Source of the DNA: an uncultured Planctomycetaceae bacterium
GTDB taxonomy: Bacteria > Planctomycetota > Planctomycetia > Pirellulales > PALSA-1355
Assembly (NCBI GenBank): GCA_963785305.1
Contig: CAWAUV010000008.1
Span: forward strand, 256,001 to 320,000
Direction: 5' to 3'
DNA length: 64,000 bases
The position numbers and the translations under genes were made by a program. Below are positions 1 to 64,000 of the stretch, one piece after another (positions within the stretch are counted from its first letter, which is position 1; each line of letters starts with the position of its first letter). The notes under the pieces were generated by a model that was given only the letters and a program-made list of their open reading frames with translations, searched no databases and had not been told where the DNA came from.

Positions 1-358
1 TCCGGAAACCTGGACCACTCCGGTATGGCACCCGGATTGGGGTGATCCCAGGGCCGAGCTCGAGCACCTTCGGGATTTTTCAAAATCCCTCTTGAAGCGT
101 TTGCCGAGCGCTTGCGTGGAACTGAAAATTATCGAGCCCGGCTATATGTATGTGCTTGTGCGGCTCGCATGCGCGACCGAGGCAGGCGTCTACTCTAATA
201 AGCGGCTGAGTTCGCCGGGCGGACGTCTGCTCGACATATTCGTTGCTCCTGGAGAGCCCGACGGCGATGAATTGGACGCTCAGCCCACGAGTGCCGCGGT
301 AGATTATTTCGTCGCGCTTCAGACCAAGAAAAGTAACGATCGCGGGCGCAATTCGTAA
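1..358 (+). CDS. 3' part of hypothetical protein (starts before window)
   Basis: Frame +2 is open from base 2 to TAA at 356-358; no recognisable motif. Confidence 0.3.
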   Translation, partial: PETWTTPVWHPDWGDPRAELEHLRDFSKSLLKRLPSACVELKIIEPGYMYVLVRLACATEAGVYSNKRLSSPGGRLLDIFVAPGEPDGDELDAQPTSAAVDYFVALQTKKSNDRGRNS

Positions 359-894
359 TTAAGCGTGCCCACGTTTCCAAAACTCCAAATGCACATTTCC
401 ACAAACGCACCATTTTCAGATCGAGCAATCGCTGGCCGTCATTCGCGGCTCGGCTCGGTTTGGCACAGCGGCCAATCCGGTGGCGGCCTGAACTCGGCAA
501 ACTTGGCGAGTACCCGAAACAAATCGCGAAAGCGATTGCTCTCGCGCGAAACAACATCAAAGCGGGCAAGGCGATTGCGATTAACCCGGTGATGGAAGAG
601 CTCCGGCGCGTATTGAATCGCATCCCGTTGCAAAAAACGGCGCGTCGGCAGAGTGGGCGAAAGCCGGCGTCGCCGCGCATAAGACCATTTTCGTTCGGCG
701 CGCGAGCGGTTATCATTTACTGGCCCGGGGGGCTCTTTCGGTCCCACGGCGATGGATCCTCGCGCGAGCTGGCACTCCGACGACACTTGCGGATTGCGAA
801 TTCCAAGCGAGGAAGAACGCCGCGAGCCGGCCTGAAAACACCCGAAACCTCTTTCGCTCCAGGAGCGGATTCACGACAAATCCGAGATTGTTTG

Positions 895-2015
895 ATGTCA
901 TCTTCATCGAGCTCCGCGCCCGTGCGGGTCGGCCTGATCGGCGCCGGCGCCGTGACGGAATATCACCATGTGCCCGCCTTGCGGCTCGATCGCCGCGCCG
1001 TGCTTGTGGCCGCTTGCGATTCCAATGTCGACCTGCTCACTCAGCGGCGCGGGCAGTGGCATATCGAGAAAATCACGAGCGATCCGTTCGCACTGTGCGA
1101 TGACCCCGAGATCGACGCCCTGGTGATCGCCACGCCCAACGGCGCGCATCGCGAAGTCGCCATCGCGGCGGCCGCGGCGGGCAAGCATGTGATGTGCGAA
1201 AAACCGCTCGGTCTGAGCGCCGCCGAAGCGCGGGCGATGTACCATGCGGCGCGCGACGCCGGCGTGGTGCATATGACCGCGTTCACCTATCGCTTTGCTC
1301 CGGCAATGCGATATATCAAACACCTCGTCGAGTCGGGCTCGCTCGGCCAGCCTCGGCATTTTCGCAGCCAGCGGTTTCTCGATTGGCCCGAGATAAGTTG
1401 GGGCTGGCGGCAATATCGCGAGAAGGCCGGCGCCGGCGATCTGTTCGACATGACGATCCACCGCATCGACTTCGCCCAAGATTTGCTGGGTCCCATTGCT
1501 CGGGTCACCGGCGCGGTGGCGCGTTTCGCGAGTCGCGCCACACCGCGACGGGCGAGCCCTGTCCGCCTTCGGATGTCGACGATTGGTCGAGCCTGATCGG
1601 CGAATTTGCCTCGGGGGCCACCGGGGTTTGGGAAGGCACGACCCTGGCCAAGGGCTATCATCGCGATGGCTTCGGCCACGAATGGGCCGAGATCAACGGC
1701 GCCGAGGGCTCGGTCGTGTACCGCTTGCATGAGCCCAACGTGGTGCTGCTGGGGCGCACCGGCAGCGATCTCGCGGCGGTCGACGTGCCGGAGGAATTCC
1801 TGAAATTGTCCGGTAGCCCGCGAGATCCGCGCGAAGGCAAGCCGGCCACGGTGTTTCGCTATGACCTGATGTGGGAATTCATTTCGGCGATCGTCGAGCG
1901 ACGGCAGGCCCGGCCCAGTTTCTACGACGGACTCACTTCGCAGGTCGTGGCCGACGCGGTGCTCGCTTCGTATGCCGAGCGTCGCTGGGTCGAAATTCCG
2001 CTCGAGCCGCGGTAG
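895..2015 (+). CDS. Gfo/Idh/MocA family NAD(P)-dependent oxidoreductase (frameshift ~1545)
   Basis: VGLIGAG Rossmann motif, HVMCEKPL, GDLFDMTIHRID; C-terminus continues in ORF 1194..2015 (PSFYDGL...). Confidence 0.9.
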
Positions 2016-2120
2016 TCGGCCGGTATTCAAGCCTCGCGGCGGTGAGACGCTACCGGGTCGCAATGTTTCGGGGCGAGTGTCTCCCGGCCTTTCAATTTGT
2101 CGTGAAGGAATGGTTTGCGA

Positions 2121-3936
2121 ATGTCTAAAGTGATCTCGAAAATCAAGCAAGCGCCGGCGCGGGCCAAGGTGAAGCCGGTCGATGCTTGGGATCTCGCCCC
2201 GCTTTTCGCCAGCGACGAGCTTTGGGAAACCGCGTTTGAAAAATGGGAAGCGAGCATCGCGGGCTACGAGCGTTTTCGCGGCGTCCTGGGCGACGACGCC
2301 AAGACCCTCGCCGCTTGTCTCGAGTTCGACAATGAATTCGATCGCGCGGGCGAGCGGCTCAGCACCTATGCGTTTTTGAAAACCGCCGAGGACCAAGCCA
2401 ATAGCTTCTACCAGCGAATGATCGGTCGGTTCCGCAACGTGGCCAGCCGGGCCGGACAGGCGGCGAGTTATATTCGCCCGGAAATCACGGCGATCAAAAG
2501 CGCGACGATGGAAGCGTTTCTCCGCGAGCCCTGCCTGGCCCAGCACCGGCTATCGCTCGCGCAGGATCTTGCGCTACAAACCGCATACGCTCGGCAAGCG
2601 CGAGGAAAAGCTGCTGGCAATGCAAAGCGAAATGGCGGCCGCCACCGACCAGATTTTTCGCCAGTTGACCGATGCCGATCTCAAGTGGGGCGTCGTGAAA
2701 AATGAACGGGGCGAACGGCTCGAACTGAGTCATGCCACCTTCGCCACGCTGCTCCAATCGCCGAAGCGCAATGTGCGGAAGACGGCATTTCACAAATACT
2801 ACGCGCAATTCGCCGCCCACCAAAACACGCTCGCCGCCACGCTGGCCGGCTCGGTCCAGCGCGATGTGTTCCATGCCAAAGCGCGTCATTATCCGAGCGC
2901 GCTCGAGGCATCGCTATTTCACGACAACGTGCCGGTATCGGTGTACGACAATCTCATTGGGTCGATCCATCGCCATTTGCCTGACTTGCATCGCTACTAC
3001 GAACTGCGCCGCCGCGAGATGCAGCTTTCGACGATCCATCAATACGATACCTATGTGCCGATCCTCACCGAGTTGCAAACCCGGCACACGTGGGCCCAGG
3101 CGGTCAAGCTGGTGCTCGCGGCGCTCGAGCCGCTCGGCTCCGAATACTGCGGAGTGCTTGAAGAAGGGCTCAATGGCCGCTGGTGCGATCGGTATCCGAA
3201 CCAGGGCAAGCAGAGCGGCGCGTTTAGCTGCGGCTCCTACGATGGCTTGCCCTATATCCTGATGAACTATCAACCCGACGTGCTCGACCATGTGTTCACG
3301 CTCGCCCACGAGGCGGGCCACTCGATGCACTCGCACTATTCGGCCAAACATCAACCCTATCAATACTACAATTACACGATCTTCGTGGCCGAAGTGGCCA
3401 GCACGTTCAACGAGCAACTCCTGGCGCGACACATGATGCGCAAGGCGAAGAGCGACAAGCAGCGGGCCTTCTTGATCAATCGCCAGATCGACGCGATTCG
3501 CGGCACGATTATTCGCCAGACCATGTTCGCCGAGTTCGAGCGCGTTATCCATGCCCTGGTCGAGGCCGGCGAAGTGCTTACCGTCGATCGAATCAAGAAG
3601 GAATATCGCAACTTGCTCGATCTCTACTTCGGTCCCGGTTTCGCGATCGATGAGGAACTGTCGCTCGAGGGGCTGCGAATTCCACATTTCTATCGCGCTT
3701 TTTATGTCTATAAATACGCCACAGGCCTCTCGGCGGCGATCGCCCTGAGCGAGCGAGTGACCGGCGGCGGCCCGGAGGAACTGGGCGATTATTTGCACTT
3801 TCTTAGGGGCGGCTGCTCGAAATTTCCGCTCGATTTGCTTCGCGACGCCGGCGTCGACATGGAGCAGCCGGGTCCGGTCGACACGGCGATGGAAGTTTTC
3901 GCGCGGTTGGTCAACGAGCTCGATGAGTTGTCGTAA
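2121..3936 (+). CDS. pepF: Oligoendopeptidase F (M3B), frameshift ~2560
   Basis: WDLAPLF N-terminus, GKQSGAFS, HEAGHSMH zinc motif, AEVAS, RIPHFYRAFYVYKYATG. Confidence 0.95.
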
Positions 3937-3953
3937 ACGCCCTGGATAACCCG

Positions 3954-4895
3954 ATGTCCGCCGATCCGCCCGTCGACGCTTCCGCCGATGCGCCGCTGCA
4001 TGTCTCGGTGATGCCCGAGGAGATTTTGCATTGGCTCGCGCCGGCGGCCGGTGGCCGATTTGCCGATGGCACTCTCGGCGCCGGCGGCCACTCGCGGGCC
4101 ATTGCCGAGCGCGTGGGCCCGCGGGGCGTGGTGCTGGCCACGGATCGCGATCCGGCGGCGGTGGCCGTGGCCGGGCGAAGGTTGGCCGATTTGCCGATTC
4201 GAGCCGTCGTGGCCGACTTCGCCGATCTCGCCGACGTGCTTCGCGAGCAGGGGATCGGCTTGCTCGATGGCATCGTGCTCGACTTGGGCCTGAGCAGCGA
4301 TCAGCTTGCCGACGCCTCGCGCGGCTTCAGTTTCAACGCGACCGGCGAGCTCGACCTGCGCTTCGACCCATCGCTTGGCGAGCCCGCTTGGCGACTCGTC
4401 CAGCGGCTGAGCGAGGTCGACTTGGCCAACACGATTTATCGCTATGGCGAAGAGCGCTTCAGTCGACGGATTGCCCGGCGCATCGTGGCCGCGCGCTCCG
4501 CGGGTCCGCTGCGTTCGGCGGCCGACTTTGCCAGCCTTGTGCGCGGGGCCGTGCCGCGGGGCCCCGATGCGCGGCGGCTTGATCCCGCGACTCGCACTTT
4601 TCAGGCCCTTCGCATCGCGGTGAACGACGAGCTCGGCTCGCTCGAACGGGCTCTCGCGCGCTTGCCCGATGTGCTCCGACCCGGCGGACGACTGGCGATT
4701 ATCAGCTTCCATTCCTTGGAAGATCGACTTGTGAAGTGGGCGTTCCGGCAAGATATGCGACTTAAGCCGTTGACCAAGCGGCCGCTGGAAGCGACGCCCA
4801 ATGAATTGGCGCGAAACCCACGAGCTCGCAGCGCCAAACTCCGCGTGGCGGAACGAATGGCGAGCGGCGAAATAGCCCGCGTCTCGGGGACGTGA
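3954..4895 (+). CDS. rsmH: 16S rRNA m4C1402 methyltransferase
   Basis: HVSVM, DGTLGAGGHS, DLGLSSDQL, RGFSF, FQALRIAVNDEL, ISFHSLEDR, NPRARSAKLR. Confidence 0.97.
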   Translation: MSADPPVDASADAPLHVSVMPEEILHWLAPAAGGRFADGTLGAGGHSRAIAERVGPRGVVLATDRDPAAVAVAGRRLADLPIRAVVADFADLADVLREQGIGLLDGIVLDLGLSSDQLADASRGFSFNATGELDLRFDPSLGEPAWRLVQRLSEVDLANTIYRYGEERFSRRIARRIVAARSAGPLRSAADFASLVRGAVPRGPDARRLDPATRTFQALRIAVNDELGSLERALARLPDVLRPGGRLAIISFHSLEDRLVKWAFRQDMRLKPLTKRPLEATPNELARNPRARSAKLRVAERMASGEIARVSGT

Positions 4896-5021
4896 TTTCG
4901 GCGGCTTTCTCGAATTGCTTGAGCGCGCCTTCAAGGCGTCGGCGCTGCCATCGGCCAATCTGTAGGGCAGTTTCCACGTCTTCGGATCGGCCGGATTTCG
5001 CGGATAGGCGCAAGCTCGCGA

Positions 5022-5975
5022 TCAAACATCCCACATCAAATACCGAGCCACCACGCTGAGCTTCCTTCCCGCCGACAACCGCACTGGGCGGGTCCACACA
5101 TCGCCCTGGCGTTGTTTGATCTCGTCGAGCAGACAGCGGTAGGTGGCCACCATGGCCCGGAAAATTCTCCGGCCCGAGGGCGGCAGGTAATCGCCGAGGC
5201 GCTCGGCGTCGGCATACCAGCCTTCGGCCCGCGCGATTTCCGCGGTCATTAGGGCCCGCACCCGCGGATCGGCGATGCCGGCGGCGAGGTCCGCGGGCGC
5301 GAGTTCGAATCGGGCCAAGGCATCGAGCGGAAGATAAAGCCGGCCGCGGGCCGCGTCTTCCTTGATATCTCGCAAGATGTTCGTCCACTGGAAGGCTAGC
5401 CCGCATCGCCGCGCGGGTCGAGCGCCGCCGCGTCGCGGAATCCCCAAATATGGATACACGCCAAGCCCACGGTCGACGCCACATGGTAACAATAGTCCTC
5501 GGCCTCGACCTGCGTGGCATACGACGAACGCCAAAGGTCCATTTCCACGCCGGTCAACGCGTCGTCGAGCAGGGCGCGAGGAATGCCGAAGCGCCGTGTA
5601 CTGTCGGCCAGCGCTGGCAGGAGCATCTCGCTCGCATCCGCGGGCGAAGCGGCGACATGGCCGCGGAGCGATTCGTTCAGCGCTCGGCGCCACGCGACGA
5701 GGCCCGCCCGACGGACTTCGAGCGGCTCATCGCCGTCGCCCAGGTCGTCGGTGTGGCGGAGAAACGCATAAAGCGCGGCACATCGCTTCGCGCTGCGCGC
5801 GCGGGAGCAGGAAGAACGAATAGTAAAAGCTCGAGGCCGAACGTCGCGCCACCCGGCGACAGGCCGCATAACTCGCCGCGAGCAGCGCCGGGCTAGCGAG
5901 GCGAACTTGATCGCTCGCGCCGGCGATTGCACTGGGCGCCATCGGTTGCGCGGATTGGGCGCCTCGAGGCATCAT
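5022..5975 (-). CDS. hpnD: Presqualene diphosphate synthase HpnD (squalene/phytoene synthase family), two frameshifts (~5780, ~5415)
   Basis: SSFYYSFFLLP, ALYAFLRHTDDLGD, YCYHVASTVG, GLAFQWTNILRDIKED..GRLYLP spread over three frames; directly follows hpnC. Confidence 0.85.
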
Positions 5976-7006
5976 GCGTCGGCTTCCCGTTGACTGGAGG
6001 ACGTGCGTTCCGTGGCCCGGCGGTCGCCCGTGGTATCGCGAGCGCCGCGGCTACCAAGCGTGGCTCGAGCGCCGCCGCTCGAAACTGCGGCTGGAGCGCC
6101 GCGGCTTTCGCGCCAGGCCTGAAACACCAGCCGCATTTTCTTGAATTTGCCCACGCGCGGCCGCCCGGCCCATACGTTGTAATCCACGGCCCGAACCGCC
6201 GCCACCGCGCTCAATCCGCCGAGAATAAAGAGCGCGATATCGAACCGCAACTCTCGGGGCACATGGCCGACGAGCGGCCAGCCGCGCTGCAAAAAATTCT
6301 CTGCCCGATCGACTTCGCCTCGCAGCGCGCGGCGAAAGGCGGCGTTGTCTTCTCGGCGGGCAAACATCGCTTCCGTGTAGCCGGCGGCTTGCCACGACTC
6401 TCCCGGCAGGTAGACCCGCCCACGCTGCCAATCGCCCGCCACGTCTTGGCAAAAATTCGCCCACTGGAGCCCGGTGCAAATCGAATCGCTTAGCTCACCG
6501 GTTTCCGGCGCGTGGCTTCGGGCCAGGCACAGCACTAGCCGTCCCACGGGATTGGCCGAATAGCGACAGTAGTCCATCAGCTCGTCGACCGTGGCATGGC
6601 GAAATGTTTGCTGATCGCGGCGAAAAGCGATCAGCAAGTCGGCGAACAAATGACGCGGAATGTCGAACTCGGCGATCGTGCCGGCAAGCGCGATGAACAC
6701 CGGATGCTCGGGCCGGCCGGCATAGCAGGCGTCGAGCTCTTGCTCCCAGCCATCGAGCAGGTCGAGGCTTCGCGCGGGGTCATTGGTTTCATCGGCCAAG
6801 TCGTCGGCCCAGCGGCAGTAAGCGTAGACGTGGTAAAAATGCGGCCGCAGCGCCGGCGGAAGCAGCCAACTGGCGACGGTGAAGTTCTCGTAATGGGCCT
6901 CGGCCAGCCGCCGGCAATAGTCGCTCGCCAACGACGTGGAGCAGCCGCGCTCGGGCAGCGCGAGTCCGGCGGGCAGCGGCGAGCAAGGAGTTTGCGAGTG
7001 CGCCAT
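5972..7006 (-). CDS. hpnC: Squalene synthase HpnC
   Basis: HYENFTVASWLLP, YAYCRWADDLADE, YCRYSANPVGRLVL, ICTGLQWANFCQDV. Confidence 0.92.
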   Translation of the reverse strand: MAHSQTPCSPLPAGLALPERGCSTSLASDYCRRLAEAHYENFTVASWLLPPALRPHFYHVYAYCRWADDLADETNDPARSLDLLDGWEQELDACYAGRPEHPVFIALAGTIAEFDIPRHLFADLLIAFRRDQQTFRHATVDELMDYCRYSANPVGRLVLCLARSHAPETGELSDSICTGLQWANFCQDVAGDWQRGRVYLPGESWQAAGYTEAMFARREDNAAFRRALRGEVDRAENFLQRGWPLVGHVPRELRFDIALFILGGLSAVAAVRAVDYNVWAGRPRVGKFKKMRLVFQAWRESRGAPAAVSSGGARATLGSRGARDTTGDRRATERTSSSQREADA

Positions 7007-7180
7007 GCGATGATTCGCCGGTCGAGTGGGTTGGCCACGAAGGGAACAATAAATTATGATGCATTCGCGACGCCAGCCCAACCCTGGCGTCGCGGTCCAT
7101 CGAGAGATTCGAGAATCCGCCGCGCGCGTCGGCGGCGGTTTGCGTTCCGGTCCGTCATTGCTTGCGAGAGGTTATCGGCC

Positions 7181-8116
7181 GTGAGAATTATTTTGGCAAG
7201 TCCCCGCGGCTTTTGCGCGGGCGTCAACATGGCGATCGACACGCTCGAACTCGCGATCAGACTTTTTGGCGCCCCGGTCTACGTGTATCACGAAATCGTA
7301 CACAACAAATACGTGGTCGATCGGTTTCGCTCGCTCGGAGCGGTGTTCGTCGACCATTTAGACGAAGTGCCGCACGGCGCCCATCTGCTCTACTCGGCGC
7401 ACGGCGTGTCGCCCGAGATTCGCCGGGTGTCGACGGAGCGAAATCTCAAAACGATCGACGCCACCTGTCCGTTGGTCACGAAGGTGCATCTCGAAGCGGT
7501 GCGCTACGCCAAGCAAGGCTACACGATCGTGCTCATCGGCCACGAAGGCCACGACGAGGTGATTGGCACGATTGGCGAAGCGCCCGAGGCGATCCTTTTG
7601 GTGGAGTCGGTCGAGGATGTCGAGCGGCTGGAACTCGCGACCTCGAAACTTGCCTATCTCACGCAGACCACGCTCAGCGTCGACGACGCGAATCGCATTA
7701 TCAAGCGATTGAAAGAGCGATTTCCGCATATCGTCGGCCCGCCGAAAGAAGACATTTGCTACGCGACACAGAACCGCCAAGAGGCGGTGCGCATGCTCTC
7801 GCGCGACGCCAATGTGGTGCTCGTGCTCGGCAGCCAAAACAGCTCGAACAGCCAACGGCTCGCCGAATTGGCCCGGGAAACAGGGGTCAAAGCGTATCTG
7901 ATCGATGGGGCGAACGATATTCGCCTCGAGTGGTTCGCGCCGCAAGACACGGTGCTGGTCACGGCCGGAGCGAGCGCCCCGGAGCAGGTGGTCGATGAGT
8001 GCGTGGGGTTTCTCAAGGAGCGGTTCGGCGCCACGGTGGAATTGAAGTCGATCCGCGAAGAAGACGTGTACTTTCCGCTACCGAAAGAAATTCGGCGCTT
8101 GGCGGCCAATGCGTAA
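7181..8116 (+). CDS. ispH: 4-hydroxy-3-methylbut-2-enyl diphosphate reductase
   Basis: GTG start; PRGFCAGV, HEIVHN, SAHGV, DATCPLVTKVH, QTTLS, DICYATQNRQ, SSNS, TAGASAP. Confidence 0.97.
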   Translation: MRIILASPRGFCAGVNMAIDTLELAIRLFGAPVYVYHEIVHNKYVVDRFRSLGAVFVDHLDEVPHGAHLLYSAHGVSPEIRRVSTERNLKTIDATCPLVTKVHLEAVRYAKQGYTIVLIGHEGHDEVIGTIGEAPEAILLVESVEDVERLELATSKLAYLTQTTLSVDDANRIIKRLKERFPHIVGPPKEDICYATQNRQEAVRMLSRDANVVLVLGSQNSSNSQRLAELARETGVKAYLIDGANDIRLEWFAPQDTVLVTAGASAPEQVVDECVGFLKERFGATVELKSIREEDVYFPLPKEIRRLAANA

Positions 8117-8289
8117 GGGCGCCTAGCGCAAAAGCGGGCCGCGGACGCACGGAGAGCGGACACTGCTAGAATGGATACTGCCAGACTGGGCGCCGCCAGC
8201 GCATCGGCAAACCGGCGTGGCGAATATCCCGCGCATAGCCACGCGATCTTCCAATCCGCGGGGCAAAAGCCCAATCAGGCCGACGCGAT

Positions 8290-8508
8290 TCAGCGCACGT
8301 CGATCGAATTGACCACTTCGCAAACACCGGCCACGGCGCGAACCACTTCTTGGGCCAACTGCTTGTGATAGAAGCTCGACACGCGCCCCGAGATGAGCAA
8401 CGACTGCCCCACCTGTTGAACGCGGAGCTCCCTGAGGGCAAAGACCGGGCTTGCTTGCAAGGCTTCTTGCGCTCGCGGCTCGGTGACTTCGACAGAAGAA
8501 TTAATCAT
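8290..8508 (-). CDS. Small BON-domain protein
   Basis: LLISGRVSSFYHKQLAQE...VVNSIDV fits the BON pattern. Confidence 0.75.
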   Translation of the reverse strand: MINSSVEVTEPRAQEALQASPVFALRELRVQQVGQSLLISGRVSSFYHKQLAQEVVRAVAGVCEVVNSIDVR

Positions 8509-8951
8509 CTTGGAAATCCTTCCTTGGTGTGCTGGCGCGGCAAAACGACGATTCCATCGGCCGGAAATTCCGTCGGCATGCCTCGCGGGGGCACGCCGCC
8601 TCGACCAAACTCAGAGGCGGCGGGTTCTCGATTCCTAGCGTCGCACATCGCCACGCGGCCAAAACCACGTTCTCGGCGTACCTGTCAATGTAGTGGTCTC
8701 GAAAACGGAAAGTCAATCCCGTGAAGGGTTAATTTTGCGAAAACTGCTCGCGAATTCGCCCCACGGTTCCGGATTTTCCGCGTTAAATGGGCGGGCTCGC
8801 CCAAGTGTCGCGAAGTGTCGCAATTCCCCCGAAACGATCTTTTCTCGACGGGGGGTTTTCCATAGAATCCTCCCCGCTTGCGGGTCCCCATCCAGAAACG
8901 CTACTCGCTGTTGGCGTTTTGCATCGACATCTTCCACGGCCATAACGACTT

Positions 8952-10150
8952 ATGATGGAATGCCTTGCTTCATTCTGGAAACCGGCCGCGCTGCTCCTTG
9001 CCGCGGGCTTACTGGTCTTCGCGCCGGGCGAGCCACCGCCCAATTGCGCGTGCCGGCGCGAGTGGCCCAGCAACCGCGCGCGGGCGACGCCGCCAGTCCG
9101 GAGCGAGCGCCGACGGCGGGCCCCGCCGCGACGCCGGCCGACGAAATGCAATGGCATGGCGCACCGCGGATTGCTCCAGTTCGGCAGCCCAAGCAACCCT
9201 TTGTCTTAACGCCGGAACAAGAACAGCAACTGAATGAAGCGCTGAAAAAATGGGAAGAAAACAGCGATAAGATCAAATCATTCAAATGCCGCTTCAAACG
9301 ATGGGATTACGATCCGAGCGGCTTCGGGGATCCGCGATCCGGTTACCTAAAAAGCGAGGCCGAAGGCGAACTGAAATACTGGGCGCCCGACCACGGAAAA
9401 TATCGCTTGCTCAAGGCCGAAGACCGGGTTCCGGGCGCCGAGAATCAACCCTTTGTCAAGAAGGAACGCGATGCGACGGAGCTCGAGCACTGGGTTTGCG
9501 ATGGCGAATCGATCTTTGAAGCCAAGGTCGCCACGAAAGAGCTGATTCAACACAAGCTGCCCAAGGAACTGCGAGGCAAAGGCATCACCGACGGCCCCCT
9601 GCCGTTTGTCTTCGGCGCCAAGGCCGATCAGATTCGGCGGCGATATTTTATTCGCCTCGTCACTCCGCCCGAGGAGAAGGGCAAGCATGTGTGGCTCGAG
9701 GCATGGCCGAAGTTTCAGTCCGACGCGGCCAACTATCAGCGGGTGACGATCTCGCTCTCGGAGCCCGACTACGCGCCCCATGCCTTGCAAGTGTTTCTCC
9801 CCGGTTCGCCGGCTCCGGGCACGGCGCTGGCGAATGGCCAGACGGCAAATGATAACCACTGCAATCGCACGGTGTATTTGTTCGAATCCCCGCTAATCAA
9901 CGACAAATTCGGCTTTGTGAAGTTCGATTGGCTCCCGCCCTGGGTACCGCCGACTTGGAAGAAAGTCGTTGAAGAAGCGCCCGGCGACGGTCCCGAAGCC
10001 ACCGCCGGCGCTCCGCCAACCTCCCCCGGCGCGGGGGCGGCGGGATCGCCAGCCAGCGGAAGCGCGACGCCGGCGCCCGGCGCAACTGGCGCTCGACCGC
10101 TCGCGGCGCCCTTGCCGCAAGCGGGCCGCCCTTTGCCGCCGCGCCGCTAA
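8952..10150 (+). CDS. Exported planctomycete TIGR03009-like (LolA-like) protein, probable frameshift ~9030
   Basis: Signal-peptide-like MMECLASFWKPAALLLAAGLLVFA in one frame joins LKKWEENSDKIKSFKCRFKRWDYD...EHWVCDG...GPLPFVFG in the next. Confidence 0.7.
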
Positions 10151-10275
10151 GGCGCCGGAATTCAATAACTTCCCGGGCGCGACTGGCGCCCGTGCATAGT
10201 GCCGATCCATTCCGGCATTTCTCGCGATTCTCGATCGCCGCGGCGCCCAAGAGCGCCGCTTCGCCGATCGCGAAT

Positions 10276-10303
10276 TTGACTCCCCGGCGCGAAGCGCTAT
10301 AAT
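10276..10303 (+). promoter_or_regulatory. Sigma70-like promoter for the nfeD operon
   Basis: TTGACT-N16-TATAAT upstream of 10370. Confidence 0.55.
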
Positions 10304-10369
10304 CATGGTTGCTTTTGCTCTAAGTGCAGGATCACGATAGCGTTATCGCGTCTTTTCGGTGCTGTCTTC

Positions 10370-12742
10370 ATGAGCTCGCCGAAGTTCGTTCCGCGTGACC
10401 GGCTTAGGAATTCGCCGCATGTCGCGCTCCATGGGTTCGTCGCCACCGCGGCAATCGTTGTTTTTGCCGCCATCGGCGGGCGATCACGAGCGGCCGATAT
10501 ACCACCACCGGCCGACGATGCGAAACAGGTCGACGCGGCGGCCCCCGCGCCCAAGGCGCCGGCCGCAATGTCGGAGCGGTTGGCCCGCGTGATTCGCGTG
10601 CAAGCGCCGATCAGCGGCAATGTCGACACCACGGTTCGCCGCGCCGTCGAGCGGGCGATCGTGGAATTGCGCGCCGCGGCCAACTCGCCGGCAGGCGACG
10701 CCAGGGCCGGCGACGCCGCGGCGGGACCGGAGCCCGCGCCTCGCAAGCAATCCGCCGAGCGGCCGGTGCTCGTGCTCGAATTCGTTCCCCGCGATGGCGA
10801 CGGCGGCGAGGGCAGCAACTTTGGCCGAGCCTACGATCTTGCCCAGTTTCTCGCCGGTCAGGATTTGAGCGGCTTTCGCACCGTGGCCTATCTGCCGCGC
10901 GGCATTCGTGGCCATGCGGTGCTCGTGGCGCTGGCCTGCGAAGAATTGATCATGGCGCCCGACGCCGAGCTCGGTTCGGCCGGCGTCGATGAAGCCCGGC
11001 AGCGAGGCATCGATCCGACCCATCGAGCCGCCTATCGGCAGATCGCCTCCGAGCGGCGCACCGTGCCGCCCGAGGTGGCGCTCGGCATGCTCGACAAGGA
11101 CCTCGAAGTGCTCAAGGTCGACACCGAAGTCAGCACCGAATATGTGTTGCGGCAAGACCTCGACGCGCTTTGCGCCAAGCATCAGATTCGCTCGGAAACA
11201 GTCATCAAGCGGCCGGGCGAACTGGGCCGCTTCTCGGGTCGCGAGGGTCGCGAGCTCGGCTTTGTGCGCTATCTGGCGGCCGACCGCTCGGCGCTCGCCA
11301 AATCGCTCGATGTTCCGGCCAGCGCGCTGGAAGAAGACCCGTCGCTGGGCGGCGAGTGGCGACCGGTGCTCGTGGTCCTCCGTGGTCCGCTCACGGGTCA
11401 GCAAACCTCGCGCGTCCAGCGCACGATCGAAGAAAAGATCCGCGACGAAAACGTGAACTTCGTGTGCTTGCGCATCGAGAGCGAGGGCGGCGCGATGGCC
11501 GATAGCATGACGCTCGCCAATTACATTGCTGGGCTCGATCGCGGCCAGATTCGCACCGTGGCCTATGTGCCCACCCAGGCACTGGCCGACGCCGCGCTCG
11601 TGGCCGTGGCCTGCGATGAGCTCGTGATGCAAAAAGACGCCCTGCTCGGCGGCGCGGGACCCGAAATGGTCGGGGCCGATGAAATGCGGCTTGTGCGAGA
11701 GGGTGTGCGCGAAAATCTGGCCAAGAAGAAGGAACGTCCCTGGTCGATCCCGGTGGCGCTGGTTGATCCGGGATTAAGCGTGTTTCGCTACGTGAATGTG
11801 GACAGCGGGCGGACCGCCTATTTCTCGCCCGAAGAAGCGGAAGAGCAGCCTGACCGCAAACAATGGAATCGCGCGGAAGAAATCACCGTGAATGGAACCG
11901 CCCTGCAGCTCGACGGAGCCAGGGCCGAAGTGCTCGGCGTGGCAAGGCATGTGGTCAAGGATTTTGACCAGCTCCGCGAAATATATGGCCTGGATGGCGA
12001 CATCACGCAGGCCGAGCCCAGTTGGGCCGACTACTTGATCGACGCGCTTGCCTCGCCGGCGGTCGCCTATCTGCTGCTTTTGATCGGCGGCGCCGCGTTT
12101 TTGGTCGAGTTGCAAGCTCCCGGCATCGGCGTGGGCGGATTCGTGGCGGGAGTGTGCTTCCTGCTCTATTTTTGGAGCCAGCACCTGCATGGCACGGCCG
12201 GATGGCTCGAGGCCCTGCTGTTTTTGGCCGGTGTCTGCTGCTTGCTGCTCGAGGTATTCGTGCTGCCGGGCGTGGGTGTCTTTGGGCTCGGCGGCGGGAT
12301 GCTCATTATCGTGTCGCTGGTGCTCGCCAGTCAGACATTTATCATTCCGCACAACGAATACCAGCTCACGCAACTGCGAGATTCGCTGCTGGGGCTGAGC
12401 GCCGTGGGCGCGGGCGTGGTGGTGTCGGCGCTTTTGATGCGCCGGTATTTGCCCCGCTCGCCGATTTTCAAGCACATTATGCTCGAAGCCCCCTCGGGCG
12501 AAGAGCTCGCCGATCTCGACGCACGCGAATCGCTGGTCGATTTCAGCCATCTGATCGGGCAGCAAGGTGTTGCGGTCACTCCGCTTATGCCCTCGGGCAA
12601 GGCCCGGTTTGGCCAGCAGGTGGTCGATGTGATTTCGGCCGGTGGCGCCATGTCGCGAGGCGACTCGCTCCTGGCCCATGAGGTGCATGGCAATCGCGTC
12701 CTAGTGCGTCCGGCCGAAACATCGCCTAAAATGGAAAGCTGA
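10370..12742 (+). CDS. Long NfeD-family membrane protein (ClpP/crotonase-like domains, TM bundle, C-terminal OB)
   Basis: Two 'RTVAY.P..A....ALVALAC.EL.M' repeats, ELQAPGIGVGG and LEVFVLPGVGVFG TM motifs, G.AVTPLMPSGKARFG OB tail. Confidence 0.85.
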   Translation: MSSPKFVPRDRLRNSPHVALHGFVATAAIVVFAAIGGRSRAADIPPPADDAKQVDAAAPAPKAPAAMSERLARVIRVQAPISGNVDTTVRRAVERAIVELRAAANSPAGDARAGDAAAGPEPAPRKQSAERPVLVLEFVPRDGDGGEGSNFGRAYDLAQFLAGQDLSGFRTVAYLPRGIRGHAVLVALACEELIMAPDAELGSAGVDEARQRGIDPTHRAAYRQIASERRTVPPEVALGMLDKDLEVLKVDTEVSTEYVLRQDLDALCAKHQIRSETVIKRPGELGRFSGREGRELGFVRYLAADRSALAKSLDVPASALEEDPSLGGEWRPVLVVLRGPLTGQQTSRVQRTIEEKIRDENVNFVCLRIESEGGAMADSMTLANYIAGLDRGQIRTVAYVPTQALADAALVAVACDELVMQKDALLGGAGPEMVGADEMRLVREGVRENLAKKKERPWSIPVALVDPGLSVFRYVNVDSGRTAYFSPEEAEEQPDRKQWNRAEEITVNGTALQLDGARAEVLGVARHVVKDFDQLREIYGLDGDITQAEPSWADYLIDALASPAVAYLLLLIGGAAFLVELQAPGIGVGGFVAGVCFLLYFWSQHLHGTAGWLEALLFLAGVCCLLLEVFVLPGVGVFGLGGGMLIIVSLVLASQTFIIPHNEYQLTQLRDSLLGLSAVGAGVVVSALLMRRYLPRSPIFKHIMLEAPSGEELADLDARESLVDFSHLIGQQGVAVTPLMPSGKARFGQQVVDVISAGGAMSRGDSLLAHEVHGNRVLVRPAETSPKMES

Positions 12743-12893
12743 CCACGAACCGGCGCGGGCCGGTTCGCCGCTTCAACCGGTTGCGACTCGCCCGGCGGTC
12801 TAGGTCGACTAGGCGGTGCGCGGAGCTTGCCTCGCCCGGGTGAAACCGCCGAAGCGGAAAAAGTTGGCTTTTTATCGCGATTGGTCGCCACGC

Positions 12894-13478
12894 ATGGACC
12901 CAATTGTTTGGTCGATTTTGCTGATGGCGCTCGGGCTATTGCTCGTGGGCGTGGAGATGTTTATCCCGACTGCCGGCATTCTGGGCGTGATTTCCCTTGC
13001 GGCGATCCTGGTATCGATCTCGCTGGCGTTCTATTATCGGGGCTTGGAAGTCGGGTTTGTGTTTGTCGTGTTCGCGGCCGTGGGTGTGCCGGCGGTGCTG
13101 ATGGTGGCGTTTCGTTTGTGGCCACGAACTCAGCTCGGGAGACAATTGCTGCTCCAAGTGCCCGATCCCCAAGCCGTGTTGCCCAACTCGCCCGAACGGC
13201 GCAGGCAACGCGAACTCGTCGGCAAGCTTGGCGTGACGCGAACACTGATGCTGCCAAGCGGGGCGGTGATGATCGGCGATGAACTGGTGGACGCCATTAG
13301 CGAAGGACTCCCGATCGAAGCGGGGCAAGTGGTCAAAGTGATCGAGGCTCGCGGCGGTCGGGTCGTGGTGCGACCGGCCGACCCCGAGGAAACCGAAGCG
13401 CCGGCAAAATCAAACGATGTTCTCTCGCAATCCATCGAAACCCTGGGCCTCGACCCGTTCGAAGACCCGCTCGTATGA
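12894..13478 (+). CDS. Short NfeD-family protein
   Basis: Three TM helices (EMFIPTAGILG) then LMLPSGAV.IG...DAISEG..IEAG..VKV OB domain. Confidence 0.85.
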   Translation: MDPIVWSILLMALGLLLVGVEMFIPTAGILGVISLAAILVSISLAFYYRGLEVGFVFVVFAAVGVPAVLMVAFRLWPRTQLGRQLLLQVPDPQAVLPNSPERRRQRELVGKLGVTRTLMLPSGAVMIGDELVDAISEGLPIEAGQVVKVIEARGGRVVVRPADPEETEAPAKSNDVLSQSIETLGLDPFEDPLV

Positions 13479-13573
13479 CAACCGGCGCCGCGGGGCCCTG
13501 GGTCGCCGGCACTAACTCGTTTTCCCAGGCAATTCGCCGCGGACTTTGAATCTCGAAAGGACACGTCTCGAAC

Positions 13574-14621
13574 ATGTCGCTCCTCGCCGCCGGGAATCCC
13601 CTGTGGACCATCGTGACGATCGCGGTCATTTTTGCCGTCATCGTGTTTTGCATTATTATGCTCGCCGTGTTTGCCCGCTATGTGAAGCTCTATATCCAGT
13701 CGATCACGACCGAGGCCAAGATCGGAATCCTCGATCTGGTGGGCATGAAGCTTCGCCGGGTGGTGCCCGAGGTGATCGTGCGCTCGAAGATCATGGCGAC
13801 CCAAGCCGGACTGACCGACGAAGCCGGCATTACCAGCAAAGCGCTCGAGGCGCACTATCTGGCCGGCGGCAATGTGCCGCTGGTGGTGCGGGCAATCATC
13901 GCGGCGCGCAAGGCCAAGATCATCGACCTCGATTTCAAACTCGCCAGCGCCATCGATCTCGCCGGACGCAATGTGCTCGAAGCGGTGCAAACGAGCGTGT
14001 ATCCCAAGGTCATCGACTGCCCGGCCCGGAACTCGAGCCGCGAGTCGCTCGACGCCGTGGCCAAAAACGGCATTCAACTCAAGGTCAAGGCGCGGGTCAC
14101 GGTGCGAGCCAATCTCAATCAAGTGATCGGCGGCGCCACCGAGGAGACGATCATTGCCCGCGTGGGCGAAGGCATCGTCGAGCGCGATTGGCTCGGCGGA
14201 CTCGCACTGCGAAGTGTTGGCCAATCCCGACCGAATCTCCAAGGCGGTGCTCGCCCGCAAGCTCGATTCGCAAACCGCCTTCGAGATCGTGTCGATCGAC
14301 ATCGCCGATATCGATGTGGGCGACAATATCGGCGCCCGGCTCCAGGCCGATCAGGCAGAGGCGGATACGCGCGTCGGCCGGGCCAACGCAGAAGGCCGCC
14401 GGGCGATGGCCGTGGCCCAGGAGCAAGAAATGCTCGCCGGCATGGAGGAGAGCCGGGCCAATGTGCTCGAAGCCGAAGCGCAAGTGCCCCTCGCGCTTGC
14501 CGATGCCTTTCGCGCCGGCACGCTCGGCATCATGGACTATTACAAGCTCCGCAATCTGCAAGCCGATACCGACATGCGCAAAAGCATCGCCGGCAGCGCA
14601 ATCAAGGCCGAACTCAAATAA
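13574..14621 (+). CDS. floA: Flotillin-like protein FloA (YqfA family), frameshift ~14185
   Basis: [35 protein letters not shown], then [34 protein letters not shown] in ORF 14154..14621. Confidence 0.93.
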
Positions 14622-14637
14622 GGACCGGACGCAAACA

Positions 14638-14670
14638 CCCCTCTCCCTTTGGGACAGGGTAGGGCGAGGG
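14638..14670. repeat. REP-like palindrome
   Basis: CCCCTCTCCCTTTGGGACAGGGTAGGGCGAGGG; second copy at 16656. Confidence 0.7.
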
Positions 14671-14758
14671 TCCCTCTGCTTCATTGCGAGAGGTGGCGAG
14701 AGGGCCGAGGAACCAGTCAGTCGTTTTCAGTTCGTTTTCTAGCGAAGGATCGTCGTCG

Positions 14759-15551
14759 ATGCCTATTTACTTGCCGACTCCACTGGCCGATGTCGCTGAT
14801 CTCTTGAAGGGATTGTTGCCGTTGGTGGTCTTTCTCTTGGTGGTGTTTTACATGGTGGGCGACAAGAAGCTTAAGAGCCAGCGCATGGCTCAGCGCAAGC
14901 CGCCGCAGCCCATTCGCCCCGCGCCGGGTCGCTCCGACATGGCGCAAGCCAACCGCGCAGCGCCGCCGCCCGCGGGCCGGCCGGCGCCATCGGTCCAGTC
15001 GCGCGCCGCGCCCCGTGCGCAACGAAGAGATCGAGGAGTTTCTGCGCCGCGCCGCTCTGCAGCGCGGCGAGCGTCCCGCGGCGCCCCGGGCCGCCGGCGC
15101 CGAGCGCAAAAGCGACCAAGCCCAAGCCGCTCGATTGGCGAACCAGCGCGGTGGAGCGCGTCCGGCGGTTCCCAGACCCGGCTCGCGCACGGCGGAAACC
15201 GAGCGAACGGCACCGCCGAGCGGGTCGCTTACTTCACAAGATCGCGAATCCACCTCGCGGCTGGCGAGCAATGTTTCCACCCGGCTTTCGACCGATCAAT
15301 TCGCCACCCGCGCCGCCGACATGACCGCCGACCTCGCGCGGCTCGATCTCGAACGCGAAGCGCGATTCAAAAAGACATTCGACCACCAGCTCGGGCAACT
15401 CGGCTCGCTGCCGGCCGACAAGCCCACGGGCTCGACGGCAAAGCCTGCCGTCACGACTCCCGCGGGCTTGGCTGGCCTCTTTGCCGGCGGTTCGCTACAA
15501 CAAGCGTTTGTGCTGAGCGAGATCTTTCGGCGCCCCGAGGATCGCTGGTAG
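14759..15551 (+). CDS. Hypothetical membrane-anchored protein downstream of floA (YqfB-like), frameshift ~15015
   Basis: N-terminal TM (LLPLVVFLLVVFYMV); EIEEFLRRA and QAFVLSEIFRRPEDRW C-terminus typical of floA-downstream genes. Confidence 0.65.
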
Positions 15552-15692
15552 CGCTCGCGCCGCTCGGCGGCGGCCCCTATCGAATGCGCCGCCCGGCGGA
15601 GCCACTTGCTGGTGATCCCCGTTTAAACGCCGGTTTACAGCGGCAACAAACTCATTTCATCTATTCGACGATTCCACGAAAGCGGAAAAAAG

Positions 15693-16610
15693 ATGGCGGT
15701 TGCTCGTGTGGCGCCGGGGGAGACTCGGCTGGGCTGGATCGGCGCGGGCGTGATGGGCACAAGCATGTGCGGCCATTTGATGAACGCCGGATTTTCCATG
15801 ACCGTGTTTACTCGCACCCGCTCCAAGGCCGAGCCGCTGCTCGCTCGCGGCGCCCGCTGGGCCGACACTCCCAAAGCCGTGGCCGAGGCGTCGGATATCG
15901 TGTTTGGCATTGTCGGTACTCCGGCCGATGTGCGCGAGGTGTTCTTGAGCGAGACGGGCGCGCTGGCCGGCGCCCGCGCCGGCAGTGTGCTGGTCGACAT
16001 GACCACAAGCCAGCCATCGCTCGCCGAGGAGATCGCCACCGCAGCCGAGAGGCGCGGCGTGGTGAGCCTCGACGCGCCGGTGTCGGGCGGAGATGTCGGC
16101 GCCCGCGAGGCGCGGCTTTCGATCATGATCGGCGGCGACGAACAAGCCGTCGCCGCGCTCGATCCCTGCTGGCGGGCGATGGGCAAGACGATTGTCCGGC
16201 AAGGGGGGCCCGGCGCCGGCCAGCACACTAAAATGGTCAACCAAACCCTGGTCGCCGCCGGCATGATCGGAGTGTGCGAAGCGCTGCTCTATGCCTACAA
16301 GGCCGGCCTCGACCTGGAAACGGTGCTCGAATCGGTCACGCCCGGCGCGGCCGGAAGTTGGTCGCTCTCGAATCTCGGACCGCGGATCATCGCCGGCAAT
16401 TTCGCTCCGGGCTTCGCCGTGGAGCACTTTATCAAAGACATGGGAATCGCGCTCGAGGAATCGCGGCGCATGGGGATCGCGCTGCCGGGCCTCGCGTTGG
16501 CGAATCAGTTGTATTTGGCCGTGGCCGCCCAAGGCCACGCCAAGAACGGCACCCACGCCCTGGCGCTGGCCCTGGCGAAGCTTTCAGGCATCGACTGGCA
16601 AAAACGTTGA
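15693..16610 (+). CDS. NAD(P)-dependent beta-hydroxyacid dehydrogenase (3-hydroxyisobutyrate/tartronate-semialdehyde family)
   Basis: [37 protein letters not shown]. Confidence 0.92.
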
Positions 16611-16655
16611 ACCACCGGGGGACCCGCGTTGCACAAGAGTCTATCCGACGACTCC

Positions 16656-16688
16656 CCCCTCTCCCTTTGGGAGAGGGTAGGATGAGGG
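16656..16688. repeat. REP-like palindrome
   Basis: CCCCTCTCCCTTTGGGAGAGGGTAGGATGAGGG, near-identical to 14638. Confidence 0.7.
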
Positions 16689-16744
16689 AGGCGAGGGCTA
16701 GCGGGAGTTCTCGGATAGGCACTTAAAATCGTGGAGCATCCCAA

Positions 16745-16826
16745 GCGAGAGTGGCGGAACTGGCAGACGCGCTGGACTTAGGATCCAGTGGGGCAACCCG
16801 TGCAGGTTCGATTCCTGTCTCTCGCA
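16745..16826 (+). tRNA. tRNA-Leu(TAG)
   Basis: GCGAGAG/CTCTCGC acceptor stem, TGGCGGAACTGGCAGACGC D arm, CTGGA-CTTAGGA-TCCAG anticodon arm, long variable arm, GGTTCGATTCC T loop; CCA not encoded. Confidence 0.97.
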
Positions 16827-16919
16827 TTCTCAACGCCGACAACGACTTGCGTCGATTTCCTTGCTCGCCTTGAGGTCCGGAAAGAATCCCGACACTCGAT
16901 AAACACTCAAGCGGGGATT

Positions 16920-17062
16920 TGTCCCTCCCGAAAACCCCGTCGGAGGGGAGGGCGATCGGGATTAGCGTCGATTTCGCGAGGTTGGTTTCGGCGGAGCTCA
17001 AGAAAAATCGCCGGCGTTGGAGTAAAAACGGGCCCGGAGGGCCTGTTTTGGCTCATCGGCGC
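16920..17062 (+). repeat. Cassette-delimiting element copy 1 (IS-end-like)
   Basis: TGTCCCTCCCGAAAACCCCGTCGGAGGGG...GGAGTAAAAACGGGCCCGGAGGGCCTGTTTT. Confidence 0.9.
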
Positions 17063-19387
17063 GACGCCGCGATCATCGCCGCTGGAGACAGCGCATCGAC
17101 GACCCCGCTCTTGCCGACGCCCGCCGCGGCATTGACGGTAGCCAACTTGGCGATCGGGGCGCCGAGCTTGCCGAGCCAGCCGGGAACCGACACGTTCTAT
17201 CAGAACGCGATGGACGGCGTGGCCTACGGCTTCTCGTTCCAGCCGCAGACAGCCTACTACGACCCCGGCAATTTGAACGAGGACCTCACGCTAAGTTCCA
17301 CCGAAACCGCCGTCCGCGCCCCGCTCATCTACGATCAAGGCGGCACGAACACCCCAAGTGAAGTCGCCGCCGTGGCGATCATCCCGCCGACAGGCGAAAC
17401 GTACAGTATCGCGAATCTATCCGACGGTGGCGGAAGTGGCGGCGGAACGACCAGCCCCGATGGCGCCATCTGGACGCCATCGGCGGGCGACGTGAACGCG
17501 GCGGCCGTGTTCGATGAACTCGAATCGCTGGTTATGAGCGCCAATCCCAACCCGTCCGCGCCGAATGTTGGTAACCAGATCAATAGCATCCTGGGCGGGG
17601 GAACGGCGTCCTCGGGAGTCGGCGATACCTATGCGGCGACGCAAGCCGGCGGAAACGTTTCGGAACAAATCCTCGAAGCCGACGCGGAAGGAAACGCGGC
17701 GACACAGCCATCGATCGGCTCCAACACAACGCCGGTTTTCGATGGAACGTTGCGATTCTTGCGGCCCGCCCAGGTCTCGCAACTCGAGCAAGGGGGCTAC
17801 AGCGTTCAAACGATCCCGGGGCAAGGGGGGCCTGCCAGCATTACGTTGGTCGCGGTCGTCGACGGGCAGCTTTATCAGCTTTTGTACACGCAAAACAGCG
17901 ACTCGATTTACGCCGCCTATGAACTGGTGTCGGCCCATTCGATCGGTTCGGTGAGCGACTACAGTTCGCTGCAAGAACTCTCGAATGCGATAAGTTCGCT
18001 CAACTCCGCTGAAAACGCCGGCAAGTTGCTCGACCTCTACAAGAGCCAGAACGGCACGCAGACGCTGGACTACTTGCGAATGCTGCCGATCACCGGCACA
18101 ATCATCAACTTCCAAGATGGGAACTACATCGCCGGAACCATCTCGCTCGCCGGCGACGCGCTCTTGGTGCTGCCGGTCGCCCGACTCGGCATCTCCGCTA
18201 CGAACGCCGCCATGGCCGCAGCGAGGGCGGGCGCGACCGCGGAAGCCGCCGCCAAGGTCGGCGCCGAAATTGGTGGAAACGTTGCGGAGAATGTGACGGC
18301 TAGCGCCGCGGAGGCCGAACTCGCGACCGATTCAAGGTTGGCCGGAAACTTTAGTAAAGGCGGTTGCTTCACCGAAGACACGCTTGTCATTGTCCCATCG
18401 GAGGAAGTTCCGCGTGATAACGCACGCGCCGCCACGGCTACCATTGCCGCGACGGCGATCGGCTCGGTGCGGCTCGGCGGCCGCGTGCTGGGCGAGAACC
18501 CGCGTCCCTGGGAATACGACTCGCAATTTCCCGAGCCCGCGGCCGGCCAATGGGTTTGCATTAACGCTCGCGTCAAACGGCCCAACGCGGTTGCGGTGGA
18601 AATCGAACTGCTGCGGCCGCGAGCGTGGGTCGAGGCCAACGGCATCAAGGCGGGAGGCCGGTTTGAAATCAAGTACCCTGAGCTGGGTGTTATCGGCGAA
18701 GCCAGGATTATCTCGCTTTCGGCCTGCCCGCCGATCGCCGCGGGCGACGGCAACGTGGTGATTGGGCGGTTCGTTTCTCGCGAAATCAACAACCTTGTTC
18801 GCTTGCGACTGAGCGATGGCACTACGATCGAAGCGACCGATATCCACCCGATTTGGTCAACGGATCGCCGGGATTGGGTCGCGGCCGGCAAGCTCGAGCC
18901 CGGCGAGCAGGTGGAAAGCTTTGGAGAATTTATTTATGTTGAAAGCGTCGAGCGGATCGGGTATTGCCCCGCGGTTTATAATATCGAGGTGCATGGCCAC
19001 CACGTTTACCGCGTCGCTTCCGTAGGAGTGGTGGTCCATAACGCGGACCCGTTGTCCTGCGCCGCAAGTGTCCCTGGCGCGAGTAATGCCGGTGGCCTTC
19101 CTTGGGCCTCTTGGAATAATTTGCCAAAGGTAACAATTGCTGGCAAAGAGTATGCGAGCATCGGCGGCCGACTCTATACTGAGCACGCAATCGAACGAAT
19201 GATTCCAAGTGCTCTCTCGGGTTACGGACGAAGTGTCGCGCCGGCATTTGTTGAAGAAGCTATTAAGAGTGGTGCTACAACTACTCGTGTTGTGGATGGT
19301 GTGCTACGTACGATTCATACGCTTGGCGATTTAGTCGTAGTGACAGAGGATGGCGGCAAGATTGTTGTTACGGTGATCACGCATTAG
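17063..19387 (+). CDS. Orphan polymorphic toxin A: shared pre-toxin segment + Hint domain + BECR-like (DUF4258/CdiA-CT-like) RNase tip; 5'-truncated
   Basis: DAAIIAAGDS...IWTPSAGDVN shared with B and C; Hint CFTEDT (18365)...HPIW...VYNIEV...VHN (19042); tip GGRLYTEHAIERM..GRSVAPAFVEEAIKSG..IVVTVI. Confidence 0.8.
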   Translation, partial: DAAIIAAGDSASTTPLLPTPAAALTVANLAIGAPSLPSQPGTDTFYQNAMDGVAYGFSFQPQTAYYDPGNLNEDLTLSSTETAVRAPLIYDQGGTNTPSEVAAVAIIPPTGETYSIANLSDGGGSGGGTTSPDGAIWTPSAGDVNAAAVFDELESLVMSANPNPSAPNVGNQINSILGGGTASSGVGDTYAATQAGGNVSEQILEADAEGNAATQPSIGSNTTPVFDGTLRFLRPAQVSQLEQGGYSVQTIPGQGGPASITLVAVVDGQLYQLLYTQNSDSIYAAYELVSAHSIGSVSDYSSLQELSNAISSLNSAENAGKLLDLYKSQNGTQTLDYLRMLPITGTIINFQDGNYIAGTISLAGDALLVLPVARLGISATNAAMAAARAGATAEAAAKVGAEIGGNVAENVTASAAEAELATDSRLAGNFSKGGCFTEDTLVIVPSEEVPRDNARAATATIAATAIGSVRLGGRVLGENPRPWEYDSQFPEPAAGQWVCINARVKRPNAVAVEIELLRPRAWVEANGIKAGGRFEIKYPELGVIGEARIISLSACPPIAAGDGNVVIGRFVSREINNLVRLRLSDGTTIEATDIHPIWSTDRRDWVAAGKLEPGEQVESFGEFIYVESVERIGYCPAVYNIEVHGHHVYRVASVGVVVHNADPLSCAASVPGASNAGGLPWASWNNLPKVTIAGKEYASIGGRLYTEHAIERMIPSALSGYGRSVAPAFVEEAIKSGATTTRVVDGVLRTIHTLGDLVVVTEDGGKIVVTVITH

Positions 19388-19397
19388 AGTAATAAAC

Positions 19398-19667
19398 ATG
19401 GCCATCTATCCTGATATAATACTGGACCTGAAAGTAGCTTGTGCTCGCTATCGTCGACAAGAAATCACTGAGAAGCAACTGCAAGAGCATCTTTGGAAGG
19501 CGGTCCAAGGCGTTGTGGCTCTCGAAGAAAAAGCTCATCGCGCATTTCTCAGGCAGGCCGAAGGCAAGATTGAACTATTGCAATTCACGGTTTCCATCGG
19601 CGAACTTCGCAACGAGGTATCGGCAATCGTGGCTCAGATCGAGGACCACCTTAGTGGATGGCGTTGA
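19398..19667 (+). CDS. Putative immunity protein A (89 aa, helical)
   Basis: Small AT-richer ORF 10 bp after the toxin stop. Confidence 0.7.
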   Translation: MAIYPDIILDLKVACARYRRQEITEKQLQEHLWKAVQGVVALEEKAHRAFLRQAEGKIELLQFTVSIGELRNEVSAIVAQIEDHLSGWR

Positions 19668-19680
19668 TATTGTGGGTTCT

Positions 19681-19772
19681 TGTCCCTCCCGAAAACTCCA
19701 ACCGGGTGGAGCGGGGCGTGGGAGGGCGCGGTTTCGGGAAAGCAGTTTGGGCGGCGCGTCAAGAGATTTTCT
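19681..19772 (+). repeat. Cassette-delimiting element copy 2 (variant subtype)
   Basis: TGTCCCTCCCGAAAACTC...GTCAAGAGATTT; resembles the copy at 26668. Confidence 0.75.
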
Positions 19773-19783
19773 CGCGGGAAAAT

Positions 19784-19885
19784 CAAAGGGGTCAGGACTC
19801 ATTGATTTTGCTGGCGGTTGTTGGTAGGCTGGCGGACATGCCACGAGCCGACGAGCAATTCAAAGGGGTCAGGACTCATTGATTT
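19784..19885 (+). repeat. Two identical 25-bp direct repeats CAAAGGGGTCAGGACTCATTGATTT
   Basis: Copies at 19784-19808 and 19861-19885 with a 52-bp spacer. Confidence 0.85.
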
Positions 19886-19972
19886 CGCCGTTGGCGGCGT
19901 CGGCAACCCCACCGGCGGAACCTAGCTCGCACCCGGTCCGGCCCAGGCCGATTCCAACGCCGACCGCGTCTT

Positions 19973-22380
19973 TTGGTACGGACCGATTCCGACGCGCTGG
20001 CCGACAAGAACGCTTCGCTCTCGGACGACGCCACGCAAGAACAGCTCGGCGCCGCGATCGCCGGCGACGCGCTGGCGTACGTGCAGGCGCTCGCTCCGGC
20101 GGTCACGGCGTCGTTCGAGGCGCAGGGGCAAGCGCAGTATGCTTATGCCCTCGCGCAGGCGAGCGCCATCGAAGAATATCCCAACGGGATTTACGATTCG
20201 AATTACAACGCCGCGATGGCCACGGCGAGCGCGAATCTGCAAACGGCGCTCACCGCCGCCGGAGTGACTTACTCGTCGGCGGAGCTCGCCGCCCGCTCGC
20301 CGCAAGAGACGGCGATCGCCGCGGCCGAAGTCACGGCCGCGGGCCAAATCGCCACGAACATCACCACCTGGCAAGACGCCACCGCGGGCAACGATCAAAC
20401 GCTCGGCGTGTCGGCCGCCGAGGCGGCATTGACCGATGTGCTGAACGACGACGCGACGTACGAGCAGTACGACGTGCAAAGCGCCGTCGATTACAACACG
20501 CTCGCGCAGAACCTCGCGGCCGCGAGCCCGAGCGTTTATGCCAACGAAGGCGCCGTGCTGGCCAGCGCCGCGCTGACCAACGTGCAAACGACCGATAGCG
20601 CCTGGCTGACCCAGCAAACATCGCTGGCCAACGCCGACGAGAGCGAGTCCGTTACGGATGCCGAAGCGCAAGCCGCTCTCTTGGATGCCCAAGCCTCGGC
20701 CGACGCCACGCTCACGACCTCGACCGCCGCCGCCGAGCAATCCGGCGTGGCCGCCTCGCTGGCCGCCGACGCCGCGATCATCGCCGCGGGAGACAGCGCA
20801 TCGACGACCCCGCTCTTGCCGACGCCCGCCGCGGCATTGACGGTAGCCAACTTGGCGATCGGCGCGCCAAGCTTGCCGAGCCAGCCGGGGACCGACACGT
20901 TCTATCAGAACGCGATGGACGGCGTGGCGTACGGCTTCTCATTCGTGCCGCAAACGTCCTACAACGACCCCGGCAATTTGAACGAGGATTTGAACCTCGC
21001 CGCGACAGAAACCGCCGTCCGCGCCCCGCTCATCTATGACCAAGGCGGAACGAACAGCCCTAGCGAAGTCGCCGCCGTGGCGATCACCCCGCCGACAGGC
21101 GAGACATATCAAATCGCGAATCTAGCCGACGGCGGCGGCGGAAGCGGCGGAACTTCCAGCGGAACCGACGGCAACATCTGGACGCCCAGCGCCGGCGACG
21201 TGAACGGCGCGCCGGTGTCCGAGGGCGTCGGCCTGCTTCTCGCGGGCGCGAACTCGGGCGAGGGTTTGCAATACAACAGCGTTGTCGGCGCGGCCCCCTC
21301 GGGGTTCACCGACACCTATGCGGCATCCCAGGTTACCTTCGGGGCCACCGAACAAATTCTCTATGCCGACACGGAAAACAACGCCACGACAACGCCGCTA
21401 GGACCGGCGCCCGACCCGCTCGCCCTGAGTTACAGCACCGCCAAGGGCTTCTTTTCCGTCAGTGGTTCCCCGACCGACGGCGAAACCAACGAGGCGATTT
21501 CGCTCGCTGGGCAAATCGCCGCCAAACAGGCGAAGCTCGAGGCGAACAATCGGTTTCTCGAGTTCTTCGAAAGCCGATCCGTTCCGGTTCTGACCGAGAA
21601 TGCACAACTCACGCAAGAGATCGCTCAGCTTACCAAACAGTTCAACGACAAAGGCTACAATCGGCTCGAGTGGAGCGGAAGCTTCGGACCCGACATCGGC
21701 GGCTATGGCGGGACCGGGTTGGCCGGAGCCCAGTCGATCGCGCGGGGCCTCGTCTCAAGCAACGGCGCCCAGAGCGTCTTCATGGATGAGTTCCTCTTCC
21801 TGTACTCGGCCGGCGGCGTCGGAAAGCTGATCGGCAAGGGCGTGCTCAAAGGCGCGGGACGCGCCTTCGGCGCAGCGCCGGCGAAGATATACTGGCGGCG
21901 GACGCGGCCGAAGCCGGATTGGGAGCAGAGGCTGCAGGTAATTTGGGCGGGCGTGGACTAACCTCGACGGTCGGCGGGGTTCCGATTGACCCGGCCGACC
22001 TCGCCCGAATGAAGGCCGCGTTTGAGAAGAGCGGCGGATCAATCCTGCAGAACGCTGAAATTGATGCTTATCTTCGCTGGAGAGCCGAGCAGATGGGCGC
22101 GAGCAACATCGGTGGCGTAACATATAACGCAAAAGAGATTATATTGCCGACGAATGCGACCCGGACCGCCGTCTTCGAGGAATTCATTCATACGGCTCAG
22201 TTCAAGTCCGGGCGGGTCAATGAGTTGATCGTGAAGTACGGCAACGCGGAGGCCGAGAGGCTATTGGAAATCGAAGCAGCAAAAAAACTCATTCAAAACC
22301 AGAGCGCATGGGCGCTTCCGCAATCCGAAATAGACGCGGTAAGGCAACGCTTAATCCAGCTTGAAAAAGGGATGCCGTGA
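19973..22380 (+). CDS. Orphan polymorphic toxin B: Ala-rich pre-toxin domain + Tox-MPTase4-like zincin tip; frameshift ~21890
   Basis: Shares the pre-toxin segment with A and C; tip has TAVFEEFIHTAQ and LEIEAAKKLI motifs. Confidence 0.75.
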
Positions 22381-22658
22381 ACTATATGAATTTTCAATTT
22401 CGCGTACGAAAAGTGTGGGTAGCGCCAGCGCGACGGTTCATACACATCATCGGGGTAGTCGAAAACGGCGTGGTTGTTCCACCGGTGGTCGCGAGCGTGT
22501 CCGGGCACCCCGGTGCGACGGTTCGTATTTGCTCGATGGCAATTAGTGGATTCGATGCACAAGCGGGCAGACCGCGGGAACTCACCTTTGCCATCAGTGA
22601 ACCTACGATCGATCCCGCCGAGTTGGAAGGTTGTGTCCTGAGCGATGTTCAATCTTAG
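22377..22658 (+). CDS. Putative immunity protein B (93 aa, beta-rich)
   Basis: GTGA start/stop overlap with toxin B. Confidence 0.65.
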   Translation: MNYMNFQFRVRKVWVAPARRFIHIIGVVENGVVVPPVVASVSGHPGATVRICSMAISGFDAQAGRPRELTFAISEPTIDPAELEGCVLSDVQS

Positions 22659-22710
22659 AGCCTATCCAGCGACCAGGGCTTTGAAGCTAGCGTTTTCGTT
22701 GCTGGCGGGC

Positions 22711-22831
22711 TGTCTCTCCCGAAAACCTCATCGGAGGGGAAAACGATCCGGAGTAGGGGCGATTTGGCGGGGTTGGTTTCGGCGGGGCTCAAGAAAAATC
22801 GTCGGGGTTGGCGTGAAAACAGGCCCGAAGG
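22711..22831 (+). repeat. Cassette-delimiting element copy 3
   Basis: TGTCTCTCCCGAAAACCTCATCGGAGGGG...GTGAAAACAGGCCCGAAGG. Confidence 0.9.
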
Positions 22832-25084
22832 CACCGCGCTCGCCAATGCCGCGCTGACGAATGTGCAATCATCCGATAGCGCTTGGCTGACTCAACAAAC
22901 GACCTTGGCCGACGCCGATGAAGCGGAGTCGATCACCGAAACCCAAGCCCAAGCCGGCTTGCTCGATGCCCAAGCCGCCGCCGACGCCACCTTGACCAAC
23001 GCCGCCGCCGCCGAGCAATCCGGCGTGGCCGCCTCGCTGGCCGCCGACGCCGCGATCATCGCCGCGGGAGACAGCGCATCGACGACCCCGCTCTTGCCGA
23101 CGCCCGCCGCGCCGCTGGCAGTCGCCAATCTGGCGATCGGTTCGCCGAGTCTGCCGAGTCAACCGGCGACCGACACGTTCTACCAGAACGCGATGGCCGG
23201 CCCGGCGTACGGCTTCTCATTCGTGCCGCAAACGTCCTACAACGACCCCGGCAATTTGAACGAGGACCTCACGCTAAGTTCCACCGAAACCGCCGTCCGC
23301 GCCCCGCTCATCTACGATCAAGGCGGCACGAACAACCCCGGCGAAGTCGCCGCCGTGGCCATCACCCCGCCGACAGGCGAGACGTACAGTATCGCGAATC
23401 TAGCCGACGGTGGCGGAAGTGGCGGCGGAACGACCAATGCCGACGGCAACATCTGGACGCCATCGGCGGGCGACATCAACGCCGCCTTCCTAGCCGGCAG
23501 CACCTCGAAGACGGTCTCGCCAGCCGCCGCGCCCCAAGCCGGCGGTTGGAACGGAATCTCGGGCGCGGCGCCGGCCGTCGACTACGGAACGACCAACGCG
23601 ACGGTCTCGACATTATTGGACGACGGATCGCATTCAGCGGTTGTGCGGCAGGTGGCCGACAATTCTTCGTCGGACGGGACGAGTGGCGACCAGCCGATGA
23701 CGGTCCATGGAATTCCGATCCAAGGAATGGACGCTGATGGGAAGGTTTGGCTCGCGATTCCCAACTATCCGGAAGCGCTGCCGTCGACCACTGGAAGCGC
23801 CGCGCCGCGGGAACCACGTCGTGGGACGAGGCGGCGGCCGAATGGCGAGCGTACCAGGAAGACGTCGCCGCGATGGAGGACAATTCAAACGGATGGTTGG
23901 CGACGAGAACTGCCGCGGATGTCGAACAAACATGCTTCGTAGCGGGAACGCTGGTAGCGACACGCAATGGCTTTAAAGCGATTGACGAGATCACGATCGG
24001 CGATGAAGTGGCTTGCAAAAACGATGGCGATGTATACGGGGAAATGCATTGGCGCGTGGTGGACCGGATATTCAAGCATGCTCCGACGCCAATTCTAACC
24101 GTTGAAATCGAGCAACGCGCTATTCGCGGCACGGCGAACCATCCATACTGGGTCGACGGGAAAGGCTGGACGTATGCGGCGCAATTGCGGGTGGGCGATC
24201 AGCTCCTCGGCCATGACGGCCTCTTGCAACGAGTGACCGCGATCGTCGACAATGGCGAAATCGAGCCGGTTTTCAACATTGCCGTCGCCGAACACCACAC
24301 GTACTTCGTTGCCAGCGGGGATATGACAGTAACGGCGCTGGTGCATAATGATTATGTTATCACGGAACAATCCAGCGGCAGGACGTTAGTTTATTACCAG
24401 GCGAGCATTTTTGGTTATCGAACCGATAGCAAGGTACTAATCGGGTACCTGGAAGGCGAAAATGTCATTCATGTCGCGGCGGATGGCACAAAAACCGCGG
24501 CGCTGTTGAGCGCCGTGGAAGTCGAGGTGACGAGCTTGGGTACAACGGGCGATTGGGATCAATGGTTCAGCCAAAGCAGCTTGGCGAAGTGGCTGGAAGA
24601 ACATCCAAACGCAACGTACGGAACTCCGAATGAGAACGAGGCATCTATTTCGGCGGTCGGCACGCCGCCCCCAGGGATGGCAAACAAGGTCACCGGAGTC
24701 TTGGTCGCTCCAGCAACTGATACCGCGGCTCGGACCTATTCGGCCGGCATGGGTTGGGGAGGCTCATCGAGCAATTTGCCCCCGAATTCGATGCCTTCGC
24801 CGCCCCCTGACGAGCATGCGTTTGGAATGAGCGTCGGCAACAAGAACAAAGCCGCAGCAATTGAAGCCGTGATAGGTGTTGGCGAGGCCGGGATACTTGC
24901 AACGGACGAGGTCGTCAATGGAAGGAATTCAGTCGACTTTGTCGCATTCACCGTCGGGGCCCACGCTTATTTCTATCTCACTACTACGGATGGCAAGTAC
25001 ATTCCTTATTCCGGCCCATACAATGGCGCGGTGATCTTGAGCAACTGGCTCGGCTACGGTAAGAGTTTGCCGACCACGGATTAG
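22826..25084 (+). CDS. Orphan polymorphic toxin C: pre-toxin segment + pretoxin-Hint + uncharacterised tip; frameshift ~23790
   Basis: Shared segment ending IWTPSAGDIN; Hint CFVAGTLV (23933)...TANHPYW...VFNIAV...VHN (24349); ~245-aa unknown C-terminus. Confidence 0.78.
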
Positions 25085-25097
25085 ATTGCGGTTTGAG

Positions 25098-26657
25098 ATG
25101 AATGTTTTTCGGATTCTTAAAGGCGGCCGTTTTTTTATCGTGGCCGTCGTGTGCAGTGTCGCCGTGGCGGCACTCTTTGTCGCGGTTGAGTCGAGAAGAC
25201 GGCGGTCCGTTTCTCGCGATTTGATGGCATTTGGCGCAACCAGCCGCACGGTCGACGCCCCGGGGTCTATCGCCGGCGCACTCTTGGGGAAAAGCGACGG
25301 GCGCCGGATTGTTTGCTATTTAGAGGTTCCCGCGAAATCGGCGGCCGCGGCATTGGCGGCCGCTGGCGATTTGAGCCAACTTTTCGAGATCACGTTGAAC
25401 GGGGGCGAGATCGACGCGGAGCTGATCCATGCGTTACGGATCGCGGCTCAACTCGAGCGGCTTACCTTCCGCGACTGTCTCGTGAAGTCCCACGCGGTTT
25501 CCGGTATTTCCGAACTGAGGACCGTGAAGTGGCTTAAATTCGCGAATTGTGCTTTTGATCACAAGGCCCAGCTTTTCGAAGAACTTCCTATAAACATCGT
25601 CGAGCTGTTTTGCGAGAATTTGACGCTCGCCGATGCCGATCTGGCCCGCGTCGGCCGGCTTTCGAACCTCGTCTATCTATCGCTGGATGGCAATCCCGTT
25701 TCCGGGAAATGTCTTGGCGGATTCGAGCGCTTGCCGAAGTTGCGATCCCTGGACGTGTCGCGAACTCATTTCGATTGGCGCGGAATCCGCGAATGCTGCT
25801 CTAGAATGCACTTGTCGTCCGTCTTTGCGTCGGGGATAGACATAACGCCTGCCGAATTGCGGTCGCTTAAGACCGAGTTTCCGAACGTAAAAATCAAGAG
25901 CGATCTTTTCGATCGGCAACAGGCGCTCAGCGATGGATTCAAGCAGAGGCTAGTGGAAGCAAGTCAGCGCAAATCGCCTGGAATGCTCGATCGCGTATTA
26001 GTTGACGTCGATTTAGCATTGGCGAACGATTCTGAGAATCCCGAACTCTATGCTATTCGCGGTATCGCGCATGAAAAGCTTCAACAATGGAGGGACGCCG
26101 TCGACGATTTTAGCCGGTCAATCGATATCGAACGCGAGCCGAAATATCTAAGAGCACGGGCTGGTGCGTACGCTAAGCTTCATCGAGATATCGAATGCCT
26201 TCGCGATATAGACGAGGCTCTTGGAAAAGCCAATGCCAAGAGGATTCCGGCGGCGGCGGATATTCCGTTGTTAAAACTTAGAATCATCCTGCACATGGAA
26301 TCACATGATCCTCGGACGGCAATGTTGGATTGCGAAGCGATTGTGAGAGCGAACCCAAATGACGTCGGCGCTTGGATTTCGTATGCCGAGGCAAATTTTG
26401 CAATCGAACACTGGCGTAGCTGTATCGAGAATTGCAATCGAGCGCTCGCGATCAATCCGCGCGCGATCGAAGCATTGAATTTTCGCGCTCAAGCGAATGA
26501 GAAACTGGGGATGCGACAATTAGCAGACGCCGACCGCGAACAAATAGCTCGATTTAAATCTCGTGCGGTTCCTGTCCCTCCCAAAAATCAATCGGAGGAG
26601 AAGGCGATCCCAAGTAGGCTCGAATTCGTGATGTCGGCTGCGCGGAGCTCGATATAA
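25098..26657 (+). CDS. Membrane-anchored LRR + TPR protein (putative immunity C); last ~28 codons derive from repeat copy 4
   Basis: N-terminal TM (FFIVAVVCSVAVAALFVAV), LRRs (LVYLSLDGNPV, LRSLDVSRT), TPRs (AVDDFSRSIDI, CNRALAINP). Confidence 0.75.
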   Translation: MNVFRILKGGRFFIVAVVCSVAVAALFVAVESRRRRSVSRDLMAFGATSRTVDAPGSIAGALLGKSDGRRIVCYLEVPAKSAAAALAAAGDLSQLFEITLNGGEIDAELIHALRIAAQLERLTFRDCLVKSHAVSGISELRTVKWLKFANCAFDHKAQLFEELPINIVELFCENLTLADADLARVGRLSNLVYLSLDGNPVSGKCLGGFERLPKLRSLDVSRTHFDWRGIRECCSRMHLSSVFASGIDITPAELRSLKTEFPNVKIKSDLFDRQQALSDGFKQRLVEASQRKSPGMLDRVLVDVDLALANDSENPELYAIRGIAHEKLQQWRDAVDDFSRSIDIEREPKYLRARAGAYAKLHRDIECLRDIDEALGKANAKRIPAAADIPLLKLRIILHMESHDPRTAMLDCEAIVRANPNDVGAWISYAEANFAIEHWRSCIENCNRALAINPRAIEALNFRAQANEKLGMRQLADADREQIARFKSRAVPVPPKNQSEEKAIPSRLEFVMSAARSSI

Positions 26658-26665
26658 AGACGCCG
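26573..26665 (+). repeat. Cassette-delimiting element copy 4 (degenerate)
   Basis: TGTCCCTCCCAAAAATCAATCGGAGGAG..GGCGATCC..AGTAGG..GGAGCTC. Confidence 0.75.
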
Positions 26666-26667
26666 TC

Positions 26668-26770
26668 TGTCCCCGCCCCTCCCGAAAACTCGATCCGGGG
26701 GAGTAGGGGCGTGCCGGCCCATGGCCCTTCGCAAAATCGGGTTGGGCGTCACTGTCAAGGATATTTGTGA
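26668..26770 (+). repeat. Cassette-delimiting element copy 5 (variant subtype)
   Basis: TGTCCCC..CCCTCCCGAAAACTCGATCCGGGGGAGTAGGGGCG...TGTCAAGGATATTT. Confidence 0.75.
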
Positions 26771-26771
26771 A

Positions 26772-29700
26772 ATGGCGGCCGGCGCGGCTTACGAGTAGTC
26801 GGTCGAGCCGGGTTGGCTCGAGTATGTTTCCGAGAGCGATGCCGCAGGCGTGACCCAGAGCGATGCCCAGGCTTTGGCCGTCAAGACGCAGGCCGTGGCC
26901 GACGACGCGGCGGAATCGCAGTTCGCCCAAGCGGTGGCCGGCGCCGAGGAGACCGAGGCCGAGTCGCTGGCCGACGCCGACGAGGCGGCCTCCGAGTCGG
27001 GCGCCGCGGCCGACGCGGATCGTTCGCTCTCGGGGGTCGAGGCCGAGTCGACGTACAGCGTGGCGGTGGCCCAGGCCACGGCCGCGTACGACAACACGGC
27101 TGCCGGGGCCGAGGCGGCGCAAAGCCGGATCGTGTACGCCGCGGCGATGGCCGATATCGTCGCCAATCCCCAGATGCTGCTCGCTCCGAATCTGGCCGAT
27201 CCCGACACCGCCGACATCGCGACCGTGGACGAGGCGCGCCTCGCCCAGGACCAGGCGCTCGACGCCGCGAATCTGACGTTCACGACCAGCATCGAACAAG
27301 CGATGGTCGCGCGGGCCCAAACGCTGGGCGACGCCGATGTGGCGCTGGCGACCGGGGCGGCCGGCACGCTCGATACCGCCACCAGCGCCGCCGTCGCCGC
27401 GGGCAATGTGTTTGCCCGGGCCGAGGCCGGATTCGCCGGCACGCTGACCGATTCCCAGGCCGGCGACGAGGCGACCGACGAAGTCGCTTATGGCCAGGCC
27501 GAGGTGAACGACACGCAAACGGTCGGCGGCGACCTGACGACGTATGAAAACACGGTGAGCGAGGCGAACGGGACGGAGCTCGTGGCGCTGGGGTCGGCCG
27601 AGGGCACTTATCAGATCAATACGGCCGAGGCGAGCACTCAAGCCGCCGCCTCGGCGGCCAGTGTGGCGCCCGACTCGGCGAATCTGTTCGCGGCGCAGTA
27701 TGCCCAATCGTACGCCGCTTGGGTTAGCGATGTGGCGCCGTCGTACACGGCCTACTGGCAGACGATCGCTTCCACCAATGAAACGGCCGACCAGCAAGCG
27801 GACTCGAACGATGAAACGGCCGCCAATGCTTATGCCCAGGCCGATCTGGCGTATATCCAAACCACGAGCGCCGCCGACGCCACGCAAACCGAAAACGACA
27901 CCGCGGCGGACACGGCGTTCGACGTGGCGGACGTGGCGCTGGCCGGCGCGAGCCAGACGGCGAGCCAAGCGGCGGATGGGGCGTTGCAAGTGGCCGAGGC
28001 GCAAGCGCTCGATGTCTATGGCGTGGCGGCGGCCCAGGCGCAAATGGTTTTGCAAGTGGGCGATGATAGTGGCGGAGGAACCGCTGGCGGGCTCGTTCAA
28101 GCCCAGAACGCGAATTTGGAAACCGACGACGCGGCCCAACTCGCTTTCGACGTGGCCACGGCGGCATACAATGCGGGCGGCGACGTCGACACGTATCAAG
28201 CGGCCGTCGCCACATATTACGCGGCGCTCCAAACCGCCACCGCGACCGAGACCTCCGCCCAGACCACCGCCCAAGCGACGAATGCCACCTCGCTGAGCGC
28301 GGCCGCCTATCAATTGGCCGTCGCCCAGGCGAACGCCACGTATGGCGATGGCACGAGTTCCGGCGACGCCGCTTCCTGGTCGGGCGCCATGGCCGCCGCC
28401 GAATCGACCGCGGCGGTGAGCGAGGCCCAAGCGGTTCATGATCAGGCCGACGCCCTGAATCAAGACGCCAAGGCCGACGCGGATTCGTACGCCAACGCGA
28501 CGTACACCTGGACCGTGGCGTATGACTCCGCCGCCGCCACGGACACGAACCAAGACAACGCCGCCTATGCCGCCAGCGCCGCGCCGCAAGCGCAAGCGCT
28601 CGCTTCGCTCTGGGTGACCCAGGCCGATTGGCAGTCGGCCGTGGTCCAGGGCGGCGAATTTTACCGCCGCCTCGCCCGCGCTCGACGCGTTTCTGATCGA
28701 TCGGGCCGAGACCGAGGCCACTTGGATCGGGCCGGCGGGCGTTGCGTATGTCGGCTACGTGACCGGCGAAACGAGCACCGGGCAATCCGCCGCCGACGCG
28801 ATCACCTCGGCGATTCAAACCGATTCCGACGCCGACGCCCTGGCCACGCGCGACGCCGCGCTGGCCGACGACGGCGACGAGCTCACGGGCGCGAACTCCG
28901 ACATGGCCGCCGCGCTGGCCTTCGCCCAGTCCGACGCCCCGGCCGCGGCGACCGAGCTCGATCAAATGGCGGCGGCCACCGGCGCGTATACCGTGAGCGT
29001 GGCCGCGGCCCAGCAAGCGCTGGCGAACGGCGGGTCGCAAGACGATTACAACACCGCCGTCTCCGCCGCCACCACAACCCAACAATCGGCCAACCAAGCG
29101 GCGATCACCGACTATGCCTTGGCCCAGCTCGCGCTCGAAAACAGCGACACGCTCGCCGCCGCCGGCGCGAACCTCACCGCCGCCGATTCGCTCGCCAGCG
29201 CCGCGAGCACGCTGCAAACCTCGCAAGCCTCGAACGATCAAACGGCGGCTCTGGCGATCGCCGGAGCGATTCACGACGCCGCCGTCTCGAACGCGGCGGC
29301 CGACAGCGGCTATGCCATCGGTCAAGCGACGAGTTGGGACACGGCGGTCGACAATTTGTATGCGTCCGCGCCGAGCGTGTACTCGCAAGAAGCGGCGAGT
29401 CAGGCCGACGCCGCGAAGGCGCAAGTGGTCAGCGTGTCGAACGCGCTCTCGGCCAGCGAGACCACCACCGCCAACGCCAATCAGACGATGGCCGACACGA
29501 CCGCCAACGCCGCCGCGAGTTTGAACACGAGCATGGCGGCGGCGAGCCAGACACTTGCCGCCAACCAGGCGCAGGCAACCTACAACGGAGCGGTGGCGCT
29601 TGTCGCGGCCGATTCGACCGCCGCCCAGTCCGGCGCGGCGACCCCCCAGGGCCTTCCGATGCCCGCCGCCCCGGCGCCGGTGACCGCGGCGAATGTGGAT

Positions 29701-30891
29701 GTCGCGCCACCCACCTTGCCGAGCCGGCCGCCGACCGATGCGTTCAGCCCCACGACCAGCGCCCGGCTGGCCAGCGCCGCAGGCTCGAACGCCCAAGCGA
29801 TCAACCTCACCGGCGCCAGCACCCTGGCCGAAGGCGTAACCCTTTCGCAGACCGAAAACCAAGTCGCCACGGGGCAGACGATCACCGTCTCCCCGCCGAG
29901 CGGCTGGAGCACGGTCATCAATGTCGGCATCGGGATTTTTACAGGCGCGATTTCAGGTGCTCTAGCTGGCGGCACGGTGGGTGGTCTCTTGACAGGCGGC
30001 GCGGGCACGGCCTTCACGGCGATTGCGGGCGGTATCGCCGGCGCTGTCGCCGGCGGCTTCGCGGGTTATAATGCGACGGACGCGACGAGCGCGTTCACGA
30101 GTTCCCTCGGCGCCGGCATCCGGGCCGGCTTCGTGGCCGGCGTGGCGGGAGCGTACGTTGCCGCGGCCGCTTTGCCGGCCACCGCGGGGCTCCTGACGCA
30201 GATGACCGTCGCGGCCGCGGCCGGCGCGACCGCCGAAACCGCGGTTCAGACTTATGAGATCGGCGTCGGCTCGCGCAAAAGCGCCGACAACTTCCAGATC
30301 GCGGTAACCGCCGGCGCGTCCGCCGTCGGCCCGCTCGCCGCGAAAGTCATGTCCGCCGTCGACGACGGAATCACCAATTTAGTCGCCTCGTTCAAACAAC
30401 AAGCCCAGGGGCTCGCGAACGCCACCACGAGCGAAACGGCCAGTCTGAATGCGAATCCCCCAGAAACGGAGCCCCTCGTAACAACGCCCGAGGCGGAAGC
30501 GCAAGCCGCGAATGCGGCAAACAACGCGCCACCGGTAGCGTTACCGGTGAAGCCGCAAGACCCCGACGCCGGCATCTACCCGAGAAGTCCTTTATCAAAG
30601 CCGGTGTCCCCACCGCTTGAGCCCGGTGAATACGTTTATGTACAAGACGCCGATGGCATTGTTCACGTGGTCCCTAACGGCCCGCATATGCATCCGACCG
30701 TTCTTGGTAATGGTCAGCCTGCGGCGGCTGCCGGAGAGATTATTGTTGATGCAAATGGTGTTGTCATTGAAATCAATAATATCAGCGGAACTTTCCAGCA
30801 CGGCGCCAGTGTATTGGATGGAGTTAAAAATGCTCTCGAAAAGGCGGGATTGACCGTGAGCCCGAATGCAATCAATCCGTTTCAGTGGTAA
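26772..30891 (+). CDS. Orphan polymorphic toxin D: long Ala-rich region + glycine-zipper hydrophobic segment + Ntox43-like tip; in-frame TAG at 26796, frameshift ~28680
   Basis: ORFs 26850.. and 28759..30891; GAISGALAGGTVGG zipper; tip YVYV..HPTVLGNG..AAGEI...INNISGTF. Confidence 0.72.
29295..30509 (+). repeat. 1215-bp direct repeat, copy 1 (shared by cassettes D and E)
   Basis: Near-identical to 32000-33214; differences cluster at the 5' end. Confidence 0.95.
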
Positions 30892-30904
30892 AGGCAAGAT
30901 CGAA

Positions 30905-31267
30905 ATGAAATCTTCCGTAATACTGAAACGCGGCCAGCAGCTAGTTGCGATTACATTGGATGCGTTTGAGCTGGACGAGCGAAAGCTCGAATGCAATATC
31001 TCGTGCGAGCCGCGAATCAGCACGAGCAGCGGTGAAGCATATTCGCCGGGCGCCGTCCGCATCTTGTGTCTATCTGCAATGGCATTCGTGCGAAGGAAAT
31101 TAGGGCTTTCTGCTGGCCTAAGATTGTATGTGTCTGAGGTATACGGAATCGTCGACCGTTCTGATGAAGTCGCAATCTGTAACGCCGCAGCTATCGCGAT
31201 TGCGAAATCGCTACGAAATGATGGACGTACTCTGATTGAGAGCCATAGCGGCTGGTGTAGTGAATGA
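30905..31267 (+). CDS. Putative immunity protein D (~120 aa)
   Basis: AT-richer ORF 13 bp after the toxin D stop. Confidence 0.6.
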   Translation: MKSSVILKRGQQLVAITLDAFELDERKLECNISCEPRISTSSGEAYSPGAVRILCLSAMAFVRRKLGLSAGLRLYVSEVYGIVDRSDEVAICNAAAIAIAKSLRNDGRTLIESHSGWCSE

Positions 31268-31301
31268 ATTCAGACTTGTTGTTCCTGTCCCTGTTGTCCC
31301 T

Positions 31302-32000
31302 TGTCCCTCCCGAAAACCCCGTCGGAGGGGAATGACGATGCCGAGTAGGGTTGATTTCGCGAGGTTGGTTTCGGCGCGGCTCAGGAAAAATCGCCGGTGT
31401 TGGAGTGAAAACGGGTCCGGAGGGCCTGTTTTCACTCCTGGGCGCGTGGCCTTCCCTTCGGCGTGTTGGCTGTGGTTGAAAAGCATGGGGGCGCGAGGCG
31501 GCGTCAAGCGGCGCGCATGTAGCGGTGATGGAGGCCGCCGACTTGGGGAATGGATCGCACGGGGCCGCGTTCGGGCGGTTCGACCTCGCGAGGATTGGGC
31601 GGCGTTGCCCTCGAGCGAAAGATGGGTTCTTGAATTGTTGTAGTAGTCGAAGTAATCGGACAGGATGCGTTTCAAGTGGCGCTCGCCGAGCACGATGACG
31701 TGATCGAGACACTCGCGGCGGATCGAGCCGATCAGTCGTTCGACGTACGGATTTTCCCAAGGCGAGCGTGGCGAGCTGACGATTTGTTCGATTCCCAGAT
31801 TCTCGATGCGTCGTTGGAACACTTCGCCATAGATTCCGTCGCGATCGCGCTGCAAGTAGCGCGGCGCCGAATCATAGGGAAACGCTTCGACGATCTGCTG
31901 GGCGGTCCACTGGGCCGACGGATTGGCCGTGACATCGAAATGCAACACGCAGCGCCGATGGACGCTCAAGACGACGAAGGCGTAAAGCACGCGAAAGGTG
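31302..32000 (-). mobile_element. IS remnant: terminus (element copy 6) plus 3' part of an rve/integrase-core transposase (31504-32000)
   Basis: ATFRVLYAF..HFDVT..YLQRDRD.IY..SPWENPYVERLIGSIRRECLDH..GGLHHRY; 5'-truncated and frameshifted. Confidence 0.9.
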
Positions 32001-33214
32001 GCGGCCGACAGCGGCTATGCCATCGGCGAAGCGACGAGTTGGGACGCGGCCGTCGATGGTTTGTATGCGTCCGCGCCGAGCGTGTACTCGCAAGAAGCGG
32101 CGAGCCAGGCCGACGCCGCGAAGGCGCAAGTGGTCAGCGTGTCGAACGCGCTCTCCGCCAGCGAGACTACCACCGCCAACGCCAATCAGACGATGGCCGA
32201 CACGACCGCCAACGCCGCCGCGAGTTTGAACACGAGCATGGCGGCGGCGAGCCAGACACTTGCCGCCAACCAGGCGCAGGCAACCTACAACGGAGCGGTG
32301 GCGCTGTCGCGGCCGATTCGACCGCCGCCCAGTCCGGCGCGGCGACCCCCCAGGGCCTTCCGATGCCCGCCGCCCCGGCGCCGGTGACCGCGGCGAATGT
32401 GGATGTCGCGCCACCCACCTTGCCGAGCCGGCCGCCGACCGATGCGTTCAGCCCCACGACCAGCGCCCGGCTGGCCAGCGCACGCGGGCTCGAACGCCCA
32501 AGCGATCAACCTCACCGGCGCCAGCACCCTGGCCGAAGGCGTAACCCTTTCGCAGACCGAAAACCAAGTCGCCACGGGGCAGACGATCACCGTCTCCCCG
32601 CCGAGCGGCTGGAGCACGGTCATCAATGTCGGCATCGGGATTTTTACAGGCGCGATTTCAGGTGCTCTAGCTGGCGGCACGGTGGGTGGTCTCTTGACAG
32701 GCGGCGCGGGCACGGCCTTCACGGCGATTGCGGGCGGTATCGCCGGCGCTGTCGCCGGCGGCTTCGCGGGTTATAATGCGACGGACGCGACGAGCGCGTT
32801 CACGAGTTCCCTCGGCGCCGGCATCCGGGCCGGCTTCGTGGCCGGCGTGGCGGGAGCGTACGTTGCCGCGGCCGCTTTGCCGGCCACCGCGGGGCTCCTG
32901 ACGCAGATGACCGTCGCGGCCGCGGCCGGCGCGACCGCCGAAACCGCGGTTCAGACTTATGAGATCGGCGTCGGCTCGCGCAAAAGCGCCGACAACTTCC
33001 AGATCGCGGTAACCGCCGGCGCGTCCGCCGTCGGCCCGCTCGCCGCGAAAGTCATGTCCGCCGTCGACGACGGAATCACCAATTTAGTCGCCTCGTTCAA
33101 ACAACAAGCCCAGGGGCTCGCGAACGCCACCACGAGCGAAACGGCCAGTCTGAATGCGAATCCCCCAGAAACGGAGCCCCTCGTAACAACGCCCGAGGCG
33201 GAAGCGCAAGCCGC
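32000..33214 (+). repeat. 1215-bp direct repeat, copy 2
   Basis: Matches 29295-30509. Confidence 0.95.
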
Positions 33215-33602
33215 AAATACGGCGAATGATGCGCCGCCAACGGCGTTGGTCGGAGTCCCGGAAGAGAGCGCCGTTGTTACATTATGGAAAGCGCCACAAG
33301 GAGGGAGACTAAACGCAGCCGGCGAACTGACAGAAGGTTTTGATCCGAGTCAATATCCTGGCGACGGACCATATTTTGCAACCGACAAGGCGATTGCGGA
33401 AGGCTTTCGCGATGCATCGTACGGAAATGGGCTTCAAGAAGTAAACATTCCTCGAGGCATTTTTGATGAACTCGTCGCTAAGGGCATCATACAACCCGAC
33501 ACATTTTACGGGCCGGGACAAGCATGGCATGTACCGCCCGACGGGCTTGCGGAATTCAATGCCGCATTAAAGATGGGGCCGCCGAATGTTTATCATCCTT
33601 AA
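32000..33602 (+). CDS. Orphan polymorphic toxin E: D-type pre-toxin region + putative ADP-ribosyltransferase-like tip; indels ~32305 and ~32485
   Basis: Identical to D up to AEAQAAN, then TLWKAPQ..GFDP..GPYFATDKAIAE..YG.G..EV.IP; ART assignment is tentative. Confidence 0.7.
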
Positions 33603-33633
33603 AATTCGAGCTCATTTTCAATGGAGGGGCTTG

Positions 33634-34146
33634 ATGATTGAGATCGGCGTCGTTGTCAAAGGAATTGTTACGCGAATAGCACCATTTGGGATATTTATGT
33701 CCCATGGCGAAGACTTGGTCTTCGTGCCGCTAAGCAATTTCGCATGGATACCTAATCCCAAAGTAATTAGTCAATTTTATATTGGGCAGGAGAGAGATGT
33801 GCTCGTGGAGAGGCTCAACTACGACAAAAATATCTATACGGGTTCATTTCGACGTTTAGATCCAGAAGGCAATCCATACCGCATCTTGTCTAGATATCCG
33901 CCGTCGGCGACCTTTGATGGAATCGTTGTTATGGTGCATGCGAATGGTTTTACGATCGAGATTGATGGTGGTTGTCGTGGCGAAATATTCAAAACGCCGC
34001 AGAATGAAGATTTAACTAAAGGCGAAAAGGTTCGCGTTCGAATAAAATCTCTGGAAGTCGATGTGCAGAATCTCGTTTTCGAGTTAGTATCCCGTACCAC
34101 CGTCCCTCCCGAAAACCTCGTCGGAGGGGATGGCGATCCGGAGTAG
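33634..34146 (+). CDS. Tandem S1 (OB-fold) domain protein in the immunity position; C-terminus runs into repeat copy 7
   Basis: G.VVKG.VTRIAPFGIFM..VPLSNFAW and DGIVV.VHANGFTIEI..G.RG.I...GEKVRVRIKSLE resemble ribosomal protein S1 repeats. Confidence 0.75.
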   Translation: MIEIGVVVKGIVTRIAPFGIFMSHGEDLVFVPLSNFAWIPNPKVISQFYIGQERDVLVERLNYDKNIYTGSFRRLDPEGNPYRILSRYPPSATFDGIVVMVHANGFTIEIDGGCRGEIFKTPQNEDLTKGEKVRVRIKSLEVDVQNLVFELVSRTTVPPENLVGGDGDPE

Positions 34147-34308
34147 GAGCGAATTCACGGAGTCGGTTTCGGCGGTGCTCAAGAAAAATCGCCGGCGTTG
34201 GAGTAAAAACGGGCTCGGAGGGCCTGTTTTTACTGATCGGCGCATGGCCTTCCCTTCGGCGTGATGGCCGTCGTTGAAGAGCATGGGGGCGCGAGGCGGC
34301 GCGGGTGT
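34101..34308 (+). repeat. Cassette-delimiting element copy 7
   Basis: CGTCCCTCCCGAAAACCTCGTCGGAGGGG... including the extension seen at 31440-31500. Confidence 0.9.
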
Positions 34309-34965
34309 TGTCCCTCCCGAAAACCTCATCGGAGGGGATGGCGATGCGGAGTAGGGTCGATTTGGCGGGGTTGGTTTCGGCGGTGCTCAAGAAAAATCGC
34401 CGGCGTTGGAGTAAAAACAGGCCCGGAGGGCCGGTTTTTACTCCTCGCGCGCGGCCTTGCCGTCGGCGCGTCGGCCGTTGTTGGTGGGACATGGGAACCG
34501 GGCGGCGTCAAGCGGCGCGGGTGTAGCGGTGATGGAGGCCGCCGACTTGGGGAATGGATCGCACGGGGCCGCGTTCGGGCGGCTCGACTTCGCGAGCGTT
34601 GGGCGCGTTGCGGTCGAGCGATAGGTGTGTTCTTGAATTGTTATAGTAATCGAAGTAGTCGGATAGGATGCGTTTCAAGTGGCGCTCGCCGAGCACGATG
34701 ACGTGGTTCAAGCACTCGCGGCGGATCGAGCCGATCAGACGCTCGACGTAGGGATTCTGCCATGGCGAGCGAGGCGCGCTCACCACTTGTTCGATTCCCA
34801 GATTCTCGATTCGTCGTTGGGACACATCGCCATAGATTCCATCGCGATCGCGCTGCAAGTCAGCGCGGCGCCGAGTCATAAGGAAACGCCTCGACGATTT
34901 GCTGGGCGGTCCACGCGGCCGATGGGTTGGCCGTGACATCGAAATGCGCGACGCGGCGTCGGTGT
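34309..34965 (-). mobile_element. IS remnant: terminus (element copy 8) plus 3' part of rve transposase (34508-34965)
   Basis: LQRDRDGIYG..SPWQNPYVERLIGSIRRECLNH..VGGLHHRYTRAA; a diverged paralog of the 31302 remnant. Confidence 0.9.
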
Positions 34966-35610
34966 TCACTCGTAGCGGAAGAGTTGGCCGACGTTGTCAT
35001 CGTCGACCGCCACATGCAGGTACGCGCTGGTGATGCTCACGTTCGCGTGGCCGGCGGCGTCGCGGACTTCGGCTAGCGTGCGGCCGCCGGCCAGGGCGTG
35101 GCTGATGAAGGTGTGGCGGCCGTGGTGGATGGTGAGAGTCGCCAATCGGGCCGGGCCGAGCGACTTGCAGGCCGTTCGGAATCGCTTGCGGAGCGTGTGG
35201 CGCGAGAATGATTTTTCAACGCGGCCCGGCCGGAACGAGGCGACGAACGGTCGCGTGAGTACCGACGACTCGGCGCTGCTCGCTTGTCGATTGATCTTCC
35301 AAGAGGCCAAATCGGCGAGCGTGCCGGCGTCCCACCACAGTGGAACCATTCGCGACCGGCCGCCCTTCGACGCGCCCGTGCGAATGCGGATGTGCGGCCG
35401 GGCAAGTTCCGTGCGCACATCGCCCATTTGCAGATGGGCGATCTCGCTGGCCCGCAGGCCGCAACAGGCGGCCAAACGGAAGAGAATCAGATTCAAGCGG
35501 GTATTCGGCGAACGCGGGGCCTTGCGCTTGAGATCGGCCAGAACGGCGCCGATCTCCCGGCGGGTGAGAATCTTCGTGGCGTCGACTGTTCGGGGGCGAT
35601 ACGTTTGCAT
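34966..35610 (-). CDS. Tyrosine recombinase, catalytic domain only (~214 aa)
   Basis: GLRASE (R), SKGG (K), HHGRH (HxxR), AGHAN (H), TSAYL (Y); no N-terminal core-binding domain. Confidence 0.92.
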   Translation of the reverse strand: MQTYRPRTVDATKILTRREIGAVLADLKRKAPRSPNTRLNLILFRLAACCGLRASEIAHLQMGDVRTELARPHIRIRTGASKGGRSRMVPLWWDAGTLADLASWKINRQASSAESSVLTRPFVASFRPGRVEKSFSRHTLRKRFRTACKSLGPARLATLTIHHGRHTFISHALAGGRTLAEVRDAAGHANVSITSAYLHVAVDDDNVGQLFRYE

Positions 35611-35924
35611 GGCGGGCGTTCCTGCGGGTCGGTGGTTGCTGGGTACGAGTGTCCGGTTCTTCCTTAGCACGGCGCCGCGTCGGGCCGCGTGGACAGTCAG
35701 TACCTCGGGTCTCGCCGGAGCTCAAGCGGGTTCGGACCCAGTTCGCCCAGTGTGGGTCCGAGTTCGCGTAGCCGAGAAGATGTTTGGCCAACAGGCGAGC
35801 CGAAGAATTGCGAGAATTCCGCTTCGCCAGCGCTGGATGTTCTGGGGCAGCTGAGGTAACTGTCGTGACCTGCGTGGCGTCGATGTTCGACGCCCGGAGC
35901 ATTCCGAACGACAGGAGACGAACC

Positions 35925-36269
35925 ATGACCGCGAAGAAGGCCACGAAACAGACGAAGTCCACCGCCAAAGCCGAAAGCGCCAAGCCCGAGAACGCCAAGG
36001 GCGCGAAGGCCGCCAAGCCGAAGAAGGAAACCAAACCCAAGAAGATGAGCGCGCTGGACGCCTCGGCCAAGGTTCTGGCCGAGGCCGGTGAGCCGCTGGG
36101 CGCCAAGCAGATGGTCGAGGCGATGACCGCGAAAGGCTACTGGACCAGCCCCGGCGGCAAGACCCCGCATGCCACGCTCTACAGCGCGATCCTGCGCGAG
36201 ATCGGGACCAAGGGGACCGACGCCCGCTTCAAGAAGACCGATCGCGGGCGGTTCGCCGCCAACGGGTAG
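35925..36269 (+). CDS. HARE-HTH (winged helix) DNA-binding protein with Lys-rich N-tail
   Basis: KMSALDA..KVL.E..EPL...M...M...GYW.SPGGKTPHATLYSAILREI...GRF. Confidence 0.8.
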   Translation: MTAKKATKQTKSTAKAESAKPENAKGAKAAKPKKETKPKKMSALDASAKVLAEAGEPLGAKQMVEAMTAKGYWTSPGGKTPHATLYSAILREIGTKGTDARFKKTDRGRFAANG

Positions 36270-36363
36270 TCCCCGCGGCGCCTTCCCGCTCGACGCCCCA
36301 TAGACCACCGCTTCGCGGCGGCGCCTTCCACGTCGGGGCGTTTTCTCGTTCGACGGTTGGCGT

Positions 36364-36392
36364 TTGACAACGCGGCCCGATGGTGATACATT
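36364..36392 (+). promoter_or_regulatory. Sigma70 promoter of TA operon
   Basis: TTGACA-N17-TACATT, ATACATT repeated twice (possible operator), AAGGAG RBS. Confidence 0.7.
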
Positions 36393-36431
36393 TGTAATAC
36401 ATTGTGCTAACAAAGGAAAAGGAGTTGGGCC

Positions 36432-36659
36432 ATGATCAAAACACTGACCAAGCACGGCAATAGCTACGCGCTGGTCATTGAAAAGCCGATTTTGGAACTC
36501 TTGCGAGCGACCCCCGAAACACCGTTTGAAATCATGAGCGACGGACAATGCCTTGTCCTCACGCCGCTGCGGGAATCGAAAGATGAACGGAAATTCCAGA
36601 AGGCCCTGGAAAGCGTCCACGCGAGGTTTGGCCGCGCGATGAAACGGCTCGCGGAGTAA
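36432..36659 (+). CDS. AbrB/MazE/SpoVT-family antitoxin
   Basis: TKHGNSYALVIEKPILELL; acidic/helical tail ending KRLAE. Confidence 0.88.
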   Translation: MIKTLTKHGNSYALVIEKPILELLRATPETPFEIMSDGQCLVLTPLRESKDERKFQKALESVHARFGRAMKRLAE

Positions 36660-36665
36660 CTGCCC

Positions 36666-37055
36666 GTGGACGGTTTTGAGTTCCTGGACCTGGATCGCGT
36701 CCTGCGCACGCATCGCAGCTTGATCGAAGCCTATGGAGGGACCGATGGTGTCCGCGACGTAGGCTTGTTGCTTTCGGCGATCGCCATGCCCCAGTCGTCG
36801 TTCGGCGGCCAGTTCCTGCATAAAGACGTGTTCGAGATGGCGGCTGCGTACCACTACCACATCGTTCAGAACCACCCGTTCATCGATGGAAACAAACGCA
36901 CCGGCGCGGCTGCCGCGATCATCTTCCTGGCCATGAACGACATTGATATCGACGCAGACGAAGACGGGCTGGTCGCATTGACCCTGGCGGTGGCCCGCGG
37001 GAACGCTGACAAGTCGGAGATCGCGGATTTTTTTCGGAAGCGAGCCCATCCGTGA
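36666..37055 (+). CDS. doc: Death-on-curing (Fic/Doc) toxin
   Basis: GGTDGVRD.GLL.SA, HPFIDGNKRT motif. Confidence 0.92.
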   Translation: MDGFEFLDLDRVLRTHRSLIEAYGGTDGVRDVGLLLSAIAMPQSSFGGQFLHKDVFEMAAAYHYHIVQNHPFIDGNKRTGAAAAIIFLAMNDIDIDADEDGLVALTLAVARGNADKSEIADFFRKRAHP

Positions 37056-37204
37056 CAGTCCCACGAGTTCCGGCCGGCGCGAACTAAGTCAGCGCTCCGC
37101 GGCGGCAGCGCCACGTCGGGGCGTTTTCTTGTTGGTGGGATCCTTGGCCCGTCCGATCGACCGGCCGCCACACGGCGCGAACCTCGCGTTCATGGGTTTG
37201 CCTT

Positions 37205-37880
37205 TCAATCGTCGCATATCTCCCTCAGCATCCGGCGCCAGCCCTTGGCCAGATCGTCGGCGGTCGTCAGCTTCTCGGTGGGCCGGCCGTAGTGGCGCAG
37301 GCAGACCATCATCGTCTCGGTCGACGGCGCCAAATCGCGAATCGGTTCGGCGCACACGTCGAGAATCGCGCCCTGGTAGTTGCCTCGCGCCAGAAAGTCG
37401 CCATCGATTCCGATTCCTTCGGCGAACTGCCGCCATCCCTCCAGCCCGATGCGAAACCGGTAAGCGCTGGTATTAGCCACCAGCGTCCACGTGCCATCCG
37501 CGTCGCCGTCCGCCAAATATCGCCAGCGGGCCAGCATGAACATGGCGGCCTGTTCGAGTTGCTGGTTGATGTAGGCGAGCGCCATGACATGCAGCATGAG
37601 CAGCGGAAACGTCGTATCGGGAAGGTGGAAAAGGCGGGTGGGCGTGACATGGTCGACCAGCCGAAGTTCGGCCTTGTCGCCCTTGGCGTCGGCCGCCAGA
37701 TAGCGAGCCAACCGCTCGCGGCGGCTGAGCGGCGGTTCCTGGGAACCGCTGTATGGGAATCGGCCGTCGGGCGTGGTCGGGGCGATCTTGGTCGGCGGAT
37801 ACAGACCTTGGAGCGCCGCTTCGTCACGCAGCACATTGAGGGCGGTGCGAATGTCGTTGCCTTTGAGCGAGCGGGCATAC
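37205..37880 (-). pseudogene. 5'-truncated hypothetical gene (possibly terminase-small-subunit-like phage protein)
   Basis: Open frame with TALNVLRDEAALQGLYPPTKIAPTTPDG; no own start, fused to the upstream fragment. Confidence 0.4.
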
Positions 37881-38146
37881 ACCGTTTTCATAGAAACGGA
37901 TACGATCTCGGCCAAACGCTCGCGCGACCACCGCGGCGATTGCCGCGAATAGAAACGATCGGCTGCGCTGCGAGAAGTCACCGCCAAGATTCTTCGACTT
38001 GTTCACCTCGACGGCAACATGCAGAGGACGTCTTCCCTTGTCGGTTAACCGGTCGGTGATATCCGAGACGAGATCTCGTTGCCTCGCGTACAACTTGCTG
38101 ACCGGCCGGTGGCTCACAAGAACGACTCGTTTTCCGCGGTCGTCAT
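37880..38146 (-). pseudogene. Internal fragment of a QueC-like (QatC-type) ATPase
   Basis: RVVLVSH...FSQRSRSFLFAAIA...RFYENGV motifs, truncated on both sides. Confidence 0.65.
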
Positions 38147-38544
38147 ATTGCGCCATAGTTGCCGCTGCTTGCGCAGTCCGGCACAGACGCGATCGGTTGG
38201 AGCTGGCGTAAATGGACCGGGGTTCGGCCGCGCTCGATCCGGGGCATAAAAAGAAGTTCCTCCTGGATGTCCGGGGCCAGCAACCGGAGATTCATAATCT
38301 GAGTGATTCGGGCACGGGTGACGTGCCCCAGGCGGGCCAATTCGGCATAGTCGGTCACCTCGACAGCGTGGATCAACCGTTCAAAACGAATCGCCAACGC
38401 CATGAACCGGGCGATACGGGGCACCCGGCCGGGAACGCGCTTGACTGCGGCGGCGGGCGACTCGCCGCGACAGATCTCTTTGCGGTTGCCGCGACCGCGG
38501 CGACGGAAATGGATACTGCATTCGAGGGTGATCGGCTTGATCAT
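38114..38544 (-). CDS. Serine-recombinase-associated HTH hypothetical protein (indel near 3' end)
   Basis: RVPRIARFMALA..YAELARLGHVTRARITQIMNL.LLAPDIQE; restoring one base gives PDWRKQRQLW. Confidence 0.75.
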
Positions 38545-40125
38545 GCCGCGTCCTCCGTATTCTGGCTGGCCAGTTCGTCGGCCAGCGTCTGGATGCCAAT
38601 GGGATGGAAGGTGATCGAAACTTTGCCGTTGGCCCCGTCGTAGTCGACGCGCTCCACGAGCAACTGAACGACGCGAGTCTGTTCGCGGGACGTGAGCGAG
38701 TCCCACACCGGGTCGAAGATAGACATCGCCTTGGCGACCTCGCGCTGGTCTAACAAGTCGCGGCTCAACGCCAGCACTTGTTCGCGGACCTCGGTTGCGC
38801 GGCGTTCCGCCCCACTTATCCGGTCTTGAAGGTCGGCCAAGCGGGCCGTGGCCGGCGTATTGGCGTCGCCCGGGGCGATCTGTTCCAGTAACTTGAGAAC
38901 CTCGGTGTTCCAACGGGTCAGTTCGCGTTCGAGGCCGTGTCGTTCGGTTTCCAGTTCCGCCAAGCGGGTCTTGCCCTGGCTGCGGGCTTGGGCGACGACC
39001 TCGCCGAGTAGCGTCGGGTCTTTGCCGATGCATTTGATCTGCTCGACCACGAACCGTTCGATCTCGGGCGCCGGAATGGACTTCGAGGGGCAATCGTGCC
39101 AACCTCGTTTCTGGGCCCGGTTGCAGACATAGTAGCGATACCGCTTGTTGCCGTTCTTGGTTGAGTGCGTGGGAGACATGCCGCAGCCGCACGGAACGCA
39201 GTGCAGAAGGCCCTTGAGCAGCGCGCCGAACTTGTTCCGCGCCGCCCGTGCGACCGTTGCGACCCAGCAGCGACTGCACCCGCTGCCAGATGTCGGCGTT
39301 CACTACGGCCGCGTGTTCGCCGTTGTGGACCTCGTCCTTGTATTTGATTTTGCCGGCATAGGCGACGTTGGTGAGCAGTTTGTACAGGCTGGTTTTGGTG
39401 AACTGTTTGCCGCCCCGATCGTGCCCCTTGCGGGTCGTCCAGCGCTTGTTGACCCAGCCCCGCCGGTCGATTTCCTTGACCGTCGTGATCATCGACTGGT
39501 GCTCCAGGTACAACTCGAAGATGGCCCGCACGCGAGCCGCTTCGTCTTCGTTGACCAGGAGTTTCGACCCGAGCGGGTCCACATCGTAGCCGAGCAGCGG
39601 CATTCCGCCCGACCACTTTCCCTTGCGGCGGGCGGCGGCGATTTTGTCCCGCGCCCGTTCGGAGATGATCTCGCGCTCGAATTGGGCGAAGGAAAGCAGG
39701 ACGTTGAGCATCAGCCGACCCAACGATGTGGCGGTGTTGATGAGCTGCGTCACGCTGACGAACGATATCTGATGCCGGTCGAAGGTTTCCACGATCTTGG
39801 CGAAGTCGAGTAGCGAACGGCTGAGCCGGTCCACCTTGTACACGATGACGCTGTCGATCTTGCCGGCCTCGATATCCGCCATAAGGCGTTTGAGCGCCGG
39901 CCGGTCCATGTTGCCGCCGGTGAAACCACCGTCGTCGTACCTGTCTGGCAGACACCGCCAGCCTTCGTGCTCTTGGCTCTTGATATACGCCTCGCCCGAT
40001 TCCCGTTGGGCGTCGAGCGAATTGAATTCCTTTTCGAGGCCCTCGTCGGTCGACTTGCGAGTGTAGATCGCGCAGCGAATCTGTTGGGACGCCGCCGGTT
40101 GGTTCCGAGTCTTGGCCTTGCTCAT
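38541..40125 (-). CDS. Large serine recombinase (resolvase + recombinase + Zn ribbon), frameshift ~39235
   Basis: CAIYTRKST catalytic Ser, YDDGGFTGG, VYKVDRLSRS, SFAQFERE.I.ER, later YRYYVC..C. Confidence 0.93.
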
Positions 40126-40622
40126 TTGGGGCTCCCTTGCCCGCCGAGGCGGAAGAAGTAATAGCCGTTGCAGTGGGCGCCGGTGATCTTCTTGGCCACG
40201 GCGCTGAGCGACTTGTAGACCTGGCCCTCGAACTCGAATCCCTTGGGCAGGACACGGACTTCCAGCGTTTGGTCCTTGTACCGCCGGGTGATGACCGCGC
40301 CCGGCATGGGTAGGCGATCATCGCCAGCCACGGCGAGCGTCGTCGTTGCGACGCGCTGCGCGGGCGCCGCGGCGCGGACGGTTGCCTTGGGGGCGGAGGA
40401 ACGCAGGTCCGCGTCGTTAGCCAGTTCGGAGGCCCGCTGGCGGGCGCGGTCCGACAGGTCGCCTTCGGCCTGCGCCTGTATTCGCCAGATGATCCGGCGC
40501 ACGAGCCACTGCTTATGGCGGGCGTTCGTTTCTTCGCCGAACACTTCGGCGTGCTTGGCCCGCAGTTCGCTGACGCTCATCCGCTGGAGCGCGGCGAGCT
40601 CCTTGCCCACGTTCAGTTCCAT
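40122..40622 (-). CDS. DUF2924 domain protein
   Basis: W.IQ..AEG.LS, PG..ITR.YK, YKSLSAVAKKITGAHCNG..FF.L; overlaps recombinase start. Confidence 0.88.
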   Translation of the reverse strand: MELNVGKELAALQRMSVSELRAKHAEVFGEETNARHKQWLVRRIIWRIQAQAEGDLSDRARQRASELANDADLRSSAPKATVRAAAPAQRVATTTLAVAGDDRLPMPGAVITRRYKDQTLEVRVLPKGFEFEGQVYKSLSAVAKKITGAHCNGYYFFRLGGQGSPK

Positions 40623-40858
40623 GCGTCTCTCCTTGGTTTGAGTTCTCGAAAACCGTTAACCCAGGTGGACACTGAGCACGGTTTTGGCGGGAACCTCAAG
40701 GCATGTCGGCCAGGATTCCGGCGAGATTTCCGGGGCGGGATCGGCGGCCGGGAGCGCCGCTCGGCGCGGAGGCGTAGAACGCCGGCCGCGAAAATGCCGG
40801 CCACTTCGGAGAGACGCTCGTCGGGCGTCAGGAAGGTCGGATCGTCGATCGGTCGCAT
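40613..40858 (-). CDS. Small hypothetical protein upstream of DUF2924
   Basis: MRPIDDPTFLTPDERLSEVAGIFAAGVLRL; 3' end uncertain. Confidence 0.45.
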   Translation of the reverse strand: MRPIDDPTFLTPDERLSEVAGIFAAGVLRLRAERRSRPPIPPRKSRRNPGRHALRFPPKPCSVSTWVNGFRELKPRRDAWN

Positions 40859-41581
40859 GGGGCATCTCGCTTTCCGCAAAATTGCAGTGGAGTGGCCCAC
40901 AGCGACCTTCGCTTGGCGACGGGCGCGCTGTCTGGCGGGAGCATTCGGCATCGCGAGCAGTGCGCGATGCCTCTCTCTGTTAACCTACCCGGCGCGAGTT
41001 CGAGATGACGAAACGAGGGTCCGAAAGGGAACGGCTTGTTAACTCCGAGAGGGTTGTTAACCAGAGATTTGGAGAGTTTTGGATCGAGATTCGAGGGTCC
41101 GAAAGGAACCTTGGGGGTTCCCTTCGGACCCCGATTGATCTCTCTCGAAACGGAGATCGCCGGGAGCGGCGGCGGAGTCGTCGCAAACCCTTGCGGCAAA
41201 AGGCCAGAAACGCGAAACGCCCGACCGCCGATTTCTCGGCGTCGGGCGTTAACGGGCGGGCCGGTCGGTTTCGCGACCGGCGAAATAGCTCCCCGAAAGG
41301 AACCCTGCTCGAAACGAGGCGCGCCACCACGGAGTTACACAAGCAGCACCTCGTCCGCCAGAATCTGCCGACTCGCCGTGATGAAATCATGCAGCGCAAT
41401 CATGACGCCCCCTCGCTCGTCGGTTTGCGGGCGACTCCAGCCGCGATCTCAATTCGCTTATCGCCCGCACTCGATCACTACTTCTCAGTTCTCGCGGTGA
41501 GTTCTCCGGCCACTTTCGCATAAACGGGCCGATCCGAACATCTGGCGGTTGGATGTCGAGCGACTTGAAATCGGCCATCCT

Positions 41582-42778
41582 TCATTGCCTCGACGCACCC
41601 GCGAGGCGTTCTAAATCATCCGCCAGTTCTCGCAAGGTGGCGGCGGAGTCGTGGGTGGCGTACTTCTCGGCGAAGCCCCGGGCGGCTTCGCCATATGTGG
41701 GCGACGCGAGCACTTGTCGCAGTTTCGTTTCCACGGCCGTTGGGTTGCCTGGGTCGGCGAGGTCCGCAAAACCTTCCTGACGCGCTCGGCGAGCTTGCAT
41801 GAGCTGTTCCCAGTAGAGCGGTAGCAGGAAGGAGGGCTTGCCGGCGAGCAGCATCGCGGCGAGCGTTCCGTGCCCGCCGTTAAGAATCGCCAAGTCGCAC
41901 TCGGCCGCGGCTTGGCAAATGTCGAGCGGCTCGCGATGGAAATGCAAGTTCACGGTAGCATGACGCCGCTCGAGCGCGGGATCGAAGCGATCGAGATAAG
42001 CCACCGTCGGAAAGCGCCATGTGGCCAAGCATTGCAGCAGGGCCCCGAGCGCGGGAAATGGCTTCAGGTAAACGAAAATCCGCTTGCCATCGCCGGGCGG
42101 CCAGCGAAACGGCTTGCCGAACGCGTCGGGCTGACATCCATAATAGCGAATCTCCGATCGCGGCCCGAAATGGTCGAGCTCCGGGTACGTGCAAAGTAGC
42201 GTGGCATCGACCTGACGATAAAGATCGGCAAGGCTTTCCAGTGGCGGCTGGCCACGGGCCAAGAGTAATTGGCGCGCATTTCCGAGGGCCCTTCCGTCGG
42301 CGGCGGGGTCCGGCGGATTGGCCGACGCCTGGGCACGCAGGCGAGGCAAATCCGGCTCGGTCGTTGGACACGAAAACCCGACCCCGATCACGACGCGGCG
42401 AAACTCATGCTCTCGGGCCGCGAGCAGCGCCATGGGGCTATGTTCGAAGAGCACGACGTCCGGTTTTGTCGCTTGAAAGATCGATCGCCAAGCCGCGGCG
42501 CCGATCGAAAGCCGCTCGTAGTCGCCGAAACCGACGTTCGCCAGCATCTGCCCAAACGTCTCGGGCTTGTCCATTCCCGGCGCCTGCCGCGGCAGTGAAA
42601 AGGGCGCCTGCCAATACGACACGTCGACATCGCCGAACACCCGGCCGGCATGCGTCAGATCTCGCAGGGCCAAGTCGACCCGATGCCCGCGACGAACGAG
42701 CTCGCCGACGACCGGCTTGAGTCCGCCGAGGTGCCCCAGTCCGCCGCCCAGTTCCCAAGTCACGAGGAATTTCGCCAT
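41582..42778 (-). CDS. GT-B glycosyltransferase (GT1/GT28-like)
   Basis: WELGGGLGH N-terminus, CDLAILNGGHGT..MLLAGKP...P...EQ nucleotide-sugar-binding motif. Confidence 0.85.
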   Translation of the reverse strand: MAKFLVTWELGGGLGHLGGLKPVVGELVRRGHRVDLALRDLTHAGRVFGDVDVSYWQAPFSLPRQAPGMDKPETFGQMLANVGFGDYERLSIGAAAWRSIFQATKPDVVLFEHSPMALLAAREHEFRRVVIGVGFSCPTTEPDLPRLRAQASANPPDPAADGRALGNARQLLLARGQPPLESLADLYRQVDATLLCTYPELDHFGPRSEIRYYGCQPDAFGKPFRWPPGDGKRIFVYLKPFPALGALLQCLATWRFPTVAYLDRFDPALERRHATVNLHFHREPLDICQAAAECDLAILNGGHGTLAAMLLAGKPSFLLPLYWEQLMQARRARQEGFADLADPGNPTAVETKLRQVLASPTYGEAARGFAEKYATHDSAATLRELADDLERLAGASRQ

Positions 42779-43399
42779 CGGCGTTCACGGCTGGAGAGGG
42801 GTCGGGCGGCAAAGAAGAAGTGGGCATCAATTTGCTGGTTGCGATGATCACCAATCATTGCAACCAGGACTCTGTTCGCAAGGCGCGTAGCGAAGTTTTG
42901 AGACCAGAGCACGATGCCGGCGTCGCTAGTGGCGCTTGACGTTTCAGAGCGCACGCTCCGAGCGTTCGTTATAACGCTAGCCGGACTGCTCATCGCCGTC
43001 TAAATCGCCACCTACCTCGCCTGCAACATCCGCCGCTAATTTCGATTTTCCATAATCGAACCGCTTCCCGCCCGTGCCGCAGCATCCACCCGCTCGCTAA
43101 GGCGCCGGCGTCCCGAGGCGCAATCGAATTGGCCGGTCGTCCGCTTCCTCGCAATCGAAAAACGGCAAACGCTTATCCTAATTGTCCCGCCTTCGCTCCA
43201 TCGATCCCGCGCCAATTCAAGCAGTCGTGCCGTCGCCTCCACCACTCCGCCAGCGCGTCTTTCTCGAATTACTCGCGCTTTCAGCGGTTCAGGAGGCAAG
43301 GATCTGGAGGCTGCTGGCGGGGACGCTATAATTTTCCGAGACTCGTGGCCATTCCGTTTTGCATATCGCTTCGATCCATCCCTCGATTCCTCCGCTGCC

Positions 43400-46300
43400 A
43401 TGCTTGCTGAGATTCTCGAAAAGGCTCGATCGCATTATCGCGCCGGCCGGTTGCCGCGGGCCGAGCGCCTGCCGGCAGATTCTCGATCAGGACCGAAATT
43501 TTCCGCAGGCTTGGTTTTTGCTGGGCCTCGTCGCCTATCAGGCAGGCAAGGATGACGAGGCGATTAGAGCCTTTCGCGAGACGATCGAGCGCCAGCCGTC
43601 GTACGCCGACGCGCATAACAACATCGGCATTTGTCTTGCCCGCCAAGGGAAGCTTGCTGACGCGGCGGAGAGCTTCCGCCGCGCTTTACAAGAGCGAGAG
43701 AACTATCCCGAGGCCGAAAACAACCTCGCCAACACCTTGCGGGACCAAGGCGAGGTGGATGCGGCGATCGAGCATTACCGCGCAGCGATCCGCAAGAATG
43801 CGCAGTACGCCGACGCGCACAACAACCTGGGTATCGCCCACGCGCGGCGGAGCGAATGGACCGAGGCCGAAGCCTCTTATCGAGAGTCCTTGCGGTTGCG
43901 TCCCGATCATGCGGAAGCCCAAAACAACCTCGGCGCCGCCTTGGCCGGACAAAGACGATTCGACGAGGCCTCCGCGGCGTTTGAGCAAGCGTTGCGTCTG
44001 AAGCCAGCCTACGCGGATGCTCATGGCAATCTGGGATTGGCATTGGCCGAGCAAGGGCAATGGCCCGCCGCGGTTGCGGCATTTCGCCGGGCGGTGCAGC
44101 TTGCGCCGCGCGTGGCGCAATTGCATTTGCAGTTGGGGCGGGCCCTGGTCGAGCACGGCAGCCTTGAAGAAGCAGCCGAAGCGTTTCGGCAAGCGGTGAG
44201 CATCGATCCTCGCTTGGTGGATGCGCATCGACGCTTAGCAGCCTTGCTCGAACGGATTGGCGATCTGGTCGGCGCCACGGAAGCGCTCGAACGCTTGGTG
44301 CAATTGGAGCCCAAATCGGCAAGAGCCCATCACCGACTGGGAAGAGTGCTGACGGCGCAGCGGCGTTTTCGGCAAGCCGCACGGCATTTCGACCGTGCGG
44401 TGGCGATCGAGCCGAATTCCTCGGCAACGCATGTCGACCGGGCGCATTTAAGACTGATTACGGGCAACTTTGCCGAGGGCTGGGGCGATGTCACTTGGCG
44501 CTGGAAGCAGCCGGGAATGTCGCCGCGGGTGGCCCAGCCGCGTTGGACCGGTGAGCCGCTGACCGATCGGAAATTGCTGCTATGCTGCGATGCGGATCCG
44601 TCGGATACGTTCCTATTTGCCAGTTATGCACGGCGCGTCAAGCAGAGCGGCGCGGCGGTATACGCGCAGGCGCCGCGGCCGATAGCGCGACTCTTGGAGA
44701 GCTGTTCTTTTATTGATCGCGTCTTTGCAGACGACGAATGGCCGCCGGAGTTCGACTACTACGAGTCTTTTCTGGGATTGCCGGGCTTGTTCGGCACGAC
44801 TCTGGCCACGATCCCGCCGGACGAGCCGTATTTTATTGCGGATGCGGAGCGGATTGCGAGGTGGCGCGATGAACTGAGCTATCTGCGCGTTTCGCATCGG
44901 CATCCAGTGGCAAGCAGACATAGACGATCGTCGCTCGATTCCACTGGCCCATTTTGCGCCACTGGCAGCGCTGCCGAACGTGCATCTGGTAAGCCTTGAA
45001 CGAGGGAAAGCCCGGGAGCAGTTGGCCGAAGCACCGTTCGCGGTTACCGATTTAGGCGCGCGTTTGGACGATGCCGACGGCATTTGGCAAGATTTGGCGG
45101 CGGTGGTCAATAACCTGGACTTGGTGATCACGGCCGATACGGCCTTGGCCCAATTGGCGGCGGGGCTGGGATCGCCGGCTTGGGTGGCATTGCCGTATGC
45201 GGCTCATTGGCGCTGGCTGCTACATCGGGACGATAGCCCTTGGCGCCGGTCGCTGCGGCTCTTTCGACAGCCGGAACCGGACGATTGGGCGCCGGTGTTC
45301 GATCGCATGGCAGCGACCTTGCAAGAGAAACTCGCCGCCGCCAGTGACCAGCAGCCGAGTGAACTTGGCCTGACTCCGCCGAGCGCGGTGCAGCTAAACG
45401 GCATCGGCGTGCGGCTGGCCGAAAGGGGACGGCTCGATGAAGCCATTTCCAGCTTTCGCCAAGCCTTGGCCATCCGCCCCGACTTGGCCGAGGCGCAGAA
45501 TAATCTGGGCAATGCGCTGCAAAACCAAGGCTTGATCGAGGAGGCGATCGAGCATCTCCGCGAAGCCGTGCGGCTACGGGATCAATATCCGGAAGCCCAC
45601 AATAACCTAGGCATCGCGCTCTGTAAGCACCGTCGCTTCGATGAGGCTGAAACGTCGTACCGACGAGCCATCGAACTGCGGCCCGAATTCGCCCAAGCCC
45701 ATCAGAATCTCGGCCTGTCGTTGGTCGATCGCCGCAAGTTTGCCGAAGGAGAACCCTGCTTTCGCAGAGCGATCGAACTCGATCCCCAGTTGGCGGTGCG
45801 GCATGCGAGTTTGGGGCATGCCGTCGCCGACCAAGGTCGCCTTGAAGAAGCGCTACCGTGCCTGGAAAAAGCAATAAGTCTCGCGCCGAACAAACCGGAG
45901 TTTCACAACGGGCTGGGCAATGTGCTCCGCGAGCTCAAAAAGTACGACGAAGCGGTTCGGAGTTTCGAAAAAGCCATCGAACTGCGGCCGCAGCATGCTG
46001 ACGCGCACAACAACTTGGGCATCACGCGAGCCCGCAAGAGCGAGTTCGAACAAGCGGTGCAACACTATCGCGAAGCGATCCGGTTGCGACCCAAGTTCGC
46101 CGGCGCCCACAATAATCTCGGGATTGCGCTAGCGCAGCAAAACCAGCGAGCTGAGGCGATCGCCAGTTATCGGCAAGCGATTCGCTTGAAGCCCGACTAT
46201 GCCGAAGCGCACAACAATCTGGCGATCGTGCTGACGCAAGAGGCCAACTTCGATGAAGCGCTGGTCATGTACCGCAAAGTGCTCGAGCTCAAGCAAAATT

Positions 46301-47761
46301 ACCCGGAGGCCCATAGCAATGTGGGCATCGCGCTCACCGAGTTCGGCCAGCTTGACGCCGCGCTCGCCGAGTTTGACAAGGCAATCGGCGCTCCGGAGCG
46401 ATTATCCGGACGCGCATATGAATCGAGCGCTAACTCGATTGCTTATCGGGGATTTTTGCGCGGGGCTGGGAAGACTACGAATGGCGATGGAAATGCAAGG
46501 ACTTTCAATCTCGCAACTTCAAGCAGCCGCAGTGGAACGGCGAGCCGCTTGAGGGCCGGCGAATTCTATTGCATACCGAGCAAGGCCTCGGCGACACCTT
46601 TCAATTTATCCGCTACGCCGCGCAGGTGAAGGAACGGGGAGGCCGAGTGCTGGTGCGAGCACCCAGGCCGCTCATGAAGATATTGACGCTATCGCCAATG
46701 ATCGACGGCGTCTGTCTCGAAGGAGGCGAACTGCCGGAGTTCGATTTGCATATTCCGCTATTGAGCTTGCCCCGCATCTTTGGGACGCGGCTTGATAGCG
46801 TGCCAGCTTCCTCGCCATATCTTTTCGCTGATCCGGAATTGATTGCCCGCTGGCGGGAAGAGCTTGGTTACATTGATGCGTTCAAGGTGGGGATCAACTG
46901 GCAGGGCAATCCCAAGTACCGTGGCGACAGGCGCCGTTCGATTGCGCTCGCCCACTTTGCGCCCCTGGCGGCGGTGAAAGGCGCGAGGCTGGTCAGTTTG
47001 CAGCGGAATCATGGCGTGGAACAAATCAAGGAAGCCCGTTTCAGCGTCACGGAATTGGGTGGCCAGATCGATGACGCGTCGGGTCCATTCATGGACACCG
47101 CCGCCGCGATGATGAACCTTGACTTGTTCATTACTTCCGATACGGCGCTGGCGCATTTGGCAGTGCGCTGGGAGCGCCCGTGTGGCTCGCGATTCCCCAC
47201 GCTCCTGATTGGCGATGGCTGCTCGAACGGTCGGATTCTCCCTGGTATCCCTCGATGCGCATCTTTCGCCAAGCGGAGTTCGACAATTGGGCGCCGGTAT
47301 TCGAGCGCATGGCGGTTGAGCTACAAAAGCTTGTCGCCCGAAAGCGGCGCGACCGATTTGAAACGCGGCTCGACGCGGGCGAGCTCGTTGATCGCTTGGC
47401 GAGGAAAAGCGTGGTAGCGCGAATCGAGGCTAATGAACTTGGCGCGAACGTCCACGACAAGGACCGCGAACTTGCGCGTCTCGAGCGGCAGTTTTCGAAT
47501 CTCGGCTCCGACCCGCAACTTTTCGCGCGGCGTGACGAGCTTGAAACGATACACGAGCAGTTACAAAAGGCGCGGCGGGCGGCCCGGGACCCTGCAACCG
47601 GCGTCGGCGAGACGACGCTTGTCGCGTCGGCGATCGTGGCCCTGCGAGCCGAAACGCGGCGCGAGGCGGTGATCGAAGAGATCGATCGCTGGTTCGAGAC
47701 TGCGCGGCGGAGGGCAAGAAGCCGCCGCGCGATAAAAGCAGACCGGGTTGCGCGGTGTTGA
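43400..47761 (+). CDS. Large TPR-GT-TPR-GT (GT9-like) fusion with C-terminal DUF6165-like helix; about four indels (~43465, ~44900, ~46390, ~47165)
   Basis: Many AHNNLG TPRs; two GT modules (EQGLGDTFQFIRY, IGINWQGNP, LDLVITADTA.A.LA..LG, WRWL..R.DSPWY); tail LDAGELVDRL. Confidence 0.82.
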
Positions 47762-47912
47762 ATGTAGCACTGGCGGCCAGCGAAAGGCTAAATCGGTCGT
47801 TCGTTGCCGCGCGACCGTCTCTCACGGAATCCAGGCGCAAGATGCAAATTATTGGGTGCGCATCGTATCACGAGCGATTGATCTTATGACGGACGCCGCG
47901 CCGGATTGGCTC

Positions 47913-48359
47913 TTATTGCGGCGATAGAGTGTGGGTGGCATATTGCTTGGTCTCGACGATCCATGAGCCGACTAGTTCGTTGATTTGACGTTTCAGTTCA
48001 AATCGCCGGTCGTTGGTCCGGTACACATCGCGCGCCAATTGGATGAAACGGGGTCCGAAATCCCGCAATCGCTCCTGTTCGCGAATTGCGTCTTCGATCT
48101 CCCAAAGGGCGAAATTCACTTCAGCAATCGCCGCCGCGAGGGCCTTAAGCTCAGGCGATGCCGGCAACGCCCGGTCTCGCGTCTCTTGCAAAGATGCGAG
48201 CTCCCGCTGCACATGGGACCGTTTCCGCGGGTCGACGATTTTGCGATTCTTGATTTCCAGGATCGAAATTTTGTCGATCAGTTCGCCCGCCGAGATTTCG
48301 ACGGCAAGCGTCAAAGATCGGGACGAAATCGGGCGATTTGTTGATGTTTCCGTCGACAT
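47913..48359 (-). CDS. DUF6165 family protein
   Basis: EISAGELIDKISILEIK, LWEIEDAIR, FIQLARDVY.TND.R...K..IN. Confidence 0.8.
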   Translation of the reverse strand: MSTETSTNRPISSRSLTLAVEISAGELIDKISILEIKNRKIVDPRKRSHVQRELASLQETRDRALPASPELKALAAAIAEVNFALWEIEDAIREQERLRDFGPRFIQLARDVYRTNDRRFELKRQINELVGSWIVETKQYATHTLSPQ

Positions 48360-48833
48360 GATGTTTTGGAAGGGCGGTCGGATTATCGCCAGATTCGCCT
48401 AGAAACGTGTGTTTCGAGCGGCGAAACGTATTGGATTGGATTGGACCAAGGTAACGAAGCACAAGCGGATTGTACCCAACCGCCGGTTTTTTCCAAACTT
48501 GCATGTTCACTCGATAAATCTTTTGTCTCGGAAATCCGCACGACAGATGGACTTGAGGGGACGTCGAACCGCGAAAGAAAAAAAACTTTTTATCGCATAG
48601 TTGAAATCCGCAATATGGCTGTTATATTGCTTCGCGGCGTGGTGCGGCCCGTTGTGCTTCGAGCCCCCCAAATGGTTTCGCTCTCTTTCTTTTCTTTCAC
48701 CGAGTCTTGCTCTCCCTTTCAGAAATAAGCGGCAAGACCGTTTGGGTTCGTGCTGTGCGCATAGTGCGCGCCGACCGACGAATTCGACGCGATCGAGCAC
48801 GGAAATTGATGTCCTCGTAATTGGAGCGACTCG

Positions 48834-51800
48834 ATGAAACTGCCTCCGCAATCTTGGAAGCGGACCTGGGAATCGTTGGGATTCGTTCGGAAAAAACGGA
48901 GTCATCGTCGCGAAGCACGGCGGCATCAAATCGAGTCTCTCGAGGTCAGGCAATTTCTACACGCGGCGCCCGTTTTGGCGGCGACCTCGTTGGTCGAAAC
49001 GCTCCCGGCGGGGGTGGCCCCGGCGACGAACAGCGGCATCGCCGTGTCAGCTCTCGTTGGCGGCGAGACGGTCGACACCGGCGGCTCGCCAGGCATCGCC
49101 ATCACGGCGGTCGATGTATCCCAGGGCGCGGTGCAATTCAGCGTCGATGGCGGGAGCACTTGGGCCACGATCAGCGGCGTCTCCGACAGCAATGCGCTTT
49201 TGCTGAGTGCCGATTCGAATGGTCTCGACCTTGTGCGCGTCGACGTCAACGCGTCTGGAACCCAGGCGCCGTTCAATATCTCCGACGCGATCACCTTCCG
49301 CGCTTGGGACCAAACCCAAGACGCGGGCGACAACGGGCTTTACGAAGACGCCAGCGCCAACGGCGGCTCGACGGCTTTCAGCTCCGCGACCGACGTCATG
49401 GCTGCCACGCTTTTGAGCGCGGGACCGAGCATCTCGGAGCCCGGCTCCCAATCCATGAACGTCGACGATGCGTTGACGTTTTCCGGCGATAATGGCAACT
49501 CGATCACCGTCACGGACGCCGACGCCGCGACGATGAGCCTGACCTTGTCGGTCGGCAGTGGGACTCTGAATGCTCCAAACGCGGGCAGCATTTCCGTGAG
49601 CGGCGCGGGAACGGCCACGCTCGTTCTGTCGGGAGCGCCCACGGACGTCAGCAACGCGCTTGACGGGCTTACCTACACGCCGGACTCTGGGTTTGTCGGC
49701 TCCGACACGTTGACGATCACGGCCGACGATGATGCGAGTTCGGGAGATGGCGTCGATCACACGGCATCGGCGCAAGTTGCGTTGAGCGTGCAGAACTCTC
49801 CGCCATCGATTTCCGCGCCGTATTCCGTTTCTTTCGAAAGCAATGCTTCGATTTACTTCGGCACGGAATACGGCGATCCGGTCGTGGCCTATGATCCCGA
49901 CGGCGAAAACCTGGAACTGTCGCTTTCGACCAGCTACGACCCGATCTACTTAGGCACTTCGGACGCCGTATCGATCGTTTCGGGCTCCAATGGCTCGAAT
50001 TCACTGACGATCGACGGCAACGCCGCCGCGATCAACTCCGCGCTTGAGGGCATGGCGATCATTGGAGAACCGGGGGAAGATGACACGCTCTGGCTATCGC
50101 TCTATGAACTGGGCGGACCCAGCCAGACGGCTTCGACCAGCGTGGCGATCGACTATTATCCTCCGCAGCCGCCGAGCATCTCCGCGCCGAGTTCGGAATC
50201 CGCCGGCTATGGCGGCGAGGTCGTCTTCAGCAATGCCGACGGGGATCCGATTTCGGTTTCGAGCCCTGACAACGGCTATCTTACGTTGACGCTATCCACG
50301 AGCTCCGATTTGATCACGCTCGCCAACGAGTCCGATATCAACTTCATATCTGGCTACGATAATTCCACCGATTTTGTGATCGAGGGCGACGCCAGTCAAA
50401 TCAATGGGGCACTCGACGGCATGTCCGTGTACTACACGGAAGACGGCGACGACACGCTATGGCTTTCGGTGAATGAAGAGAGCCAGACCGCGTCGACGAG
50501 CGTGGCCCTCGATTATGCGCCGTCATCGCCGCCGAGCATTTCCGCGCCGAGTTCGGAATCCGTCAGTTATGGCGGTGAGGTTGTTTTCAGCAATGCGGAC
50601 GGCGATCCCGTTTCGATATCGAGCCCCGACGGCGGCTATTTGACGCTCGTGCTTTCCACCGGTTCCGAGCCGATCTACCTAGCCAATTCCGGAATCAATA
50701 TGGTGGACGGCTATCAAGGCAGCAACTTCGTCGAAGTGGAAGGATATGCCAGCGACATCGACTCCGCCCTCGACGGCATGTATTTGCAAAACTGGCAGGC
50801 CAGCGGCGACATCCTGTCGCTCTCGCTGTATGAATACGACGGCTCCTATGAATCGGCTTCGGCGAGCGTGGCCATCGACTATTCAGGCGGCGATTACGGC
50901 TCGTACGGCGGTCCGACTATTTCGACGAATTACTCGCTCTCGTTCACGGGCGACGAGCCTTCCGGTTTTTGCGGAGGCAGCGTCTACGATCCTAACGAGG
51001 TCGATCTGGAAATGACGATCTCCGTCGATCAAGGAACGCTCAACGCAGGTGGTGGCTGGGCGGGAATGGTTTCTGGGCTTGGCTCGAACACGCTCACCAT
51101 CAATTCCGACCAGAACACGATCAACTCGCTCTTGAACGATCTGACCTACGCGCCCAACCCCGGTTTTTTCGGCACGGCAAACCTGACACTGTCCGTCAGC
51201 GAGGATGGCGGCGACTGGGAAAGCGCGTCCGCCAACATGCCGATGTATGTCAGCGAGCCGCCGGCGCCGTCGCTCGAGGGCGTCTCGAACTATTGGGCGG
51301 ATGATAATGTCCCGTTGAGTTTTAGCGCGATGGGACAAGACGGCGGGTATTCGTCGCTCACTTATTCGTTGACTGATGAAAGCATGGGCGAAGATGGCGC
51401 GAGCGTCGATCCCCAGTCCGGTCTATTCGCTTGGACGCCCGACGTCGCGCCGGGTAGCTATGATTTCGTGCTCACCGCGACCGACGGCTACGGCCAGAGC
51501 GCGTCACAATGGTTTGAAATCGATGTGCAAGCAGTCGCTCCCGAGCTTGCGCCCATTGACTCCAGGACCATAAGCGAGGGAGCCATTGTCTCCTTTCCGG
51601 TCCAAGCCACGGATCCCGAGGGCGATTATGAAGCGGGGCTCAACTATAGTTTGGGCGAGACGCCCGCGGGCGCGTCGATCGATCCAAACAGCGGTCAATT
51701 CACTTGGTCCTCGAACGCGGCTCCTCCGGGCATGTATGCCTTCACCGTGGTGGTGTCGAACGATTGGGGCGAGTCGGCCGCCGAGACCTTCTACATCACC

Positions 51801-54800
51801 AGCACCGACCAAGCCACCAATCCCGCCACGCTCGACTCGCAGTCGAGTCAGACGCTGCCGTCAGTGGCCAGCGACTCCTCCGGCAACTATGTGACGGTCT
51901 GGTATGGCGACGGCGCCATTTGGCGGCAACTCTTCTCGAACACCGGCGCCGCGATCGGCGGCAATTTCCAAGTCAGCGCCCCGGCGCGAACATCGACGGC
52001 GCCTCGAAGCCGGTCGTGGCAAGCGCGGCCAACGGCGATTTTGTCGTGGCCTGGGCTCAGGCGGATGCGTCGGGCAACGACTCCGTGTGGGCCCAGATGT
52101 ACAACGCCGACGGCACGACTTCCCGCGCCGCTTTCGAGGCGAGTCCGACCGGCGTCATCGCCTCCGAGCCGTCGGTGGCCATGAACGCCAGCGGACAATT
52201 CGTCATTGCGTGGTGCGACAACGATACATCCGGCAGTCCTGGCGTTTACTATCAAACGTACTCCGCGGTCGGCGTCGCGACCGGAACTGTGGAGCAGGCT
52301 TGTGGGTTTGGCTCCAGCGAACCATCGGTCGGCATGGGATCCGACGGCTCATTCGTGATTGCCTGGAATTGGTCCTCGCAGATATATGGCTTGTATCTCG
52401 ATAGCAACGGGTTGGCTCAAGGTCCGGCGTTCCTGGTCGGCAGTTCCGGCGACACCGGCAACTATCCGGCGGTGGGCGTGGGCGCCAATGGCCAGTTTGC
52501 CATCGGTTGGACCAGTTCCGACGATAACTCGGTTCGTGTGCGAACCTACGACGTCGATGGGGCCCCCATCGAATCCGCGCCGCTGGTCATCGATCGCGCG
52601 CCGGGCGATGCCAGCACACGGCAAACTCTAGGGGTCGGTGTAGATGCGACCGGTTATGCGCTCATCACTTGGTACGACGCCGGCATCGACTACCCTCTAG
52701 GAACCGAAGGGCAGCTTATCGATCCGAACGGCGAACTCGATGGCTCCGCTTTCTGGCTGGACCAGATCGATCAGAATACGCTTGATCAGGCAACGGGCTA
52801 CGGAGGGTTTGTCAACGGCGGCGGCGGCGCGGCGGTGGCCAGCGGCGTCGTGGAGGACTTCGATCTTGCCTGGACACATCCCACCTGGGATGGCCAATCG
52901 CAGCAGATATTCACGGACCCGTACACGATTCAAGAACCCCCGCAGCTTGTCGCTTCGACTCAGCCGGTCGCCCCCTTGATGGTCGCTCCAGGCGACACGG
53001 CCGCGAGCATCGACGTGGGCGGTGATTTCACCGATCCAAGCGGATCGTCGCTTACGTACTCGGTTGAATCGGATGACAACACGAGCTTGATTACCGGCGC
53101 AACATTCACCGGTAGCACACTCAGCCTGACTTTGGCGGCGGGCGCGCCAGGCGTCGCCCACCTCGACATTCGCGCCATGGATTCTGCCGGGCTTTTTGTC
53201 GACATGCCGTTAACGTTGCTCGTGAGCGACTTCGTGCATCTCGCTCCCGTGGGTTATTCGCAGACCATTCCGCGCTCGGCGGCGTCAAACCCGGGCATGC
53301 TCGTCAGCAGCCTGGTCGCCCATGAGTCCGTGCCGACCGGCGATGGGCAAGGAATCGCAATTACGGCGGTCAACTCCGCCGACGGCATCGTGCAGTACAC
53401 GCTCGACGGCAATACGTGGCAAAGTGTCGGCAGCGTGTCGAATTCCAACGCCTTGCTGTTGCCGGCCGACGGTGTCACCGCGATCCGGTTCGTCGCCAAT
53501 AGCGGGTTTATCGGAACTGTCGCCGACACGGTGACTTTCCGCGGCTGGGATCAGACGGGCGGCGGCGCTGGCGCGTATGCCGACACAACTACGAACGGGG
53601 GATCCTCGCCGTTCAGCGTGGCCGTCGATAAAGTCACCTTCTCTGTTTCCCCCATGGTCGGCGCCCCGACCACGGAACCCTCCGTGGATTACTTGGGCAA
53701 CGGGGTCAAGGCAACTTTGGCATACGACGCCCAGGGAAACTATGTGCTTGTTTGGACCGGCCAGCCCTTCGCGAGTGCGGGCGTCTACGTGCAACGATTC
53801 AAGGCCGATGGCACGCCGATCGACTCGTCCCCGATCTGCATCAGCGGACAAGATAACATCAATCCTGATTACTTCAGTGTGTCGGCGGCGATGACGGCCG
53901 ATGGCAGTTTTGTCGTCGTGTGGAGTTATCGCAATGATTCTCAGTATCAATATCAAGTCGCGGGCCGAATTTTCGACGCGACGACGGATAGTTTTGGACC
54001 GATTTTTAGCCTTGGCGATCCCACTCGCGAAAACATCAATGCTGTGGTTAGCATCTTGCCGAGTGGGGCCTTCAGCGTTACCTACACCGACGATCAATAC
54101 AACTGGGAAAACCAGACCGATGTGATGTTGGTAACCTCCACTCCCAATTGGGTGAGCACGCAAGCACCCACCCTTGGCGCTCTTACGCAACTGTATTGGG
54201 GCAACGGCGGCCAGCAAAGCACCGCGGGCTCACAGGGGCAAGCAATTGCTTACGATAACCAGTTCGGAGACATTTGGGTCACTCTCCTCGACGCCAACGG
54301 AAACCTGATTGGCTCCGGCCCGATCCAACTTACCCCATCCGGAGTTATCTGCCAAAATGCTTCGGCGGTGATGGAGCCCGATGGAACCACGATCGTCGCC
54401 TGGCAGGCGTTCGACAGCGGCGGCAACTTCATCGGCCTCGAAGCCACGACGATCTCATCGAGCGGAGTGCCCAGCGGAAACATCGACACCATCGCCACTG
54501 GCTCGGGCGTTTCCAGCGCCTCGATGGCGATCGATCCGACCACCGGCCAGTTGATGGTGGCTTGGCAGCAAGCGGACGCCGCCGGTGGTTACGACATGAT
54601 GGCCCAGTTCTACACGCCCGACGACTCCGGCTTGGGCACACCGCTGTTGGCGACGCCGCAAGTCGTGGTGGACAATTCGAGCGGCGTCGAGAGCTTTGCC
54701 GCGTCGGCCTCCAGCGTCGGAATCTTCGGCTTGACTTGGTCGACCGCCTCGCAAGTGTATTTCCAACGATTTCAGTTTGACCAGCCGCTCACGGCGAACA

Positions 54801-57800
54801 GCGTGGCGGCGATCGACATGGTCGAAAATGCTTCGCAGTCGACGGACCTATCCCAATACTTCAACGACCTCGATACCTCGGCCGGCGATCAGTTGACATA
54901 CAGCGTCGTGAGCAATAGCGTCGCATCGAGCCAACTCTCGGCGGCGATTAGCGGCGATCAATTGGCGTTGACCGCACAGAGCGGCTATACGGGCACGGCA
55001 ATCATCTTCGTCCGAGCCACCGACTCCGCCGGTAATTTCATCGATGCGATGGTCGACGTCGACATCGACCAAGTGACGCTCGCTGCCAGCCAGCCCAGCG
55101 AAACACTCGGCCGCAACGAAGCCGCCAGAACGACGCTTAACCAAGGCGTGACCATCGACAGCTTGGTGAGCGGAGAAGGCGTGATGGTCGGACACGGCCA
55201 GGGCATCGCCATTACCGGCGCCGATCTCGCGCATGGCCAAGTTCAATACAGCACCGATGGTGGCGCCAGTTGGACCGACGTTCCGGCCGTTTCACCGACG
55301 AACGCCTTCCTGCTGCCCGCGGATGGCGGTGGTCAAAACCTCGTCCGGTATTTGACCTCGGATGCATATCTCGGCACGATTTCCGACGCGATCACCTACT
55401 GCGGCTGGGATCAAAGCTCCGGTTCCGCCGAAAGCACGGCGAACGCGGCGGTGGGCGGCGGTCAAAGCGCATTCAGCTCGGGAACGAATCAGCTTTCCAT
55501 CATGATCACGCCCGCCGTAGGCACGGTCGCGAGCCAGACCACCAACATCGGCAATTGGACGGTTGGGGTCGCTTCGGCCTCGGATGACGCTGGAAATTAC
55601 GTGCTCGCGTGGGATGGCGTCGGCGCCGAAGGGTACGGCGTTTACGCCCGGCGATTTGCGGCGAATGGAACGCCGATCGACAGCCAGCCCGTCTTTGTCT
55701 GCGGCGCCGCGGCGCAAAGTTATACATACGTCGAAAAGCCCAGCGTGGTCATGGATGCGAACGGTAATTACATGATCGCATGGAGCGCGATGACCACGTA
55801 CGTTGGAGCAGTCGTGGGCGTTCGGGCGTTCGACGCGTCGATCGGTCAGTTCAGCGAGATAGCCACTCTTGGCAGCAGCGTCGCCAGCAATGTTTCGGCC
55901 GCGATTCTTTCAAACGGCGCCGCCGAACTCACTTGGCTAAACTCGGGACTAGTGTATGTCGTCTCGCAGGATTCTGAAGGATGGGCCGCTCAATCCACGC
56001 TCGCCTTCAGTGCCCCGGTCGCCGAGTCGTCTTCGTACTGGCACGGCGGTGATCCGTCGTTGGCCGCGGGCGCTGGTGGCGACGCCGCCATTGTCTGGAC
56101 GGTTGGCGTCATGGAAAACGCGTTCGTCGACGCCAATGATAGCCTGCTGCAACCAGCCGATCCGGGCTGGACCGGCGACGGCCCCGCGGGCCAATATGCC
56201 TACGATCCGGTCGTCGCTGCCCTCACCGCCGGCCCATACGCCGGCGATTACCTCGCCGTGTATCAAGGTTCCGGCATCACCGGCGTCGCGCTAGGCATCC
56301 AAGCCCAAATTTATGACCCGTCGGGCAACATGATCGGTGGCCCGATCACAATCGATCCAAACGCGAATGACACGCTCCCTTCGGTCGCGGTTGACGCCGC
56401 CGGCAACGTCATGATCGGTTGGGCAAGCCAAGATTCCTCGAGCGTTCCGATCATTTGTACGGCGTTTTTCGATTCGGGCCTGGACCCGATCCTCCCGACG
56501 CAAATCGCCGCCACCGTGCCCGTCGGACAAACCCTGGTCAGCACTTCGATAACCGCTACCGACCCGAGCGGCGGCTTCCTCGTGGCCTGGACGACAAGCA
56601 ACTCAGGAAATACGCAATCGACTATCTACAGCCAGCAGTTCTTGCTCAACGAAGCGCCAGTCGCCATGTCGATCCCGGCGCCAAGCGTCTCCGTTTCGGA
56701 AAACGCGTTGCCCGACGATTCCATCGATCTGTCTAGCTATTTCTCCAATCCCAACCACGGAGACACGTTGACCTATTCGGTCGTGGACAATACGAGCGCG
56801 ACTCTTGTCCAGCCTGTGATCGATGGCTCGCAACTCATATTGCACTTCGGCGCGATGCAATTCGGCAGTGGGACAATCACCATCGCTGCGACAAATTCCG
56901 AAGGCGTCGCGGCGGCCCAAACCCTCGCCATTCCGGTCACCGTCGCCGCTCCGCCGCCCAGCCTCGCCTCGATCAACGATCAATCCGTCCTCGAAGGCGA
57001 CACGGTTTCGTTCACCGCCTTGGCAAGCGATCAATCCACCTCGGATACGCTTGAATACAACCTCGTTGCCAATCCCAGCGATCTGCTCCCATCTCCGGCG
57101 GGCGCCACGATCGGTCCCAGCACCGGCGCATTCAGTTGGAGTTCCATCGGCGACGCTCCGGGCGTGTGCTACTTCACCGTCCAGGTAACGGACGAAAGCA
57201 CCCTGCTCACCGCCACCCAAACCTTCAAAATCACCGTCGATCAACCGACATTCTCGTCAGGCTCGAACATCTCGGTCATTGCCGGCGACCAGCCGCGCAC
57301 GTTCACCGGCTGGGCCACGGGCCTCCCGCAACTCCCCGCCGGATCGACGCTCTCCTTCGACGTCGCCAACGACACGAATTCGCTGTTCTCCGTGCCGCCG
57401 GCCATCAGTTCAAACGGCACGCTCACATTCACGCCGAAAGGCAGTTCCACCGGCTCGGCCAACGTCACCGCGACCCTCGTCTACGATGGACAGGACTACG
57501 GCTCGACGACGTTCTCGATCTCTTTGTTTACAAGCGACGGCCAAACTCAAGTCGACGAGCCGCCCGTGGCTGTGGAACAATCATATGCAGTCGACGAAGG
57601 CGCCTCGCTCGTTGTGCCGACGGCTCAAGGCCTTCTAGTGGGCGCCAGCGACAGTTCGGGCATCGCGCTGTCGGCGAGCCTCGTCGCCGGTCCCGCCGAA
57701 GGAACACTAACTCTCGACTCCAACGGCGACGGCGGATTTACTTACGATCCACCCGGCGACTTCACGGGCTCGGCAACATTCACCTACAGCGTGAGCGATA

Positions 57801-60800
57801 GCGAGGCCACGAGCGCGCCAGCGACAGTGACGATCGAAGTCGACGGCGCCCCGGTGGCAAACAACGCGGCCTACAGCACCGCCGGCCTCGCCGCGGGCGC
57901 CGCCTTGATTGTCCCGGCCGCGCAAGGCTTGCTTTTGAGCTCCCAAGCCCAGGCCGGCCAAACCCTGACCGCTTCGCTCTCAGGCGCTGGCCCGCAATAT
58001 GGAGCCGTGACCTTCGACGCCAACGGCGACGGCGGCTTCACCTACACACCGGGCTCCGATTACACCAACTCCGACAGCTTCCAATACACCGTTACCGATG
58101 GCGCCCTCACCTCCGCCCCAGCCACAGTGACGATTAACGACGACACGCCGGTCGCCGCCATACCCCAGCCAGACATCAATGTCGGCGCAGGCGGAGGTCT
58201 CCCGACGATAGACTTAACGAGCCTGTTCTCCGGCGGATCCGGCGCGGCGCTCGTGTACGCCGTCACGAGCAACGATAATCCAGGCCTCATTGCAACATCG
58301 ATTTCCGATGGCGAGTTGATGCTCGCATACAACTCAAACGCCACAACGGGTGATGCTCCGCCCACGGGCACGGCCAATTTGACGGTGACGGCGACCGATC
58401 CCACGACAGGATTGTCGGCGAATGTCGGCTTCGCGGTGAATGTCGGCGTGGCGCTCGAATCGCCAATTCTCGAGAACGGCGGAATTCCGGATCAAACGGC
58501 CGTCGAAAACAGCGGCAATAATGCGTCGCTCGATGTTTCACCCTATTTCAGCGCTGTCGGAGGCAACGATTCCACGAACACGACCTACACGGTAATCGAA
58601 GTTTCAAACCCCTCTCTCTTCAGCCCGACGCCTAGTTTCAATGGAGGCGGCTCGCTGCTCTACTTCAACTGGGCGCAGAATATAACGGGCAGCTCGCAGA
58701 TCGTGGTGCAGGCTTCGAATTCAGCGGGCTCGGTGACTTCGACTTTTACCGCCACCATTACATCCGCAGCGGCGCAGATCACCTCGTTGGGCTTGACGAA
58801 CGTGACGGGGACTACGTCGACCGATACGACAGATCCAACATTGGCGGGCGCGATCGACACCTTCGGTAGTTCCGATGACTTCGATGTGCAATTCGCATTC
58901 AACTGCGATGACAATCCCGACCAGAGCGTGGGGGTCGATGGCAGCGGATCGTTCACGTATACGCCGGTCGGACTCGCGCCGGGCGCCGTTGCCGTGGCCG
59001 CCCGAGCGGTCGATGAAGAAACAGGTGTTGCCGGCTCCTGGACATCGATGACCTTTACGCTCGACAGCGACTCGGGACCGACGATCGAAAGCTTGTCCCT
59101 CGTGAACAATTTGGGAACCGACTCTTCGCCGGCAGCCATCGATCCGACCATCGCCGGGCTGTTCTCGGGTAACTATTCGCTGGCCGACGAAGAAGTTCAG
59201 TTCGACACCAATGACGACGGCGTGCCCGACGACACGGTTTATACCGACTCGAACGGTTCATTCACCTACACGCCGCAAGGCTTGACGCCCGGTTCGGTCA
59301 CGATCCAAGCCCGTGGCGTCGTCTGGGACGATCAGGCGAACGAATTCCTCGACGGCCCTTGGACTAGCCTCACCTTCGAGTATGAGAGCGCTCCGGGCCC
59401 GACGGTCTCGAATTTGGCGCTCGCCAACCCGACCGGCGACTCGCCGACGCTGACCGCTTCGGATCCGACCCTGACAGGAACCATCACGGATGCGAACGGC
59501 CCGGTCGCTAATGCCAGCGTGGAATTCGATTACAACGGCGACGGCAACGCCGATGCCACGGTGGACACGAACGGCCAGGGCCAGTTTACGTTCACGCCGG
59601 TGGGGCTGCGGCCCGGCCAAGTAACGATCGAGGCGCGAGGCGGAGAGTGGAACGCCCAGTATCAGCAATATGCGTACGGCGCGTGGCAATCGTTGTCGTT
59701 CACCTATCAACCCACGAATCCGGCCGGCGTTACCACGTCGCCCGACACTGGCGCGGGCGCCGCATCGGCGGCGCAAGCGGTCGCCAACATGCAATCCGAT
59801 TACTGGCAGTCCGTCGATGCCGGACTGGGCGCCGTCGACGCCGCCTTGGGCGTTTCGTTCATGAACGGCAGCTATAACGTCGGAATCGGGGCCTATAACC
59901 CCGATTGGAACCTGACGGGAAACACGATCAATCAGCCCGGCCAATACGATGCGCAAAGCGGCGCTATCGACGATCTTTCGAAAACAGACCAGTCGGGAGG
60001 GCCGTTGTCGCTCGGTTACGGCGCAACTCCGACGAACGCCTCGGTATCGCAAACCGTAAATCTCTCGCAGTCGGTCAACGTCAGCGGCGCCGATAATCTC
60101 AACGGAAGCTACACGCTCACCGGACCGGGCACGGTCGATTTCGTCGAAACGGTCGATCAAGCAAACGGCACGTTCACCATCAACAGCAACTTCGCGCTCA
60201 GCTTTACACGCGTTGAAATCACGACCGAGGGCTATTACGACGGCGCGTCGTACGAGTCCGACAGCTACAGCCTCACCGAAATCGGCTTCGTCGACTTCTC
60301 GTTCAGCGCCTCGGGTTCGTACACGCCGGCTGACGAAGACGGCGCCACCATCAGCGGCGTCTATGGTGTCGCCTACGAAGGCGGATACACTTGCGACGAT
60401 CCGAGCCAGTCCAACTATTCCGCGAATGGCGACGCCGGCGGCAACACGGGCGACGAGGCCATGACATATGGCTTCTCGCGCGATGAAACTTCGGGCTCTT
60501 TCTACGCCAATCCCAGCAACATCAGTGTCGGCGCCGTGATCCAGCAAACGGAGAACGACAACTATTACCAATCGAGCGGCGGGACCTACGATTATTCCCA
60601 AGCCCAGGGCGCCGGAACCGTGTCGGGCTCCGGTGGTTCGCAGTCCAATACGTTCGCATACTCCGCCTCGCAATATGAACTGGGGACTTATCTCTCGGCG
60701 CCGTTGTTGGCGGAAACAACCGTCGATACATATATCCGAAACGCAAATGGCTCGTCGGTCTCCTCCAACACCCAGACCAGCGGCTCCTTCAGCGGCGACG

Positions 60801-63800
60801 ACGCCGACGGGAGCAGCCAAGGAACGCAGTCGACTTCAGTCGGATCCTCGATCAGCTATTCGCACTTCGAGTCGGGGGAATACGACGTCAACAGCGCCGG
60901 GCTCGCGGCCGAAATCGCATTGTTCCAGGATTCCCAGCAAGGCGGCAGCGCTTCATCCACTCACGACAACACCAGCGGCTACTACAACGACGGACAAAAC
61001 TATGGTTCGACCGACACCACGTCGGATCTCGATTCCTCCCAAGGATACGACGACAGTGTCACGGGCAACTATGTCTTCAGCCCGGCGGGAATGAGCGTCA
61101 CCGGCTCTCACTTCTTGAACCAAGCGTCCAACGACCAGAACTATAACCTCGTGGACACCGGCTCGCTGACCGGCGACCAATCGTCGACCACTTACAGCGT
61201 CAGCGAAACGCTGCTCAATTCCGGATCGACCACCGACGAGGGCAGCTTCGTCAACGCCGATGTCCAAGGCTCCGAGTCCGTTTCGCAAAGCCAATTCGTC
61301 AGCGACATCTCCAACGAGTCTGGGTACCAGGGCAGCGCGACGTACGCCGCCAACGAAGATTCGGACTCGTCGGTCGACTTCTCGAGTTCCGGCGCCTTCA
61401 CGGTTGGGGCCGCCGGTTTAAGCAGCAACGGCAGCTATTCCACGGACCAACTGACGCACGATTCCACGATCTCCGACGAGACCCAAGGCTTCCAAGAGGC
61501 GTCCGCGTCCGGAACACTGACCAGCTCCGTTTCGCAAAGCGATTCGAACAGCTATCACGAATCCGGAAATTACGATGCCGGCCCGGGGTTGTCCGTCCAA
61601 GGCGAGGGGTTCTATAACGACGCCGACCGATCTATTTCCACCGATATCGAAGGCGACTCGGGCGTTAGTTACGCCAATGTCGGCGACTTGAGCTCGACCA
61701 CGAACTTTATCACCGGATCGAGCACGAGCGCCAGCGCCACCACGAACACCAACGGCGAGTTCGATGGAGCGGGCGACGACTCCGGATCGATCGTGGAGAG
61801 CGACGTCGAGAACGAAGCCGATTGGTCGGGCGAAAGCGGCGATGAGTCGGGCTACTCGGGCGACGATTGGACCAGCCAGAATTACACCGAAAGCTCGGGC
61901 GGCAATTCCACCGGCAAATCCTCGCAGTCAAGCACCTTCACGAACAGCGCCGATGGTGGCCAGACCTCGAGCGGAAGTTTCAGCCAATTCGAGAGCGATT
62001 TCGAGTCCGGCAGCCTGTCTTCCTCGGAAACTTATACCGATTATGGAGACGACTTCGGCGGCTCCGACACGGAGACCGACCAGGGCACGGACTCCTCCTC
62101 GAATTCCGCCAGTGGACTCTTCTCGGTCACGAATGGTTCCTCGTATGCCAGCGCCTCTTTCACGAGTTCGGACTCCGAAACCGACAACGATTCCACCAAC
62201 GACTCGGGAGTCTACACCGACACGCTCGGCGGAAACTATTACGACAACACGGACGTCGCGTCCAGCGAGAACTACGGCGGCTCGGGCACGTACTCGAGCA
62301 ATCCGAGCGGCACGACGACAAGCACCAGCTACAAGGAATCGTCGAACGAAACCGGGAATAATGTTTCATATGACCTGAGAGGCTACAGCAACACCGCTGA
62401 GTTCGGCACGCTTACCGACTACGCCAGCGTTTCGTCGTCGAACAGCTACAGCGAGAGTGGCTACACCATCACGGGACCAAGCTCCGTCACCACGGTGGCC
62501 ACTTTCACCAACATTCAAAACGATAGCGCCGTCAATTCGGACGACGACGAGGGAACCTACGCCGCCAATTACAGCCGCACCGGCGACTTCAGCAACGGCT
62601 TGAATGGGGTGGAACAGGATTCGATCACCGAGAGCGGCTCGAAAGACGTGAACAGCGCCGGCGCCTCCACGTCGGCCGTCTCGACCACCGACGAAAACGA
62701 CCAAGAATTCGACACCTTCACGGCCAATTACCAATACGGCTTATCCGCCGGCGGGCTTCCCACCGCCGGAACCTATTTCACCATCGAGACTGAAGTCTCG
62801 GCCAGCAGCGTGCATGCCAGCACCACCGCGGTCGCCAACCGCGACGGCTCTTCCTCGGCTTGGGGCAACGAAACCCTCACCAGCAGCGACGACACTTCCG
62901 ACGATTACACGGATTCCGGCTCCTCTGTGTCCGGAACCGGCACGCTAAGCGCCTATTACAGCGACTTCGACACCAACGGCTGGGACAAAAATAATCAGTC
63001 CAGTTCCTTCGAGGGTCCGACCTCGCAGTGGGCCACCTATGACGCGAATCACGCGCTGCGGACCGGCTACTCGACCAGCGGCTCGTTCTCGCTCACCGAC
63101 GATGAGAACTACGGCGACCATGAAAACGAAACCGTGGGCTACTTCTCGGCGGCCCCCAATGGTGGCACGAGCTACGGCGTCGAGGAAACCAGCGATTCCA
63201 CCGCTGGCGAAATCAGCTCCAGCCAGGGCGGCTCATATTCGCAGTTCGGGCCCGGCGCCCGCGATCTGAGCGGGTCGTTCAGCAACAGCCAAAGCGTCGA
63301 AGTCGAGAGCGACAGCGACGATTCGGGCGTGCTCCTCGGCGCTTCCGTGAGCGCAAATTACTCCGAAACCCAAACGCTCGCCTCGACCACGTTCGATTCC
63401 TCGCACGGGCCCTTCGCCCAGTACGCGAGTTCCAGCGCGCCTGGCGGCGTCTATTCTTCGACCTCGGCCACTTATAATCACAACGACAGCGGCTCGTATT
63501 CCTCCAGCTATAGCGAGTCGGGCTTGAACACGACGCTCGACGACCCGACCTCGACGACCGCCACGTCACTTGGGATGCCCGCCGATTACGATGCTCCCGC
63601 CTTTTCGGCCGGAGCAATCAGCACGAGCTACACGGACCAAAGCTCGACCTGGGGCACGCATCTTTATGCCGAAAACGGCCAGCGGCAGATTGTCAACGGG
63701 CAGACGCTTTCCTCGAGCGCCACGTTCAACGAGAACGACGCCAACCACGCCCGCTCGAAGCAGACGACCAGCTTCTCGCTCAGCGCCGACGCGATCGGCT

Positions 63801-64000
63801 TGAACTCGGCGACCGGCTCGTTCACCAATAGCGACGACAATTCGTATTCGGCCAACGGCGCCGTCACATCGTCGTTCACGCCGGCGAGCGGTGGCGGCGC
63901 CGCGGCGACCGGCTCGTACCAGAGCGTGAGCTTCACAAATTCCGACAACCCGAGCCAGCAGTACTCGGGCGCCGATCACTCCAGCCAGGACCAGGGCGAG
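48834..64000 (+). CDS. Giant secreted surface protein (>5000 aa): planctomycete export motif, Ig/cadherin-like, He_PIG and Big-like repeats, propeller-like VVAW repeats, acidic Ser/Thr-rich region; frameshift ~51985; runs off window
   Basis: RRHQIESLEVRQFL motif; GASIDPNSGQFTW; DGGFTY repeats. After 51992 frame +2 reads as the same protein; the ORF track lists no closed frame +2 ORF from there to 64000, consistent with no stop. Confidence 0.88.

Follow-up and report, generated by a model that had tools for sequence, protein, structure and literature searches.

A planctomycete cluster of orphan toxin tips and putative immunity genes, probably assembled by capture or displacement linked to an insertion sequence end

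How did five toxin-like cassettes come to be lined up between a tRNA gene and a tyrosine recombinase gene? The question is raised by a DNA stretch of 64,000 nt (the window) from an uncultured Planctomycetaceae bacterium. The order is tRNA-Leu, five plus-strand cassettes (A to E) with an R element before each, and the recombinase. The left neighbor of the array is the tRNA-Leu gene (anticodon TAG; 16745 to 16826, plus strand; ARAGORN; Rfam tRNA, 57.3 bits). Repeats of its 3' end of at least 14 nt were sought elsewhere in the window, and none were found. The 16-mer TGTCCCTCCCGAAAAC occurs in the window in eight copies with up to two mismatches, all on the plus strand (positions 16920, 19681, 22711, 26573, 26674, 31302, 34101, and 34309). 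The chance expectation was 0.02, and eight copies were reached in none of 100 shuffles. These copies, the tRNA-Leu gene, and the Phage_integrase-family gene bear out the repeat-delimited layout described in a first-pass annotation. Its placing of all cassettes on one strand also holds, as the five plus-strand cassettes have DNA segments in common, and, as it stated, tip and partner open reading frame (ORF) differ in every cassette. The partner ORFs abut or overlap the toxin stop codons. The tip and partner stretches have a GC content of 0.52 to 0.57, compared to 0.67 to 0.70 in the stalks.

Cassettes A, B, and C form one sub-family with 72 to 88% mutual identity. The first R copy, an insertion sequence (IS)-end remnant of about 145 nt (16920 to 17063, plus strand), is fused at its inner end to the A stalk, and the A frame stays open backwards through R. 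The cassette A toxin (17064 to 19387, plus strand) comprises a stalk fragment, a PT-HINT domain (Pfam, 9.2e-07), and a 114-aa tip. Four foreign homologues of this tip were found, one of them named RHS repeat-associated. The tip model (pLDDT 74.8) matched CdiA-CT NC101 (5i4q_A) best, with a Z score of 7.2 and an rmsd of 2.9 Å over 79 residues, values around Z 7 being within the range that the tool calls common. The next matches were RelE, YoeB, and colicin E5/D RNases. A BECR-fold RNase is the probable identity of the A tip. The partner ORF (19398 to 19667, plus strand) begins 11 nt past the A stop codon and encodes a putative immunity protein of 89 aa. Complex prediction for tip and partner gave a score of 0.58, compared to 0.02 for the best control; at the mark applied, 116 of 157 solved complexes pass, as do 2 of 215 mismatched pairs, and scores of at most 0.60 account for only 18 of the 157 solved complexes plus both mismatches that passed. 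Contact agreement across runs was at least 84%, and the partner pLDDT was at least 87. The prediction lends weak support to a complex of the A tip and its partner.

Cassette B is preceded by an R2-type IS-end remnant (19681 to 19770, plus strand; 83% identical to C8:692449-692543) and by two partial copies of a second, MITE-like repeat of about 80 nt (19775 to 19888, plus strand), which has at least 25 dispersed copies in the genome, on both strands. Among the A/B/C-type stalk copies, that of cassette B (19973 to 21961, plus strand) is the longest, and it has a candidate TTG start. In a search of 5.8 billion proteins, matches to cassette B were limited to the window's own proteins. The B tip lies in another frame (21790 to 22380, plus strand), reflecting an apparent frameshift or a separate ORF, and shares 33% identity over 84 aa (pairwise E value, 0.004) with the very C-terminal end of P0006, a protein of 3341 aa. 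Its partner ORF (22377 to 22658, plus strand; about 90 aa) matched no family in Pfam or other family-profile searches. The R copy before cassette C (121 nt; 22711 to 22831, plus strand) is fused at its inner end to the C stalk. Cassette C (22826 to 25084, plus strand) consists of a stalk fragment (to 23942), a frame change, and PT-HINT (2.7e-17) with a 244-aa tip (23738 to 25084). Its partner ORF (523 aa; 25086 to 26657, plus strand) encodes an N-terminal hydrophobic segment, LRR, and TPR (Pfam) and ends in R-derived codons, an R-like tip at 26573 lying inside its 3' end. LRR genes also come after RHS cassettes elsewhere in the genome.

Cassettes D and E are 99 to 100% identical over 1.23 kb, from about 29300 to 30530 of D, and unrelated beyond, which is a classic constant/tip boundary. 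A tandem of an R-like fragment and an R2 tip precedes D (26573 to 26713, plus strand; 26574 to 26703 is 80% identical to C7:234759-234897). Cassette D (26850 to 30891, plus strand) spans about 1350 codons in two frames (26799 to 28754 and 28618 to 30891) and contains a long Ala-rich stalk, a Gly-rich hydrophobic segment, and a 115-aa tip. It is colinear with the proteins P0003 and P0005. Its partner ORF (133 aa; 30866 to 31267, plus strand) shares its first 26 nt with the end of D. The E constant region has a long copy in D, which lies directly 5' of E. Between them, R with a transposase remnant on the minus strand (31302 to 32010, R on the plus strand) is fused to the E stalk at an imperfect microhomology of about 11 nt. 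Cassette E (31995 to 33602, plus strand) is a copy of D 29300 to 30530 with a 1-nt deletion, followed by an unrelated 118-aa tip. The partner ORF of E (186 aa; 33586 to 34146, plus strand) encodes an S1 RNA-binding domain (Pfam S1, 2.1e-11) and ends in R-derived codons, with an R tip at 34101. A solo R (34101 to 34301) and an R with a transposase remnant (34309 to 34964) complete the array (34101 to 34964, plus strand).

One shared, truncated Ala-rich region had been proposed for all cassettes. Stalk fragments are indeed present, but a single family is not, since D and E share only about 34% identity with the A/B/C group. Nor are the cassettes equally truncated at the 5' end: the B stalk is about 285 residues longer than that of A, and D has about 650 further Ala-rich residues. 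A frame change was found in four of the five toxin frames (B, C, D, and E), leaving A as the sole unbroken one; all five partner ORFs are open. Unlike these four toxin frames, rpoB and rpoC are unbroken in the same assembly. Errors of assembly in the repeated DNA could account for the frame changes. As annotated earlier, no full-length main gene precedes the array, and none with the cassettes' stalk was found in the assembly (9 contigs; completeness, 84.7%). Therefore, the classical picture of a main gene plus orphans is incomplete here. Both this and the position of A upstream of the longer B count against the orphan reading. Downstream on the same strand lie a giant Ig-repeat toxin gene (from 48810 past the window end) and another, much larger cassette array.

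The stalk matched no Pfam or NCBIfam family, in agreement with the reported lack of an RHS, FHA, LXG, or VENN signature. Among 1.84 billion representative proteins, a profile of the B and D stalks found only four foreign ones. Among these four are the 3341-aa protein, which has Big_13 Ig domains, and P0003 and P0004, located on one 1.1-Mb contig, P0004 being a 5'-shortened P0003 paralogue with a different C-terminus. Weak stalk matches were obtained in 6 of 400 other genomes of the order. One match lies within a 5597-aa Ig-repeat protein and one within a stalk/PT-HINT protein (2132-aa open frame), and one of these genomes holds an array of at least nine cassettes. Upstream of a similar array in genome G169, no giant gene was found in the 12 kb read. 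Judged by these searches, the stalk is very rare and is carried in relatives inside giant Ig-repeat/stalk/PT-HINT toxins, so the class is of a known kind with an unnamed carrier. The earlier proposal of an undescribed toxin class was thus overstated, the Ig-repeat/PT-HINT giants being a known architecture. Its polymorphic-toxin reading of tips and partners is supported by PT-HINT in A and C (Pfam) and by the RHS-associated homologue of the A tip. The polymorphic-toxin survey of Zhang et al. 2012 reportedly describes the PT-HINT (Pfam PF07591) architecture class. As in such toxins, a Hint-type pre-toxin domain directly precedes the variable tip in A, C, and the relatives in genomes G008 and G169. 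In contrast, PT-HINT is absent from B, D, and E, D and E having the Gly-rich hydrophobic segment instead, and the Ala-rich stalk upstream is unnamed.

Analysis of the R elements revealed their relation to insertion sequences. Pfam identified rve_3 transposase fragments on the minus strand at 31214 to 32014 and 34511 to 34996, and R runs on into the 3' end of an rve_3 transposase in five copies. The outer tip is sharp and common to all copies; the inner ends vary, giving lengths between 30 and 1100 nt. A sub-type, R2, is present at B and D; it has the 16-nt tip in common with the others and diverges beyond it. As in the IS481/IS3 group, the associated transposase has rve/rve_3 domains and the terminus starts with TGT. 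Unlike in that group, no intact copy or second end was identified, and the best NCBIfam scores (IS481, 70.7 bits; IS3, 65.7 bits) are far below the curated cut-offs of 224 and 160, respectively. By these comparisons, R is a non-coding terminus left by an IS481/IS3-like insertion sequence that has decayed. An intact copy of its transposase was not found in the assembly. The surviving end, in more than 30 solo pieces, is solely that downstream of the transposase gene; a search for a second, inverted end bounding the units gave 10 matches in 34 windows, which equals background. R was not found in the 32 other genomes of the family. The junctions of A, C, and E lie at short microhomologies of roughly 2 to 11 nt, each different, and at the examined junctions a toxin frame lacking its 5' part directly joins the inner end of R.

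Matches to RHS, PT-HINT, and the stalk together cover 4.5% of the genome, and 29 of the 36 R tips, representing 11 of the 15 loci, are no more than 3 kb away from such a match (locus-level binomial P = 1.7e-12). A twelfth locus carries an RHS+TNT toxin (Pfam). At all 12 toxin-associated loci, R is co-directional with the cassettes (sign test, 2.4e-4), and the truncated toxin frame begins at or near the R inner end. An R2-junction-RHS unit was found identically at two distant loci, with homology beginning exactly at the tip. These results uphold the suggested link to a mobile-element end, and the genome-wide search that had been proposed placed most copies of the element beside toxin cassettes, not scattered without such a link.

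We consider it probable, at roughly 60%, that the region is an orphan tip/immunity cluster built via IS-end-linked capture or displacement and is not integron-like. The cassettes would descend from a Pirellulales family of giant surface toxins, of which only 3' pieces in two sub-families are left. Judging by relatives, the full architecture would start with Ig-like repeats at the N-terminus and continue with a long, helical, Ala-rich stalk, in many cases the self-cleaving PT-HINT domain, and a variable toxic tip, with an immunity gene downstream. The pieces may have accumulated by the known route of tip displacement and capture, in which a fragment with part of the constant region, tip, and immunity gene would be integrated and older tips would be pushed into silent positions. 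At its 5' boundary, each fragment would have been joined independently through microhomology, the toxin constant region meeting the interior of an IS481/IS3-like end, so each cassette would have an R cap with its outer tip next to the preceding immunity gene. As direct repeats in the same orientation, the R caps could act as portable homology to add, delete, or move cassettes. At present, the array probably serves mainly as a store of putative immunity genes plus silent, partly decayed tips. The location of the junctions always in the IS interior, and always at the same IS end, is unexplained by IS-end-linked capture.

This reading is based in part on a comparison with orphan rhs-CT/rhsI and cdiA-CT/cdiI arrays. 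In the available portions of the reports on these arrays (Jackson 2009, PMC2935791; Poole 2011, PMC3150448; Koskiniemi 2014, PMC3967940), co-oriented fragments retain a portion of the constant region without signals for initiation or export and have unrelated tips followed by small immunity genes (putative here), and identity falls sharply at the constant/tip boundary, as in the array described here. The same portions propose tip displacement via circular intermediates for rhs (PMC2935791) and mention IS sequences as sometimes present in orphan rhs/cdi arrays (PMC3150448). In contrast to those arrays, the carrier here is neither Rhs nor CdiA, the stalk having no RHS repeat, VENN motif, or other Pfam family; two sub-families are mixed, and no full-length main gene stands in front. 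Furthermore, the same IS-end remnant caps every fragment in one orientation and is also present on RHS and PT-HINT orphans at other places in the genome. So regular a cap is not described in the available portions of the literature on these arrays, nor did further searches reveal a description.

R might instead be a working recombination handle in an active, IS-end-guided cassette system, a homology-based analogue of the integron. Circles containing R, junction, truncated constant region, tip, and immunity gene would be cut out between flanking R copies or between the IS interior and a toxin gene, and they would re-insert at any resident R, through either a RecA-dependent crossover between R copies or a transposase acting in trans, making tips portable between any carrier families. 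In line with this, R caps three unrelated carriers (Ala-stalk, PT-HINT/Ig-giant, and RHS) in one orientation, and the array mixes two sub-families. Solitary R-cassette units that are identical from the tip inward adjoin housekeeping genes (groESL and acyl-CoA dehydrogenase). The R tips lie -84 to +53 nt from immunity stop codons, and extra TGTCCC units occur just 5' of 10 of the 36 tips, against a background of 0.3%. However, the lack of an intact transposase copy in the assembly, the absence of a second R downstream of the solitary units, and junctions that differ between cassettes and resemble illegitimate deletions make this reading rather unlikely.

It is improbable that the arrays are simply expendable DNA gathering decaying mobile elements, with an R-cassette link of no mechanistic meaning. 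IS66, Mutator, and ISAZ013 transposases, several near-identical group II introns, and the MITE-like repeat also occur in the arrays, and the broken toxin frames would fit such decay. But under random insertion, both orientations, both IS ends, and intragenic positions would be expected, and only one end is seen. The uniform orientation, the position of the R tip at the 3' end of immunity genes with the R interior fused to the toxin frame, and an enrichment far above the genome share of toxin regions argue in the same direction.

Very doubtful, too, is a working multi-toxin battery in which B and D, perhaps also A, are complete, expressed stand-alone toxins, e.g., released in a bacteriocin-like manner. 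B and D start at homologous stalk positions with TTG/GTG candidates and might be complete stand-alone genes. A 257-nt stretch covering the B upstream region and first 18 codons is 92% conserved at a second locus, and similar sizes are found for P0003 (917 aa, starting with M) and the G169 proteins (open frames of 759 to 1124 aa). However, the stalk consists of repeated units, so the common start positions may only reflect the repeat period. Moreover, the frame changes before the tip in both B and D, family-profile searches for a signal peptide or known export domain found none, and where the context of a relative is clearest, the protein is a giant.

The recombinase at the right end (34969 to 35610, minus strand; Phage_integrase-family gene, 34969 to 35721) is a Xer-like tyrosine recombinase of 214 aa without an N-terminal core-binding domain. 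Orthologues with up to 80% identity were found in 45 of 400 other genomes of the order, often in multiple copies or at contig ends, the conserved DNA unit being the gene plus about 160 nt upstream. None of 29 sampled orthologue loci had a stalk or PT-HINT match within 1.5 kb, at odds with the suggested role of the recombinase in building the array. A HARE-HTH neighbor was present at 3 of these loci and a homologue of the ORF at 37208 to 38002 at 5, and the conserved neighbors are on the side facing away from the array. In this genome, the gene is single-copy, compared to more than 10 loci with R-capped arrays. From this distribution, the recombinase appears to belong to an unrelated mobile module; it would be an integrase or invertase-like gene of a small module that arrived beside the array, with no role in cassette exchange. 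Integrons likewise have one-orientation cassettes separated by a hairpin-containing repeat, but here the repeat is IS derived, variable in length, and joined by microhomology. The rAID-1 elements of Bacteroidales, as far as the available part of their description goes (Ross et al., bioRxiv 10.1101/471110), likewise combine co-oriented orphan immunity or toxin-remnant genes, repetitive intergenic sequences, low-GC cargo, and a XerD-like tyrosine recombinase at one end; that recombinase is located at the 5' end, is co-directional, and has close homologues confined to that context, whereas the one described here is convergent at the 3' end, with no orthologue near cassettes at the sampled loci, and the repeat is an IS end. 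A site-specific system of the integron or rAID type, in which the tyrosine recombinase would insert and excise cassettes at R acting like attC, is suggested by the surface likeness of co-oriented cassettes, a repeat with a hairpin at each boundary, and a Xer-like recombinase at one end, but is largely refuted and hardly credible given the homology of R along its length to a DDE transposase element end, its variable inner boundary without a fixed crossover point, the absence of an IntI-type integrase (40.7 bits against a cut-off of 265 on the integron-integrase model), the truncated, convergent, 3'-located recombinase, its cassette-free orthologue loci, and the other R-capped loci of this genome, which lack such a gene.

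Thus, IS-end-linked capture or displacement remains the preferred reading. The R-capped pattern recurs at other toxin loci of this genome and may show how toxin libraries are built.

Analysis of the array at window positions 16920-35610 revealed eight copies of the 16-mer TGTCCCTCCCGAAAAC with at most two mismatches, all on the + strand between 16920 and 34324; 0.02 copies were expected, and none of 100 shuffles reached eight. The array starts next to a tRNA-Leu gene (16745-16826), and repeat finding combined with six-frame reading identified five + strand toxin tip/partner cassettes (A to E), each preceded by the repeated element R. On the minus strand, Pfam detected rve_3 transposase fragments (31214-32014 and 34511-34996) and a Phage_integrase-family gene (34969-35721), the latter followed by HARE-HTH and Doc/Fic genes. 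These results indicate that the repeat-delimited layout from tRNA to recombinase, described in the first-pass annotation, is real. The region upstream contains the tRNA-Leu gene and housekeeping genes and no full-length main gene, in agreement with the earlier statement that no parent gene precedes the array; the sole cassette located behind a longer copy is E, which follows D. The Doc/Fic gene, an apparently frame-shifted large serine recombinase gene and a DUF2924 gene occupy positions 36660-37055 and 38146-40655, further right of the array, and several mobile elements are therefore stacked there. A scan for promoter-like sites (7 versus 4.8 expected) and terminator-like sites (25 versus 23.9 expected) in the array was uninformative, apart from a hairpin in R that it flagged on both strands.

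Comparison of the cassettes revealed a constant region followed by divergent tips. Over 1.23 kb (approximately 29300 to 30530), D and E share 99-100% identity; beyond this stretch they are unrelated. A, B and C are 72-88% identical up to the motif DGNIWTPSAGD(V/I)N and diverge after it, their common part consisting of an Ala-rich stalk and a Pro/Gly-rich segment. Such an abrupt switch from a constant region to unrelated tips among paralogues is characteristic of polymorphic toxins. The single shared Ala-rich domain proposed earlier has to be modified in that the constant region exists but falls into two subfamilies, A/B/C and D/E, which are only about 34% identical to each other. Pfam detected the pre-toxin domain PT-HINT in A (9.2e-07) and C (2.7e-17) and not in B, D or E. 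RHS repeats (PF05593) were found neither in the five cassettes by Pfam nor at C8:272-291 kb (contig C8 of the same assembly) by the own-genome scan, and the conserved region has no RHS signature, as noted before. A, C and E begin within the stalk, immediately behind R and without initiation signals; they are 5'-truncated fragments that keep part of the constant region, as is typical of orphan cassettes. B and D are far longer. The frames of B, C, D and E each contain one frame change, which in E is a 1-nt deletion relative to D. These breaks are probably real rather than assembly errors, which may occur in repeated DNA, because this assembly has intact reading frames for rpoB (1250 aa) and rpoC (1475 aa).

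Each toxin frame is followed by a distinct partner ORF that starts a few bases from the toxin stop or overlaps it, and all five partner ORFs are open. The putative immunity proteins comprise 89 aa, approximately 90 aa, 523 aa, 133 aa and 186 aa for A to E, respectively; the 523-aa partner carries LRR and TPR repeats and a hydrophobic N-terminus, and the 186-aa partner carries an S1 domain. The GC content of the tip/partner stretches is 0.52-0.57, versus 0.67-0.70 in the stalks. None of the tips matched a Pfam or NCBIfam family, and comparison with PDB chains gave no sequence match below an E value of 0.006. Toxins of different carriers are repeatedly followed, in the immunity position, by LRR proteins whose N-terminus is hydrophobic (window 25086-26657; fetched locus L061, 3636-4631 and 12450-13280; C8:343485-344150 and 361788-362615); these are unusual putative immunity candidates.

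Four foreign homologues share 40-62% identity with the A tip, and one of them is named "RHS repeat-associated protein". The structural model of the A tip (pLDDT 74.8) best matched the E. coli NC101 CdiA-CT (VIA Z 7.2 with an rmsd of 2.9 A over 79 residues; Foldseek E 0.022). RelE, YoeB, BrnT and RNases of the colicin E5/D type ranked next, with Z 4-5.4. The model suggests a BECR-fold RNase, which serves as a lead only because Z values of 7-8 are common for a best match. The predicted complex of the A tip with its 89-aa partner scored 0.58 (best control, 0.02), graded as weak support. In this test, 116 of 157 solved complexes and 2 of 215 mismatched pairs attained that mark, with just 18 of the 157 solved complexes, plus both passing mismatches, at 0.60 or below. 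Contact agreement between runs was at least 84%, and the pLDDT of the partner was at least 87. The out-of-frame B tip aligned to the last 100 residues of the foreign stalk protein P0006 (33% identity over 84 aa; pairwise E 0.004).

The stalk matched no Pfam or NCBIfam model. When B was compared with 5.8 billion proteins in a word-indexed search, the two proteins of the window were the sole matches, and in the ESM Atlas B gave a best score of 0.80 and no usable lead. A B/D profile was then run exhaustively over 1.84 billion representatives (threshold E <= 0.001) and detected six proteins, two of them from the window and four foreign. P0003 (917 aa) and P0004 (653 aa) are encoded on the same 1.1-Mb contig, P0004 being a 5'-shortened paralogue of P0003 with a different C-terminus, and P0005 is a partial protein from a Pirellulales MAG. 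P0006 (3341 aa) consists of an Arg-rich N-terminus, Big_13 Ig-like domains, approximately 2300 Ala-rich residues and a C-terminal region. The genome and metagenome collections yielded no usable related loci for P0004, nor did the metagenome collection for P0006. Weak stalk matches were present in 6 of 400 other genomes of the order. In G106 the match lies within a 5597-aa open frame whose first half consists of Ig-like repeats (ASH, HYDIN and DUF1573 types), in G008 within a stalk/PT-HINT protein (2132-aa open frame) preceded by Ig-domain frames, and in G169 in an array of at least nine co-oriented stalk/PT-HINT cassettes. In the window's own assembly, the profile matched the array at 16920-35610 only, plus a 24-residue 5' remnant at C8:339563. 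The AF2 model of B residues 1-476 (mean pLDDT 45) contained three long helices of middling confidence (residues 2-275) and nothing confident beyond. No N-terminal trafficking or secretion domain was found in the array; the relatives have Ig-repeat N-termini. The foreign giants and the stalk/PT-HINT relatives thus identify the constant region as the helical stalk of a rare giant Ig-repeat/PT-HINT toxin family. Of the possibly undescribed toxin class proposed in the first-pass annotation, what holds is that the stalk is unnamed and very rare; the architecture of its relatives is of a known kind.

Analysis of the R copies revealed that R is a non-coding IS end of approximately 213 nt, located behind the stop codon of a DDE transposase (rve/rve_3). 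In five copies, R continues into the transposase coding sequence (window 31302 and 34309, C8:378807, C7:32392 and C5:485887). The best NCBIfam models for the transposase were IS481 (70.7 bits, cut-off 224) and IS3 (65.7 bits, cut-off 160). With both scores below the cut-offs and no second terminal inverted repeat found, the element works like an rve-type DDE element and is at most a putative member of the IS481 or IS3 family. No intact IS copy was found in the assembly; the fullest one, on C7, carries a frameshift and adjoins a group II intron. All R copies share a sharp outer tip, and their inner ends lie from approximately 30 nt to 1.1 kb inward. A subtype, R2, found at B and D, resembles R at the tip and at positions 102-202 and differs in between. 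R was not found in the 32 other genomes of the family, in which weak matches to the transposase coding sequence alone occurred in four. Extra TGTCCC units, one or two within 40 nt upstream, were present at 10 of 36 R tips (background 0.3%), among them all three of the fullest IS copies. Counted as TGTCCC(T) immediately outside the tip, these copies have one to three additional units, for example at window 31279-31301, C8:378790-378806 and C7:32393-32410. The units may belong to the true terminus or be left from a nested insertion. R as a common start codon or leader peptide was rejected: the open frame leaving R differs between copies, and with no single reading frame passing from R into the cassettes, R gives no common start.

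The first-pass annotation had asked whether copies of the element adjoin toxin cassettes genome-wide, and most of them do. The genome contained 43 motif matches, of which 36 were kept as R tips after reading of the flanks; seven two-mismatch matches without further R homology were excluded. Toxin regions were defined by the own-genome matches to RHS_repeat (75) and PT-HINT (32) and by the stalk matches, padded by 3 kb. They cover 4.5% of the genome and include 29 of the 36 R tips, and 11 of 15 R loci (tips clustered within 30 kb) fall into them (binomial p 1.7e-12). At a twelfth locus, C7:1613-1621 kb, Pfam detected an RHS+TNT toxin and further cassettes. No toxin was recognized by Pfam at the remaining three (C5:300551, C8:1305202 and C4:241446); the sequence directly after C5:300551 appears RHS-like by eye.

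At the toxin loci R is co-directional with the cassettes, and the toxin frame, taken from stop to stop, starts at or near the inner end of R, as in the fetched loci L060 (3481 and 10837), L061 (12368 and 3445), L062 (3598), L063 (3418), L064 (10863), L065 (3684) and L070 (3403). R is frequently preceded by a small ORF or an LRR gene, and the R tips of the window are located from 84 nt before to 53 nt after the stops of the partner ORFs. Short imperfect microhomologies mark the junctions of A (approximately 2-6 nt), C (6-8 nt) and E (approximately 11 nt), and the three junctions differ from one another. One unit of R2, junction and RHS sequence occurs at two distant loci, C8:125644 (minus strand), beside groESL, and C8:692454 (+ strand), beside an acyl-CoA dehydrogenase gene; homology between them begins exactly at the tip and extends for approximately 880 nt. 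A second tRNA gene adjoins an R2 copy and an RHS fragment at L068:3333-3419, which echoes the tRNA-Leu/R start of the array.

Downstream of the array, a giant gene on the + strand extends from window 48810 to 64000 and on to C8:321928; its more than 5300 codons are spread over three frames. Its Ig domains are of the He_PIG, Big_9 and cadherin-like types, and PT-HINT is found at the C-terminus. It is followed by a second array of approximately 55 kb (C8:322-380 kb) with at least 20 PT-HINT cassettes and six more R copies. The giant gene and this second array represent the normal arrangement of a main gene plus orphans, located 13 kb downstream of the first array. The first array works like the orphan arrays of Rhs and CdiA systems; unlike these, it does not follow a full-length main gene, and it is neither RHS nor CdiA. 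A second repeat of approximately 80 nt, with the core AAAGGGGTCAGGACTCATTGATTT, occurs at window 19775-19888 and in at least 25 places in the genome on both strands, including sites directly upstream of several cassette frames of the second array (C8:332264, 344810 and 348180). Window 19777-20027 is 92% identical to a 257-nt stretch at C8:339451-339707, which spans copies of this MITE-like repeat, the upstream region of B and the first 18 codons of B. This stretch is the 5' remnant of a B-type gene inside the second array.

The adjacent tyrosine recombinase had been considered as the agent that built or shuffled the cassettes. The protein (214-234 residues) consists of the catalytic domain only and has no N-terminal domain. 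Its best models were generic Xer types (57-62 bits, far under their cut-offs). This genome has one copy of the gene, located at the 3' end of the array and convergent with the cassettes. Orthologues, all equally short and often multi-copy or at contig ends, were found in 45 of 400 other genomes of the order, with identity of up to 80%, including across families. DNA conservation around the recombinase was restricted to the gene and approximately 160 nt upstream (34965-35785). None of the 29 fetched orthologue loci contained a stalk or PT-HINT within 1.5 kb on either side; a HARE-HTH gene was present in three and a homologue of the window ORF at 37208-38002 in five. Among the six genomes with stalk matches, only G106 carries the recombinase near a toxin gene (one of its three copies, approximately 15-18 kb away). 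The absence of cassettes from the 29 loci, their own conserved neighbours and the isolated case of G106 therefore assign the recombinase to a separate, small mobile module right of the array, and recombinase-driven shuffling was rejected on these grounds and on the low score against the integron-integrase model TIGR02249. An integron requires an IntI-type integrase, divergent from the cassettes, whereas the recombinase here scored 40.7 bits against a cut-off of 265 and is convergent at the 3' end; attC is a fixed recombination point, whereas R is an IS end whose inner boundaries are variable and joined by microhomology. In rAID-1 clusters, the recombinase is located 5', co-directional and XerD-like, with close homologues confined to such arrays, a combination not found here. 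The array is neither an integron nor a rAID-1 cluster. The short recombinase, patchily distributed in the order and sometimes accompanied by a HARE-HTH gene and a 265-aa ORF of no known family (window 34969-38002; fetched loci L029-L057), has the appearance of a small, previously undescribed mobile module.

Several group II introns, nearly identical to one another and equipped with RT ORFs (Rfam group-II-D1D4-6, 145-149 bits), occur inside or beside R-capped toxin arrays (L060:6573-8468 and 12807 onward, L067:3903-5800, L068:1360-3257 and C7:29401-30795). Retro-copying by these introns as the source of 5'-truncated R was rejected; it leaves the 5' loss of the toxins unexplained, and intron-R distances are varied. 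Units bounded by an inverted R tip were discarded with 10 matches in 34 downstream windows of 8 kb against a background of 0.31 per window. A tRNA-integrated island with att repeats was dismissed, the 3' end of the tRNA not being repeated (>=14 nt) elsewhere in the window.

Within the array, each immunity gene is followed by R, read from its tip to its interior, the junction, the truncated stalk of the next cassette, its tip and its immunity gene. A single crossover integrating a circle of R, junction, truncated stalk, tip and immunity gene would yield this topology. A circular-intermediate displacement model has been proposed for rhs (Jackson 2009, PMC2935791); the difference is that the joint of the circle here would connect the IS interior to the toxin gene. 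Such a joint could arise by illegitimate recombination between the toxin constant region and an IS just downstream of its immunity gene, which fits the junctions because they are microhomologous and different in each cassette. Judged by sequence, the succession of D and E appears to reflect the latest capture event. Integration might proceed through stalk homology, the classical route, or through homology between R copies; the latter would explain the mixed subfamilies in one array and the solitary R-capped units at housekeeping loci. Both circle formation and integration are steps that we infer. The present benefit of the array would most likely be immunity, because all immunity-type ORFs are open and four of the five toxin frames are broken. 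Orphan immunity genes are protective in the cases of cdiI (PMC3150448) and rAID-1 (bioRxiv 10.1101/471110).

An unnamed, very rare Ala-rich stalk, used by giant toxins of Pirellulales, is defined by this locus, as are five tips that belong to no known family. Also new is the capping of orphan cassettes from three carrier families (Ala-stalk, PT-HINT/Ig-giant and RHS) by one and the same IS end in a fixed orientation; the literature search, which covered sources in part, found no description of such a cap, and one may still exist. Should this tag be only debris, the locus would amount to an orphan cluster in ordinary decay. Alternatively, with a probability of roughly one in four, a single IS end acts as a general cassette cap for tip/immunity units of any carrier, which are re-inserted at other copies. 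Units would be excised with a piece of the IS end and re-inserted by homologous crossover or by a trans-acting transposase, and orphan arrays would grow and exchange cassettes in an integron-like manner without a site-specific recombinase. The junction tag, one IS end in one orientation joined by microhomology, marks orphans of three unrelated carriers in one genome and, being recognizable, makes the assembly step directly testable. Orphan toxin/immunity arrays are widespread; how they are assembled is considered unknown (Poole 2011) or covered by a hypothetical model with circular intermediates (Jackson 2009). If the IS end does serve as a general cap, it would provide a concrete assembly mechanism for orphan toxin libraries, a point not settled in the Rhs/CDI papers.

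Follow-up and report, generated by a model that had tools for sequence, protein, structure and literature searches.

In the polymorphic-toxin array described here, the recurring element is the right-hand terminus of an insertion sequence (IS) of the rve (DDE) type, made up of the terminal inverted repeat (IRR) and ~200 nt of non-coding DNA. It is largely ordinary, being the leftover right end of a decayed IS after each toxin-immunity cassette. The best explanation, and one we hold to be probable, is that these copies are solo right-end remnants lying between toxin cassettes, left by deletions which made orphan toxin fragments. The stretch analysed (the window) comprises 64,000 nucleotides from an uncultured Planctomycetaceae bacterium, and its relevant features are the following.

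16745..16826, + strand: tRNA-Leu, left edge of the toxin array (context)
16920..17063, + strand: copy 1, A type; IRR terminus plus 144 nt, matching positions 1-145 of the IS reference
19681..19772, + strand: copy 2, B type; first ~30 nt as in A type, interior different, without hairpin 2
22711..22831, + strand: copy 3, A type; 121 nt, ending inside the loop of hairpin 2 and joined to a toxin fragment
26573..26630, + strand: copy 4, A type; ~58 nt only
26668..26713, + strand: copy 5, B type; ~40 nt, with a stuttered tip
31302..32007, + strand: copy 6, A type; the longest in the window, with IRR and non-coding region at 31302-31504
31305-31330 and 31402-31438, + strand: hairpins 1 and 2, respectively, of copy 6
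31998..32007, no strand: deletion joint, where the transposase interior meets a copy of toxin sequence 29290-30077
34101..34301, + strand: copy 7, A type; 201 nt long, with hairpin 2 (34200-34236) short of its two outermost pairs
34309..34969, + strand: copy 8, A type; IRR and non-coding region, hairpin 2 at 34408-34444
34966..35670, - strand: tyrosine recombinase, 234 aa, at the end of the array (context)

All eight copies reported in an earlier note on this DNA were recovered by a pattern search with GTCCCTCCCGAAAAC allowing up to two mismatches, which gave matches at 16921, 19682, 22712, 26574, 26675, 31303, 34102 and 34310, all on the + strand (shuffle mean for the window 0.25, with none of 100 shuffles reaching 8). 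In the copy at 26668 the tip is stuttered (TGTCCCCGCCCCTCCCG) and the core starts from 26674. The copies represent two subtypes and not one uniform element, with the A type at 16920, 22711, 26573, 31302, 34101 and 34309 and the B type at 19681 and 26668 having only the first ~30 nt in common. Copy 1 lies 93 nt past the tRNA-Leu gene, the 3′ half of which is not repeated elsewhere in the window, and is joined to a PT-HINT toxin fragment by a break just 3′ of hairpin 2. Copy 2 begins 13 nt past the stop of an 89-aa ORF (19398-19667), while an S1-domain ORF (33586-34146) upstream of copy 7 extends 45 nt into it. Copy 7 is interrupted by copy 8 in the same orientation, and the transposase fragment of the latter ends abruptly at the end of the recombinase gene.

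The proposal that the element is at least an IS terminus, with two copies continuing into the 3′ end of an rve transposase, was supported. The two rve_3 transposase 3′ ends (31211-31990 and 34508-34969) are minus-strand sequences, and such ends stand immediately past the element in 7 genomic copies. In copy 6, the transposase stop is near 31505 and the coding part corresponds approximately to residues 172-339 of a 339-aa relative. The proposal can be extended by a complete relative in another Planctomycetota genome (L084, positions 1167-2516, ~1.35 kb). Each of its ends bears this terminal sequence, the two forming 31-nt inverted repeats that are 81% complementary, and a single ORF encodes a transposase 64% identical to the window fragments. 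The first 24-31 nt of the element (TGTCCCTCCCGAAAACYCNRTC...) are the terminal inverted repeat recognised by the transposase, and the next ~200 nt are non-coding, lying between this repeat and the transposase stop on the opposite strand. In 15 aligned copies the left boundary is sharp at TGTCCC and the right boundary is variable.

The transposase is present in 27 of 301 genomes of the same order, and in L160, L186, L159, L187, L164, L161, L172 and L171, all of this order, the IRR is situated ~200-225 nt past its stop. More than 8000 homologues of ~340 aa have HTH_32 and rve_3 domains, and 46 distinct ends in other genomes show the same 16-mer followed by YCNRTCCG. The source IS belongs to an unclassified IS481/IS3-like group in which the full element has a single ORF of ~340 aa within ~1.35 kb; the family name is only approximate, since the transposase falls under both NCBIfam cut-offs (94-97 bits against 224 for IS481, 95-103 bits against 160 for IS3). 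No target-site duplication was seen around the full-length relatives. In a further genome (L074), a MITE-like pair with this terminus occurs as two inverted matches 493 nt apart.

The genome carries 37 right-end termini (36 of 51 pattern matches and one found by BLAST) and 0 left ends. The assembly yielded neither a left-end signature nor an N-terminal piece of the transposase accompanied by a left repeat, but as it is 85% complete and in 9 contigs, left ends could sit in unassembled parts. There is also no intact transposase of the source IS in the genome; the IS is extinct here, surviving solely as pieces of its right end, 30 to 900 nt long. At least 26 of the 37 termini are located in six polymorphic-toxin clusters (PT-HINT or RHS), and in all six they point the same way as the toxin genes. 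In 31 of the 37, an ORF of 80 aa or more running in the same direction has its end between -80 and +60 nt from the terminus, compared with 40% of 3000 random positions. The 37:0 excess of right over left ends, like the uniform orientation across the six clusters, is more marked than neutral decay predicts, which tells against the deletion explanation that follows.

According to the deletion explanation, the IS would originally have lain between polymorphic-toxin modules arranged in tandem, its transposase gene running antisense to the toxin operon. Deletions at microhomologies may then have removed the left half of the IS along with the 5′ portion of the toxin gene that followed, so that each time a solo right end came to be followed by a 5′-truncated orphan toxin fragment. 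The right end would survive because the immunity gene it adjoins, that of the preceding cassette, is indispensable. The joint at 31998-32007 has ~10 nt of microhomology (GGCGGCCGAC); beyond this one joint, we infer both the deletion model and our explanation of the orientation bias.

The absence of left ends, the co-orientation and the adjoining ORF 3′ ends could also suggest an exapted boundary module, in which the host retains the right-end fragment for its function in delimiting the cassettes of polymorphic-toxin arrays; it would serve both as a terminator or insulator behind each toxin-immunity pair and as portable direct-orientation homology for unequal crossing-over and cassette exchange. 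The same layout (RHS 3′ end, small ORFs, terminus, then RHS fragment) is present in a Phycisphaerales MAG (L065). However, this is a single example, the copies end at arbitrary points, and they are related by descent, so that their shared hairpins are not independent; we consider exaptation unlikely. It is very improbable that the IS itself mobilised the cassettes, its right end and surrogate sites carrying adjacent toxin-CT/immunity modules into arrays (ISEcp1-like logic) and so fixing which way the end faces with respect to each cassette. The constant orientation and direct abutment on the preceding cassette would agree with this, as would stacked partial tips (TGTCCCT repeated before the full terminus) at several copies here and in L042, L061 and L098, which suggest repeated end-directed events. 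Nevertheless, the genome lacks an intact source transposase, no surrogate ends or target duplications were identified, and the right boundaries are internal truncations with microhomology rather than transposase joints.

When the whole element is folded, hairpin 2 is the only helix of the centroid structure. It is complete, as the earlier note described it, in the copies at 31302 and 34309 but damaged or missing in the other six, with only the inner stem kept at 16920 (17019-17055) and no hairpin at 19681, 26573 and 26668. The hairpin at 31402 has an energy of -29.3 kcal/mol (z -6.67 on the + strand, where 0 of 200 shuffles were as good, and -5.76 on the - strand), and that at 34408 has a z of -5.74 against shuffles. 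The compensatory change GTG..CAC versus GTA..TAC holds (alignment A1, columns 11/37). The claim that diverged copies keep the stems holds only in part: 88.6% of cells are paired across 17 genomic copies, compared with 41-55% when partners are slid, but two-sided changes occur in only 3 of 17 pairs (7 cells), a cell count matched by 15 of 500 shuffles; the covariation score is matched by 27 of 500. RNAalifold, which had been proposed as a check together with R-scape, was run and gave a covariation term of -0.34 kcal/mol for hairpin 2 and +1.34 for the whole element. This constitutes modest evidence for selection on the structure, and such modest covariation also tells against exaptation. The hairpin was not seen in related ISs of other genomes, nor was its exact inner sequence found in the metagenome collection, and it is therefore not a family-wide feature.

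The layout of hairpin 2 (A-tract, GC-rich stem, 3-nt loop, T-tract) makes a terminator role plausible, and its likeliest function would be as an intrinsic terminator or insulator acting more or less in both directions. In the intact IS, it would close off the transposase gene and block read-in from the neighbouring operon, and in the remnants it may now end transcription of each toxin-immunity cassette. A simple terminator scan picks out the copies on both strands, although terminator-like sites in the region overall are at expectation (23 versus 23.5 in shuffles). Only 17 of the 37 genomic termini keep the hairpin and 4 more are cut within it, which counts against a selected terminator, and so against exaptation, because such a terminator should rarely be lost. 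The T-tract is short (4-5 T) and the helix runs 6 pairs past it, with the compensatory changes falling in those outer pairs. An extension of 6 pairs beyond the T-tract is unnecessary for a simple terminator.

This longer stem could point to a small RNA encoded on the + strand of the element and ending at hairpin 2, which once repressed the transposase and is perhaps still made from the remnants. The G.U cells of the hairpin also fit, with 24 on the + strand (toxin-sense, antisense to the transposase) and 6 on the - strand, a preference that would equally favour exaptation. Such an RNA is nonetheless quite improbable, as a simple scan revealed no promoter-like site in the elements and Rfam gave nothing at gathering threshold; at E up to 1 the sole match was a chance microRNA (19.6 bits versus a cut-off of 67).

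Hairpin 1 (CCCTCC-C-GA / TC-GGAGGG, with one bulged C) has the form given in the earlier note at 16920, 31302, 34101 and 34309 and departs from it in the remaining four copies, there being a C-to-T change to a G.U pair at 22711, a weaker variant at 26573 and pairing in a different register in both B copies. Its energy is not exceptional against dinucleotide shuffles (z -1.36 and -1.68 on the + strand, -0.21 on the - strand; -0.14 and +0.52 for the B copies). It sits within the terminal inverted repeat common to complete ISs and is missing from 44 of the 46 related ends in other genomes. The first 34 nt fold at -9 kcal/mol or better in 30 of the 37 ends of this genome, compared with 2 of 46 elsewhere and 8.6% when the repeat is joined to random 14-mers, which again could favour exaptation. 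Evidence for selection on this structure is weak, and hairpin 1 is partial self-complementarity of the inverted repeat of this lineage with no demonstrated separate role.

The suggestion that the element is an attC-like single-stranded recombination site, used by the neighbouring tyrosine recombinase to shuffle cassettes, was not supported and is extremely unlikely. As with integron attC sites, a repeated foldable element with a bulged hairpin and a long imperfect hairpin is located at the 3′ boundary of each cassette, with a tyrosine recombinase at the array end. This enzyme was rejected as an integron integrase (its 41 bits on the integron-integrase model fall far under the cut-off, 265). 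It occurs only once in the genome, whereas the element recurs at five other toxin clusters lacking it, and copies lie far from any recombinase. The recombinase gene interrupts a transposase remnant and so looks like a later arrival. Unlike attC, the element is the terminus of an IS and carries a transposase tail, its hairpins do not span it, and core motifs are absent from both (by eye, against the attC consensus). Furthermore, hairpin 1 is part of an inverted repeat also found in complete ISs, and of the 8 window copies, 3 have no hairpin 2 and another 3 have a cut or damaged one.

Among known systems, comparable non-autonomous leftovers of ISs at toxin loci prone to rearrangement include solo inverted repeats, MITEs and the H-rpt (ISAs1-like) remnants of E. 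coli Rhs elements. The element here differs from MITEs in having no inverted partner and hence is not one. With IS481- and IS3-family ends it shares a terminus beginning TGT, a 24-31 nt inverted repeat common to complete elements, and a single transposase ORF of ~340 aa with HTH and rve_3 in relatives of ~1.35 kb; it differs in the sub-threshold NCBIfam scores, in the lack of a visible target duplication, and in that only right ends survive, concentrated in toxin arrays. PMC13548323 reports terminator-like sequences inside ISs and IS481 elements juxtaposed to flanking CDSs, and the elements here are likewise tight against their flanking CDSs, with hairpin 2, a putative terminator, between the transposase stop and the IS end. 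Its tract, stem and loop arrangement resembles bidirectional intrinsic terminators and the terminator-like hairpins reported there inside ISs, differing in the short run of 4-5 T and the 6 bp of helix beyond the tracts. A parallel in toxin organisation is offered by the CDI/Rhs orphan toxin/immunity modules described by Poole et al. 2011 (PMC3150448), where IS and transposon sequences are found among the modules. Both systems have arrays of 5′-truncated toxin fragments, each with its own immunity gene, which retain varying upstream conserved sequence and are interspersed with transposable-element sequences. Compared with that account, the toxins here are PT-HINT and RHS proteins in a Planctomycetota genome, and most of the orphans follow a copy of one and the same IS end in a constant orientation.

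A scan with the terminal motif GTCCCTCCCGAAAAC, allowing up to two mismatches, finds eight matches in the window, all on the plus strand, against a mean of 0.25 per dinucleotide shuffle and with none of 100 shuffles reaching eight. All eight copies that the earlier note had read by eye are thus present where it placed them. The copies, given by their start, and the features around them are as follows:

16919-34146, array of PT-HINT toxin genes and fragments
16919-19387, PT-HINT toxin genes or fragments
16920, plus strand, A-type copy of the element
19681, plus strand, B-type copy
19973-21961, PT-HINT toxin genes or fragments
22711, plus strand, A-type copy
22764-25084, PT-HINT toxin genes or fragments
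26573, plus strand, A-type copy
26668, plus strand, B-type copy
26850-30891, PT-HINT toxin genes or fragments
31302, plus strand, A-type copy (copy 6)
31402-31438, hairpin 2 of copy 6
31995-33602, PT-HINT toxin genes or fragments
34101, plus strand, A-type copy (copy 7)
34309, plus strand, A-type copy (copy 8)
34966-35670, tyrosine recombinase gene, next to copy 8

The sequence common to the A and B types is limited to approximately the first 30 nt. In an alignment of 15 long genomic copies the left boundary is sharp at TGTCCC and the right boundaries vary by copy. The two longest window copies run on, as had been claimed, into the 3′ portion of a minus-strand rve_3 transposase gene (rve_3 matches of 5.3e-16 and 2.9e-13 for the fragments in the window), and a transposase tail is attached to seven copies across the genome. 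The "delimiting element" is the right inverted repeat and subterminal non-coding region of an IS481/IS3-like insertion sequence (IS), so that its description as an IS terminus holds, and a complete relative, L084, matches it.

This relative has 31-nt inverted repeats (1168-1198 and 2485-2515, 81% complementary) around a single ORF with 64% identity to the window transposase fragment, and its right repeat lies approximately 215 nt past the transposase stop. Both ends are also present in L160 and L186, and in full copies of the relatives the right terminus lies 200-225 nt beyond the stop. Within the genome under study no left end was found, and hence no complete element with an inverted pair of these ends. 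The relatives were reached by scanning a single genome of each prokaryote species for a 16-mer, which matched at least 119 loci, where by our arithmetic approximately 280 chance matches are expected for a 16-mer in 596 Gb; 46 distinct matches, mostly in Planctomycetota, continue with the same YCNRTCCG extension. There are more than 8000 homologs of the transposase, of approximately 340 aa with HTH_32 and rve_3 domains, and it is carried by 27 of 301 genomes of the same order.

The layout is that of a single ORF, as in IS481, and not the orfA/orfB frameshift of IS3, with tblastn matches spanning residues 1-339 without stops in seven loci (L159, L160, L186, L161, L162, L164, L187). Three full-length relatives (P0002, P0056, P0014) score 94-97 bits on the NCBIfam IS481 model (cut-off 224) and 95-103 bits on that of IS3 (cut-off 160); as both cut-offs are missed, the element is filed as IS481/IS3-like and unclassified. 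The label is based on the single ORF, the TGT terminus and the lack of a confirmed target duplication: no matching flanks were seen at L084 or L186, and solo ends cannot show one. A miniature inverted-repeat (MITE) identity does not fit either, there being no inverted partner within any cluster and one orientation per cluster for all termini. It should be mentioned that a MITE-like derivative of this IS group, with two inverted terminus copies 493 nt apart, occurs in a Planctomycetota MAG (L074). Left-end-type termini of the group in other genomes (L015, L021, L036, L071, L092, L053, L093 and others) have a subterminal hairpin, GTCCTYG...CAAGGAC, the arms of which change together between genomes (CCTTT..AAAGG in L053, for example), which could represent a structure conserved close to the start of the transposase.

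The assembly of the genome comprises 6.4 Mb in nine contigs and is 85% complete. In it, 37 termini were identified, of which 36 come from 51 pattern matches and one from BLAST; the 15 matches set aside were 13 without further similarity and two stutter copies adjoining a counted terminus. All 37 are of the right-end kind. The left end of the related ISs has its own subterminal signature, TCCGTCCT..CAAGGACTTGCG, which is found in none of the 37. The N-terminal part of the transposase is found at two sites only, C7:31220 and C8:379703, the latter beginning at residue 112; the copy on C7 has a frameshift and ends 17 nt before the start codon, where it is cut by an unrelated 2.35-kb high-copy repeat. 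With no left end and only frameshifted or cut N-terminal transposase sequence, the IS is therefore extinct in this genome. The 2.35-kb repeat (C7:28794-31146), which truncates this copy, the only near-full one of the transposase, recurs at 25 or more other sites with 97-99% identity and is probably the group II intron-like element with the RVT_1 ORFs seen in L189.

Two candidates for a missing left end were rejected. A 46-nt stretch at C7:31101-31146, matched near two other copies, is part of the 2.35-kb repeat. C5:484776, taken as the left end of an IS3-type element sharing the repeat, is really a B-type right end with an unrelated IS3-family insertion, which carries TGAGG... repeats of its own, shows a 3-bp duplication and has five copies in the genome (C5:483400-484745 in L196, C7:1236332, C7:1383866, C8:483220 and C8:1480921). 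This last element encodes an orfA (MPRKRR...) and an orfB with rve, the latter 100% identical in three of the five copies, and from its sequence looks recently active.

Of the 37 termini, 26 lie in six clusters that are polymorphic-toxin arrays by Pfam, with PT-HINT together with AHH, Ntox8 and Imm11, or RHS together with Ntox46 and TNT. A 27th, C9:157156, has a flank which reads by eye as RHS repeats; the toxin context given here covers these 27 of the 37. In all six clusters the elements and the toxin genes have the same orientation. At 31 of the 37 termini an ORF of 80 aa or more, running in the direction of the element, has its end between -80 and +60 nt, compared with 40% of 3000 random positions.

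Other repeats accompany the termini. Stacked partial termini (TGTCCCT, TGTCCCT, then the full TGTCCCTCCC...) directly precede complete ones at window 31275-31301, at four other sites in the genome (C7:32392, C8:378806, C8:370984, C9:157137) and in other genomes (L042, L061, L098, L034), and copy 8 is nested in copy 7 in the same orientation. Stacked tips and nesting together suggest that insertion into the IS's own tip recurred in the same orientation and that recombination followed. Inverted repeat-targeted insertion in the manner of IS30 or IS911 was considered as their source and does not fit, because its product, in the portion of the literature drawn on, is a left-right junction and not a direct right-right stack (PMC9333248). 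A second short repeat, AAAGGGGTCAGGACTCATTGA (reverse complement ATGAGTCCTGACCCC), is present at 38 genomic sites with up to two mismatches (reversed control 0), among them window 19785-19805 and 19862-19882, often 50-500 nt from an IS-end copy in toxin arrays and in the same orientation; possibly it marks one end of a different small mobile element.

The earlier note also described the element as structured, with a bulged terminal hairpin (hairpin 1) and a covarying internal one (hairpin 2). Of this, one stable hairpin stands, hairpin 2, which is probably terminator-like, and "covarying" holds weakly. Its 17-bp stem at 31402-31438 has an energy of -29.3 kcal/mol (z -6.67, with none of 200 shuffles as good; z -5.76 on the minus strand). 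No other helix is present in the centroid fold of the whole element, and the element itself is not unusually stable (z -0.84 and -1.11). The hairpin is kept in 17 genomic copies, four more being cut inside the stem-loop (window 22711, C7:2096117, C9:157156, C7:2079125) and left out of the alignment of copies keeping it, and it is absent altogether from three of the eight window copies. In that alignment 88.6% of cells are paired compared with 41-55% when partners are slid, and two-sided changes occur at three of 17 pairs, in seven cells, a count reached by 15 of 500 shuffles, while 27 of 500 reach the covariation score. Columns 11/37, the pair to which the earlier note had drawn attention, hold GC seven times, AU five times, GU once and four unpaired cells, with GC and AU each found in both types of copy. 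In alifold the covariation term is -0.34 kcal/mol for the hairpin and +1.34 kcal/mol for the whole element. Support from covariation is modest, and the copies are mutually related, which limits the statistics. A search with the 215-nt element in 61 related genomes gave matches in this genome and one weak match of 42 nt, and the metagenome collection has no match to the exact inner sequence of hairpin 2 nor to the A-type hairpin-1 sequence. Related ISs of other genomes have unrelated sequence at the hairpin-2 position.

In form, hairpin 2 has a GC stem with a loop of 3 nt between an A-tract and a T-tract and is terminator-like in both directions, with a short run of 4-5 T. G.U cells number 24 on the plus strand versus six on the minus strand, which hints that the toxin-sense strand is the one folding as RNA. 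A terminator scan picks out 34420-34432 (both strands) and 17043-17031 (minus strand), leaves the reference copy at 31402 unflagged, and gives a region total of 23 versus a shuffle mean of 23.5. Terminator-like sequences between IS limits and transposase coding sequences are reported across families in the part of the literature consulted (PMC13548323). We put at even chances the reading of hairpin 2 as the predicted 3′ terminator or insulator of the IS; six extra outer pairs are unaccounted for by a terminator.

Hairpin 1 (positions 4-12 and 21-29 of the inverted repeat) has an energy within the shuffle range (z -1.4 and -1.7 on the plus strand, -0.2 on the minus strand). The first 34 nt average -3.3 kcal/mol in 46 related ends of other genomes, of which two reach -9 kcal/mol, versus a mean of -10.8 kcal/mol and 30 of 37 in this genome. 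When the repeat is joined to random 14-mers of the genome, 8.6% of cases reach -9 kcal/mol, and the G-rich arm, common to the A and B types, is therefore peculiar to this genome's IS lineage. Changes that look compensatory occur in CTCTC/GAGAG (C7:1613947) versus CCCTC/GAGGG (C7:2096117) and in CCATCC/GGATGG of L186 versus its sister L160. Since the copies share descent and the sequence lies within the transposase-binding repeat, hairpin 1 is treated as part of that repeat, with no shown role of its own.

An attC-like folded recombination site, one of the proposals made from the sequence alone, finds no support. The attC consensus has an inverse core RYYYAAC at one end of an imperfect palindrome and a core GTTRRRY at the other; in the window copies TGAAAAC and GTTTTCA, compared by eye, misfit the consensus, and the palindrome of hairpin 2 covers 37 of approximately 210 nt and is missing from the three copies mentioned. 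The gene at 34966-35670 is a generic tyrosine recombinase, scoring 41 bits on the integron integrase model TIGR02249 (cut-off 265) and 19 on PRK15417 (cut-off 435); it occurs once in the genome, is found in none of the five other clusters, and interrupts a transposase remnant. For a small RNA, Rfam at the gathering threshold reports tRNA-Leu only over the whole window, and at E up to 1 a chance microRNA match only at 31250-31560. tRNA-Leu was also considered as a possible island attachment site; its 3′ half is not repeated elsewhere in the window.

The integron-like reading of the toxin array can be replaced by a simpler one, that of tandem PT-HINT toxin-immunity modules, in which IS insertion and then microhomology deletions would turn neighboring toxin genes into 5′-truncated orphans, the right end of the IS marking each scar. 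Each PT-HINT gene or fragment is followed by small ORFs or by a TPR/LRR or S1-domain ORF, which are likely immunity genes, and several toxin ORFs are apparently frameshifted. The stretch 29290-30077 is duplicated at 31995-32782 with 96-100% identity, and at copy 6 the transposase remnant stops at approximately residue 172 and is joined to the duplicate across approximately 10 nt of microhomology, GGCGGCCGAC. Read from the sequence, this joint bears the mark of a deletion extending from the interior of the IS into the following toxin gene, once longer than it is now. Elsewhere the junctions lie at differing points of the IS (reference positions 145, 122, 58 and others), a scatter that would be expected of independent deletions. 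In the proposed course of events the IS would have been located between tandem toxin modules, copies would have lasted solely at sites with the transposase antisense to the operon, and later deletions could have run rightwards into dispensable duplicate toxin genes but not leftwards into the immunity gene, from which right-end-only remnants and tight abutment would follow.

The copies are thus an ordinary object, solo ends of a decayed IS of a lineage not yet classified. The complete lack of left ends and the uniform orientation in the toxin arrays are the unexplained part: 37 right ends to none, and the same orientation in six clusters, exceed what deletion fully explains. If anything here could lead to something new, it is this surplus of uniformly oriented right ends alone. 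For annotation of Planctomycetota genomes it is worth mentioning that such ends could pass for novel RNAs or recombination sites, and the deletions offer a concrete route for the origin of orphan toxin fragments.

A further reading, which we consider improbable, is that the right-end module was recruited as a standard boundary of polymorphic-toxin cassettes in Planctomycetota, acting as a terminator or insulator and a direct-repeat homology patch, and maybe as an in-trans site for related transposases, and so organizing how orphan toxin-immunity modules are gained, lost and silenced. It is raised because of the 37 right and no left ends, the one orientation in six clusters, the termini tight against immunity genes, the lineage-specific terminal hairpin and the layout of L065, a locus of a Phycisphaerales MAG. 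In L065 (2431-2600) an RHS 3′ end is followed by two small ORFs, a terminus, approximately 90 nt and an RHS fragment, all co-oriented, which is the same architecture as in the window. In CDI/Rhs loci, IS and transposon sequences are on record among orphan toxin modules, as stated in the portion of that work consulted (PMC3150448).
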